48,119 nt of DNA from Caecitellus pseudoparvulus (GCA_965644315.1 CBFFRQ010000210.1:1-48119); one strand, 5' to 3'; shown: positions 1 through 48,119, numbered from the stretch's first letter. Numbers and translations are program-made. Notes: generated from the sequence alone by a model not told the origin.

Positions 1-2
1 CA

Positions 3-3000
3 GCATGTTGTGTCGTTGAGATTGATACTCTTGTAAGCTGCAGAGCGTGTCGGGGAACAAGCCTGGTCATTACACAAAGCAGCTTGACAAGCATTAGGTC
101 TGGTGCATTTGATGGCCTCTATAGCCTCACACGCCTGGACCTGCGCGAGAACTCTCGCCTGGCCAGCCTTCCATCTGGCGTATTTGCCAGCCTCACCAAC
201 CTCACACACTTGGACTTGGGCAACACGTATGCCCTCACAAGCCTGTCGATAGGCGTGTTTGACGGCCTCACCAGCCTCAAACACTTGGATTTGGACGCAA
301 ACGATGCCCTGACCAGCCTGCCTGCGGGCGTGTTTGACAGCCTCACCAACCTCGCGAACCTGGACCTGAGCAGGAACTATGCCCTGACCAGTCTTCCATC
401 TGGCGTATTTGCCAGCCTCCCCAGCCTTACAAACCTGGAACTGAGCCACAACACAGCCCTGAGCAGCCTTCCTGGAGGCGTATTTGACGGCCTCATTAAC
501 CTTACGCACCTGCACCTGAGAGGCAATGATGACTTGATTAGCCTGCCTGTGGGCGTGTTTGACAGCCTCAGCAAGCTCACATACCTGGACCTGAGTGGCA
601 ACGATGCCCTGACCAGCCTGCCTGTGGGCGTGTTTGACAACCTCACCAGCCTCAGTACACTGGTCCTGGGTATGAAAGGCCTGACAAGCCTTCCTGAAGG
701 CGTCTTCCATGGCCTAAGTAGCCTCACAAGCCTGGACTTGCGCAGCTGCGATGCTTTGACCAGCCTGCCTGCCGGTATGTTTGAGAACCTCACAAGTCTT
801 GAGCTGAGTGAGCACACCTTGTCAAGCCTGCCAACAGGTTTCTTTGGCAGACTCATGGGCCTTGAGTATCTGGGGGTTCGTTTTATTGAACAAAGTACGC
901 TGCAGCTGGGCGTATTTGCCGGCCTTGGTGGCCTCTCGACCTTGAACTTAGCAGGGTTTTACTCTGGGTCGAAAGGACTGACCAGCCTGCCTGTGGGTGT
1001 GTTTGACGACCTCGCCAACCTCACTGTCTTGGACCTGGGCCACAACCAACTAGCCAGCCTGCCTATGGGTATGTTTGACCGCCTGACCAACCTCACTGTC
1101 TTGGACCTGGGCCACAATCAACTAGCCAGCCTGCCTATGGGTGTGTTTGACCGCCTGACCAACCTTACTGTGTTGGACCTGGGCCACAACAAACTGGCAA
1201 GCCTGCCTGTGGGTGTGTTTGACCGCCTCTCAAGCCTCACGAGCCTGCACCTCGGCAGCAACCAACTGGCAAGCCTGCCTGTGGGCGTGTTTGACCGCCT
1301 CACAAGCCTTACACGTCTGCATCTAAGTTACAACAAGTTGGTCAGACTAAATGTGGGTGTGTTTGACAGCCTAACCAGCCTAACCTACGTGGACTTAGGC
1401 GACAATCCGCAACTCTCATACTTGCCTGTGGGCGTGTTTGACAGACTTACCAGCCTCACATACATGGACCTGAGTTCCAACAACCTGGCCAGTCTTCCTG
1501 TGGGTGTATTTGACCGCCTTACTATCCTCACAGACCTGTACCTGAGCGACAACGATGAGCTGACAAGCCTGCCTGTGGGTGTATTTGACTCACTGACGAG
1601 CCTTAAAGTTCTGTTCCTTCGAAACAATTTTCGCCTGACCAGCCTGCCAGTGGGCGTCTTTGACAGACTCACAGGGCTCACAGAACTGTACCTGAGTTTT
1701 ACCCGTCTCACAAGCCTTCCCTTGGGCGTGTTTGACAGCCTCACAAGCCTCAAAATATTGTACATGAGTGAAAACGACCTGACCAGCCTACCACGGGGTG
1801 TGTTTGACATGCTCACCAGCCTGACAAACCTTGGCTTGGGATCGAATTATCTCCTAGCCAGTCTGCCATCCGGTGTATTTGACAGGCTCACCAGCCTCAA
1901 GATCCTTGACTTGAGTGACAACCGTGCTTTGACTACCCTGCCGCCAGGAGCCTTTGACCACCTCACAAGCCTGACAACGTTGCGACTGCAAGGAAACAGT
2001 TTTACTCCCAATGGACTGACAACCCTGCCGCCTGGCGTGTTTGACAGCCTTACCAGCCTCACATGGCTTGACTTGAGCTGGATTCGTGACCTGACCAGCC
2101 TGCCGACGGGCGCGTTTGACAGCCTCACCAGCCTGACGACCTTGAACGTGTACGGATCTGCATTTTCAAGCCATTGCCCCCCACCGTCTCCGTCATCCAT
2201 CAACTGCTCCATGCAAGATGTCCCCATTCCATCCAACCCTCGCTTCTGCATGTGCTACGGCTGCCCCACAACTCAACCACTCTCTACCTTGTCGCTCAGG
2301 TGTGCTGAGCCAGCCAGCTGCTCGGCCACATCAGGCGACGACACAATCATTGTGCGGGAGGGTGTAACTGTAGATTGTTCAGGGATCAACTCCTGCACTA
2401 GCACCAGTATGTTCTGCATTCGCACATCAACCCCAAGTCTCTGCAGTTTGTCGTGCACTGGACTGGGCTCTTGTGCAGGAAGTACGCTGTATGGTGAGTG
2501 GAACTGTGCCGGCAACGGCTGCCCAACTGCAGTGGATGTGGTGTGCTTGCCAGGCCAACGGCTGCCTCTGGCTTCATCATTGCCAGGGCCTACACCTTCC
2601 CTGCTGGCATCTCCAAGCCCGAGCCCGTCTCCTTGCATTCCAAGCAAAGCGATGCCTTGTACTTCTGCTACTTCATCCCCAAAACCTCAGCCATCCCCAC
2701 CCCGTTCAGCATGGGCCCTTGCTCCCTCCTCACACAACTCCTCATCCCATCTTCGCATTGCCCCTCCCTTCTCTGCACAGCTCGCATGTGCTGAACACTG
2801 CTCTTCCCCACAAGCCCTCATCCTACCCTGCCCTCGACCAGGCTCATGCCTTCCCCACTCCGACGTGCGCCTCCTCACAGCCTGTCAGCCTGGACACCGC
2901 GGCCTCGCATGCCAAGCCTGTGCCGACGGCTGGGCTGCTACCTCCCCCTGCACCACATGCCGCCAGTGTCCCTACGATGGCCTGGCGCCAGGTGTCGTCA

Positions 3001-5108
3001 AGGTGGGCGCCACAGCCGCTCAGATAGCGCTGGGACTGGCCGTGTCCCTCTTCGCGGTGCACGGCTATGCACGTGCTCCAGACCGTGTCGCAACGACCCT
3101 GTTCAGTGGCGGCCTGCGCCTGGCCATGTGGTACATCGGCATGGCGGGGCAGGTGGCGCTGCTGGCTGCCGACACGCCAGGCACACTGCAGGCGACAGCC
3201 CACACCCTGGGCCACTGGGCCGACGTCTGTGGCATGGCCCAGCCCTGGCGAGCTGGCCAAGAGCAGACTCTGCCGCCCAACGGCACCATGTACGCACGCC
3301 AGCCTGAGCCAGCCCAAGGCGTGGATGTCCTGGGCATCCTGGGCGCACTCACAGGGCGGGCTGGCATTGCGACAATGCCGAGTGCGGGGTGTCTCACAGG
3401 CGGAGGCGACAGCCGCAGCCCGCATGACATGGCCAACATCATCATGGCCGTGTACGGCGCCGTGCTGCTGTGTGCCAGTGCCTCTGTGCTGTGGTGCGCT
3501 CGCCCTGCTCCTGGCAAGACCTGGGCCATCATCATGCTGCTCCTGGCGCCAGCGGCGTACATGCAGGTGGTGCCCAGTGTCATCCAGGGCCAGGCCCGCA
3601 TCGTGGGGCTGCAGCCAGTGTGGCGCGGCATGTCCAGTCCGGATGATGTCGCTGGGCATGCGGCTGACGTGGGCGGCTACGCTGCCTCCCTGACGCTGCA
3701 GTGCTTGGCTGCCACGGTGGGTGTGCTGAGTGTGCTGGCGTGGCGGCAGTGGCGGAGGTCGGAACACTTGCTGCCCCGGGGGGCGTCCATCGCTGCCTAC
3801 TGCACGATGGGGTACCGCATGCAGTACACACCACAGCAAGCAGTCCGCCTCGCTGACGCAACAGGTGCAGACAAGGCACTCAAAGCATCGGCTATCGCAG
3901 CAGCACGAGCCAGCGAGCGTGCCTGCTGCGGTGCCGGGCGCCTCCTGCCCACACACGCCTTCCCTGCCCTGCAGATGGCCCTTGTCGTCCTGGTGGCGGT
4001 CATGGGCAGCATGACGACATCCGTCGTGGCCCGCCTCGTGTGTGTGGGTGTGGGTGTGGCGGGCAGCATGGCCCTCGTGCAGCACCGTCGGCCGTGGGCG
4101 CTGGCTGAGCTGAGCGACCTGGACGTCCTGGCCCATGGCGGCATCCTCGTGCAGGTGGTGTGTGTGGGTGTGGGCACAGTAGGCGGTGGACTGGCCACTG
4201 CCGCACCCATCATCTCCGGCGTCGGGCATGTGCTTGTGCTGCTGTGGCTGGCCATGGCTGTCGCTCGAGGGTACAGTGGCCGGGTGCGAGCACTGCTGGC
4301 ACGTATGGGTCGGCGCCTGCGAGCACTGCTGCCTGAGCTGGGGCCAGCCAGTGCAAGAAGTGGTAGCAGTGGTCAGCTGGGCGATGTGGCTGACAGCCAA
4401 GTGCCGGGTGTGGGCAGCATTGTGTGGGCGTTGGTGCAGCGGTGTGTGCGGCGAGGTGAGGTGCGGCCGGCAGCGCCTCGTCCAGCGTCGGATGTGTTGA
4501 GTGTGCTGGGCATGGTGCATGAGCAGGGACTGTCCGTGGAGACTGGCATGGCGGATGTGGTGGGTGACTCGGGGTCGACTCTGGTGGCCATGCCGTCTGG
4601 AAGCGGTGTCAAACAACCCGCCTCTGGGAGTGACCTGGCAGGCCAGGCTGAGGCCTCAAGAAATCCGCTTGAAGGGTTCAGCACTGGAGCCCCCAGCCAC
4701 ACAGTGCACGGAGCCAATCCGATGCTGCAGGCGACTGGACGTGGCCGGCAACCCCTGCGCGTCGCGAGGCCATCTCTTGGCTCTGCGCCTCCGAACCGTG
4801 CACGTGACTTGCCAACTGTCCAACCTCAAGAGGATCGCGGGCCGAGTAGTGTGCGACAGAACCTGCCTGCAGAGCTCTCGGGGCCCGGTGCAGCCCAGCG
4901 ACGCCCAAGTGCAGCGCAGGCGCTGCTGTCTCAAGAGCTTAGTCCCGGACAGGGTGTGGGAGAGCAATCCGAGCACGGCGCGCCGGCAACTGCTGGCCAG
5001 GCGGGGCGGCGCATGTCAGGTGTTCGCAACGTGGACGGCCGTGGCCGCCTGTCGTTCTCAGGGGCCGCCCGCAGGCGGAGCTCGGTGCATGAGGTTCCGA
5101 AGCCATGA
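3..5108 (+). CDS. LRR-ectodomain multi-pass membrane receptor-like protein, copy 1 (5'-truncated by window)
   Basis: Frame is open from base 3 (ACCVVEIDTLVSCRACRGTSL, matching the N-cap ACCEVEGSTLVSCNACGGTSL of copy 2). About 28 LRRs (LTSLPVGVFDxLTSLTxLDLS), Cys-rich cap, Pro/Ser stalk, CQPGHRGLACQACADGW module, about 9 hydrophobic segments, cytoplasmic tail, TGA at 5108. Confidence 0.9.
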   Translation, partial: ACCVVEIDTLVSCRACRGTSLVITQSSLTSIRSGAFDGLYSLTRLDLRENSRLASLPSGVFASLTNLTHLDLGNTYALTSLSIGVFDGLTSLKHLDLDANDALTSLPAGVFDSLTNLANLDLSRNYALTSLPSGVFASLPSLTNLELSHNTALSSLPGGVFDGLINLTHLHLRGNDDLISLPVGVFDSLSKLTYLDLSGNDALTSLPVGVFDNLTSLSTLVLGMKGLTSLPEGVFHGLSSLTSLDLRSCDALTSLPAGMFENLTSLELSEHTLSSLPTGFFGRLMGLEYLGVRFIEQSTLQLGVFAGLGGLSTLNLAGFYSGSKGLTSLPVGVFDDLANLTVLDLGHNQLASLPMGMFDRLTNLTVLDLGHNQLASLPMGVFDRLTNLTVLDLGHNKLASLPVGVFDRLSSLTSLHLGSNQLASLPVGVFDRLTSLTRLHLSYNKLVRLNVGVFDSLTSLTYVDLGDNPQLSYLPVGVFDRLTSLTYMDLSSNNLASLPVGVFDRLTILTDLYLSDNDELTSLPVGVFDSLTSLKVLFLRNNFRLTSLPVGVFDRLTGLTELYLSFTRLTSLPLGVFDSLTSLKILYMSENDLTSLPRGVFDMLTSLTNLGLGSNYLLASLPSGVFDRLTSLKILDLSDNRALTTLPPGAFDHLTSLTTLRLQGNSFTPNGLTTLPPGVFDSLTSLTWLDLSWIRDLTSLPTGAFDSLTSLTTLNVYGSAFSSHCPPPSPSSINCSMQDVPIPSNPRFCMCYGCPTTQPLSTLSLRCAEPASCSATSGDDTIIVREGVTVDCSGINSCTSTSMFCIRTSTPSLCSLSCTGLGSCAGSTLYGEWNCAGNGCPTAVDVVCLPGQRLPLASSLPGPTPSLLASPSPSPSPCIPSKAMPCTSATSSPKPQPSPPRSAWALAPSSHNSSSHLRIAPPFSAQLACAEHCSSPQALILPCPRPGSCLPHSDVRLLTACQPGHRGLACQACADGWAATSPCTTCRQCPYDGLAPGVVKVGATAAQIALGLAVSLFAVHGYARAPDRVATTLFSGGLRLAMWYIGMAGQVALLAADTPGTLQATAHTLGHWADVCGMAQPWRAGQEQTLPPNGTMYARQPEPAQGVDVLGILGALTGRAGIATMPSAGCLTGGGDSRSPHDMANIIMAVYGAVLLCASASVLWCARPAPGKTWAIIMLLLAPAAYMQVVPSVIQGQARIVGLQPVWRGMSSPDDVAGHAADVGGYAASLTLQCLAATVGVLSVLAWRQWRRSEHLLPRGASIAAYCTMGYRMQYTPQQAVRLADATGADKALKASAIAAARASERACCGAGRLLPTHAFPALQMALVVLVAVMGSMTTSVVARLVCVGVGVAGSMALVQHRRPWALAELSDLDVLAHGGILVQVVCVGVGTVGGGLATAAPIISGVGHVLVLLWLAMAVARGYSGRVRALLARMGRRLRALLPELGPASARSGSSGQLGDVADSQVPGVGSIVWALVQRCVRRGEVRPAAPRPASDVLSVLGMVHEQGLSVETGMADVVGDSGSTLVAMPSGSGVKQPASGSDLAGQAEASRNPLEGFSTGAPSHTVHGANPMLQATGRGRQPLRVARPSLGSAPPNRARDLPTVQPQEDRGPSSVRQNLPAELSGPGAAQRRPSAAQALLSQELSPGQGVGEQSEHGAPATAGQAGRRMSGVRNVDGRGRLSFSGAARRRSSVHEVPKP
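1017..1232 (+). repeat. Three near-identical 72-bp LRR-coding units
   Basis: aacctcactgtcttggacctgggccacaa... recurs at 1017, 1089 and 1161 (NLTVLDLGHNQ/KLASLPM/VGM/VFDRL). Confidence 0.9.
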
Positions 5109-6600
5109 AGGAACGCAGCGAAGTCGTACCTGATTTATAGGACAAGCTGCATTCAAAGTTAGAACTTCTGCATTTGCTGGAGGGTGTGTACTTGGCAAAG
5201 GCTGTGCATTTCTCTTTGCCATTTCTTGCGCCAAGCTGTTGCAGCTGCTTGCATAGATCACACCTACCTTGATAAGAAAGCCTCCGCCCCCCTACCATGT
5301 ACGGACTGCCCCCGCCTGCGCACTTCAAGGGCCCAGCTGTTGCTATCATCGAGGCCCAACATGCATGCTCTCTGTGTTGTGCATCCACTGGCAAGCCGCC
5401 TGCATTGAAGGCAAGCCAGGATGCAGACAGTGCGGTGCAAGCGAGCACCGAAATCAGGTTCCAACAAAACGAGTGGCCGAACTAACACACTCCATGAGCT
5501 CGAAGGGCTCGCCACAACCGGTGAGCCTCAGGGCATATTATGCTCGCACCGGACCTGGAGTTTGAACAGGACTGCTCGTGTGACTCACAGCCCAACGCAG
5601 CATTGCGGTCAAACCGCAGCACAACGCAAGCCATGAGCGTGCCGCGCCTCCAACATGGCATCATTAGATGGCAGAGCGAGCTACAAGTTCTATGAAGTGT
5701 TTGGAAGCCCCATGCTGTGTGGGCGCGCCGAACGGGATGCACGTCAACATGGCCAAGCTTGATCCAGGCTAAGGATGAATCCACACTGACTGCGCGAGCA
5801 CGCAGCACTGATCAAGGCCATCATCACTTGTAGCAGACCCCCATATACCTGTGGGGTGCACGAGGCAAGCAGGTACGACTTGCTGCCTTGACCTGGCAAG
5901 CTGGCGGTTGGGAGGAAGAAGAGTGGCAAGCGTTTCGCGCGAAACGCAAGCCCAAGTCTCATGCCTCAAGCTCTGAGCCATTCCCACGTAACAGACAAAA
6001 CACATACCCTTCACGCACTGCTTCAATTGAGAGTTGCCGAAGCTGACCTTGCTTGCTTGCTGCATTTCACATCACCAGGCTTGCAGTCAGGCAGGGGAGG
6101 TGTCAGCTTGCAACGGGCGGCACTCCCGCTTGACAGACAGACACACCAGGCCTCTGTCACGCAGCCTTCAAGCTCGAAACCGGATTCAAGGAAGCAATCG
6201 TAGGAAACGATTGAAGCAGACCGACGATTTCTTGTGCTGCTGCGCCCTGTCGTCCTTGGGTGGGCGTGAAACACCGCGCTTCGCTCAGGCGCAAGTACAG
6301 CCTGCAGAGCTCGCGCGCACACACCAGCCCAGAACGCAGGACCTCTGCACTGTGACGGGCATGGCGAATCCGCGCAAGTGTGTGGAAACTTGCCCAGGTC
6401 TTGTGGGGTGCCTGCGTACCACCTGCAGCTGGAGGCAGGGGAATCGGTCGAGTACGGATGAAGGCACCGCTCACAGACTTCCCTTGGGACATGGTACAAA
6501 GGCTCCGGCGTCGAGGAGTGTCAGGATCGGGTCAAGGGCTGGGTGGGGGGGGCTGCTCTGGTTGACTTGCGTGGTGAGCTTGTGGGCTGGAGTGATGGGG
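2700..6600 (+). repeat. Segmental tandem duplication: constant part of the repeat unit (TM/tail coding region + intergenic spacer + 5' leader), first instance
   Basis: About 2700-6600 aligns with about 9365-13260 at an offset of 6661-6665 nt; for example the stop codons at 5108 and 11769 are followed by the same aggaacgcagcgaagtcgtacctg sequence. Confidence 0.92.
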
Positions 6601-9600
6601 GGCGTGCCAGCATGTTGCGAGGTCGAGGGCAGCACTCTGGTGAGCTGCAATGCGTGTGGGGGGACAAGCCTGAACATATCACACAGCTACTTTTCAAGCA
6701 TCAATGCCAGTGCTTTCGATGACCTCGCCTCCTTGACAAGCCTGAGCCTGTACAAATGCTCTTTCTGGAACGGCCTGCCACTCGGCGTCTTTGACGCATT
6801 GTCCGGCCTGACATATTTGGACCTGCATGGTACTTATGTCCCAAGTAGCTTGCTATCGGATTGGTTTAGCAGCCTCCCAAATCTCATGTACTTAGACTTG
6901 AGCTATAGTGGCTTAAGAAGCCTGCCGGATGGTTTGTTTGACGGTCTTGCCTCACTCACGCACCTCACGATGAAAGGCGGGAGAACGTGGTCAAGAGGAG
7001 GGCTGACCAGCTTACAACCAGGCGTGTTCAGCAGCCTCAACAACCTCACACACCTGGACTTGAGTCACAACACTGGCCTGACTAGTTTGCCGATTGGCAT
7101 TTTCGACAACCTCACCAGCCTCGTAACACTGGACTTGGGCTACAACGAAGACTTGAACAACCTCCCAGCAGGCGTGTTTGACAGCCTCACGAGCCTCACA
7201 AGCTTGAACCTGACTCGTAGTACTGCCTTAACAAGCCTGCTGCCTGGCGTATTCGACAGCCTCATCAACCTCAGAACCCTACACTTGAGCTACAGCCCTG
7301 CTTTGGCCAGCTTGCCTTCAGACGTATTCGACAGCCTGGCCAGGCTCACACACTTAGCCATGGGAAGGAGCTACTACCTGACTAGCCTGCCGCCAGGCGT
7401 ATTTCAAAACCTCACCAGCCTCAGAAGCCTGGATCTGAGCAGCAACTACGCCCTGACCAGCCTGCCTGAGGGCGTGTTTGACAGCCTCACCAACCTCACA
7501 AGCTTGGACCTGAGCAACAACGCAGCCCTCTCAACTCTGTCCGAAGGTACATTTAGGAACCTCATCAGCCTCAAAACGCTTGACCTGAGCGAGGCCCGCA
7601 CCCTAGTCGCTCTGCCACCAGGCTTGTTTGATAACTTGACGAGCCTCACCAGCCTTTCGCTCCAGGGATATCGGTATTGGACATCGGGTGGGCTCACGAG
7701 TCTGGCACCTGGCGTGTTTAACCGTCTCGCCAGCCTCTCGAGCCTGGACTTGAGCAACAACCGCGACCTGACTAGCCTTCCTGTGGGTATCTTTGACCGC
7801 CTTACCAGCCTCACAACCCTGGACCTGAGCCACAACTATGCTCTGGCGAGCCTTCCTGAAGGTGTGTTTGACTCACTGACCAGCCTCACAACCCTGGACC
7901 TGAGCTACGACTCTCGCTTGACTAGCATTCCTTCGGGCGCTTTTTCTAGGCTTGCCAGTCTTACAAAGCTGGACCTGAGAAGCTGCTCGTTTCTGTCGAG
8001 CTTGCCAACAGGATCCTTTGACAGCCTCTCCAGCCTCACAACCCTGGATCTGAGCGACAACTCTGCCCTGGCAAGCCTGCCCCCAAACGTATTCGTTGGA
8101 CTTGTCAGCCTTACAACGTTGAAACTTCGCAACAATTTTAACCTTGAGACCCTGTCTTCGGGAATATTTGATGGCCTTTCAAGCCTCCTACATCTGGACT
8201 TGAGCAGAAGCAATGACTTGCTACGTCTTCCGCCTGATGTGTTCAGCAGTCTCACGAGCCTCACATCACTGGACTTGAGCTTCAGTAGAAACCTCTCCAG
8301 CCTGCCGCCAGGCATATTTGGGAACCTTTCCAGCCTCACAACCCTTGACTTGAGCAACAGCGATGCCCTGTCGAGTGTACCACCAGGAGTTTTTCGTGGC
8401 CTCACCAGCCTCACAACCTTAGACCTGAGCAAGAACCGTGCCCTATCCAACCTTTCATTTGGCGTTTTTAGCGGTCTCGCGAGTTTAAGTAGCCTATTTC
8501 TGAGTGGGCATGAGTACTGGACTCGAGGCGGACTGATGAGCTTGTCATCGGGAATATTTGACGGTCTTCTCAGCCTCACAACCCTTGACTTGAGCAACAA
8601 CCGATACCTGACGAGTTTACCGGGAGGTGCATTTTACGATCTCACCAGCCTTATAAGGCTTGATCTGAGCCGCACCTCTCAGTTAGCACGCGTACAACCG
8701 GGAATCTTTGACCGCCTGAGCAGCCTAAGGCAGCTGGGCCTCAGCACCATGTATGCCTTACAAAGCCTCCCTGTTGGCGTGTTTGACAGCCTCACCAGCC
8801 TAGCTCACCTTGATGTTTCTGGGTCAACTTTTGCCAGGTATTGCCCCCCACCATCCTCGTCAGCTATCAACTGCTCCATGCAGGATGGCCCGCTCCAGTA
8901 CAATCCCCGAATGTGCTTGTGCAGTGGCTGCCCCACAGCACCCCCACTTGCCAACACAACACTAAATTGTGACGAACCGAACAGCTGCTCAGTCGGCACG
9001 GGTGACGACTCTTTCATTCTTCAAGAGGGTGCCTCCGTGCACTGTTCGGGGAGTGACTCCTGCAGAAACGCCAGCATGTTCTGCATCCACCCCTCAACAC
9101 CAAGTCCTTGCAATGTTTCATGCACGGGGGAAGGCTCCTGTGTTGGTATCGGACTGTATGGTGTGTGGAACTGCACAGCGGGCGACTGTCCGCCTGCTAT
9201 CGATGTGGTGTGTGCTCCAAGCCAATTCTTGGAGAGCACGCCCACACCGAGCCCTTCCAACTCCCCCTCGCCATCCACATCTCCCAGCAGTTCTCCAATG
9301 ATGACGAGCTACAGCGGTGCTTCAAGTTCCCCCAGCCCCTCCCCTACTCCCCAGCCGTCTCCTCCCCGCTCGGCTTGGGCCCTTGCTCTCTCCTCACACA
9401 ACTCCTCATCCCACCTTCGCATTGCCCCTCCCTTCTCTGCACAGCTCGCATGTGCTGAACACTGCTCTTCCCCACAAGCCCTCATCCTACCCTGCCCTCG
9501 ACCAGGCTCATGCCTTCCCCACTCCGACGTGCGCCTCCTCACAGCCTGTCAGCCTGGACACCGCGGCCTCGCATGCCAAGCCTGTGCCGACGGCTGGGCT

Positions 9601-11769
9601 GCTACCTCCCCCTGCACCACATGTCGCCAGTGCCCCTTCAATGGCCTGGCGCCAGGTGTCGTCAAGGTGGGCGCCACAGCCGCTCAGATAGCGCTGGGAC
9701 TGGCCGTGTCCCTCTTCGCGGTGCACGGGTATGCTCGTGCTCCAGACCGTGTCGCAACGACCCTGTTCAGTGGCGGCCTGCGCCTGGCCATGTGGTACAT
9801 CGGCATGGCGGGGCAGGTGGCGCTGCTGGCTGCCGACACGCCAGGCACACTGCAGGCGACAGCCCACACCCTGGGCCACTGGGCCGACGTCTGTGGCATG
9901 GCCCAGCCCTGGCGAGCTGGCCAAGAGCAGACTCTGCCGCCCAACGGCACCATGTACGCACGCCAGCCTGAGCCAGCCCAAGGCGTGGATGTCCTGGGCA
10001 TCCTGGGCGCACTCACAGGGCGGGCTGGCATTGCGACAATGCCGAGTGCGGGGTGTCTCACAGGCGGAGGCGACAGCCGCAGCCCGCATGACATGGCCAA
10101 CATCATCATGGCCGTGTACGGCGCCGTGCTGCTGTGTGCCAGTGCCTCTGTGCTGTGGTGCGCTCGCCCTGCTCCTGGCAAGACCTGGGCCATCATCATG
10201 CTGCTCCTGGCGCCAGCGGCGTACATGCAGGTGGTGCCCAGTGTCATCCAGGGCCAGGCCCGCATCGTGGGGCTGCAGCCAGTGTGGCGTGGCATGTCCA
10301 GTCCGGATGATGTCGCTGGGCATGCGGCTGACGTGGGCGGCTACGCTGCCTCCCTGACGCTGCAGTGCTTGGCTGCCACGGTGGGTGTGCTGAGTGTGCT
10401 GGCGTGGCGGCAGTGGCGGAGGTCGGAACACTTGCTGCCCCGGGGGGCGTCCATCGCTGCCTACTGCACGATGGGGTACCGCATGCAGTACACACCACAG
10501 CAAGCAGTCCGCCTCGCTGACGCAACAGGTGCAGACAAGGCACTCAAAGCATCGGCTATCGCAGCAGCACGAGCCAGCGAGCGTGCCTGCTGCGGTGCCG
10601 GGCGCCTCCTGCCCACACACGCCTTCCCTGCCCTGCAGATGGCCCTTGTCGTCCTGGTGGCGGTCATGGGCAGCATGACGACATCCGTCGTGGCCCGCCT
10701 CGTGTGTGTGGGTGTGGGTGTGGCGGGCAGCATGGCCCTCGTGCAGCACCGTCGGCCGTGGGCGCTGGCTGAGCTGAGCGACCTGGACGTCCTGGCCCAT
10801 GGCGGCATCCTCGTGCAGGTGGTGTGTGTGGGCGTGGGCACAGTAGGCGGTGGACTGGCCACTGCCGCACCCATCATCTCCGGCGTCGGGCATGTGCTTG
10901 TGCTGCTGTGGCTGGCCATGGCTGTCGCTCGAGGATACAGTGGCCGAGCCCGAGCACTGCTGGCACGTATGGGTCGGCGCCTGCGAGCACTGCTGCCTGA
11001 GCTGGGGCCAGCCAGTGCAAGAAGTGGTAGCAGTGGTCAGCTGGGCGATGTGGCTGACAGCCAAGTGCCGGGCGTGGGCAGCATTGTGTGGGCGTTGGTG
11101 CAGCGGTGTGTGCGGCGAGGTGAGGTGCGGCCGGCAGCGTCTCGTCCAGCGACGGATGTGCTGAGTGTGCTGGGCATGGTGCAGGAGCAGGGACTGACCG
11201 TGGAGACTGGCATGGCGGGTGTGGTGGGTGACTCGGGGTCAACTCTGGTGGCCGTACAATCTGGAAGCGGTGTCAAACAACCCGCCTCTGGGAGTGACCT
11301 GGTAGGTCAGGCTGAGGCCTCAAGAAATCCGCTTGAAGGGTTCAGCACTGGAGCCCCCAACCACACAGTGCACGGAGCCAATCCGATGCTGCAGACGACT
11401 GGACGTGGCCGGCAACCCCTGCGCGTCGCGAGGCCATCTCTTGGCTCTGCGCCTCCAAACCGTGCACGTGACTTGCTAGCTGTCCAGCCACAAAGTGGCG
11501 GGCCGGGTAGTGTGCGACAGAACCTGCCTGCAGAGCTCTCGGGGCCCGGTGCAGCCCAGCGACGCCCAAGTGTAGCGCAGGCGCTGCTGTCTCAAGAGCT
11601 TAGTCCCGGACAGAGTGTAGGAGAGCAATCCGAGCACGGCGCGCCGGCAACTGCTGGCCAGGCGGGGCGGCGCATGTCGGGTGTTCGCAACGTGGACGGC
11701 CGTGGCCGCCTGTCGTACGCAGGGGCCGCCCGCAGGCGGAGCTCGGTGCATGAGGTTCCGAAGCCATGA
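6361..11769 (+). CDS. LRR-ectodomain multi-pass membrane receptor-like protein, copy 2
   Basis: First ATG at 6361 (MANPRKCVETC), paralogous to the ATG at 13026. Hydrophobic signal-like segment GWGGLLWLTCVVSLWAG, about 28 LRRs, C-terminal half almost identical to copy 1. Confidence 0.9.
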   Translation: MANPRKCVETCPGLVGCLRTTCSWRQGNRSSTDEGTAHRLPLGHGTKAPASRSVRIGSRAGWGGLLWLTCVVSLWAGVMGGVPACCEVEGSTLVSCNACGGTSLNISHSYFSSINASAFDDLASLTSLSLYKCSFWNGLPLGVFDALSGLTYLDLHGTYVPSSLLSDWFSSLPNLMYLDLSYSGLRSLPDGLFDGLASLTHLTMKGGRTWSRGGLTSLQPGVFSSLNNLTHLDLSHNTGLTSLPIGIFDNLTSLVTLDLGYNEDLNNLPAGVFDSLTSLTSLNLTRSTALTSLLPGVFDSLINLRTLHLSYSPALASLPSDVFDSLARLTHLAMGRSYYLTSLPPGVFQNLTSLRSLDLSSNYALTSLPEGVFDSLTNLTSLDLSNNAALSTLSEGTFRNLISLKTLDLSEARTLVALPPGLFDNLTSLTSLSLQGYRYWTSGGLTSLAPGVFNRLASLSSLDLSNNRDLTSLPVGIFDRLTSLTTLDLSHNYALASLPEGVFDSLTSLTTLDLSYDSRLTSIPSGAFSRLASLTKLDLRSCSFLSSLPTGSFDSLSSLTTLDLSDNSALASLPPNVFVGLVSLTTLKLRNNFNLETLSSGIFDGLSSLLHLDLSRSNDLLRLPPDVFSSLTSLTSLDLSFSRNLSSLPPGIFGNLSSLTTLDLSNSDALSSVPPGVFRGLTSLTTLDLSKNRALSNLSFGVFSGLASLSSLFLSGHEYWTRGGLMSLSSGIFDGLLSLTTLDLSNNRYLTSLPGGAFYDLTSLIRLDLSRTSQLARVQPGIFDRLSSLRQLGLSTMYALQSLPVGVFDSLTSLAHLDVSGSTFARYCPPPSSSAINCSMQDGPLQYNPRMCLCSGCPTAPPLANTTLNCDEPNSCSVGTGDDSFILQEGASVHCSGSDSCRNASMFCIHPSTPSPCNVSCTGEGSCVGIGLYGVWNCTAGDCPPAIDVVCAPSQFLESTPTPSPSNSPSPSTSPSSSPMMTSYSGASSSPSPSPTPQPSPPRSAWALALSSHNSSSHLRIAPPFSAQLACAEHCSSPQALILPCPRPGSCLPHSDVRLLTACQPGHRGLACQACADGWAATSPCTTCRQCPFNGLAPGVVKVGATAAQIALGLAVSLFAVHGYARAPDRVATTLFSGGLRLAMWYIGMAGQVALLAADTPGTLQATAHTLGHWADVCGMAQPWRAGQEQTLPPNGTMYARQPEPAQGVDVLGILGALTGRAGIATMPSAGCLTGGGDSRSPHDMANIIMAVYGAVLLCASASVLWCARPAPGKTWAIIMLLLAPAAYMQVVPSVIQGQARIVGLQPVWRGMSSPDDVAGHAADVGGYAASLTLQCLAATVGVLSVLAWRQWRRSEHLLPRGASIAAYCTMGYRMQYTPQQAVRLADATGADKALKASAIAAARASERACCGAGRLLPTHAFPALQMALVVLVAVMGSMTTSVVARLVCVGVGVAGSMALVQHRRPWALAELSDLDVLAHGGILVQVVCVGVGTVGGGLATAAPIISGVGHVLVLLWLAMAVARGYSGRARALLARMGRRLRALLPELGPASARSGSSGQLGDVADSQVPGVGSIVWALVQRCVRRGEVRPAASRPATDVLSVLGMVQEQGLTVETGMAGVVGDSGSTLVAVQSGSGVKQPASGSDLVGQAEASRNPLEGFSTGAPNHTVHGANPMLQTTGRGRQPLRVARPSLGSAPPNRARDLLAVQPQSGGPGSVRQNLPAELSGPGAAQRRPSVAQALLSQELSPGQSVGEQSEHGAPATAGQAGRRMSGVRNVDGRGRLSYAGAARRRSSVHEVPKP

Positions 11770-13260
11770 AGGAACGCAGCGAAGTCGTACCTGATTTATA
11801 GGACAAGCTGCATTCAAAGTTAGAACTTCTGCATTTGCTGGAGGGTGTGTACTTGGCAAAGGCTGTGCATTTCTCTTTGCCATTTCTTGCGCCAAGCTGT
11901 TGCAGCTGCTTGCATAGATCACACCTACCTTGATAAGAAAGCCTCCGCCCCCCTACCATGTACGGACTGCCCTCGCCTGCGCACTTCAAGGGCCCAGCTG
12001 TTGCTATCATCGAGGCCCAACATGCATGCTCTCTGTGTTGTGCATCCACTGGCAAGCCGCCTGCATTGAAGGCAAGCAAGGAAGGATGCAGAAAGTACGG
12101 TGGAAACGAGCACCGAAATCAGGCTCCAACGAAGCAAATTACACGAACCAACACACTCCATGAGCTCGAAGGGCTCGCCACAACCGGTGAGCCTTAGGGC
12201 ATATCATACCCGTAGCGGACCTTGAGTCTGAACAGGACTGCTCGTGTGACTCACAGCCAAACGCAGCATTGCGGCAACAACCGCAGCGCACCGCAATCCA
12301 AGAGCGTGCCGCGTCTCCAAGATGGCATCATTAGGTGGCACAGCGAGCTGCAAGTGCTATGAAGTGTTTGGAAGCCCCATGCTGTGTGGGCGCGCCGAAC
12401 GGGATGCACGTCAAGATGGCCAAGCTTGATCCAGGCTAAGGATGAATCCACACTGACTGCGCGAGCACGCAGCACTGATCAAGGCCATCATCACTTGTAG
12501 CAGACCCCCATGCAGATATGAAGTGCACAAGGCAAGCAGGTACGTCTTGCTGCCTTGACCAGGCGAGCCGGCGGTTGGCAAGGAGAAGAGTGGCAAGCGT
12601 TTCGCGCGAAACGCGAGCCCAAGTCTCATGCCTCAAGCTCTGAGCCACTGCCACGTAACAGACAAAACGTACACATGGCGTACACTGACTCCATTGAGAG
12701 TCGTCAAAACTAACCTTTCTTGCTTGCTGCATTCCACATGACCAGGCTTGCAGTCAGGCAACAGAGGTGTGCCAGCTTGCAACAAGCGGCACTCCCGCTT
12801 GACAGACACACCAGGCCTCTGTCACGCAGCCTTCAAGCTCGAAACCGGATTCAAGGAAACAATCGTAGGAAACGATTGAAGCAGACCGACGATTTCTTGT
12901 GCTGCTGCGCCCTGTCGTCCTTGGGTGGGCGTGAAACACCGCGCTTCGCTCAGGCGCAAGTACAGCCTGCAGAGCTCGCCCACACACACTAGCCCAGAGC
13001 GCGGGACCTCTGCACTGTGGCGAGAATGGCGATCACACAAAAGTGTGTGGAAACGTGCACAGGTCTTGTGGGGTGCCTGCGTACCACCTGCAGCTGGAGG
13101 CAGGGGAATCGGTCGAGTGCGGATAGAGGCATCTCACACAGACTTCCCTTGACACATGGTATACAGGCATCAGTGTGGAGGAGCGTCAGGATCGGGGCAA
13201 GGGCTGGGTGGGGGGGGCTGCTCTGGTTGACTTGCGTGGTGGGCCTGTGGGCCGCAGCAA
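9365..13260 (+). repeat. Segmental tandem duplication: constant part of the repeat unit, second instance
   Basis: Near-identical to about 2700-6600. Its coding part also matches about 15230-17615 of copy 3 at lower identity. Confidence 0.92.
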
Positions 13261-16200
13261 TCGGGGACGTGCCATTATGCTGCGTGGTGGAGGGTGACAC
13301 TCTGATGAGCTGTAGCGGATGTGGGGGAACAAGCCTGAACATTTCGGGAAACAGCTTCAAGAACATAAGTGCCAATGCTTTTGATAACTTTGCAAGTCTC
13401 ACGAGCCTGGACCTTGGCCACAACTTTGGCCTGACCAGCCTGCCGTCGGGAGTGTTTGATCACCTGCACAACCTGAGCACCCTTTCTATAGCGGGACACA
13501 AGCAGTGGGTCGGAGGTGGGTTGCAGACCCTGCTGCCAACTACCTTCAACAACCTTACCAGCCTCACGTACCTAGATCTGAGTGGTAACGGCGCCCTGGC
13601 CAACTTGCCGCAAGGCTTGTTTGCTCACCTTTGCAACCTCACACACCTGGACCTGAGCGGCACGGGTCTGTCCGGCTTCCCTCCAGATATGTTCAGCAGC
13701 CTTACAAGCCTTACGAAGTTGTTCTTGGGTGGCAACAATGCTCTATCGAGCCTGCCCCCGGGGGTGTTTGACAGCTTGACCAACCTCGCAGTCCTTGGCC
13801 TGGGTCACACCAGCTTGGCAAGCCTGCCATCACATATATTTGATAACCTCTCCAGCCTCAAAAGGTTGAGTCTAGCCTATAATGGCCTGACGAACCTGCC
13901 ATCGGGGGTGTTTCGTAACCTCAGGAGCCTTGCAGACCTGGACCTGAGATCCAACGACCTGACCAGCCTTCCGCCTGGCGTGTTTGGCAGCCTCACCAGC
14001 CTTTCACACTTGGATCTTAGCTTCAACTTTGCCTTGGCCAGCCTGCCAGCGGGCGTGTTTGGCAACACCACCAGCCTCACATACTTGAGCCTGAGGCGCG
14101 CCGACGTCAGTAGTCTGTCTCCCGGCGTGTTTGATAGCCTGACAAACCTCACTCACCTGGATCTGAGCTATAATTATGGCCTGGCAAGCCTGCCTGTAGG
14201 CGTGTTCGACAACCTCTCTAGCCTCGCATACCTGGACCTCAGTTATGGTAGTGCCTTGAGTAGCTTGCCTGTGGGAGTGTTTCACAGCCTCACAAGCCTC
14301 ACGTCCCTGCACTTGAACTACAACGATGCCTTGGCCAGCCTTTCTGTGGACGTGTTTGACAGCCTCACCAGCCTGACCACCTTGAACGTCTACGGGTCTG
14401 CATTTTCAAGCCGGTGCCCCCCACCATCTCCATCTGCCATAAACTGCTCCATGCAGGACGGACCGCTCCAGCACAGTCCTAAACTGTGCTTGTGCAGTGG
14501 CTGTCCCACAGCACCCCCACTCTCAATCACGTCACTCAGCTGTACTGAACCACGAAGCTGCTCAGTCGGAAATGGTGTTCACTCGGTCGCCCTGGAAGCG
14601 GGTGCTTCCGTGCATTGTTCGGGGAGTGACTCCTGCAGAAACGCCAGCATGTTCTGCACATCCCTTTCAATCCCGAGACCTTGTAACGTTTCGTGCACTG
14701 GAGAGAACTCCTGTGTGAACATGGCGCTGTATGGTGTGTGGAACTGCACAGCGGGCGCTTGTCCAGCTGCTGTCGATGTGGTGTGTGCTCCAAGCCAAAA
14801 CGTGCTGGAGAGCTCACCCACACCGAGCCCTTCCAACTCCCCCTCACCATCTACATCCCCCAGCAGTTTTCCGTCAATCACAAGCAGCAGCAGCGCCAGC
14901 GTGACAGGTACGGCATCCAGAACGCCCAGATCCACCACCACTGACCCACCAACGTCAACGGGCACTCCGTCGGTGACATCCAGTGGTCGCAGCATTGGTT
15001 CCAGGAGTACAACTCCCACCACCACTGTCACACCGACTCCATCAAGCTCGCCATCTTCAACCTCCAGCAGCACAAGCACAATTAGCCCGACTGTCAGTCC
15101 AACGCAAACTGTCACACCAACCAGCACAACCACCAGCACCCCCACAGCTGTTTCGCCCCACTCGAGCACTTCCATGCCCAATCCCTCAACATTCCCAAGC
15201 CCATCCTCCACACCCAAACCGTCCTTGCCCCGCTCAGCTTGGGCACTCACCCCCTCCTCACACAACTCCTCATCCCACCTTCGCGTTGCTCCCCATCTCT
15301 CAGCACAGCTCGCGTGTGCCAAGCACTGCTCCTCCCCACAAGCCCTCATCCTACCCTGCCCTCGACCAGGCTCATGCCTTCCCCACTCCGACGTGCGCCT
15401 CCTCACAAGCTGCCAGCCTGGACACCGCGGCCTCGCATGCCAAGCCTGTGACGACGGCTGGGCTGCTACCTCACCCTGCACCACATGTCGCCAGTGCCCC
15501 TTCAATGGCATGGCGCCAGGTGTCATCAAGGCAGGCACCACAGCCGCACAGATGGTGCTAGGGCTACTCACGTCCCTCTTTGCAGTGCACGGCTATGCAC
15601 GTGCTCCAGACCGTGTCGCGACAACCCTGTTCAGTGGCGGCCTGCGCCTGGCCATGTGGTACATCGGCATGGCGGGGCAGGTGGCACTATTGGCTGCCGA
15701 CACGCCAGGCACACTGCAGGCGACAGCTCACACGCTGGGCCACTGGACCGATGTATGTGGCATGGTCCAGCCCTGGCGAGCAGGCCAAGGCCAGGTCCTG
15801 CCGCCCAACGGCACCATGTACGCCAGCCAGCCTGAGCCAGCCCAAGGCGTCGATGTGCTGGGCATCCTAGGCGCACTCACAGGGCGGGCTGGCGTCGCGA
15901 CAATGCCAAGTGCCGGGTGTCTCACGGGCGGAGGCGACAGCCGCAGCCCGCATGACATGGCCAACATCATCATGGCCTTGTACGGCGCTGTTCTGTTGTG
16001 TGTCAGTGCCGCCGTGCTCTGGTGTTCTAGCCCTCCACCTGGCAAGACCTGGACCACCATCCTGCTGCTCCTGGCGCCAGCGGCGTACATGCAGGTGGTG
16101 CCCAGTGTCATCCAGGGCCAGGCCCGTGTCGTGGGGCTGCAACCAGTGTGGCGTGGCATGTCCAGTCCAGACGATGTCGCTGGGCATGCGGCTGACGTGG

Positions 16201-17633
16201 GCGGGTACGCTGCCTCCCTGACACTGCAGTGCTTGGCTGCCACGGTGGGTGTGCTGAGTGTGCTGGCGTGGCGGCAGTGGCGCAGGTCGGAACAGCTGCT
16301 GCCGCGGGGGGCGTCCATTCCTGCCTACTGCACGATGGGGTACCGCATGCAGTACACGCCACAACAAGCAGTGCGCCTCGCTGATGCAACAGGAGCAGAC
16401 AAGGCACTCAAAGCAGCGGCTGTCGCAGCAGCACGCGCCAGTGAGCGTGCTTGCTGCGGTGCTGGGCGACTCCTGCCCACACACGCCTTCCCTGCCCTGC
16501 AAATGGCCCTCGTCGTGCTGGTGGCGGTCATGGGCAGCATGACGACATCCATCGTGGCTCGCCTGGTGTGTGTGGGTGTGGGTGTGGCAGGCAGCATGGC
16601 CCTCGTGCAGCACCGTCGGCCGTGGGCGCTGGCTGAGCTGAGCGACCTGGATGTCCTGGCCCATGGGGGCATCCTCGTGCAGGTGGTGTGTGTGGGCGTG
16701 GGCACGGTGGGTGGTGGACTGGCCACTGCTGCATCCATCATCTCCGGCATCGGGCACGTGCTTGTGCTGCTGTGGCTAGCTCTGACTGTCGCCCGGGGGT
16801 ACAGTGGCCGCGCACGAGAAGTGATGGCACGTGTAGGCCGGCGTCTGCGAGCACTGCTGCCTGAGCTGGGGCCAGCCAGTGCAGGAAGTGGCAGCAGTGG
16901 TCAGCTGGGCGATGTGGCTGACAGCCAAGTGCCGGGTGTGGGCAGCATTGTGTGGGCGTTGGTGCAGCGGTGTGTGCGGCGAGGCGAGGTGCGGCCGGGA
17001 GCGTCTCGCCCAGCGTCAGATGTGTTGAGTGTGCTGGGCATGGTGCAGGAGCAGGGACTGAGCGTGGAGACTGGCATGGCGGATGTGGTGGGCGACTCTG
17101 CTTCAACCCTGATGACCATGCCGTCTGCACGTGACATGCACCGATCCGCCTCAGCAGAGCGAGATGGTGGCCAGCTGAAGTCTTCAAGAAATCCGCTTGA
17201 AAGTTTCAGCACTGGAGCATCTAACCGCACAGTGCACGGAGCAAACCCAATGCTGCAGGCGACTGGACGTGGCCGGCAACCCCTGCGCGTCGCGAGGCCA
17301 GCTCTTGGCTCTGCGCCTCCAACTGTACGTGACTTGCCACCTGTTCAGCCACAGAGTGGCGATACACTGAACGGTGAGCAGACGGCCTCAACTCCAATCG
17401 CCCCAGTAGACGTCATCGCCCAACGGCGGGCGAGTGTAGCGCAGGCGCTGCTGTCTCAAGAACTTAGTCCCGGACAGAGTGTAGGAGAGCAATCCGAACA
17501 CGGCGCGCCAGAATCTGCTGGCCAGGCGGGGCGGCGCATGTCAGGTGTTCGCAACGTGGACGGCCGTGGCCGCCTGTCGTTCGCAGGGGCCGCCCGCAGG
17601 CGGAGCTCGGTGCATCGGACCTCACGTCCTTGA
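13026..17633 (+). CDS. LRR-ectodomain multi-pass membrane receptor-like protein, copy 3 (14 LRRs, long S/T stalk)
   Basis: ATG at 13026 (MAITQKCVETC). Same architecture, about 14 LRRs, about 140 aa Ser/Thr/Pro mucin-like stalk, TM region more diverged from copies 1 and 2. Confidence 0.9.
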   Translation: MAITQKCVETCTGLVGCLRTTCSWRQGNRSSADRGISHRLPLTHGIQASVWRSVRIGARAGWGGLLWLTCVVGLWAAAIGDVPLCCVVEGDTLMSCSGCGGTSLNISGNSFKNISANAFDNFASLTSLDLGHNFGLTSLPSGVFDHLHNLSTLSIAGHKQWVGGGLQTLLPTTFNNLTSLTYLDLSGNGALANLPQGLFAHLCNLTHLDLSGTGLSGFPPDMFSSLTSLTKLFLGGNNALSSLPPGVFDSLTNLAVLGLGHTSLASLPSHIFDNLSSLKRLSLAYNGLTNLPSGVFRNLRSLADLDLRSNDLTSLPPGVFGSLTSLSHLDLSFNFALASLPAGVFGNTTSLTYLSLRRADVSSLSPGVFDSLTNLTHLDLSYNYGLASLPVGVFDNLSSLAYLDLSYGSALSSLPVGVFHSLTSLTSLHLNYNDALASLSVDVFDSLTSLTTLNVYGSAFSSRCPPPSPSAINCSMQDGPLQHSPKLCLCSGCPTAPPLSITSLSCTEPRSCSVGNGVHSVALEAGASVHCSGSDSCRNASMFCTSLSIPRPCNVSCTGENSCVNMALYGVWNCTAGACPAAVDVVCAPSQNVLESSPTPSPSNSPSPSTSPSSFPSITSSSSASVTGTASRTPRSTTTDPPTSTGTPSVTSSGRSIGSRSTTPTTTVTPTPSSSPSSTSSSTSTISPTVSPTQTVTPTSTTTSTPTAVSPHSSTSMPNPSTFPSPSSTPKPSLPRSAWALTPSSHNSSSHLRVAPHLSAQLACAKHCSSPQALILPCPRPGSCLPHSDVRLLTSCQPGHRGLACQACDDGWAATSPCTTCRQCPFNGMAPGVIKAGTTAAQMVLGLLTSLFAVHGYARAPDRVATTLFSGGLRLAMWYIGMAGQVALLAADTPGTLQATAHTLGHWTDVCGMVQPWRAGQGQVLPPNGTMYASQPEPAQGVDVLGILGALTGRAGVATMPSAGCLTGGGDSRSPHDMANIIMALYGAVLLCVSAAVLWCSSPPPGKTWTTILLLLAPAAYMQVVPSVIQGQARVVGLQPVWRGMSSPDDVAGHAADVGGYAASLTLQCLAATVGVLSVLAWRQWRRSEQLLPRGASIPAYCTMGYRMQYTPQQAVRLADATGADKALKAAAVAAARASERACCGAGRLLPTHAFPALQMALVVLVAVMGSMTTSIVARLVCVGVGVAGSMALVQHRRPWALAELSDLDVLAHGGILVQVVCVGVGTVGGGLATAASIISGIGHVLVLLWLALTVARGYSGRAREVMARVGRRLRALLPELGPASAGSGSSGQLGDVADSQVPGVGSIVWALVQRCVRRGEVRPGASRPASDVLSVLGMVQEQGLSVETGMADVVGDSASTLMTMPSARDMHRSASAERDGGQLKSSRNPLESFSTGASNRTVHGANPMLQATGRGRQPLRVARPALGSAPPTVRDLPPVQPQSGDTLNGEQTASTPIAPVDVIAQRRASVAQALLSQELSPGQSVGEQSEHGAPESAGQAGRRMSGVRNVDGRGRLSFAGAARRRSSVHRTSRP

Positions 17634-17955
17634 GGGAAAGCAGAAGTGCAACCTCTGGCTGTCAATACATACCTCATGTTCCCCCCACAGTCCGTCTCAT
17701 GTGTCAACGAACCATCACCCGCTTCCTCTGCCATTCAACAAATCCACACTCCCAATCTCAAGTCCGGCACACCACTATCGCCTAAACAATATCCAGTTTT
17801 CTACACTGCTTCCCGGCCTCGCTTTGCTTTTCGTTCCAAGCGCCAACACGGCTCGAGCTCCAGCCAGGTCCATGCACAATTTCGACAAGCTTGCACTCCA
17901 AGTGTTGCGCTGCAAGGCACGCCCGCATGGCAGGAGGCAGCACGCTTGAAGCATC

Positions 17956-19133
17956 ATGAAGTTCCGTGCCACATTTTCGCGGGAAGCGTTTGGGCAGTTT
18001 TCCAGTGTGTGCGACGCCCCCTCGCTCAAACTCCTGCAGCTGCGCCGCAACGTTTCACCGCGAAACGCCCAGGTACGCTGTACAACTTCTCCAAGATGGG
18101 GCGCAGTTTGGTGGTCAAGGTGGACCCGGTGAAGATGAGCATTTTTCCAGAGGTGGAGGAGCAGACCCTGGATGCGTTTGCGACGCTGTCCCTCGTGCGT
18201 CCACTCTGCAGTCCTGGCACGGTGCTGAGCACTTGCGCGGACTCACGCCGCCACGCCCTCTGCAGGCCTCCCTGTGCATGGATGCCATTGTGAAGAGCAG
18301 GAACCACAACGTCATTGCCTTTGAGCTGCGGAGCACCATCCTGGCGTCTGCCTTCAAGTCCAGCCTGCCCAACATGGGGGGGCTGGTGGACGTGCGCCTG
18401 GCCAAGGATGAGGGGGGGCACGCCTGTCTTCTCATCCACTGCCACGCATCAGACGGCAGCCTGACGCTGTCCCGGCGCCTGCCGCTCTCAGTCAAGCTGG
18501 CCAGCGAAGCCAATGCCTTCCAGGAGCCGTACATCTCACCGCCTGCGGTAAGCCCACTTGCGCGCCCCCATGCACGCCCCAGGCCCCCCCCCCCCACTTG
18601 GCGAGCCGCTGTCTTCACAGGTGACACTGCAAGCCCCCCCTCTGGACAAGTTCACGCCCGTCGTGGACCGCCTGCGGAATTTGTGCAAGGGGGCGGGCGC
18701 TGCCGCTGCGCACTGCCCGCTGCAGCTGGAGATGGACGGCCGGGGGTTCATGTCCACAGACGTGCGATCTGACATCGTGTTGGCCAAGACCTACTTCCGC
18801 AACCTGAAGTCCAGCGGAGTGCCGGACAGCAGTGGTGCCAGTGGCAGCGGCGCGGCCAGCGCCACCCCCTCCCCCACAGGCGCCGTGTCAGTGGACGCTC
18901 GGGTGCTGTCTCGAGCACTGCATGCTCTGAGCATGGACTTGCGGCGGGTAATTGTGGGCATTTGCCCGGCAACTGCGCTGGTGCTGCACGCCGAGCTCGC
19001 CGACAGCGCTGGCAGTGTCACGTTGCTGCTCTCGTGCGTTTCATCTGGGGACGAGGACATGCCTCGTGGGGGGGCGGCGGGTGGGCCCACCCCCCTCACC
19101 CTGGAGGCCCCCGTGACCACCAGCTGTCCATGA
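17956..19133 (+). CDS. HUS1: Checkpoint clamp (9-1-1) subunit HUS1, spliced (3 introns)
   Basis: Starts MKFRATF. Exons join via introns at about 18005-18072, 18195-18265 and 18548-18620 to give ...IVKSRNHNVIAFEL...VRLAK...QEPYISPPA/VTLQAPPLDKFTPVVDRLRNL...VRSDIVLAKTYFRNL...VSVDARVLSRAL, which are Hus1-family motifs. Confidence 0.82.
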
Positions 19134-19210
19134 GACTGTGCTGTGGCTGACGCGTGCGCCGTGCGCGAGTCAGCAAGCATTGGGTGCTGCTGCGTTGCGA
19201 GGTTGTGCAT

Positions 19211-20030
19211 TCATCGGTCAGAGGGCGGGGCCAGGGTGCCCGCTGATTGGATGGTGATGTCCACTGCCGGGCGACCGTTGACTTGCAGGACGGCTGCAGC
19301 AGCCTCCACCGCCTCCAGTCCGGCCGTCACGCGCCCGAAGACGACGTGCCTCGCGTCGAGGTGTGGCGCTGGCGCGGTGGAAATGAAGAAGACAGAGGTG
19401 GCGCTGTCCACGCCGCTGTTGGCCATGCTGATGGTGCCGGCCTCGCTGTGGCGCCCCACGAAGTTCTCGTCGGCCAGCGGCTTGCCAGAGGCGCTGCGCC
19501 CGCCACGGCCCGTGCCGAGCAGGTAGTCCCCGCCGAGAATGCCGAAGCCGCGTCGGACCTTGTGGATGGAGCTGCCAATGTAGCCATTTTTGTCCTGCGC
19601 GCTGCCTTTGCACAGCTGGGCAGAGGGGGCGGCGCAGGGCGTGAACGCGGCGGCCTGCCTGTGTGCGGAAATAGCGCCAGCCTCACCTGCAGGAAGTTCT
19701 CCACCGTCTCGGGCACAACGTCATCCTGAGGGAGAGGGGTAGACGGTAGACATGCGGAAGCTATTGGACTGGGCAAGCATGCGCCCTGCAGGCCGCCTGA
19801 CGCACTGCCAGCTCCAGCTCTATCCTGGCTGGCTTGGCAGCGTCTCCAATCTGCAGGTCCAGGTATGCGCGCGTCCTAGACACGCCCTGCGCCGGCTCCG
19901 GAAGGGCCGGGACAGTCCCTGCAGAGGCCGCTGCCTCCTGTGCCTTGAGCGCGGCGTAGTAGTAGCCCAGGCCCTTGCTACGCCTGCGCCCGACCAGGCC
20001 GGCGGCAGGGCGTGCCGCTCTCGCCCACAT
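19211..20030 (-). CDS. Cyclophilin-type PPIase-like protein with probable mitochondrial presequence, spliced (2 introns)
   Basis: AYLDLQIG...RIELELA/DDVVPETVENFLQ/LCKG...GGD...DENF...ISMANSG...FFI...HLDARHVVFGRVTAG. Arg-rich, acid-free N-terminus MWARAARPAAGLVGRRRSK. Introns GTGCGT..CAG (about 19805-19726) and GTGAGG..CAG (about 19686-19616). Confidence 0.88.
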
Positions 20031-20204
20031 GCTGCTCGAAGGGTGGTGGCCAACACCTCAGGGGTGGACGTCAGGAGGGCACTGCGTGTACAACCCTGCA
20101 AATCATTTTACCACCTACTCTCGACTTGTGCCCTGCCACTTCACGCACGCTCCACTCAGTGCTTTGGGCTGTGCAGGGGTGTTCTGTGAACCAATTACCG
20201 CAGC

Positions 20205-22247
20205 ATGGCTGCAGCCTTGACCCTGCCGCGTGGCGGCGACATTCGCGATGCCGTGCGCAAGGCCTTGGATGCAGTGGAAACGTCTGAAGCCGTCATGAAT
20301 GCCGTGGCCACGACGGGCCACGTGTTGGCTTGTTGCGCCGTCAAGGACTTGCCTGAAGCGCTGTCCAGTGCTGGCGCCGCAGGGCTCCGCATGCTGAGTG
20401 CGCCGACGGCCCTGGCCCAGGCAGCTGGGCTGCGCATGGTGCAGCTGATGGCTGCTGGCATTCGGCGGGGTGGCGGGGAGGGCGCCCTGGACTCGCGCGA
20501 GGCCAAGCGACTCTCAACTGCGCTGCTGGCTGCAGGCTCGGCAGCTGCCCAAGCAGGCTCACCTGCCCAGCTGGCACTTGCACTGCTCACCCTGAGAGCG
20601 TGGGTGAGGGTGGAGCCCCACGGTATTTGCAACCAAGACTCCGTTGTGCCCGTGCTGGGCCAGCTGTTGCTGGTTGCCAGGGAGTCAACCTGTCTGCCGG
20701 ACGCTGCTGCGTTCGCTGCGGAAGTGCTCCTGAGGCGTTTCGGCCGCAGCCGCACTGAGGGGGAGCACCACCCTGTCGTATGGCTGGTGTGGGATGTTGT
20801 GGCGCTGACGGGGACAGAGGCGGCCCACCTGAGTGCCCTGTGGGGGGGCGTTTCCGTGGAAAACGCATCACCAGGCACCCTGCATGCCGCGGCAGCAGTG
20901 CTGCTGGCGACAACTCAGGCGTCAGTGGGCAGTGTGGCGCTCCCCCTGAAGCCTCTCGTGGCCGCGTTGCGGGGCGTGCAGGGGAGCATGGCTGATGCGT
21001 TGGCAGCCGTGCCTTCCTCTGGTGCGTTGACGGGGGCAGGTGCCGCGGCACTTGCCGAGCTGGGGTCAGCCACAGAAACCTACACGAGTCTGCTGACATT
21101 GCTGGCTGGTGTGGTGGCAGTGACTCCCTGCCCGACTGCTGCGTTGCTGGAGGCCGCCGCCCTGGTCGCGGCAGTGTCTGATGCATTGCGTTTGAATGCC
21201 GCCCTGGTCAGTTGTGCTGACACCACTCCCAGCTCAGACCTGCCGTCTGTGGTTGGCGGCGTGACGCTCGCCACTGGTGACTTTACCACGGCTGTACTGG
21301 CCAGTCTCCGCAGCAGCTGCTGTAAGGCGTTGCAGGGGCCGCTGTTGGGGTGGGTGGGCGGCTTGGTCGGCAGCGCAGCACACGCGTTGACTCCCGCCAC
21401 CTGTCCCCCGCCTGGCTACGCCGCTCCCCACAAGGCTGGCAGGGGGGTCAAGCGGGGCCGAGGGGGGGGTCAGCCGTCCTCTGCCGCCACGCTGGAGGCA
21501 GCCCGGCAACCCACCTCCCGCACTGTGAGTGACTTTGGCCAGGACTACATCGCACTGGACGACGTGGCGCCGCCCACCACTGCCGTGGCGGCAGTGGCTG
21601 CGGCAGGGTACAGTGGCACGCCAGCTGCTGCGTTGCTGCTGCCCGTGACTCCGCTGCCCTTCCCTGGCGCACACACAGCACCCCAGCAGCCGCTGCAGGC
21701 TGTGTCGCTTGTGTTGGACCGGGCTGTCGCAGTGTGGGGCCCAGCCATGTCGCTGCCGTTGACTCACCCCACTGCTGCGTTGGCGCTGCGCCTGGTGGGT
21801 GCAGCACACGCCAATGCGCGTTTCTTGCCTCACGCGCTGCACACTGCTCACGGTGCGGTGGGCGCGTGGGGTGCGCTGAAGCGCGCCGCACAGAGCATCC
21901 TAGTCGCTGCCCAAGTGCAGGGTGCGTCGCCACAGGCCGTGTTGGAGACTTCCAAGTCGCAGCGGCGCCTTGCGTTGGAAGCAGTTGCCGCTGCAGTGCC
22001 CACAGCAGCCCCCGCCACGGCCCAAGATGCCGGCACTGGCCTGGGCCACACACCCGTGCACAGCGCCGCAGCAGACGTGGCACCTGACACGGAGGCTGAG
22101 GAAGGCGAGGACTATGACCCAGGTGAGGCGTTGGCAACGCAGCAAGCGGCGGGTGCGACTGCGCCGTCGCCTGCCCAGGCCGCCGGCGACGCTGACTCTG
22201 CCGCAGAAGACAGTGACGACGACGAGGAGCTGCCAGACATTGTGTAG
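20205..22247 (+). CDS. Ala/Leu-rich helical protein with acidic C-terminus; possible PELP1/Rix1-like ribosome biogenesis factor
   Basis: 680-aa ORF from ATG, helical-repeat-like composition, basic NLS-like patch GRGVKRGR, ends DSDDDEELPDIV, reminiscent of PELP1/Rix1 C-termini. The family call is tentative. Confidence 0.5.
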   Translation: MAAALTLPRGGDIRDAVRKALDAVETSEAVMNAVATTGHVLACCAVKDLPEALSSAGAAGLRMLSAPTALAQAAGLRMVQLMAAGIRRGGGEGALDSREAKRLSTALLAAGSAAAQAGSPAQLALALLTLRAWVRVEPHGICNQDSVVPVLGQLLLVARESTCLPDAAAFAAEVLLRRFGRSRTEGEHHPVVWLVWDVVALTGTEAAHLSALWGGVSVENASPGTLHAAAAVLLATTQASVGSVALPLKPLVAALRGVQGSMADALAAVPSSGALTGAGAAALAELGSATETYTSLLTLLAGVVAVTPCPTAALLEAAALVAAVSDALRLNAALVSCADTTPSSDLPSVVGGVTLATGDFTTAVLASLRSSCCKALQGPLLGWVGGLVGSAAHALTPATCPPPGYAAPHKAGRGVKRGRGGGQPSSAATLEAARQPTSRTVSDFGQDYIALDDVAPPTTAVAAVAAAGYSGTPAAALLLPVTPLPFPGAHTAPQQPLQAVSLVLDRAVAVWGPAMSLPLTHPTAALALRLVGAAHANARFLPHALHTAHGAVGAWGALKRAAQSILVAAQVQGASPQAVLETSKSQRRLALEAVAAAVPTAAPATAQDAGTGLGHTPVHSAAADVAPDTEAEEGEDYDPGEALATQQAAGATAPSPAQAAGDADSAAEDSDDDEELPDIV

Positions 22248-22301
22248 GCTACAATTTCGGCAAAACAATGCATTGCGCCAGAGCTGGCAGGGCACACACC
22301 T

Positions 22302-23735
22302 TCACATGTACGCATCTGCTGCGATGAGAGGGTCCCGGTTGGTGCGCGCAAAGGCCCGCTGCGCAGCAACGCGGCTGACACGCGCGCCCTGCCGCTTGGT
22401 CAACACGCCTTCCTTGGCCTCCTCCACATCGGCGTCCCCTGCCAAATTCGTCGTGGCTGCCTTCGCCTCTGCAGCGCGGTACTTGCCGCCTTCGTGTGCA
22501 AACGCCGCCTGTTTGGCCAGCATTTGAGCGCCCTGGTAGGCCGCCACCTTGCGTGCCTCGCGCCGCGCATCCGCCGCGACCTTCGCGTCTGCGGCCTGCA
22601 GCGCGTCAATCTTCGCCTGCCATGCAGCAGCTTGCTCTGCCCGTTCACGGCGCTCGCGCTCCTTGGCCTCGGCGCGCCGTCGCAGTTGGCTTTGGCGTGA
22701 CGCGTGCGTTGCAGCGTCCAGCGCCGACTTCTGCTCCGCTTTGGCTTCCTCCACAGCAGCGGTGCGCGCCGCCGCTGCGGCTTGCTGGGCTTCCAATCGG
22801 GCAGCTTCGTCTGACATTTGTGCCATGAACTGCTCAGCGACGACTTTCCCAATGTGCTCCGCGCGCTGCGCTGCCTCGCGGCGTTTCATCTCGCGGAAGT
22901 CAGCGCGGCGTTTCTCCTGCCGCTCCGCTTCCTTGGCCACTGCATCCAACTTCGCGAGTTCCTCCGCCTCGGCCTGCTTCGCAGCCACCCGCGCAGACGC
23001 CAAGGCTGCGTTTGCTGCCTGTTGTTCTGCGTTTCGCTTGCGCCCCTCGGCGATGCGCTGCCGCTCCGCTTCCTCTGCTTGCGCCGCCTGCTGCTCAGCT
23101 TCCGCACGCAGCTTGGCACCTTCCGCCGCCACTGCGTCCAGCTCTGCAAGCCGCGCAGACTGCGCCTGCTGCACCTGCACCTGCAAGTCAGCAGCAATGC
23201 TGGCCCGTTTCGCCGCCGCAGCGGCCTTGGCCTCTGCTTCTGCCTCCTCTGCTGCCCGAATGCTCTGCATCATGCTCTCGTGCTGGGCTCGCTCCGCTGC
23301 CGCCTCCAACTCCGCGCGGCGTTTCTTCAGCGCCAGCTGCCGCTCCCGCACCTGCAGCATGTCTGTCGTGTAGTCCTGCGCTGCCACGACCTTGCGCTGG
23401 GCCGTCTGCTGCAGCAGCTTCATGCGTGCCTCTCGCAGCACCTTGACCTTCTCGGCGTTTCGGATGCGCTCCTCCTGCGCATCGCGCCGCTGGGCCTCTG
23501 CCTCCAGCGCAGCCAGGCGGTCCACGCGCGCCTGCTGCTTCGCCTTGCGCAGACCAGCCAGGGTGTTGCCCCACTTGGCCGCGCGCTGCGTTGACCGCGC
23601 CTTGCGGTCTGCTGCCCGGGTGCTCTCAAAGCTCGTGCTCGCACCACCGCGCACGACTGTGGCACCCGCGCCAGTCAGTGCGCGGCGCGTCATGGCTTGC
23701 AAGTCACTGGCACGAATAATGGTGGGTGCTGCCAT
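22302..23735 (-). CDS. CFAP210: Cilia/flagella coiled-coil microtubule inner protein, TPH-domain, CFAP210 (CCDC173)-like
   Basis: All-helical E/R/A/Q-rich coiled coil with N-terminal motif RKARSTQRAAKWGNTLAGLRKAK, similar to the S..R...W.NT motif of FAP210/CCDC173. First ATG at 23735. Confidence 0.62.
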   Translation of the reverse strand: MAAPTIIRASDLQAMTRRALTGAGATVVRGGASTSFESTRAADRKARSTQRAAKWGNTLAGLRKAKQQARVDRLAALEAEAQRRDAQEERIRNAEKVKVLREARMKLLQQTAQRKVVAAQDYTTDMLQVRERQLALKKRRAELEAAAERAQHESMMQSIRAAEEAEAEAKAAAAAKRASIAADLQVQVQQAQSARLAELDAVAAEGAKLRAEAEQQAAQAEEAERQRIAEGRKRNAEQQAANAALASARVAAKQAEAEELAKLDAVAKEAERQEKRRADFREMKRREAAQRAEHIGKVVAEQFMAQMSDEAARLEAQQAAAAARTAAVEEAKAEQKSALDAATHASRQSQLRRRAEAKERERRERAEQAAAWQAKIDALQAADAKVAADARREARKVAAYQGAQMLAKQAAFAHEGGKYRAAEAKAATTNLAGDADVEEAKEGVLTKRQGARVSRVAAQRAFARTNRDPLIAADAYM

Positions 23736-24224
23736 GGTGGCGTGCACTTGCGGTGTGTGGCTCCTCCTGGTTTGAGCGCGCGGCGCGCCGAGGGGCGGCT
23801 GCGGAAATTGAAAGCACGCACGACCTCACAGCGACCCTCAACCACTCGCTGCCGCAGATGTGCGCAGCGGCAGTGTGACTTGCTCAGGGACTAGAACGTT
23901 CAAGCGCTTGAGTCGCCGTTGCGCGTGAGGTCATAGGCCGGGATATAATTTTGAGGATAACGTTGTGAAGTACATGTTTGTGGGGCGGCCGGGGCTGCAG
24001 CTTTGGCACTTGGTGTATGTCAATCTTGCTCATTGGCTTTTGAATTCCAATCATTCGCCACTCTCGGCGCTACGCAAATTGCAGACCACCAGGTGCAAAA
24101 ACTACACTGGCCGCCGCATGCTCAACTGCTCCCGGGCAGCGTCTGGCAGTCTCTGTTGAGTGGGGTGTGCGTTTCGCATTGGTGAAACTCCACGTGCAGG
24201 GCTGCCGCGGGGTCGTGGGCCACC

Positions 24225-25706
24225 ATGGCGGAGGCATGCCCGGACAAAGCAGACTGCCCTTTTGCCTTTACGTACCAGAATCTCGCGTCGGTGATTCGGG
24301 GGTCCCGCGTTTCTTCCGAAGGCGCTAGCATGTGGGAAATGCGCCTGCCTAACCGCCAGCTTCGCATGACTGCGCCAGTGAACGCCTGTGTTGCGCTGCG
24401 GGAAGGCTTCAAGTGGCCCGCCTCGCAGCCCGCCCTATCGCTTGCAGTGCTGGCCAAGGCAGTGCCGGTGTCCAGCCACCTCGCCTCAGTGCCCTTCGAG
24501 CATGTCGGGGTGCGTTTCGGCGCCTGGCGCTGGCGCACCCTTCACCTTGGCGGCGAGAGCACTCCCCGGCAACCCGCCCCCTGCCCCCGCAGTACCTGTC
24601 GCCCACCTGTGGCTCTGTCTTCTTCAACGTCAACGCACACACCATGACAGACGCCTTCCGTGTGTTCGTGCGGGTCAACGTGTCAACGGGGACTCCGAAA
24701 CGCAGAGACCCCCACGCGACCCAGGCACAGCCAGCACCCGCCCCAGCACCCCCTCTCACACCCACACCCCCCCTAGCACCCGCACCCGCACCCGCCCCAA
24801 AATCGGAAAAGCAACCTGCCACCCAAGGCTCCGCACCTGCCGCGGCGGGGTCCGGGGGGGGGGACACCGGCGCCTTCGCCTCCCCCCCCCGCACACCCCA
24901 AGTCTCCACCATGGTCACCGCCTCCACGCCGGCGGGGGGCCACTCCACGGGTGTCCGGGGGCACGCCTTCGCCACCATGGACTGGCACCCCCCCCCCTTC
25001 GCGGAGGCCTCCTTCACATCCCTGCCGCTGTCCGATCTGCCTGCTGCCGCCCAGAGCCACGCCACGGAGGCCGTGCGACTGCTCATCTCCGCCATGCCCC
25101 GCCCGCAGCGACGGGGCAGCAAGTGCGTGGCCATGCGCGGCATCACCTCCACATCACTCCCGCATCACCCCCCATCACCCGCCACCACAGCGCTGCGAGA
25201 CTGGTGAACCCCCTGGCGTCGCTGTACGTGGGCGACACTGGCCTGGACAGACTGTTCATGTTCTTGGACAGCATGTTGCAGAAGTGCATTGCCTTGGCCG
25301 TCTGTGCGTGCTGCGTTGCCGACGGCGCAGTGGCCCGCACCCTCATGCCGAAACACCCCCCCCCCCTTCAGCGATGGAGGCCACTCGGACGGACTTGCAC
25401 AGCGCAGTGAACGCCTGCGAGAGCGCATTGGATGCGTTGCTAACGCATGTGCAGACGGTGTTCTTTGATTCGGTCGTCACTAGCGACGTGGAGCTGAAGG
25501 CCGAGCGACGCCGCCTGAACAAGAAAGTGCAGAGTGTGCGGGACAAGTGCGTAGCAAATGCTTGGTGCGGGCTGCTGTGCGCAGCGTGCACGCCGTGTTC
25601 GCTGTCGCTGTGCCGCAGGTTTGTCGCGTACGGCACTGCCATGCTGTCAAGCGGCAGGCCCGAACAGCTGCGTCTGCGGGACATGCCCACTTCGCCGTCC
25701 TTCTGA
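24225..25706 (+). CDS. Hypothetical spliced protein with Pro/Ala linker and possible C-terminal BAG-like helical bundle
   Basis: Overlapping ORFs joinable through GTGCG..CAG introns (about 24510-24592, 25123-25190, 25286-25371, 25546-25618; boundaries approximate). C-terminal LDALLTHVQTVFFDSVVTSDVELKAERRRLNKKVQSVRDK. Confidence 0.5.
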
Positions 25707-25790
25707 GCACGCAGCGGGCGCGGCAGAGGGGGGAGGGTCTGGGAAAAGCGCCAGCACCCGAGGGACGCACACACCATGACATTCGCTGCA

Positions 25791-26515
25791 TTACTTGGGC
25801 AGGGCGGGGAAGGGAGCGGCGTCTTTGTAGCATCGCTTGAACACGGACCCGATGACGAAGTCCACGTCCTCCCCCGCACAGGCCCCCGTGAGCTCGATGC
25901 TGAGCTTGGCGCGGCGCTTGACACAGGCACGCTGCTGCCCCCGCAGGCCGAAGATGCCCCGCCCCCACTCCGCGTCCCACCTGCAGTCTCCGCTCAGGTT
26001 CGCTGCTCGAATTTCCGTGCAGGCGAGGTGGCGGCATGAGGTGTAGTCCATGTCCACGCGGCAGTGGTCGAAGGCGTGCACCAACTCGTGCATGAGCGTG
26101 CGCTGGACCGTCTTGAAGTTGTTCGTGTGCAGGCTGTTCAGCACCACCCGGTTCTCCGCTGGTACGAAGGTGCCGAGGGAGGGCACGCTGGGCATGGGCG
26201 CGCACCGCACGAAGGCTTGGGGCAGGCCACACCCCCGGGAATCCATATCCTTCAGCAAGAAGTTGATGGCAGGCGCTGTGAAGGGCAGGTAATCGTTACA
26301 AGTGCTTGCAGCTCAGTCACGTGCGGGCGCCAGGCGGGGACGGTGCCAGGCTGGGGCCCCTGCGGAATTTGATCCCACGCACACTTTTCAAGCACGCGCT
26401 CAGCCATGCCCATGCAGCGCTGCTGCTCGTGGGCATACTTCTGCAAGAGGGAGGCATTGTCCAAATCGGCACGCGCACTGTCGGCCCCCGAAGCAGCGCC
26501 TGAAGCTGCCGCCAT
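25791..26515 (-). CDS. ATP23: Mitochondrial inner membrane metalloprotease ATP23 (peptidase M76), spliced (1 intron)
   Basis: TLMHELVHAFDHCR (HExxH), CRHLACTEIRAANLSGDC, CVKRRAKLS, VFKRCYKDAAPF. Upstream exon MAAASG...RCMGMAERVLEK joined by an intron at about 26382-26276. Confidence 0.93.
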
Positions 26516-26967
26516 GACCTGCTGGTCGGCACAATACGCAGGCTCGGCCAGCAAGCTGGCTGCGCTGGAGCAGACACAGCCGGCTCCTCAGAACAGGCAG
26601 AGTGTGCGGTCTGAAAAGGCGAGCAGTCTTTGCAGAGCCTGTGGGGCTTCGAGGGGTGATTGCAAGCCTGTAATTGCCTCTGGTCTGTGACTTTTTGCTG
26701 CCGCTGCCTTTTGCATCCGACGAAGCTGCCTAAAGCAGCCGCCCACCAACAGCCGACGGGGGCAGGGCGCAAGTGAAGCACCACAACTTTTGCCAGTGGC
26801 ACAAAATAGTATTCCACCCTACTTTCCTGCGCCTCTCCTGGCAGCTCTCCACGTGGGGCAGGCACAGGCGCACCCCCCTTGCACATGAAGCAGAAAGTGC
26901 ACTGCAGCTGCACTTCACCACGCCATCTTGAAGTGGCGAGAGTGACCTTGCACGGCTGCCTGGGACC

Positions 26968-29900
26968 ATGAGCACAAGCCCACGCACTGGACATGACGCT
27001 GTAGAAAGCGAAGCCGACCGAGAAGCGGCGGCTGCTGCCGCAGCGGCCGAGCGCTCTGCGAGTTTGTGGGGGCGTTTCAACACGGCCAAGCGGCGTTACG
27101 TGGCTGCAGTGCAAGGTTTGCCGCTGCTGGCACGAGTGGCGCCAGGAGTGCTGCCTGCCACTGTGCCAGCAGCCGCACCCACAAAGGGGAAGGTGAACGT
27201 GACACTCTTCTCCTCCATCACCCGTCCGGAAATGGAGGCCATCACAGAGTTCCGAGTGGCTCGCTCAGCCATCGCGTCGGCACACCGGGCGCTGGTGCGA
27301 GGGGGCGAGGCGGCGCCGGCCAAGGTGTCCCTGGAGGAAGTCCTGGGGGTGCCCCTGCCCCCCCCTCCTGCCCGAATGGCATACCGCATGGCCAACGTGT
27401 CTGCCCCCCTCATGCACTGCATGTTCACGGCTCACGGCTTCAAGCCCAGCGGCAACGGGGCCTCCACATTCGGCGGGGAGGCGGCACCCACCTCCGGAGC
27501 CATGGACTGGCACGCCATGTGGGTGTCGTCGTTTTTGAAGTCCTACGCCTTTCAAGCCCTGCGCCCGGGGCAGGTGGTGAACCAGTTCCCCCGCACCTAC
27601 GAAGTCACCCGAAAAGACACACTGGCCCGCAACATCATGCGCATGCAGGAACTGCACGGCGACCGCCACTTCGCCTTCCTCCCAGCCACATACGTGCTGC
27701 CGGCTGACGCGGCAGCCTTCAACGCCGCCTGTGCACGGGACCCCGACACTGCCTGGATCGTGAAACCCGCTGCCTCCAGCAAAGGCAAAGGCATCTACAT
27801 CGCGCGCTGCCCAGAGGGGTACACGCAGAGGGACCTGGCGCCGGGGCCGACGACCCCCCCCGATACCCCCTCCAGCACACCCCCGACCCCCCCCCCTGAC
27901 GCCCGTCGCCCGGCCGTGTCCCCCCTGGCCCTGGCTGCAGCCCAGGCGGCGGCGGCGGCAGCACGCAGTGCTGGGGAGGACCCCGCCCAGTCGGGCACGG
28001 GGTCGCTATCTGAGGTCGTGAACACGGCGCGCGCCAGCAACAGTGGCTACCGCGTGTCCACCGCCACCATGGGCGGACCCGAGTTCTTCACGGCTGCCAA
28101 CCGGCGCGGCATGAAACGCACCCCAGCGCACCAGGCACTGCCCTCTGCTCCTGGCATGCCCCCTGGCAGCCCTGGCACGGCTGCAGCACCCCTTCTGGGG
28201 GAGGGCGTGGCCAGGGCGGTGGCGGCGGCTGCCGCAGAGGGGTTGCAGGGGGGCGTCGAAGACAACTGCATCGTGAGCCGTTACATCGACGAGCCGGCCC
28301 TCGTGGACGGTTTCAAGTACGACCTGCGCGTGTATGCGGCAGTGACGTCATTCTGCCCGCTCAAGGTGTACATTCACAAGGAAGGCCTGGCGCGTTTCGC
28401 GACGGAGCGGTACACGCCCGACCCCGCCCAGTACCAGAACAAGTTCGTGCACCTGACAAACTACTCCCTGAACAAAGCCTCGTCCAAGTACCAGGCAGGG
28501 GACGGCGCAGAGGGCGCGGGGCACAAGTGGACGCTGTCTGCGCTGCTGGCGCGACTGCTGCGAGACGGCGTGGACGTGGACGCGATGTGGGGTCGTGTGG
28601 AGGAGCTCATCGTGAAAACGCTCCTGTCCATCGAAGGCAACGTCACCGCCGCCGTGAACATGTTCGTGCCCTGCCCAGCCACGAACTGCTTCCAGCTCTT
28701 CGGCTTCGACGTCATGATGGACGCAGAGTTGAACCCGTGGCTGCTGGAGGTGAACTTCTCGCCCTCCCTGGCCACTGACTCAGACCTGGACCTGCGAGTC
28801 AAGAGCCAGGTGCTGGCGGACACGCTGAACTTGGTGGGCATGCCCACAGCCACCCCCCCTACACCCCCCTTCACCCGCGGCCGCAGCAAACGACGCGGAC
28901 GCCGAGCAACCCAGCCCCCCCCAAGCAAGCCCGTGGAAGCCCCCCCCACACCCCCCTGCATCTTCCCCGCAGCCCCCTCCTCCTCCTCCCCCACAGCGCA
29001 GCGGGGCGTGCCGAAGTTGACTCTGTCTGGAGTGGGCAGCAGGGCGCAGGGGGGGTCAGGGGGACGCACAGCCCCCTCGCAGCCAGCGGCGCTGGCGGCG
29101 TATGCCGGAGGGGGGGTGGACGCCCCCCCTCGCCCCGCCCACTCACGCAGACGCCTTCTGCGCAATCATGAGCGCGCACGCGCCCTGGCCCGGTCTGCCA
29201 GTACACGCCGTGGGAGGGGGGGGGGGCACAAGGCCCCTGCAGACGGCCACGGCCTGTCTGGGCATGAGAGGCCTGCTGTAGATCCCGCAGAGGAGGAGGA
29301 GGAGGGGCCTGAGGAGGAGGAGGAGGAGGTGGGGGGAGATGCCCAAGAGGCGTTGGCCCTGGCAGCTGCCTTGAACGGGGGAGACCAGGCTGCGCCCAGC
29401 ACCGCACCTGTGGCAAGTGACGCGCCCGGGCCGCCCTCCACGGCGGAACACATGCGGTGGCTGCGAGCGTTCTACGCGGAACACTTCCCCCTGGAGGTCA
29501 CGCTGCCCACGCTCGCCTGGGCCTCTCACGGGGCCCGGGTGTGGTCGGTGCTGCGGGAAGCACACCCACCGGCCTTTGCCTCCTTCACGGCGAAATACGC
29601 AGCCTGCCTGCCCAGCACCATTGCACACCCACCAGCTCCATCTGCCGCCTTCCCCACGCCGCTGCCCCTGCCTGGCACCGCTGCTCATGCCCTGCAGGCG
29701 GCGGCGTCCAGCTCCCCCCCCCGCATGCTGCCTGCGTCAGTTGACGGCCTGGATGCCACGACTGCTGAGGACTTCGGTACCGCAGTGGCAGCTGGAGAGT
29801 ATGGGGCTGTGCAGGTATTCTTGGAACGCGTGCAGCTGGCCAGTGAGCCGCACAAAGTGCCGGAACGGGTGCGGCGAGCCCTCATTCAGGATCTCTCCGA

Positions 29901-30810
29901 CGAGCACTGGCGCCTGCTGTGCTGGCTGGACAGCGAAGGTAGTCGGCGGGGCGGGTACACGCGGGTGTTCCCCACGGCACGTGTCAACGGCATCACGTAC
30001 AGGCAGTTCTTTGAGGAGGGCCGGCCGTTGAACGCGCTGTACGGCGCGTACCTCATGCGCCTCGCGGAATTTGAACGGGTCCTGCGTCAGCTGTTGACTG
30101 CCCAGTCACGGCCCCCCTCGCCAAGCGCGGCAGCGGAGGACGGCGCCATGGGCGAGGGGGAAGAGATGCAGGACAGCCGCCCCAGCTCATTAGCAGCGCC
30201 CCCAAGGGCAGCGTGGAGGGGGGGCATTCCGCCCTCCGAGCGGCGACAGGCCAGTCAGCTGGCTGCCGCAGCGGCCACTGAACACACAGATGGCGGATCA
30301 CTTGCCGGCACCCCAGCTGGGCGCAGTGTCGTGGTCATCCCCGGCACCTCTCGCCACCTGCCTGTGGCTGTCAGTGGCGACGCGTGGGCAGATACCCTCG
30401 CTGCCATCGGCACAGCGTCGCTGGAGGAGGTGGAACGCCGCACTCGTATAGCAGCCGACTACAAGTGGCGCCGGGCACAGCGGGCGCGAAACCGCCGAAC
30501 GCAGGCTGGCCTTGTGTCCCTGCCCTCTCCACGAGACGCACCTGAGCCGTCTGAGCCTGCCACAGGCGCTGCTGCCGCGAAAGCCGCCTTCGACCGGCTC
30601 ATGGGGGGGCGCGTGTCAGTTGCGGCGTTTGGCGACGCCAGCTCAAGCACCACGCACGCTCATGACTCCAGTGGCTTCGGCGGACACAACGCCCACACGG
30701 GGGTGGCGGCACTGGGCCTGCCGGCGCTGCTACTGGAGCCTTGGGGGCGGGCAGAAGCCAACAGCGAAGCGTTCAACCGCAGCAACCGGCGGTACTTCCT
30801 GGGCGTCTGA
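26968..30810 (+). CDS. Tubulin polyglutamylase, TTLL4/TTLL5 type
   Basis: QVVNQFPRTYEVTRKDTL, FLPATYVLP, WIVKPAASSKGKGI, IVSRYIDEP..VDGFKYDLRVY, EGLARFATE, HLTNYSLNK, CFQLFGFDVMMD..LNPWLLEVNFSPSL, and later RRGGYTRVFP as in TTLL4/5. Confidence 0.92.
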   Translation: MSTSPRTGHDAVESEADREAAAAAAAAERSASLWGRFNTAKRRYVAAVQGLPLLARVAPGVLPATVPAAAPTKGKVNVTLFSSITRPEMEAITEFRVARSAIASAHRALVRGGEAAPAKVSLEEVLGVPLPPPPARMAYRMANVSAPLMHCMFTAHGFKPSGNGASTFGGEAAPTSGAMDWHAMWVSSFLKSYAFQALRPGQVVNQFPRTYEVTRKDTLARNIMRMQELHGDRHFAFLPATYVLPADAAAFNAACARDPDTAWIVKPAASSKGKGIYIARCPEGYTQRDLAPGPTTPPDTPSSTPPTPPPDARRPAVSPLALAAAQAAAAAARSAGEDPAQSGTGSLSEVVNTARASNSGYRVSTATMGGPEFFTAANRRGMKRTPAHQALPSAPGMPPGSPGTAAAPLLGEGVARAVAAAAAEGLQGGVEDNCIVSRYIDEPALVDGFKYDLRVYAAVTSFCPLKVYIHKEGLARFATERYTPDPAQYQNKFVHLTNYSLNKASSKYQAGDGAEGAGHKWTLSALLARLLRDGVDVDAMWGRVEELIVKTLLSIEGNVTAAVNMFVPCPATNCFQLFGFDVMMDAELNPWLLEVNFSPSLATDSDLDLRVKSQVLADTLNLVGMPTATPPTPPFTRGRSKRRGRRATQPPPSKPVEAPPTPPCIFPAAPSSSSPTAQRGVPKLTLSGVGSRAQGGSGGRTAPSQPAALAAYAGGGVDAPPRPAHSRRRLLRNHERARALARSASTRRGRGGGHKAPADGHGLSGHERPAVDPAEEEEEGPEEEEEEVGGDAQEALALAAALNGGDQAAPSTAPVASDAPGPPSTAEHMRWLRAFYAEHFPLEVTLPTLAWASHGARVWSVLREAHPPAFASFTAKYAACLPSTIAHPPAPSAAFPTPLPLPGTAAHALQAAASSSPPRMLPASVDGLDATTAEDFGTAVAAGEYGAVQVFLERVQLASEPHKVPERVRRALIQDLSDEHWRLLCWLDSEGSRRGGYTRVFPTARVNGITYRQFFEEGRPLNALYGAYLMRLAEFERVLRQLLTAQSRPPSPSAAAEDGAMGEGEEMQDSRPSSLAAPPRAAWRGGIPPSERRQASQLAAAAATEHTDGGSLAGTPAGRSVVVIPGTSRHLPVAVSGDAWADTLAAIGTASLEEVERRTRIAADYKWRRAQRARNRRTQAGLVSLPSPRDAPEPSEPATGAAAAKAAFDRLMGGRVSVAAFGDASSSTTHAHDSSGFGGHNAHTGVAALGLPALLLEPWGRAEANSEAFNRSNRRYFLGV

Positions 30811-30819
30811 CACCCACGC

Positions 30820-32202
30820 TCACAATTCAGAGTGGTCCCACTGCCCGTCATCGAAGAGCGGCGTGGCCTGCAATGCACGCTGGATGCCCAAGCCTGCTGC
30901 GTGGCCCTGACCAGGTACGCTGATGTGGGTGCTCCCCGCCACCTTCTGACCTCGCAGGGAAACGCCGAAGACTTTGATGGCGTACCGCCCAGGCGCCAGC
31001 CCTTGCACGTGCCAGTGCAGCTGCATCCCCAGTGAAGACCCCGACTCCGAGTCCACCTGTACCGTGTCGCGCCACAGTTGCTCGGTGTGTGCGGTGGCGA
31101 AGTACTCTGAAAAGGTACCGTGGCGCCCCTGCCAGGACCCTGGCATGCCGCGTTGCTGCTGCACAAGCGCCTGCGCAGCCTGCGGTGAGGAGCAGGACGA
31201 GGCATATGCTGCACGGCCATGAGGCGAGCCTTGCAGCCCTTGCACGACTAGGCAAAGTTGAGTGTGCGTGGGATGCAGGGCGGGGCTCTGCGTCGTGTCC
31301 AGGAAAACTTGGGCAGTGCCGTCAAGAAACGGTCCGTGCACACGCACACCCAACGAGCCTGGCTGAGTGACTTGCAGCACTGAGGCCGCCGGCGGGGCAT
31401 GGGCAACATGGGCAGCTTGCTGCGCCATGACCTGTGGTACCGACAAGCTGAATAGCGGCACGGCGAAGGGGAGGCTTCCTGCCGAGCGGGGAGCGAGTGA
31501 CATGCCCAGCTCCAGTGCGGCACACGCGAGCACCGCAAGAGCGACCGCATGCAGGACAGGCAGTGCCCCTCCCTGCTTGGAACGCCAAAAGGACTGAGGA
31601 CACAGCATGACGTCAGCCGCAGAGGGGGGTGTGAGGCTGTGCTTTGCTGCACGTGTGGCTTGTACGGCAGAGGCTGGTCTCGCTTCGCCCTGTAGCTCTG
31701 CGGCCCCCGCACCCAGATGAGAAGGACAGGGAGGTGGTTCGGGAAAGTCAAAAGAATCCACCACTTGCTGGGCAGGTGCATCTTCGAAGGCGTGCCCGGG
31801 TTGAGCTTTGGCTGGTCCTCTCGAAGCCCCGCACGATCTGCGCTTGGCCAGGCCAGTGGCTACTTGTGCTTGCAGTCCCTGTGCAGCCGAGACCCCCGCA
31901 CCCAAAGCGCCACCTGAATCTTGCGGTGTGGAAAATGATGATGTTTTACCCTTCTTACTGTTAGCTGTGGTTGATTCGGCGCCGGTCGCTCCCAAGGGCT
32001 GCCGCGTACGCTTGCCTTCTGGTGGCGCGTTCAAGATGGCTTGACGCAAGTTCCGCAGCTTGCGTGTAGGCGACTTGCTGGAGAGAGCGTCTTGCAGCAC
32101 CAGCCTCAAGTTAATCCCTGCTCCCTCAGCAGTGGGGATATCTTGCCATGGCTTGTCTTGGCATCGCTGCAGCTTGCTTGCGTTGTCAATCGCGCGCAGC
32201 AT
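30820..32202 (-). CDS. Hypothetical protein with one central hydrophobic (TM) segment
   Basis: 460-aa ATG ORF filling the gap between neighbours. Basic N-terminal half, VLHAVALAVLACAALELGM segment, beta-rich C-terminal region (HVQGLAPGRYAIKVFGV). Confidence 0.55.
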   Translation of the reverse strand: MLRAIDNASKLQRCQDKPWQDIPTAEGAGINLRLVLQDALSSKSPTRKLRNLRQAILNAPPEGKRTRQPLGATGAESTTANSKKGKTSSFSTPQDSGGALGAGVSAAQGLQAQVATGLAKRRSCGASRGPAKAQPGHAFEDAPAQQVVDSFDFPEPPPCPSHLGAGAAELQGEARPASAVQATRAAKHSLTPPSAADVMLCPQSFWRSKQGGALPVLHAVALAVLACAALELGMSLAPRSAGSLPFAVPLFSLSVPQVMAQQAAHVAHAPPAASVLQVTQPGSLGVRVHGPFLDGTAQVFLDTTQSPALHPTHTQLCLVVQGLQGSPHGRAAYASSCSSPQAAQALVQQQRGMPGSWQGRHGTFSEYFATAHTEQLWRDTVQVDSESGSSLGMQLHWHVQGLAPGRYAIKVFGVSLRGQKVAGSTHISVPGQGHAAGLGIQRALQATPLFDDGQWDHSEL

Positions 32203-32631
32203 CGTGGCAAGTCACCGTCGTCCTTTGCAAAGGCTGAGTAGTCCCAAGCCTACACGGCCCAGCAGATGCCTTTGGGTCACAGCACGGGTCCTAGCATGGG
32301 GATACTGGGCAGTTGGCTTGATGAAGGAGGTAATTTTCGGAGGCTGGGTTTCTGAGCATCACTGTGAAATGGAGCATGCCAAGGCCTCAACCCGAACTCT
32401 CCGCGCGACACTCGGGCACGGACAAAACCACCCTACACACACCCTTACACACCCACTTGAACGCTGGAGCCCTCTTTCTTCGGGGCTGCATCTTCCCTGC
32501 GCATACCAGCTGTGAGTCCCCGGCAGGCCCTGGCGTGGCAGGCGTGCACGCAGGGCAGGCACCCTTTCTCCGCGCTCAGCGCAAACGCCCCCTTCAACCC
32601 CATCCTCCTCACCCCGCTCTCAGTTTTCACC

Positions 32632-33752
32632 ATGCTGACTGTCCTTGCTGTACTGGCGGCCACAGCGGCCATGGCCTCTGCGCAAGACCCTGCCCAAGGT
32701 GCGTGCCCAAGTGCACTGCACCTGCACGCGCTCCTGCACAGACGCCCATCATGGCCTCCTGCCACCGCAACACGCTCCGTTCACCCCCTCAACTGGCAGG
32801 CTGGATGGCATACGCCACGGGGTATGCCCCCAACAAGGGCGGGTGCGTGCAGCACAGTGTCGTAGCAACCCCCCACCCTCCTGCAGCCCCACCCACCTCG
32901 CACACTCGCAGGAAGCTCACTTTCATGGAGGCCTCGTGGGTAGTGCCCGACGACCCCGTCCGTGGCGGCGCCTTTTTCAGCCCCTGGTTTGGCATTGAGT
33001 CTGCCGACAACCTGAACCTCATCCAGCCTGTCAACCCCTGGACAGGTCCGTGCACACACAGCGCCCCCGCCCACCCGCCCAGTCTTCATCGTGCCCCCTC
33101 TCTCTTCCAACCCACCGCAGGCTACGAGTGGCAGGCGTACAACGGTGTGTGCATTCCGTGCACGCGCCACCTACCAGGTGGAAGTGTGGCACCCCCTTTG
33201 CCCAATGCGCGCAGAGTACTTCCAGTGGAGCCCCACCTACAACCAGAACTCCAAGGCCATCAGCGTCAGCGCCGGCGACGTGCTGTACGGATCCGTCACC
33301 CTGGACGAGAGCACCAACACGTACCACGTGTACCACTCCGACTTGAACACCACCCAGAGCGTCACCTTTGACATCAAGATCCAGAACGGACCCGATGGCA
33401 AGCCCAAGACCTTTGACCACGCCTTCATCGTGCGTGCCCGCATGCCATGCGGCCCACACTCCTGCCTCGCGCACATTGGCCCTTGTCACGCCGCATGCAC
33501 TCTTCCTTGGCGCAGGTGATGGAGAAGAGCCAGTGGGCGTGCGACCAGTACCCTCCCAACAACGAGGTGACGTTCTTCGACATCACCATGAAGTTCGACG
33601 GGGAGAAGGTGTCCCCCAAGTGGACCACTGCCTTCGTTGATGACCACTGCGACTGCCGCGCGCAAGTCGTGGATGAGAGCACCATCAAGATCACGTGGGA
33701 CTCCACCGGCGGCGGTGGTGGTTCCACCACCACCTGGCCAGAGCTGGCCTGA
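32632..33752 (+). CDS. Secreted beta-sandwich protein, glutamic peptidase G1 (eqolisin)/concanavalin-like, spliced (about 5 introns)
   Basis: Signal peptide MLTVLAVLAATAAMASA. Exons give GWMAYA...ASWVVP...FSPWFGIESADNLNLIQPVNPW...EYFQWSP...VSAGDVLYGSV...AFI/VMEK...VTFFDI. The gene is well supported; the family call is an inference. Confidence 0.65.
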
Positions 33753-33812
33753 GAGCGGTGCACTTCACATGCATTGCACAAGAGGTGTGGCACGGAAATG
33801 CAACACACCCCA

Positions 33813-36800
33813 TCACACTGTTTCTCGCATAGGGTTGGCGTCCATGTTGATTTCATCTCCGCTTCCGACTTGGGTGACTGTGGCAGGCGCTTCGCTCGGC
33901 GCGTCAGACCCCGCTGAGTCGCCGTGCCCAGCCTTGCGCTGCCGGTAGTACTTAAACGCCGCCACGCATGCGACAGCCAGGAAGATGAACCCTACTAGCG
34001 CACCCCCTGCAGCGGCCGAGTTGTTTCGCTCTGCTTCAGACACCTCAACCGCGCTGTTTGCCCCACCTCCAGACAACAGCTCCTCTTCCGGACCCTGCCC
34101 GCCTGTATCGGTCGCATTTGCCAGGCTGCTTGTGTTTGTGAGCGCAGCAACAGAGGGCAGAGGGAGGACAGGGATAGGTGTTCGCGTAGGACTCGCTGCC
34201 AGCTTAGGGCGTGTGGCGCTGGCTGAGGTGCTGGCTGACGCAGATGGTGTGGCACTCGCAGCGGTCTGCTGTCCGCCACCCTGGCCACCACCCTGGCCAC
34301 CACTCTGACCGCCACTCTGGCCGCCACCCATGGGAGAAGTGGCTGAGGCGCTGGGCGTGGTGCTAGCTGTGGCGCTGGCTGAGGTGCTGGCTGAGGCAGA
34401 CGGAGTGGCAGTGGTGCTGGGTGTGGCAGTAGTGCTGGCTGAGTTGGACGGGGTTGCACTGACCGTTGCTTGCTGGCCACCATCTTGACCACCACCCTGG
34501 CCGCCAGTCTGTCCGCCAGACTGCCCGCCAGTCTGTCCGCCAGTCTGACCGCCACCTTGACCACCACCCTGGCCACCACCCTGGCCACCACCTTGGCCGC
34601 CACCGATAGGCGTGGCGCTGGCTGTGGATGAGGCTGAGGCTGAGGTAGACGGCGTGGCACTTGCACCTGCATGCTGTCCTCCGCCCTGGCCACCACCTTG
34701 GCCCCCTCCGATAGGCGTGGCGCTGGCTGTGGCTGTGGCTGAGGCTGAGGCTGTGGCGCTAGGAGAGGTGCTTGCAGAGGCGCTTGCCGTGGCTGTGGAT
34801 GAGGCTGAGGCTGAGGAGGACGGCGTGGCACTTGCACCTGCATGCTGTCCTCCGCCCTGGCCACCACCCTGGCCACCCCCTTGGCTGCCGCCCTGGCCAC
34901 CTCCGATTGGGGTGGCACTTGCTGTGGCTGTGGCAGATGGAGTGCTTGTTGGTTGTGGAGTTACAGCTGGGGATGGTGCAGTGAGAATTGTCTTGTCTAG
35001 GAGCGTGTACCCTTGCCCTGGATCTGCGAAAGGGGACACACCCCACCCATCAAACATGGCCTTCATGACCGCAAACGCACTGTGCGCTTGGGAAAATGCG
35101 GGGGTGTCAGCGATGGCCAGCGCTTGCTGAATGGTGTGCACCGCTGAGTCTGTGGCACTGCTACTGCTGCCTTGGACAGTGTAGTCGAAGGAAACACTGG
35201 GTGGGGCGGGGGTCGTGGTCCTCTCAAATGCACTGCTGGGGAGTCCGGTAATGGCTTGGAGATCAGTGAAGAACCCGGCGACGATTGCGTTGACCGAGTC
35301 GGGAAGATTGCTCATGTATGTTTCGTGTAGGTTTGTGATTTGCAGCTTCATGGTGACCTTCTTCCCGTTCCCAAGGCACACGGTAGAGATGGGCTGCGCG
35401 GATGCATGTGCCTGGAAGCAGCCCCCGTTATCCAGAGCATCCACAGCTGCTGCGACGCTGAGAGATCCCAGCGCGGAAGCAACGGCATGAAGAGTGGCGT
35501 TTGAAGGCTCGTTTGCAAATGGCGCTGACAGGGCAGCGAGCAGGGTGGACTGCAGGTTGGGCAAGGCCGCCGCAGTCTTGGCCACAGATAGGGCCGCGTG
35601 TAGCTCTACCCGGACCTGTGCCATGCTGCAGCAGTCTGTGGCAGTGTACTGTGCGAGTGCTTGGCTGCACGCTGCTGGGCAAGTGCTTGGTAGGGAGGCC
35701 TCGCCCGCTGCAGCTGTCAGCACCGTGCTGCACGCGAGTGCGATGGCCAGGGAAGGCAGAGCAGCTTGTGTATCTGCTGACTGCTTCGTCAGCCAATCAT
35801 GGGTGGGGACTGAAGGCACAGCAGCCAATGCCGTGGCGGTGTCAACGTTTAACACTGCCTCAGTGCGACTGTTCGCGGTGACTGGCGCGACACAGGAACC
35901 CCCAGCCGGCTTGGCGGCACAGGCGTCACCCACAAGTGCGCGAACTCGGCCAGCCATGTTCGCAGCTTCGACGAGGGACACCGACTCCTCCCACACCGCT
36001 AGCGACTGAGCAGTCGAGTTTAACATTCCCACGAAAGCACGTGCATGGCTAGCGTACCCCAAGCGCTGGCGCAGCGCCCGGAGGGGGAGCTGCTCGAGCA
36101 TGGTAGATGCGAAGGCGGCCTGCTTGATGCCGCAGTGAGTGCAGATCCCGCTATCAGACAAGACAGCATTGGTCACGAACATGGAGTTTGCAGTTGTGCC
36201 AATCCATGGATGGGGCGCGGTGCTCAGGGCACGGCGGCGGTTGGTGTACAGAATGCAGACGCGCTGCACGAGGCGTTCCCAACGCAGCATGACTTGGTCT
36301 CGGCATCCCCCCACAATCCCAGCATCTGCAGCGATCTCAGCTTCGAAGAGTGGGAGGACGTCCGTGTAGCACCCATCGCTGCAAAAGAGGGGACCTCTCG
36401 TCTGCCCGCGGTCCCCGAACTCGGCGTTGGTGCGGTTGTGGAAGAAGAGCGCATCCTGCGTGCACTGCTGCTGGCTGGAAGTGCCGCTTGCCTGTGCCGC
36501 CGCTGCAACCTGATGCAGCAAGTACACAAACACGTTTGTGATGTCCAGCGCATTGTGGCAGTCAGTGACCGGGGCAGGCCGGCCTCCTCCACCTGTGCTT
36601 CCAGAGGCATCCCCCAGGGACACAGAAGTCATCATCACGCCGAACGCCTCCAAAAAGTACCCCGGAAGATCTTTACACTGGGCGGTGCCGGAAATGGTCT
36701 TCGAGCAGAGAAAGTCAATCGTCTGGGTGACAAGGGGGGCAGATGGGTCGCCACCCGCTTGGAATGCCCGCAAATCAGTTTGTGTGGCTTGGATGCAAGT

Positions 36801-37997
36801 CGGCGTGCAAGCAGCGCCCCCGTTGAACTGCTGAATGGCGCTGGCCTGAGACTGCGCTGTGGGTGTGTGCGCCAAATCATCGGGGTGCATGAGGAAGTCC
36901 TGAAGAAAGTTCACCAACGTATTGCCCGTGCTGTACAGGCCCGTGCAGGTCGCCGCTGTGGCGCGGCAGTCCATGACGATGCTGCGCAGGAACTCCACCT
37001 CACGGAAGCAAGCTGGAAGACCTCGGAAGGACTCAGGAATCTTGTGTAGCTTTCCTTCAATGTCTGGGTGCAATGCGCATCCTGCTGTGCAGATGTTGCT
37101 ACGTTCGTCGGCTGTCATGGCAGTGCGGTAGCCATCCAGCGCCAAGCGGACAATGGGCACGATGCACTCCAGCAGGGGCAGGGACTGCCCAGCGGCAGCC
37201 TCAAGACCTTGGGAAACGTGAACAGGGCACACTGCCTCGTGCTCCCCGCAGGCAGCCGAGATGAACCCTGCTGCTTCGGCGTGTACCATCAAGGAACAGG
37301 CTTCGTCCTGATCCAAGCCAGCGCCGCTCGACCCCCTGTTCGCCACCAGGCTGGTTCGGACTCCCTCGAGGTAGTCCACCGTGCACTGGTGCCTGCACAG
37401 AGAGGACATGTCTGTCGTCCAGGTGCTCATGCCCGAGTAGGGAGTGGACACCAAGTATCCGTTCTGCCCGTTCGTCGCCGCGGTGTTGAGACCTGTGACT
37501 GTCATGGAGCAGTCCACAGAAGTGGTGGGAACAGGCAGTGCAATGGGCCCTGGCACAGGGAGGGTGGGGATGTATGTCCCGCCATTGATGTCCTTGGCGC
37601 CAGTTGGGATCGTGTAGCCGTGGGCCTCCAACAGCACGGCGGGAGTGAGGACGTCAACATCCTTGCACTTGTTCCGGCGCAAATGCCCGCGGCGGGCAAA
37701 CAAGGCCGCAGGCATGTCGACGTCAGGAGCGGTCGCGAACTGCAATGCATACGACGCGTAATTCTCTGGGCCGAGGCGCTGTGCAAGGGCGGCGCGAGCG
37801 CGGGAGGGTCAAGCGAACGCAGGGCTAATTTTTGCGCGTGCGAGGAGGTGCCCATCCCCAACAGAGGGAATGGAAGCACCTAGAGCATGCACTTGGCAGG
37901 GCATGTCCGGGGCCAATTCAACCATTGCGTTTCGTACCGCTTGAGTGGTGGCCACACACGCCAGGGCCAAGATCAGGGCGGCCTCAGCAGCTCGCAT
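33813..37997 (-). CDS. Large type-I membrane surface glycoprotein: Cys-rich ectodomain, SEA-like segment, GGGQ/SAT-repeat stalk, TM, short tail
   Basis: Signal peptide MRAAEAALILALACVATTQA from the ATG at 37997. An intron must span the in-frame TGA at 37809 (likely acceptor ttgcacag near 37780). 1310-aa main ORF, TM ALVGFIFLAVACVAAF followed by KYYRQRK, ends NPMRETV. Confidence 0.8.
34210..34960 (-). repeat. Coding minisatellite: alternating (GGGQ)n and (SATASA/TPS)n blocks
   Basis: 12-bp ccaccaccctgg-type units on the plus strand. The higher-order unit ATP(I/M)GGGQ...ASATPS occurs about 4 times. Confidence 0.88.
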
Positions 37998-38923
37998 TGT
38001 GTGAAAGCAAGTGTGGTGTGCACTGAAGGCAGCGTGATGCCGCTGCCTGTTTAACCAGGTTGCTGTGAAGGGCCAGGATCCACCTGAAGACGCGGGCGCA
38101 GAAAAGTGCACCCCGAAAAGCGGCTGGGCAGGGCGCGCGCGCGCGCTGCAGGCCTGCGTGCTGCACGTGTGAACGCACGGACCTGCCGGCAGCCTCTGGC
38201 AGCGAAGCAAACTCAGTGAAGGAGCCTGGAGGCTTGTGCACGGCGGCAGAAGCTGGACAGCGGCGAGCGACTCACAGGGTGCGAGGTATGTTGGGAGTGT
38301 GCACACTGCCGGCGTGCGCCTGGTGAGCTTTCCTCGGAGGGGGGTGGCAACACCCCTTGAAGGAACCTTGGATGGAGGCGTGTGGAGCTGGCGCGGAAGG
38401 CGCAGCATAGACCCAGTGCGAGGGCCTGGAGAGGTAAAGGTACCACGTGCGACCACCTTGGGTGCTACTCGTCGAGCATGATGGACGCGCCGGTGGGTCA
38501 GCCACTGGCGTTGGCACGGCGCGGATTTTGAACGCAACGCAAGCCGCGCAAAGGTCACAGCGAGGGCACAACGGCTTGCCAGCGCAAAGGAGCCCAGGGA
38601 ACAGTCCCCGGGCACTTGGGCATTAAGCGCGTATCGCCGGGAATGCTGTGCATCGTTGGCTCTCTTCTCAACTTGGCGTACTGCAGCCTTCTTCTCTCAA
38701 CCCTTCAGTCCACCCGCGTGTTGCCAGGTGTAGCGCTCAGGCCGACAGGTACAGTGGTCTGCTGTAATCAAAACCAGCAAAAATACAACGCTCGGCGTGA
38801 ATTTTCATCGTTGACGCTGCAGTGCTCTGACTTTTGTGCAGCTCCTGCTGGTGCCACTGCTTCTTGTGCTGGTGTGAGCGGGTGGATTTCACGAAGGCCC
38901 CGTGCCGCGGCAGACGAAGCAAC

Positions 38924-41226
38924 ATGGCCTCAGAAAGCGCAGCTGCAGCTGCGGCTGAAGTCCAACCAGAACCCCTTACCCTGGAGGCTGTCATTGGCTT
39001 CAATGGTGCGGCGAAGCAGCACGGGGCAGGCTGCAGTCCTGAGCCGAATTCCGCACTTGCCTGCCGTTGCCCTGTCTCTGCGCAGGAAGGGTGCCAAACG
39101 GCCTGGTCGCGCACCCAGATGGAGTCCATGTGATCTTTCCACTGGGATCCACAGTTGTCATCAAGGACACCGTCAAGAACACGCAGGCTTTCCTGCAAGG
39201 CCACACCGACTCTGTGTCCACCTTGGCACTGTCTCCCGATGGCACCTTGCTGGCTAGTGGGCAAGAAACCAGCATGGGGTACAAAGTGAGTCAGAGACGC
39301 AGTGCTCGCACACTTCCTTAGTCTTTGCAGTGCCTCAGAGTGCCTGTACGCGGGCGTGTGGCCCGGTTTGCCGCCGCATGTGCGCTCCCCATGGCGCGAT
39401 GACAGCTCGCTGGCCGGCAACACCCACGCAGCTGCACCCGCCGCTCACGCCCCGCGCAGGCCTCCATCATGCTCTGGGACGTCGCAGCGGCCATCGCCAA
39501 TGGAAACACCAGCGTGACCGAAGGCGAGCTGCTGCACGAGCTGTCCCTGCACAAGGGGCGCATTCAGGACTTGGCCTTTTCCCACGACGGCGCGCTGCTG
39601 GCGTCGCTGGGCGGAGCGGACGACAACAACTTGGTGATTTGGGACACAGCCAGCGGCAGCCCCGTGTGTGGCTCCCCTGCTGCCACGCATGCCGCTGCCA
39701 CGGTCACCTTCTTCAACAACTCCTCCGACCAACTGCTGACATCAGGGCACTACCACATCCGGCGGTGGGACCTGGACCTCACGCGGCGCCGGTTGTACCC
39801 CACCGACGTCGCCGTCGGCGTCATCAAGCGCAGCATCAACTGCCTGGCCCTCTCAGACGACGACTGCACGGCCTGGTGCGGCACCCGCTCTGGGGACATC
39901 CTGGAGATCGACGTGCTCAACGGCCGCTTCGTACGCGCCTCCACCCACCGCTTCTCCCTGGGCGTCCTGTCCGTGGCGTTCGTGCCGGGCGGCGCGGGGT
40001 CCCCCCATGACTTCGTCGTGGCGGGCAACGGCGACGGCTCCCTCGTCCGCCTGTCCACCGCCAAGCTGTCCGTGTCCAAGGCGGTGCAGCTGCTGGGCGG
40101 CGTCACCTCCATCACCCTGAGCCCCGACCGCAGCCAGTTCCTGGCAGGCACCAACGACGGCAACAGGTACCTGGTGGACGTGGAGGCGTTCGAGACGCCC
40201 GAGCTGCGCGGCACAGCCCACGCTGACCCCATCACTGACGTCGTCTTCCCCGCTGAGTCCAGCGCGCTGTTCCTCACCGCCTCCAAGCGCGACATCCGGC
40301 TGTGGAACGCCGAGACGCGCATGGAGCTGCTGCGCATCCAGGTGCCCAACCTGACCTGCCTCTGCCTCGCCCTGGCGCGCGACGGCAAGAGCATCGTGTC
40401 GGGGTGGGACGACGGCAAGATCCGGGCATTCGCGCCGGAGAGCGGCAAGCTGCAGTACGTCATCCCCGACGCCCACGCGGACGCCGTGACAGCGCTGACG
40501 CTGACGTCCAACGGCGCACGCATCGTGTCTGGTGGGCGGGATGGGCGAGTGCGGGTGTGGAACGTGTCCGGGCGCACGCAGGTGATGGAGGTGAGCTTCA
40601 AGGAGCACAAGAAGGCCGTGACGCACATCGCCCTGACGCGGGACGACACGGAGGCCGTGACGAGCGCCGAGGACGGCTCGTGCATTGTGTGGAACCTGGT
40701 GCGGGGCGTGCGCGCCAACGCGCTCTTCGCCAGCACTATGTTCCGCAGCGTGCTGTACCACCCCGACGAGAGCCAGCTGCTGACGGTGGGCTCTGACCGC
40801 AAGCTGTCGTACTGGGACGCGTCGGACTGCTCCGCCATCCGTGTCATCGACGGCAGCACGGCAGAAATCACCACTGCGGACATTGAGCCGGATGGCGTGG
40901 TGGTGGCCACTGGCGGCCGGGACAAGCTGGTCAAGGTGTGGGTGTACGACGAGGGCATCCACACGCACACAGGGGCAGGGCACAGCGGCGCAGTGGCCCG
41001 TCTGCGCATCTCCCCCGACCAGACCTGCATCGTCAGTGTGGGCGAGGAGGGCGCCATCTTCATGTGGACCATGCCGCCGATGGGTGCCGTGGACATGATC
41101 GCGGGCGGGTACGTGCCCAAGGCGGGCATGACGGAGGAGGAAGAAGGCGAGGGGGAGGCTGCAGCGGCCGCGGAGGGTGCCCACAGCGAGTACAAGGCAG
41201 ACGTCGGCACCGGCGCCGGGTTGTAG
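38924..41226 (+). CDS. CFAP52: Cilia- and flagella-associated protein 52 (WDR16), spliced (2 introns)
   Basis: LTLEAVIGFN/GRVPNGLVAHPD...FPLGSTVVI...FLQGH...LASGQETSMGYK/ASIMLWD...LHKGRIQDLAFS...LASLGGADDN...ELLRIQVPNL...SGWDDGKIRAFAPESGKL, the hallmark WD40 sequence of WDR16/FAP52. Confidence 0.93.
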
Positions 41227-41269
41227 CGCGGCCCCCTCTCCGCGAGAGTGCAATGTACCTCAACCAGCT

Positions 41270-43148
41270 TCACTGCGCCGCACTGCGCGTGGAGCGCGTC
41301 CCAAAGGAAGCCCGCTGCAGGGCACGGGCCAATGCGGCGTCCAAGTCTTCCTGGCACGCCGGGCGGGGTTTCTTGGCAGGCGGTGCTGAGCGGCGCTTCG
41401 CCTGGCGCTTCGCCCTGCCTGGCCCTGGGTGGGGTTGGATGGCATCAGGCGGGACGTGCAGGTTCACAGAGCCATCGGAGACATACTGCACTCGGTAGGT
41501 CCCATCCGCATTCACACTCTGCACATGCCCCACGTACCACTTGCCCCGATAGCCCTTCTCAGGCCCCTGCCACCTCGCCCGGACCTTGCTCCCAGGGCCC
41601 AGGCCACCGGACACAGGACTGGGGGCCTGGGCGGGTGCTGAGGGCACCACTGCAGCACAGGCAGAGGGGTGGTTTCTTTCCTGGCTTGGGTTGACAATAG
41701 TTGCTGCTTGTGAGGCAGCAGCCACTTTCGTGGCGACGACTGCAGCTGCCGTGGCAGACGGAGCCAAGCGTGTGGAGACCTCGCCACTCGCTCGCCCAGG
41801 CATGGCTCCACAGTCGGAAGGTTTGTCAGGGGCAGGGCTGCTGCTTGGGCGTGCCGTGGATGCTGTGTGGGTGGCCGTGAGGGGGGCCGGGGCGACCTCC
41901 ACGCCCCCTTCAGCCGCCAGGGCCGAGGGGGGCGTGGTGCTGCGCTCACTAGTCCACTTGCCCACCGCATCCAGCGCAGCCACCAGCACCTGATCCACAC
42001 TGCCATGCCACAGCACTGCCAGTGCCGCCTCCATGGCGGGGTCCATGGCCGACGCAGGGAGGGGGGTCGCGGAGTCACTGGGTGCAAGTGAGCCTGAGCA
42101 CGACTGCCCCGACCCTGCCACTGATCCAGAGGTGGTCGTGGCAGCCTGCAAGGCCGCCTCGCTTCGCCGTGTGGCTCGCTTGCCGTACAGAGCACGGGTG
42201 CTGGCAGCCGTGCTGGCCGCCGTGGGCAGGCATGGGGCAGACGTGAGGAGTCCAGGCGGCAGGGGCGGAGGGGTGTCCACCCGCTCGTACACCATGCCCG
42301 TGTGACGCTCCCCAGACCCAGACATTGACACGGAGATGGAGCGGACCAGGCGCACTTGGAATCCGAAGGCGGCCATCGCAGCCGGCTGCCTGTGAGAAGT
42401 AGTGGAGGCGGAAGGGTTGCTGGGCGGGCGATTGTGGCAGGCAGCTCCACAGCACGCACCGAAATACCATGATGTACCGACAGGTTGGTGAGGCGTGGAA
42501 GAGGCGCGCCAGGTGGCGCAGGATGCGGTGAGGCATGCCCACGTCGAACGAAAAGAGGTGTGTCACAGGCGTCAAGCTGCGCATGCGCAGAATGTTGGCC
42601 AGGATGAAGAACAGGTTGCACCGCTCCCGAATCATGGTGTCCTGCTCCACCAGTCGCTGCAAATTCACCTGCAAGCGGCGGAGGCACAGGGCTGGTGCAG
42701 CAAGCGCCCACTGCAAGCCGATTTCCGCAGCAAGCAGGCGCACCATGGACAAGTTGTACCGCGTCGGCTCGCACTCCACGCCGATGCTGAAACGGCACCC
42801 ACTCGGCATGCATGCTGCGTGGATGTTTGGCTTTCCCAGCCCTGAGCCCACGTCCATGAACACAGACTCTGGCCCAAAGCCTGCGTCCGCCACGAAGCAA
42901 TCCAGCACTCGCTGCATGCTGCCGATGGTCATCTCGCCATAGATGGGGCCCTGTGAGCCATCGCCACCCACACCACCTGTACAGGACTGGATGGCGCTGT
43001 AGGCTTGCTTCACCCGCCCCCCCACTTCAACTCGAGCAGAGGGAGACGCCGACGGCGTGTCATCGTCACCGCCAGGCACTCCGATTGGAGTCAATGTGGG
43101 AGTCACAGCCGGCTGACTGCCAGCCATAGCTGCCTTGGTGCTTGCCAT
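41270..43148 (-). CDS. DOT1-like (H3K79) SAM-dependent methyltransferase with C-terminal Tudor domain and UIM-like helix, spliced (2 introns)
   Basis: YGEMT...FMDVGSGLGKP...SIGVE...THLFSFD...SMSGSGE. Introns at 42743-42669 and about 42459-42390. GSKVRARWQG...WYVGHVQSVNADGTYRVQYVSDG (Tudor/Agenet), EDLDAALARALQ. Confidence 0.78.
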
Positions 43149-43448
43149 GGCGTGAGGGTGTAGGGCTCAAGCAAGCGCCGCAGCGGGACTCGGCCAGCGT
43201 CGCCTGATTTTTGTGAGTGTCCATCGATTGTGCCAGAACGATGCTAGCCACTTGCACGAGGCTGAGGGGCACAAAACTCCCCTGCAAAACAGCCTTGTTG
43301 ACCTTGCAGCCGCAAGCTATCAGGCCGTGCGGTCATGATTTCTGCGAGGGTTGGCGGTTGAGGAAGCCGGAGAGGTACACCATCGGGATTGCCGCCAATA
43401 AGTTCAGCAGACGCTGCTGCCTTTCCAAAAGCGCGCACTGCAAACGAG

Positions 43449-45950
43449 ATGGAGAGAGGAGAGCACACCGGGGACGAAGAAGAGGGTCTTTTAAGCAAAC
43501 CTGCTTCAGCTGGCTCCCCTCTTGCTTCTGCTGCCACACCCAGCCCGCAGCGAGGAACTCAACGCTGCGTTCACCCTTGGCGATGCGAAACGCCAAGTTG
43601 GAAGTCAGCCTTTGTGGCAGCCATGCTCTGCCTGCTGGTTGTGCTCAGCATTGCTTGTACAACACTACCAGGCCAAAGTTTTGCTGACTCTCCGTCTGCC
43701 AGCCACTCTTTCAAGGGTGCTGGAGGTAGTGTCCATGTTGAGCATGTCTTGGCTGGCACCGCTACTTCCGGCGCCACTTTCAGTGGCAAGCCCTTCCGAC
43801 AGGTTTCACGCAATGCTTCTGCCTTGCTTGACCGGGCAAGAAAATCGGATCAAAGAGTGCCTTCGCGCCCGGAGTGTTCGACTTCTCGCCCTTTCGCTGC
43901 GGTGGTCACAACCATTGCGAAAGAAGCCACGGAGGCGGTGGCAAGCCTGGCTGCCGCTCGCCCTGATGTGGACATATTCGTGGTGGCAGATAAGAAGGGC
44001 CCAGTATCTTGGACTGGTGTCCCGTCTAACGTGCACTACCTCACTGTGCAGCACCAGAGTGAGAACGTGTTTGGGCACTTTGAACCTCCCTGGAACCACT
44101 TTGGGCGCAAGAATTACGGGTACTTGGCAGCTTTGCAGGCGGGCGCCTGCTTCATCTGGGACTTTGATGACGACAACGTGCTTCTGGATGGCAGTCATGG
44201 ACTACTAAATTCGACAGATCTGCGCTCCTGGGCGGGCAAAGCCGTGCAGCTTTCACCTGGAGGAGAGGCTACCACACCCTGGATCAACCACCTGCCATTG
44301 ATGGGCGCAACTTCGTTCATCTGGCCCCGTGGTACGCCCCTGGAGCAAGTCCAGGATGCAGGCACATTCTTGCCCCGCGTGACAGTTCCTGAACCTTGTT
44401 CCCATCAGGGCGTCGAGTCGGCGGGCTGCATTCCTGTGGGAGCCAAGTGCTCTTGTCTTGGCATCCTCAGCAGCCTGGCACAAGGGAACCCAGACCTTGA
44501 CGCGGTGCAGCGCTTGACTGGCCCCGCGCCTGTGGACTTCGAGCACAAGTTAGGCGTCCTGGGCGTTCTGGGCCCTGGCACGACAGTTTCCCACAACGCC
44601 CAGGCCACCTTGCTCAGCCGCGATGTGGTGCTGTTCGCCATGCTACCCATGACAGTCCATGGTCGTGTGGCGGACATTTGGCGGGCCCTCATTGCCAACC
44701 GCATCGCAGAGGTTGCAGGGCTGGCGGTGGCGGTGACGTCTGGCGCCGTGGTGCACCACCGCAACCCCCACAACTACCTTGCCGACCTGGACGCTGAGCA
44801 GCCTCTGTATGCACAGGCTGGTGTGCTGGGGCGCTTACTGCAGGAGTGGAAGCCCAGAGCACCGAGCAACGTGGCCAACGCCGCCCTGGACCTTTATGTC
44901 TTTCTTTACGAGCGGGGCGTCTTGGAAGAGCGCGATGTGCTGTGGGCAGGGGAGTGGGTGCAAGCAGTGCAAGGCATCACCGGGCCAGCCCCTGCGCTAT
45001 TCCCACCTACGAGTACGATTGGACGCGTCGCAAGGGAAAAGCCCCTGCTCGAAGGGGTGACCGCTGTGGTGCACATTAACTTTGGGCACTTGCACGTCAT
45101 CCCGGCTTGGCTCTCGGTGTGGGACGGCGTGTTCTCAGATGTCGTGTTCTACGCTCCAGGTGCACAGGAGTGCACAGTCCCTGGCCTGCCTCGAGGGGCT
45201 GGGATCCGTGTGGTGTGTGAAGTGGGCATTCGGCCTGCGGCTGCACCGAGTGCCCTGGGATCCATCAAGTGGCCTGATGGGTGGCGAACTGCAGGCGAGG
45301 TGGACGGCGGCCATCAATCGTACTCAACATTGCTACATGCGATGACTCATGAGGCGACCCCCTCACGAGGTTTCTTGTTCCTGCACGATGACTCTGCCGT
45401 GAACGTGCAGTTGATGCAGAAGCGGCTGGCGAACAAGCCTGGCGTGCTCTTCTGTCATGAAGGAGGCTGGTCATACTTCACATTCAGTCCTCAAAAGAAC
45501 GTCACAACTCTCACTGAAGCAGGGAAGGCCTGGAGCTGGGCATCATATCCCAGTGGAGTGGCGGCACTGAACTCTGCCGCAGCGGCAAGTGCCACTGTGC
45601 GCGCAGCCTTGCACAGGTGTCACGCCAGGAAGGGTGCCATCCCTATGGGCGCCTGCGACTCACACTTCTGGCCATCGCCCTTGGATCCGGAGGCAGTGCA
45701 GTTGTTTGTTGATCTCCTCGCCCATAAGGTCAGCTTGGAGATCTCAGTGCCAATCGTGGCGCTGTGTCGCAGCAGTGACCTGCCAACAGGTCACAATTCC
45801 CTTGAGGTCTGGGGCAGGGCGCGCCAGGATCCTGTGGCAGTCATGTCTTCCTTCAAACCCAATAAGCATGTGTTCGTGCACCCCTTGAAGCTTGGACGAT
45901 CGACAGGGCTCTGGGCACAGACGCGAGTGCGGGATGGGCAAGTTGGTTAA
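43449..45950 (+). CDS. STELLO-like (DUF288 / GT75-related) type-II Golgi glycosyltransferase
   Basis: N-terminal TM (AFVAAMLCLLVVLSIA), VVTTI, VVADKKGP, PWNHFGRKNYGYL.A...GA..IWDFDDDN, IWPRG.PL, PDLDAVQRLT, NAQAT, LPMTVHGRVADIWR, RNPHNYLADLDAE..LY, FLFLHDD. Confidence 0.88.
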   Translation: MERGEHTGDEEEGLLSKPASAGSPLASAATPSPQRGTQRCVHPWRCETPSWKSAFVAAMLCLLVVLSIACTTLPGQSFADSPSASHSFKGAGGSVHVEHVLAGTATSGATFSGKPFRQVSRNASALLDRARKSDQRVPSRPECSTSRPFAAVVTTIAKEATEAVASLAAARPDVDIFVVADKKGPVSWTGVPSNVHYLTVQHQSENVFGHFEPPWNHFGRKNYGYLAALQAGACFIWDFDDDNVLLDGSHGLLNSTDLRSWAGKAVQLSPGGEATTPWINHLPLMGATSFIWPRGTPLEQVQDAGTFLPRVTVPEPCSHQGVESAGCIPVGAKCSCLGILSSLAQGNPDLDAVQRLTGPAPVDFEHKLGVLGVLGPGTTVSHNAQATLLSRDVVLFAMLPMTVHGRVADIWRALIANRIAEVAGLAVAVTSGAVVHHRNPHNYLADLDAEQPLYAQAGVLGRLLQEWKPRAPSNVANAALDLYVFLYERGVLEERDVLWAGEWVQAVQGITGPAPALFPPTSTIGRVAREKPLLEGVTAVVHINFGHLHVIPAWLSVWDGVFSDVVFYAPGAQECTVPGLPRGAGIRVVCEVGIRPAAAPSALGSIKWPDGWRTAGEVDGGHQSYSTLLHAMTHEATPSRGFLFLHDDSAVNVQLMQKRLANKPGVLFCHEGGWSYFTFSPQKNVTTLTEAGKAWSWASYPSGVAALNSAAAASATVRAALHRCHARKGAIPMGACDSHFWPSPLDPEAVQLFVDLLAHKVSLEISVPIVALCRSSDLPTGHNSLEVWGRARQDPVAVMSSFKPNKHVFVHPLKLGRSTGLWAQTRVRDGQVG

Positions 45951-46350
45951 GGTGCTGTAATGTATGTCACACAGAACACCGAATCAATCTTAATGGCCGC
46001 CCCAGCACACCACTGGCTAGAGCAAGGTGTATTGCAGAACTTCTCATGCATAGTCCGGCAGGATGCGTGAGAGAACAAGCGCAGGACCCAGTCGCTTTGA
46101 ATCTTGTGTACGCAAAGAGATACAATCCCCACCCCCACTGCAAACCTGTTCGGCATATGGACGGTAAACCTTCACTCCTGTTTGGTACATGAATGCTTGA
46201 TGCTCCTGAGACCCTCGGCAAGGAACAGTCCTGTTGTAACGATTCCAGAGCCCATGATACTGCCACCGAGCCCACGTGCAGCAGCTCCCATGCATGGCCA
46301 TCGCTGCGATGCACAGTCACACGCCTGACACCCTCCAGCTCACTCCCTCC

Positions 46351-48119
46351 TCAATACACACCAACACCACCCTCAGGCTTCAGCTTGTGCTCCGCATGCT
46401 TCAACAGCACGCCCAGCGGAGACCCTTCCTGCCCCGCCCACGATGCGATGCAGCTCGCATACCGCTGAGGCGCCACGCCCTCGCAGCTCTTGGGGTGCCA
46501 CCGGTGCACCATGCCTCTGTCCTCTGACCGAAGCACGACGATGCCGGCCTTCTTGACACTCTTGTAGAAGGCGTAGTCCTCGCCGCCCCAGCCTTGGAAT
46601 GCGGGGTCCAAGCCCCCCACCCGGTCAAAGTCGGACTTGTACATGGTGAACATGCCAAAGCCGTAGCTGCGCCAGCTTCCCCTGTACGGCGAGAACGGGG
46701 GCAACTCTTTTCCGAACCATTCTTCGACTGCTGACACTGCGTCTGCGCTGTACGTCGACCACACCACTGGGAAGTAGGCCGTTGCCCCCTCCTGTGTCAG
46801 CGCCAGAGCCCGCAGGAAGAACCCAGCTGTCACCTCCATGTCCACATCGATGACTGCCAACACAGCACCTGCAGCGGCACCAGCAGCTGCTGCGTTGCAG
46901 TTCACAGACCGCGCCATGGGGGTCGCCACTGGCACAAACCGCACCTGCATGAACCGCGTGGAGAAGTCTCGCTGCAGCTCCACCTGGTGCCTTGACTCGG
47001 CACCTGGCTCCTGCCCCGGACATGCAGACCACCCAACGTGCACAGTGGCCACCACCCCCGCTGAGGCCAAGGCGGCACCCGTGCTGGACAGCATGCTGCG
47101 CAAGGTGTCGTACTTGCATGCAAAGGGCACTGCAATGTGAAAGCTGACGGACGATGTTGGAGCTGTCTGCAGGGCGATGAAGTCTGGCCTCCACGGCAAG
47201 GGCAGCTGGAGCTGCAGCACACTGCTGTAGGGGGCGGGCAGCGATGCGAGGACGGTGGCTGTGATGCAGTCTCGACACCAGAGCAGGGCGACCAACTTCA
47301 GGGAGAGCTTTGGGTAGCGGCTGCGCAGGTGATTGTGCACGCCAGCGAGGAACGCATTGGACGGCAGGCCTTTTGTCGAGATGAATGACGGCTCTTGTAG
47401 CAGGTTGTTCCCGTCCACGGCAGACAGCCACACCTCCCCATCTGCCTGCTGCACGGGTGCCTTCAACGGTGTCAGCCACTCCGGCTGCACCCCCTGCAGC
47501 ACATGAGGAGCCACACTCTGAATGGCACTAAACAACGACCAGCGCGACGCCAGCCGCATCGCATCCACCTTGGAGAGGTGCCCCACCGCAGATGCAGACA
47601 GCAGTGGACTGGTCACTTCCAGCAGGGCATCTGCCGCGAGCGCCGCCCCTTCCTCACCGCTGGGCCTCTGGAACGCACGCTCCAGCGCCTGCACGCTGCT
47701 GGGCGCCAGGCCGTCATTGCACTGACGTCGCCCTTCCTCGTGGCCTGTGTGACTCCACAGCAAGTCCTGCAGGTGCCCTGCCCAGGCCCTGCCCAGTCCT
47801 CGGCTGGGCGGCGGCACGGCAGGCAGGTACACTGCCTTCAGGCTGCTGATGCTCACGAGGACAGGCAGCTGCCCTGAGCAGTGCCCCTCTGGCTCGCGGT
47901 GCCCGATGAATGTGCTGTTCTCCACGTCTGCCAGTGACCGCAGCTGCTGCTGCAGGCGGGGAATGTGCACCAGCATGCCCTCGTCCAGCAGGGCAAGCCA
48001 CCGTGTGCGCGCAAACGTGCCTGCACGGGCTTCTGCAGCAGCCCACTCCAGCACACGGAGTGCTTTCAGCTGAGGCGAATCATTCAGTCCCATGGCTTCA
48101 CCCCATGCGAGCCCCTCCC
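46351..48119 (-). CDS. Chondroitin synthase / CSGalNAcT-like glycosyltransferase (GT7 C-terminal domain), probably 5'-truncated
   Basis: IDVDM, YFPVVWSTY, WRSYGFGMFTMYKSDFDRVGG, GWGGED, VHRWHPKSC. The frame stays open upstream of the ATG at 48093 to the window edge. Confidence 0.85.
   Translation of the reverse strand, partial: EGLAWGEAMGLNDSPQLKALRVLEWAAAEARAGTFARTRWLALLDEGMLVHIPRLQQQLRSLADVENSTFIGHREPEGHCSGQLPVLVSISSLKAVYLPAVPPPSRGLGRAWAGHLQDLLWSHTGHEEGRRQCNDGLAPSSVQALERAFQRPSGEEGAALAADALLEVTSPLLSASAVGHLSKVDAMRLASRWSLFSAIQSVAPHVLQGVQPEWLTPLKAPVQQADGEVWLSAVDGNNLLQEPSFISTKGLPSNAFLAGVHNHLRSRYPKLSLKLVALLWCRDCITATVLASLPAPYSSVLQLQLPLPWRPDFIALQTAPTSSVSFHIAVPFACKYDTLRSMLSSTGAALASAGVVATVHVGWSACPGQEPGAESRHQVELQRDFSTRFMQVRFVPVATPMARSVNCNAAAAGAAAGAVLAVIDVDMEVTAGFFLRALALTQEGATAYFPVVWSTYSADAVSAVEEWFGKELPPFSPYRGSWRSYGFGMFTMYKSDFDRVGGLDPAFQGWGGEDYAFYKSVKKAGIVVLRSEDRGMVHRWHPKSCEGVAPQRYASCIASWAGQEGSPLGVLLKHAEHKLKPEGGVGVY

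What the first reader, a model, noticed from the sequence alone, without database searches (positions are those of the whole stretch)
1..17633. Tandem array of 'variable LRR + constant multi-TM' receptors: candidate diversified recognition system in a protist
Seen: three head-to-tail intronless genes. The membrane/tail half and even the 1.25-kb noncoding spacer are nearly identical between copies, but the LRR regions differ in repeat number (about 28/28/14) and order and cannot be aligned one-to-one. Variation concentrates in the x positions of LxxLxLxxN, while the LTSLPxGVFDxL scaffold is fixed. Known: this LRR consensus followed by a Cys cap and T/P stalk is the design of lamprey/hagfish VLRs, whose variable concave face binds antigen. 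Inference: a rapidly diversifying surface receptor family (prey, virus or self/non-self sensing) with a constant signalling module, convergent on VLR. The array runs off the window edge, so more copies may exist.
Basis: partly seen in the sequence, partly recalled or inferred. Interest (0 to 1): 0.88.

Follow-up and report, generated by a model that had tools for sequence, protein, structure and literature searches.

The report
LRR receptors on shared nine-helix module
Three neighbouring genes of a marine protist encode large surface proteins with old, very different leucine-rich-repeat heads joined to an undescribed nine-helix membrane part that gene conversion keeps almost identical, and about 40 genes with quite different heads share that same membrane part.

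Summary
Three head-to-tail intact ORFs carry 28, 28 and 14 LRR modules. Each has a Cys-rich cap, an S/T/P stalk, a Cys knot, nine membrane helices and a 220-aa tail. Copies 1 and 2 are 95-100% identical from the stalk end through the spacer into the next gene's leader.

The heads are old, not fast: synonymous divergence in the well-aligned cap is 1.5 between copies 1 and 2, against 0.02 in the membrane core. So the "constant" half is the product of recent gene conversion or unequal crossing-over.

The membrane module is not special to LRR genes. About 40 genes carry it, with FG-GAP, RCC1-like, ephrin-receptor-like or unknown heads. At least two core pools are each homogenised across head types.

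Exposed strand and loop positions of the LRR evolve near neutrality (omega 0.9-1.4). Convex positions give 0.5 and the hydrophobic core 0.14. This fits a ligand-binding face but does not prove positive selection.

No donor cassettes exist, and the LRR fold matches generic extracellular LRRs, so the VLR likeness is superficial. The nine-helix module has no Pfam family and no PDB fold match. Atlas look-alikes include uncharacterised LRR/DUF7630 multi-pass proteins of other eukaryotes. Function remains inferred.

The parts
3..5108 (+). Gene c1, cut at its 5' end by the contig end (about 85 codons missing). LRR array 3-2174 (28 modules). Cys-rich cap and S/T/P stalk 2175-2675. Constant part 2676-5108.
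982..1589 (+). Run of 72-bp (24-aa) LRR modules inside c1. Three consecutive modules are nearly identical, which points to recent within-array module duplication.
2676..6677 (+). Homogenised tract, copy 1: constant half of c1, the 1.25-kb spacer and the leader plus N-cap of c2. It is 94.9% identical to 9340-13342.
5109..6360 (.). Spacer 1. It has no Rfam match. A second copy lies at 11770-13025 (91%) and a third upstream of the C95 paralog (84%).
6361..11769 (+). Gene c2 (1802 aa). Leader with hydrophobic signal or anchor 6361-6603. N-cap plus 28 LRR 6604-8841. Cys-rich cap and stalk 8842-9339. Constant part 9340-11769.
9460..9651 (+). Juxtamembrane Cys-rich knot, DUF7630-like (19 bits, below the 27-bit cut-off; 16 of 21 family members match weakly).
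9652..10938 (+). Nine-helix membrane module of c2. Predicted N-end outside and C-end inside. Conserved R in helices 2 and 7. Conserved motifs GYRxQ, RRPW..EL.DLD and RGYS.
10939..11769 (+). Cytoplasmic tail of c2. It is disordered and carries conserved short motifs (LPELG, GANPxL, QRRxS, RRMSG..DxRGRxSF).
11770..13025 (.). Spacer 2.
13026..17633 (+). Gene c3 (1535 aa). Leader, then N-cap plus 14 LRR to 14414. Cys-rich cap and a long (about 170 aa) S/T/P stalk to about 15190. Constant part 15194-17633. It has a near-identical paralog on contig C95.

Best explanation
What it is. The three genes belong to a family of about 40 modular surface proteins in this 30.6-Mb protist genome. Each protein has, in order:
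- a leader with one hydrophobic signal or anchor segment;
- an exchangeable ectodomain, here a 'typical'-class LRR solenoid of 14-28 repeats with Cys-rich N- and C-caps;
- a mucin-like S/T/P stalk;
- a small DUF7630-like Cys knot;
- an undescribed nine-helix membrane module (N-end out, C-end in);
- a roughly 220-aa cytoplasmic tail with conserved RRxS-type motifs.

What is shown. The 'variable head, constant body' pattern is concerted evolution. Gene conversion or unequal crossing-over keeps the membrane half alike; in the tandem pair it also keeps the spacer and the next gene's leader alike. The ectodomains are ancient and are left out of this exchange. They change mainly by gain and loss of whole LRR modules and by near-neutral substitution at exposed strand and loop positions.

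What is inferred. The ectodomain probably binds an external ligand or surface (prey, substrate or other cells). The nine-helix module, with buried conserved arginines and invariant cytoplasmic loop motifs, probably passes this on as a signalling or channel-like unit shared by all heads. Homogenisation would keep it matched to common partners.
For: Anatomy: ORFs, LRR counts and Pfam. Nine helices in the AF2 model (pTM 0.62), with K+R of 23 on the inside loops against 5 on the outside loops. Invariant and near-invariant G339/R341/Q343, R413, D443, R491/G492 and R108 across 21 members down to 23% identity.

Family: 52-56 matches, about 40 genes, in the own genome. Heads are LRR, FG-GAP, RCC1-like, Ephrin_rec_like or none recognised.

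Concerted evolution:
- Core dS is 0.023 for c1-c2 and a flat 0.18-0.30 among 13 clade-A genes on at least 9 contigs, with omega about 0.2.
- Cap dS is 1.48 for c1-c2 and 0.7 to more than 3 for other pairs.
- A Sawyer-type run test gives SSCF 251,809 against 175,598 +/- 7,287, with 0 of 500 permutations reaching it.
- In the c3/C95 twins the core has more synonymous change (0.087) than the LRR (0.018).
- A second core pool (B2) is equally flat across RCC1, LRR and FG-GAP genes.
- LRR and FG-GAP heads both occur on A and on B2 cores.

LRR dynamics: a one-module indel and a 72-bp amplification. Omega is 0.14 for the core, 0.52 for convex x, 0.93 for strand x and 1.42 for the post-N loop.

Reality of the genes: exact short-read unitigs over the c2 LRR. 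Wild relatives at 90-95% occur in a marine metagenome. A seawater metatranscriptome run covers CDS parts but gives zero depth on spacer 5101-6100.
Against: - No experimental or homology-based function exists for the nine-helix module. It has no Pfam family and no PDB fold match beyond generic helical bundles, and the model is of modest confidence (pLDDT 59).
- The surface location and the topology are predictions.
- The start codon is uncertain. About 60 non-conserved codons precede the hydrophobic segment, and omega is 2.06 in the leader of c3/C95.
- The low dS of the core could partly reflect codon or mutational constraint rather than conversion. The Sawyer-type test can also be inflated by regional rate differences.
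- Expression in this organism itself was not shown, because no RNA run holds the stretch.
- The constant halves could not be verified with long reads.
Confidence: 0.6

Rival explanations
1. One reading: a rapidly diversifying, positively selected recognition repertoire convergent on lamprey VLRs, made of a variable LRR on a constant signalling module.
For: The layout LRR, Cys cap, T/P stalk is present. The most variable positions include strand positions 6 and 11 and the loop after N. Omega is 1.42 [1.00-2.26] at the loop and 1.53 [1.03-2.75] at position 11. The repeat number differs between copies. A wild relative's metagenome has the spacer and the constant part at 90% or more, but not the c2 LRR array.
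Against: - Ectodomain dS is saturated while core dS is about 0.02-0.3, so the contrast comes from homogenisation and not from fast LRR change.
- The recent twins c3/C95 have almost identical LRRs (dS 0.018, omega 0.79).
- Strand x positions 5, 8 and 10 are mostly T, D and S.
- With pooled dS the variable sites sit at omega about 1.
- No donor cassettes exist.
- The fold matches generic LRR ectodomains.
- The module is shared with non-LRR heads.
Confidence: 0.2
2. Receptor-channel reading: the nine-helix module is a remote relative of the fungal/algal TRP-like family PF06011 (Flc/Pkd2 type: signal peptide, ectodomain, many helices, cytoplasmic tail). It would act as an ion channel gated or tethered by the ectodomain, in the manner of polycystins.
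For: Atlas shape search gives TM 0.56 to a cluster with Ephrin_rec_like in 78% and PF06011 in 12% of members. Atlas feature search gives 0.90-0.93 to clusters named TRP-domain proteins, with PF06011 in 13-25%. Conserved arginines lie inside helices 2 and 7. The overall topology is the same as I recall for S. pombe Pkd2 (own knowledge, not tested here).
Against: PF06011 does not hit any family member at E up to 10. In the own genome, PF06011 hits and hits of the family profile fall on different loci. Only a minority of members of the Atlas clusters carry PF06011. No solved structure was available to compare with.
Confidence: 0.2
3. Passive adhesin or surface-coat reading: the proteins only display sticky ectodomains on a mucin stalk, and the nine helices are merely an anchor.
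For: The mucin-like stalks vary in length (about 55 to 170 aa). The heads are of adhesin type (LRR, FG-GAP). The same genome has giant members of 4.3-6.7 thousand aa.
Against: A plain anchor needs one helix. Here nine helices, the cytoplasmic loop motifs and the buried charges are conserved down to 23% identity, with omega about 0.2. The tail motifs are kept despite heavy tail divergence.
Confidence: 0.15
4. Assembly artefact or dead genes: the near-identical halves are collapsed or chimeric assembly, or the ORFs are pseudogenes.
For: The window is a short contig that ends inside c1. The constant part breaks into many short unitigs in the short-read data.
Against: The copies are not identical: 95% overall, with spacers at 91%. 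The same pattern recurs in 13 plus 8 genes on many large contigs. The ORFs of 1535-1802 codons are intact, with omega 0.1-0.2 in the core. Exact unitigs span the c2 array and reach 9419, past the identity boundary at 9340.
Confidence: 0.03

Closest known systems
Tomato Cf-4/Cf-9 (Hcr9) clusters of LRR receptor-like proteins (own knowledge: Parniske et al. 1997)
   Same: Tandem paralogs have variable N-terminal LRRs with differing repeat number and a nearly identical C-terminal half. Sequence exchange between paralogs extends into intergenic DNA. Variation falls at solvent-exposed LRR positions.
   Different: Cf proteins are single-pass with a short tail. Here the body is a nine-helix module plus a 220-aa tail, the organism is a heterotrophic stramenopile, and the same body also serves non-LRR heads.
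Lamprey/hagfish variable lymphocyte receptors
   Same: The order N-cap, LRR array, Cys-containing C-cap, Thr/Pro-rich stalk. Variability occurs at some strand and loop positions.
   Different: There is no incomplete germline gene, and no flanking donor cassettes (best other match in the genome is 79%). There are 14-28 repeats rather than a handful. There is no GPI-type end. The ectodomains are germline-encoded and old. Structurally it is no closer to VLR than to Toll, LGR or LRRTM.
LGR-type receptors (LRR ectodomain on a 7-TM GPCR) and polycystin-1 (LRR and other ectodomains on an 11-TM body)
   Same: A large LRR ectodomain is fused to a multi-pass membrane body. LGR4/5 ectodomains are among the top structural matches of the LRR model.
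   Different: There is no 7tm or PKD/REJ/PLAT Pfam signal. There are nine helices, and no fold match to GPCRs or TRP/PKD channels in the PDB.
Uncharacterised eukaryotic 'DUF7630 domain-containing' multi-pass proteins in the ESM Atlas (clusters labelled mostly Cnidaria, Porifera, Chlorophyta, Haptophyta)
   Same: Predicted shape gives TM 0.54-0.57 over about 380 residues. One cluster carries LRR_8 in 78% of its members, and others carry Ephrin_rec_like. The feature score is 0.93-0.95.
   Different: There is no sequence-level link by HMMER. Only 22 hits were found in 1.84 billion representatives, none of them named. DUF7630 scores below its cut-off here. No paper mentions DUF7630.

Membership tests
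Variable lymphocyte receptor (VLR) system | Bank of partial LRR donor cassettes near an incomplete germline gene, used for somatic assembly | tested here: not met
   The genes are complete ORFs. Whole-genome DNA searches with the c1 and c2 arrays find nothing above 79% identity, and the listed matches fall almost all in or next to paralog loci.
Variable lymphocyte receptor (VLR) system | LRRNT, LRR, CP, LRRCT, Thr/Pro stalk, GPI or hydrophobic end | tested here: not met
   The stalk and the Cys caps are present. There is no Pfam LRRNT or LRRCT hit. The C-terminal part is a nine-helix module plus a tail.
Variable lymphocyte receptor (VLR) system | Hypervariable concave face | tested here: inconclusive
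   Positions 6, 11, 13 and 14 are variable, but 5, 8 and 10 are mostly T, D and S. Omega is 0.93 for strand x and 1.42 for the loop, with intervals touching 1.
LGR / rhodopsin-type LRR-GPCR | Seven-helix GPCR domain recognisable by Pfam or by fold | tested here: not met
   No 7tm family was found. Nine helices are predicted. No GPCR stands out in the PDB searches.
PF06011 TRP-like (Flc/Pkd2) membrane proteins | Match to the PF06011 profile | tested here: not met
   No match at E up to 10 in 21 members. PF06011 hits in the genome lie at other loci than the family profile hits.
PF06011 TRP-like (Flc/Pkd2) membrane proteins | Shared fold and topology (ectodomain out, multi-helix body, tail in) | tested here: inconclusive
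   Atlas look-alike clusters carry PF06011 in only 12-25% of members. No solved structure of the family appeared in the PDB searches.
DUF7630-bearing multi-pass proteins (uncharacterised) | DUF7630 Cys knot just before the first helix | tested here: inconclusive
   The score is 17-19 bits against a cut-off of 27 in the window's proteins. 16 of 21 members match weakly. The distant relative P0022 scores 35.8 bits.
Plant-type LRR receptor-like proteins or kinases | Single-pass helix, with or without a kinase domain | tested here: not met
   There is no kinase domain, and the body has nine helices.

The most novel reading that the evidence does not exclude
The nine-helix module with its Cys knot may define an undescribed and widely spread eukaryotic receptor or channel chassis, perhaps remote kin of the TRP-like Flc/Pkd2 proteins. 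Unrelated ectodomains (LRR, FG-GAP, RCC1-like, ephrin-receptor-like) would be swapped onto it. Within a genome it would be held in a few homogenised pools because the bodies must co-assemble or share partners. On this reading the LRR branch is a germline recognition repertoire of a phagotrophic protist.
Probability: 0.25. Interest if true: 0.8.

Novelty: new variant of a known kind. Interest (0 to 1): 0.55.

Why it matters
Heterotrophic marine flagellates must recognise prey, surfaces and each other, yet their surface receptors are almost unknown. This locus shows a receptor-like family built on a membrane module with no Pfam family, no solved relative and, in the library searched, no paper.

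About 40 genes use the module under very different ectodomains, and gene conversion keeps it uniform in at least two pools. That gives a concrete candidate for a modular recognition system outside animals and plants. It is also a clear example of concerted evolution confined to one half of a gene.

The result also corrects a tempting misreading. Variable LRR next to a constant body does not by itself mean that the LRR is evolving fast.

Tried and rejected
- The search for homologous proteins was run with the constant region and with alignment A1. Both came back blank, probably swamped by low-complexity words, so neither is informative.
- PDB searches gave no useful hit. By sequence profile only noise appeared (PTX3, E 0.05). 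Foldseek gave nothing at E of 0.001 or less. VIA wide gave a best Z of 8.3 on designed or generic helical bundles.
- PF06011 membership was rejected at HMMER level.
- A weak JAMP (PF05571) hit in the distant relative P0014 (E 0.015) was not seen in any family member. It is treated as noise or a lead only.
- VLR-like donor cassettes were searched for and not found.
- Rfam finds nothing in 1-20000, so the spacer likeness needs no RNA gene. It diverges about as fast as synonymous sites (91% identity, against tail dS 0.058).
- Tail dS values of 0.3-1.4 are not used as firm evidence because the tail alignment is poor.
I did not try another route.
- No complex-prediction job was sent, because no binding claim is made.
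- The literature searches turned up no paper that I recognised, by title or abstract, as describing this architecture. Tandem LRR expansions in a diatom are reported in PMC7335047.


Full report
**1. Observation**

The window is the whole 48,119-bp contig C210 of a 30.6-Mb, 215-contig genome. Earlier notes of this scan call the organism a marine heterotrophic flagellated stramenopile (not tested by me). Three long + strand ORFs fill 1-17633:
- c1, 3-5108, which lacks about 85 codons at the contig end;
- c2, ATG 6361 to 11769, 1802 aa;
- c3, ATG 13026 to 17633, 1535 aa.

Cutting the arrays at the F-x-x-L anchor gives 28, 28 and 14 LRR modules of 24-25 aa. A few 29-30-aa modules carry a G-x-x-W-x-x-G-G insert. 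Pfam sees only LRR families and a sub-threshold DUF7630 Cys knot.

Self-comparison shows that 2676-6677 matches 9340-13342 at 94.9%. Within that tract the membrane core is 97-100% identical and the spacer 83-100%. The tract runs from the end of the stalk, through the stop codon and the 1.25-kb spacer, into the leader and N-cap of the next gene. c3 is about 89% identical in the constant CDS, and its downstream flank is unrelated. The LRR parts align with each other, and with those of paralogs, in many registers at 65-77%. There is therefore no one-to-one correspondence.

**2. Anatomy of the protein**

From the N-end the protein has these parts.
- A leader of about 60 poorly conserved residues. 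It is followed by one hydrophobic segment preceded by R/K, and then by the conserved start of the N-cap (V-P-x-C-C-V-V-E ... C-x-x-C-G).
- The LRR array.
- A Cys-rich region of about 120 aa that begins C-P-P-P-S.
- An S/T/P-rich stalk of about 55 aa (c1, c2) or about 170 aa (c3).
- A short conserved stretch and a C-x-x-G-H-x-G-x-x-C-x-x-C knot.
- The membrane module.
- A tail of about 220 aa.

An AlphaFold2 model of the module was built on 21 aligned relatives. It has pLDDT 58.9 and pTM 0.62 and shows nine long helices. With the ectodomain outside, the inside loops hold 23 K+R and the outside loops 5. This supports N-end out and C-end in.

Residues conserved down to 23% identity include an Arg in helix 2 and another in helix 7. 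Also conserved are G-Y-R-x-Q and C-C-G in the loop between helices 5 and 6, R-R-P-W-x-L-x-E-L-x-D-L-D between helices 7 and 8, R-G-Y-S after helix 9, and L-P-E-L-G. The tail diverges heavily but keeps short motifs: G-A-N-P-x-L, Q-R-R-x-S and R-R-M-S-G...D-x-R-G-R-x-S-F.

A single-sequence model of the c3 ectodomain gives a confident solenoid (pLDDT 70-90 over the LRRs), but the cap is poorly modelled. Its best PDB matches are LRRTM2, Toll, LGR4/5, TLR3, Lingo-1, designed LRRs and the Nogo receptor. This is the ordinary 'typical' extracellular LRR class, with nothing specific to VLRs.

**3. The family**

The constant half finds 52 places in the genome as a single protein and 56 as a profile. 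This amounts to about 40 genes plus fragments. Among them are ORFs of 4.3-6.7 thousand aa.

I fetched 20 further members. Their cores fall into three clades that are saturated at synonymous sites between one another.
- Clade A has 13 genes, including c1-c3.
- Clade B1 has 2 genes.
- Clade B2 has 8 of those fetched.

The ectodomains do not follow the cores.
- Clade A carries LRR arrays in 11 genes, an FG-GAP giant (L025) and a head without a Pfam match (L024).
- Clade B2 carries RCC1-like propellers, LRR arrays (L035, L036), an FG-GAP giant (L038) and unknown heads.
- Clade B1 carries ephrin-receptor-like Cys repeats.

The LRR-plus-cap of L035 (a B2 core) is up to 60-61% identical in amino acids to those of clade-A genes. 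The two FG-GAP heads are 35% identical over about 1750 residues. Both head types therefore sit on both core types, which a tree without recombination cannot give.

**4. Why one half is constant**

Synonymous divergence separates age from selection.
- In the membrane core (530 codons), dS is 0.023 for c1-c2. Among the clade-A genes compared it is a flat 0.18-0.30, whatever the contig or head, with omega about 0.2.
- In the Cys-rich cap (175 codons, aligned on its cysteines), dS is 1.48 for c1-c2, 0.72 for c2-c3 and 0.9 to more than 3 for other pairs, with omega 0.1-0.3.

The heads of c1 and c2 are thus ancient and under purifying selection, while their 3' halves, the spacer and the next leader are young.

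A Sawyer-type permutation of polymorphic sites in the 13 clade-A cores shows clustering of identical runs. SSCF is 251,809 against 175,598 +/- 7,287, and 0 of 500 permutations reach it. The result holds without the two closest pairs.

The twins c3 and C95 are 96.6% identical over 5 kb including flanks. They show the reverse contrast: LRR dS is 0.018 and core dS 0.087. This is what is expected if one core later received tracts from other paralogs. Clade B2 repeats the flat pattern, with dS 0.22-0.47 across RCC1, LRR and FG-GAP genes.

The simplest reading is concerted evolution of the membrane half, by gene conversion genome-wide and by unequal exchange in the tandem pair. The left boundary lies at the end of the low-complexity stalk. 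Regional constraint on synonymous sites could contribute to the low core dS, and I could not exclude this.

**5. How the LRR arrays change**

- c3 and its C95 twin differ by exactly one 24-aa module.
- c1 holds a run of 72-bp modules, three of them nearly identical.
- c1 and c2 modules have no near-identical partner anywhere in the assembly. Module identities to the nearest neighbour are 0.60-0.85, and whole-genome matches reach at most 79%. There is thus no bank of donor cassettes.

Entropy over 63 modules of the window peaks at positions 11, 6, 13, 20 and 14. Strand positions 5, 8 and 10 are mostly T, D and S.

I then took 212 unique modules of 11 genes and paired each with its nearest neighbour, giving 177 pairs. 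Omega by class is as follows.

| Position class | Omega | Bootstrap 95% |
|---|---|---|
| Hydrophobic core | 0.14 | 0.11-0.16 |
| Convex and other x positions | 0.52 | 0.44-0.60 |
| Strand x positions | 0.93 | 0.76-1.15 |
| Two residues after the Asn | 1.42 | 1.00-2.26 |

Position 11 alone gives 1.53 [1.03-2.75]. With a pooled dS, the variable sites sit at about 1.1-1.4.

The concave and ascending side is therefore the least constrained part, as in ligand-binding LRRs. The data do not go clearly beyond neutrality.

**6. Outside evidence**

HMMER against 1.84 billion cluster representatives finds only 22 proteins. Four of them span the module at 31-44% identity. The ten I looked up are unnamed, all but one from metagenome or SRA assemblies, and the nineteen I scanned have no Pfam family apart from weak DUF7630. 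Of the two whose contigs I read, one sits on a 120-kb contig among eukaryotic genes (CEP76, HECT).

The ESM Atlas gives look-alikes by shape (TM 0.54-0.57) and by features (0.90-0.95) among uncharacterised eukaryotic clusters. One is labelled 'DUF7630 domain-containing' with LRR_8 in 78% of its members. Others carry Ephrin_rec_like, and a minority of their members carry PF06011 'TRP'. PF06011 itself does not match the family, and in this genome it hits other loci. The channel kinship is therefore only a lead.

No paper in the library mentions DUF7630. Tandem LRR expansions as such are known in stramenopiles, for example in the diatom Seminavis (PMC7335047).

**7. Reads**

- Two runs of the same organism hold exact unitigs over the c2 array: 6547-7482 and 7454-9072 with no differences, and 9155-9419 across the identity boundary. 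Summed depth is about 41 in the unique LRR part and above 1000 in the constant part, as expected for a multi-copy segment. These runs may be the data from which the genome was assembled.
- A marine metagenome holds relatives at 90-95% of the constant part and of the spacer, but almost none of the c2 array. This fits turnover of units between strains, or heads that differ by more than 10%.
- A seawater run labelled metatranscriptomic (flagged as possibly DNA) covers 4410-5095, 6239-6669 and 9647-10269, with zero depth on 5101-6100. This weakly suggests that relatives transcribe such genes with a 5' UTR reaching upstream of 6239.
- No RNA run of the organism itself was found.

**8. Verdict**

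The evolutionary reading has to be turned round: the heads are old and diverse, and the body is recently homogenised. The scope also has to be widened, because the body is a family-wide chassis and not an LRR partner.

A role as a surface recognition or adhesion receptor that signals through the nine-helix module is the best-supported function, but it rests on inference from anatomy and conservation. Among systems I know, the closest evolutionary analogue is the tomato Cf-4/9 cluster. The VLR comparison fails its defining tests.

Noticed in passing
window 14122-19127 and L021/L004 (G000:C95:224000-235129): c3 has a twin on contig C95. It is 96.6% identical over 5 kb including 1.5 kb of downstream flank, and 88% identical upstream. 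It differs by exactly one 24-aa LRR module. There is no c2-like gene upstream of it, so it is a segmental duplicate and not an allele of the array.
   Followed up: yes
G000: C44:193739-195445, C44:227915-229501, C34:34491-36152, C38:334345-336012, C67:734318-736045: The nine-helix module also ends giant ORFs of 4.3-6.7 thousand aa (profile E 1e-64 to 1e-84).
   Followed up: no
G000: C171:16229-17594, C89:13326-14691, C147:48705-50070, C99:6983-8348: At four loci the module is split into two adjacent ORFs (profile positions 68-381 and 409-543). Two of the four have a stop inside the first piece. This may be a short-headed subfamily with an intron or a shared frameshift.
   Followed up: no
G000: C141:9933-11921, C69:1416046-1416675, C87:111214-112149, C40:294733-307218, C18:23360-23770 and others: The genome also has a separate set of PF06011 (TRP-like) matches, mostly at the ends of ORFs of 2-6.5 thousand aa. 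Giant ectodomains on multi-pass bodies thus seem to be a general habit of this organism.
   Followed up: partly
window 6361-6603 and 13026-13265: The leader before the hydrophobic segment is long (about 60 aa) and not conserved among paralogs. Between c3 and its twin it has omega 2.06 (20.5 non-synonymous against 3.5 synonymous changes). No ATG lies next to the hydrophobic segment in any LRR paralog. The true start, or a 5' intron, is unresolved. If the segment is not cleaved, the protein has ten helices, with the LRR as a giant loop.
   Followed up: partly
window 6937-7026, 7627-7716, 8467-8556 (c2 aa 193, 423, 703) and 13455-13544 (c3 aa 144): 30-aa LRR modules with a G-x-x-W-x-x-G-G-L insert recur every 9-11 modules in c2. 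This hints at an older super-repeat of the array.
   Followed up: no
window 20205-48093: The rest of the contig holds ordinary eukaryotic genes: a tubulin-tyrosine-ligase family protein (26968-30810 +), a WD40 protein (39469-41226 +), a STELLO-like (43389-45950 +) and a CHGN-like (46351-48093 -) glycosyltransferase, and a TPH-domain protein (22302-23747 -). Two large ORFs have no Pfam match (20205-22247 +, 33813-37745 -).
   Followed up: partly
G000: C18:152422-154552, C155:861-1610, C112:346-1041, C40:172615-173285, C40:246210-248528: Further LRR-array matches lie outside the 20 fetched genes. The one on C18 lies about 0.7 kb from a core fragment that has an internal TGA (C18:154271-154552), so it is probably a decayed family member.
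   Followed up: no
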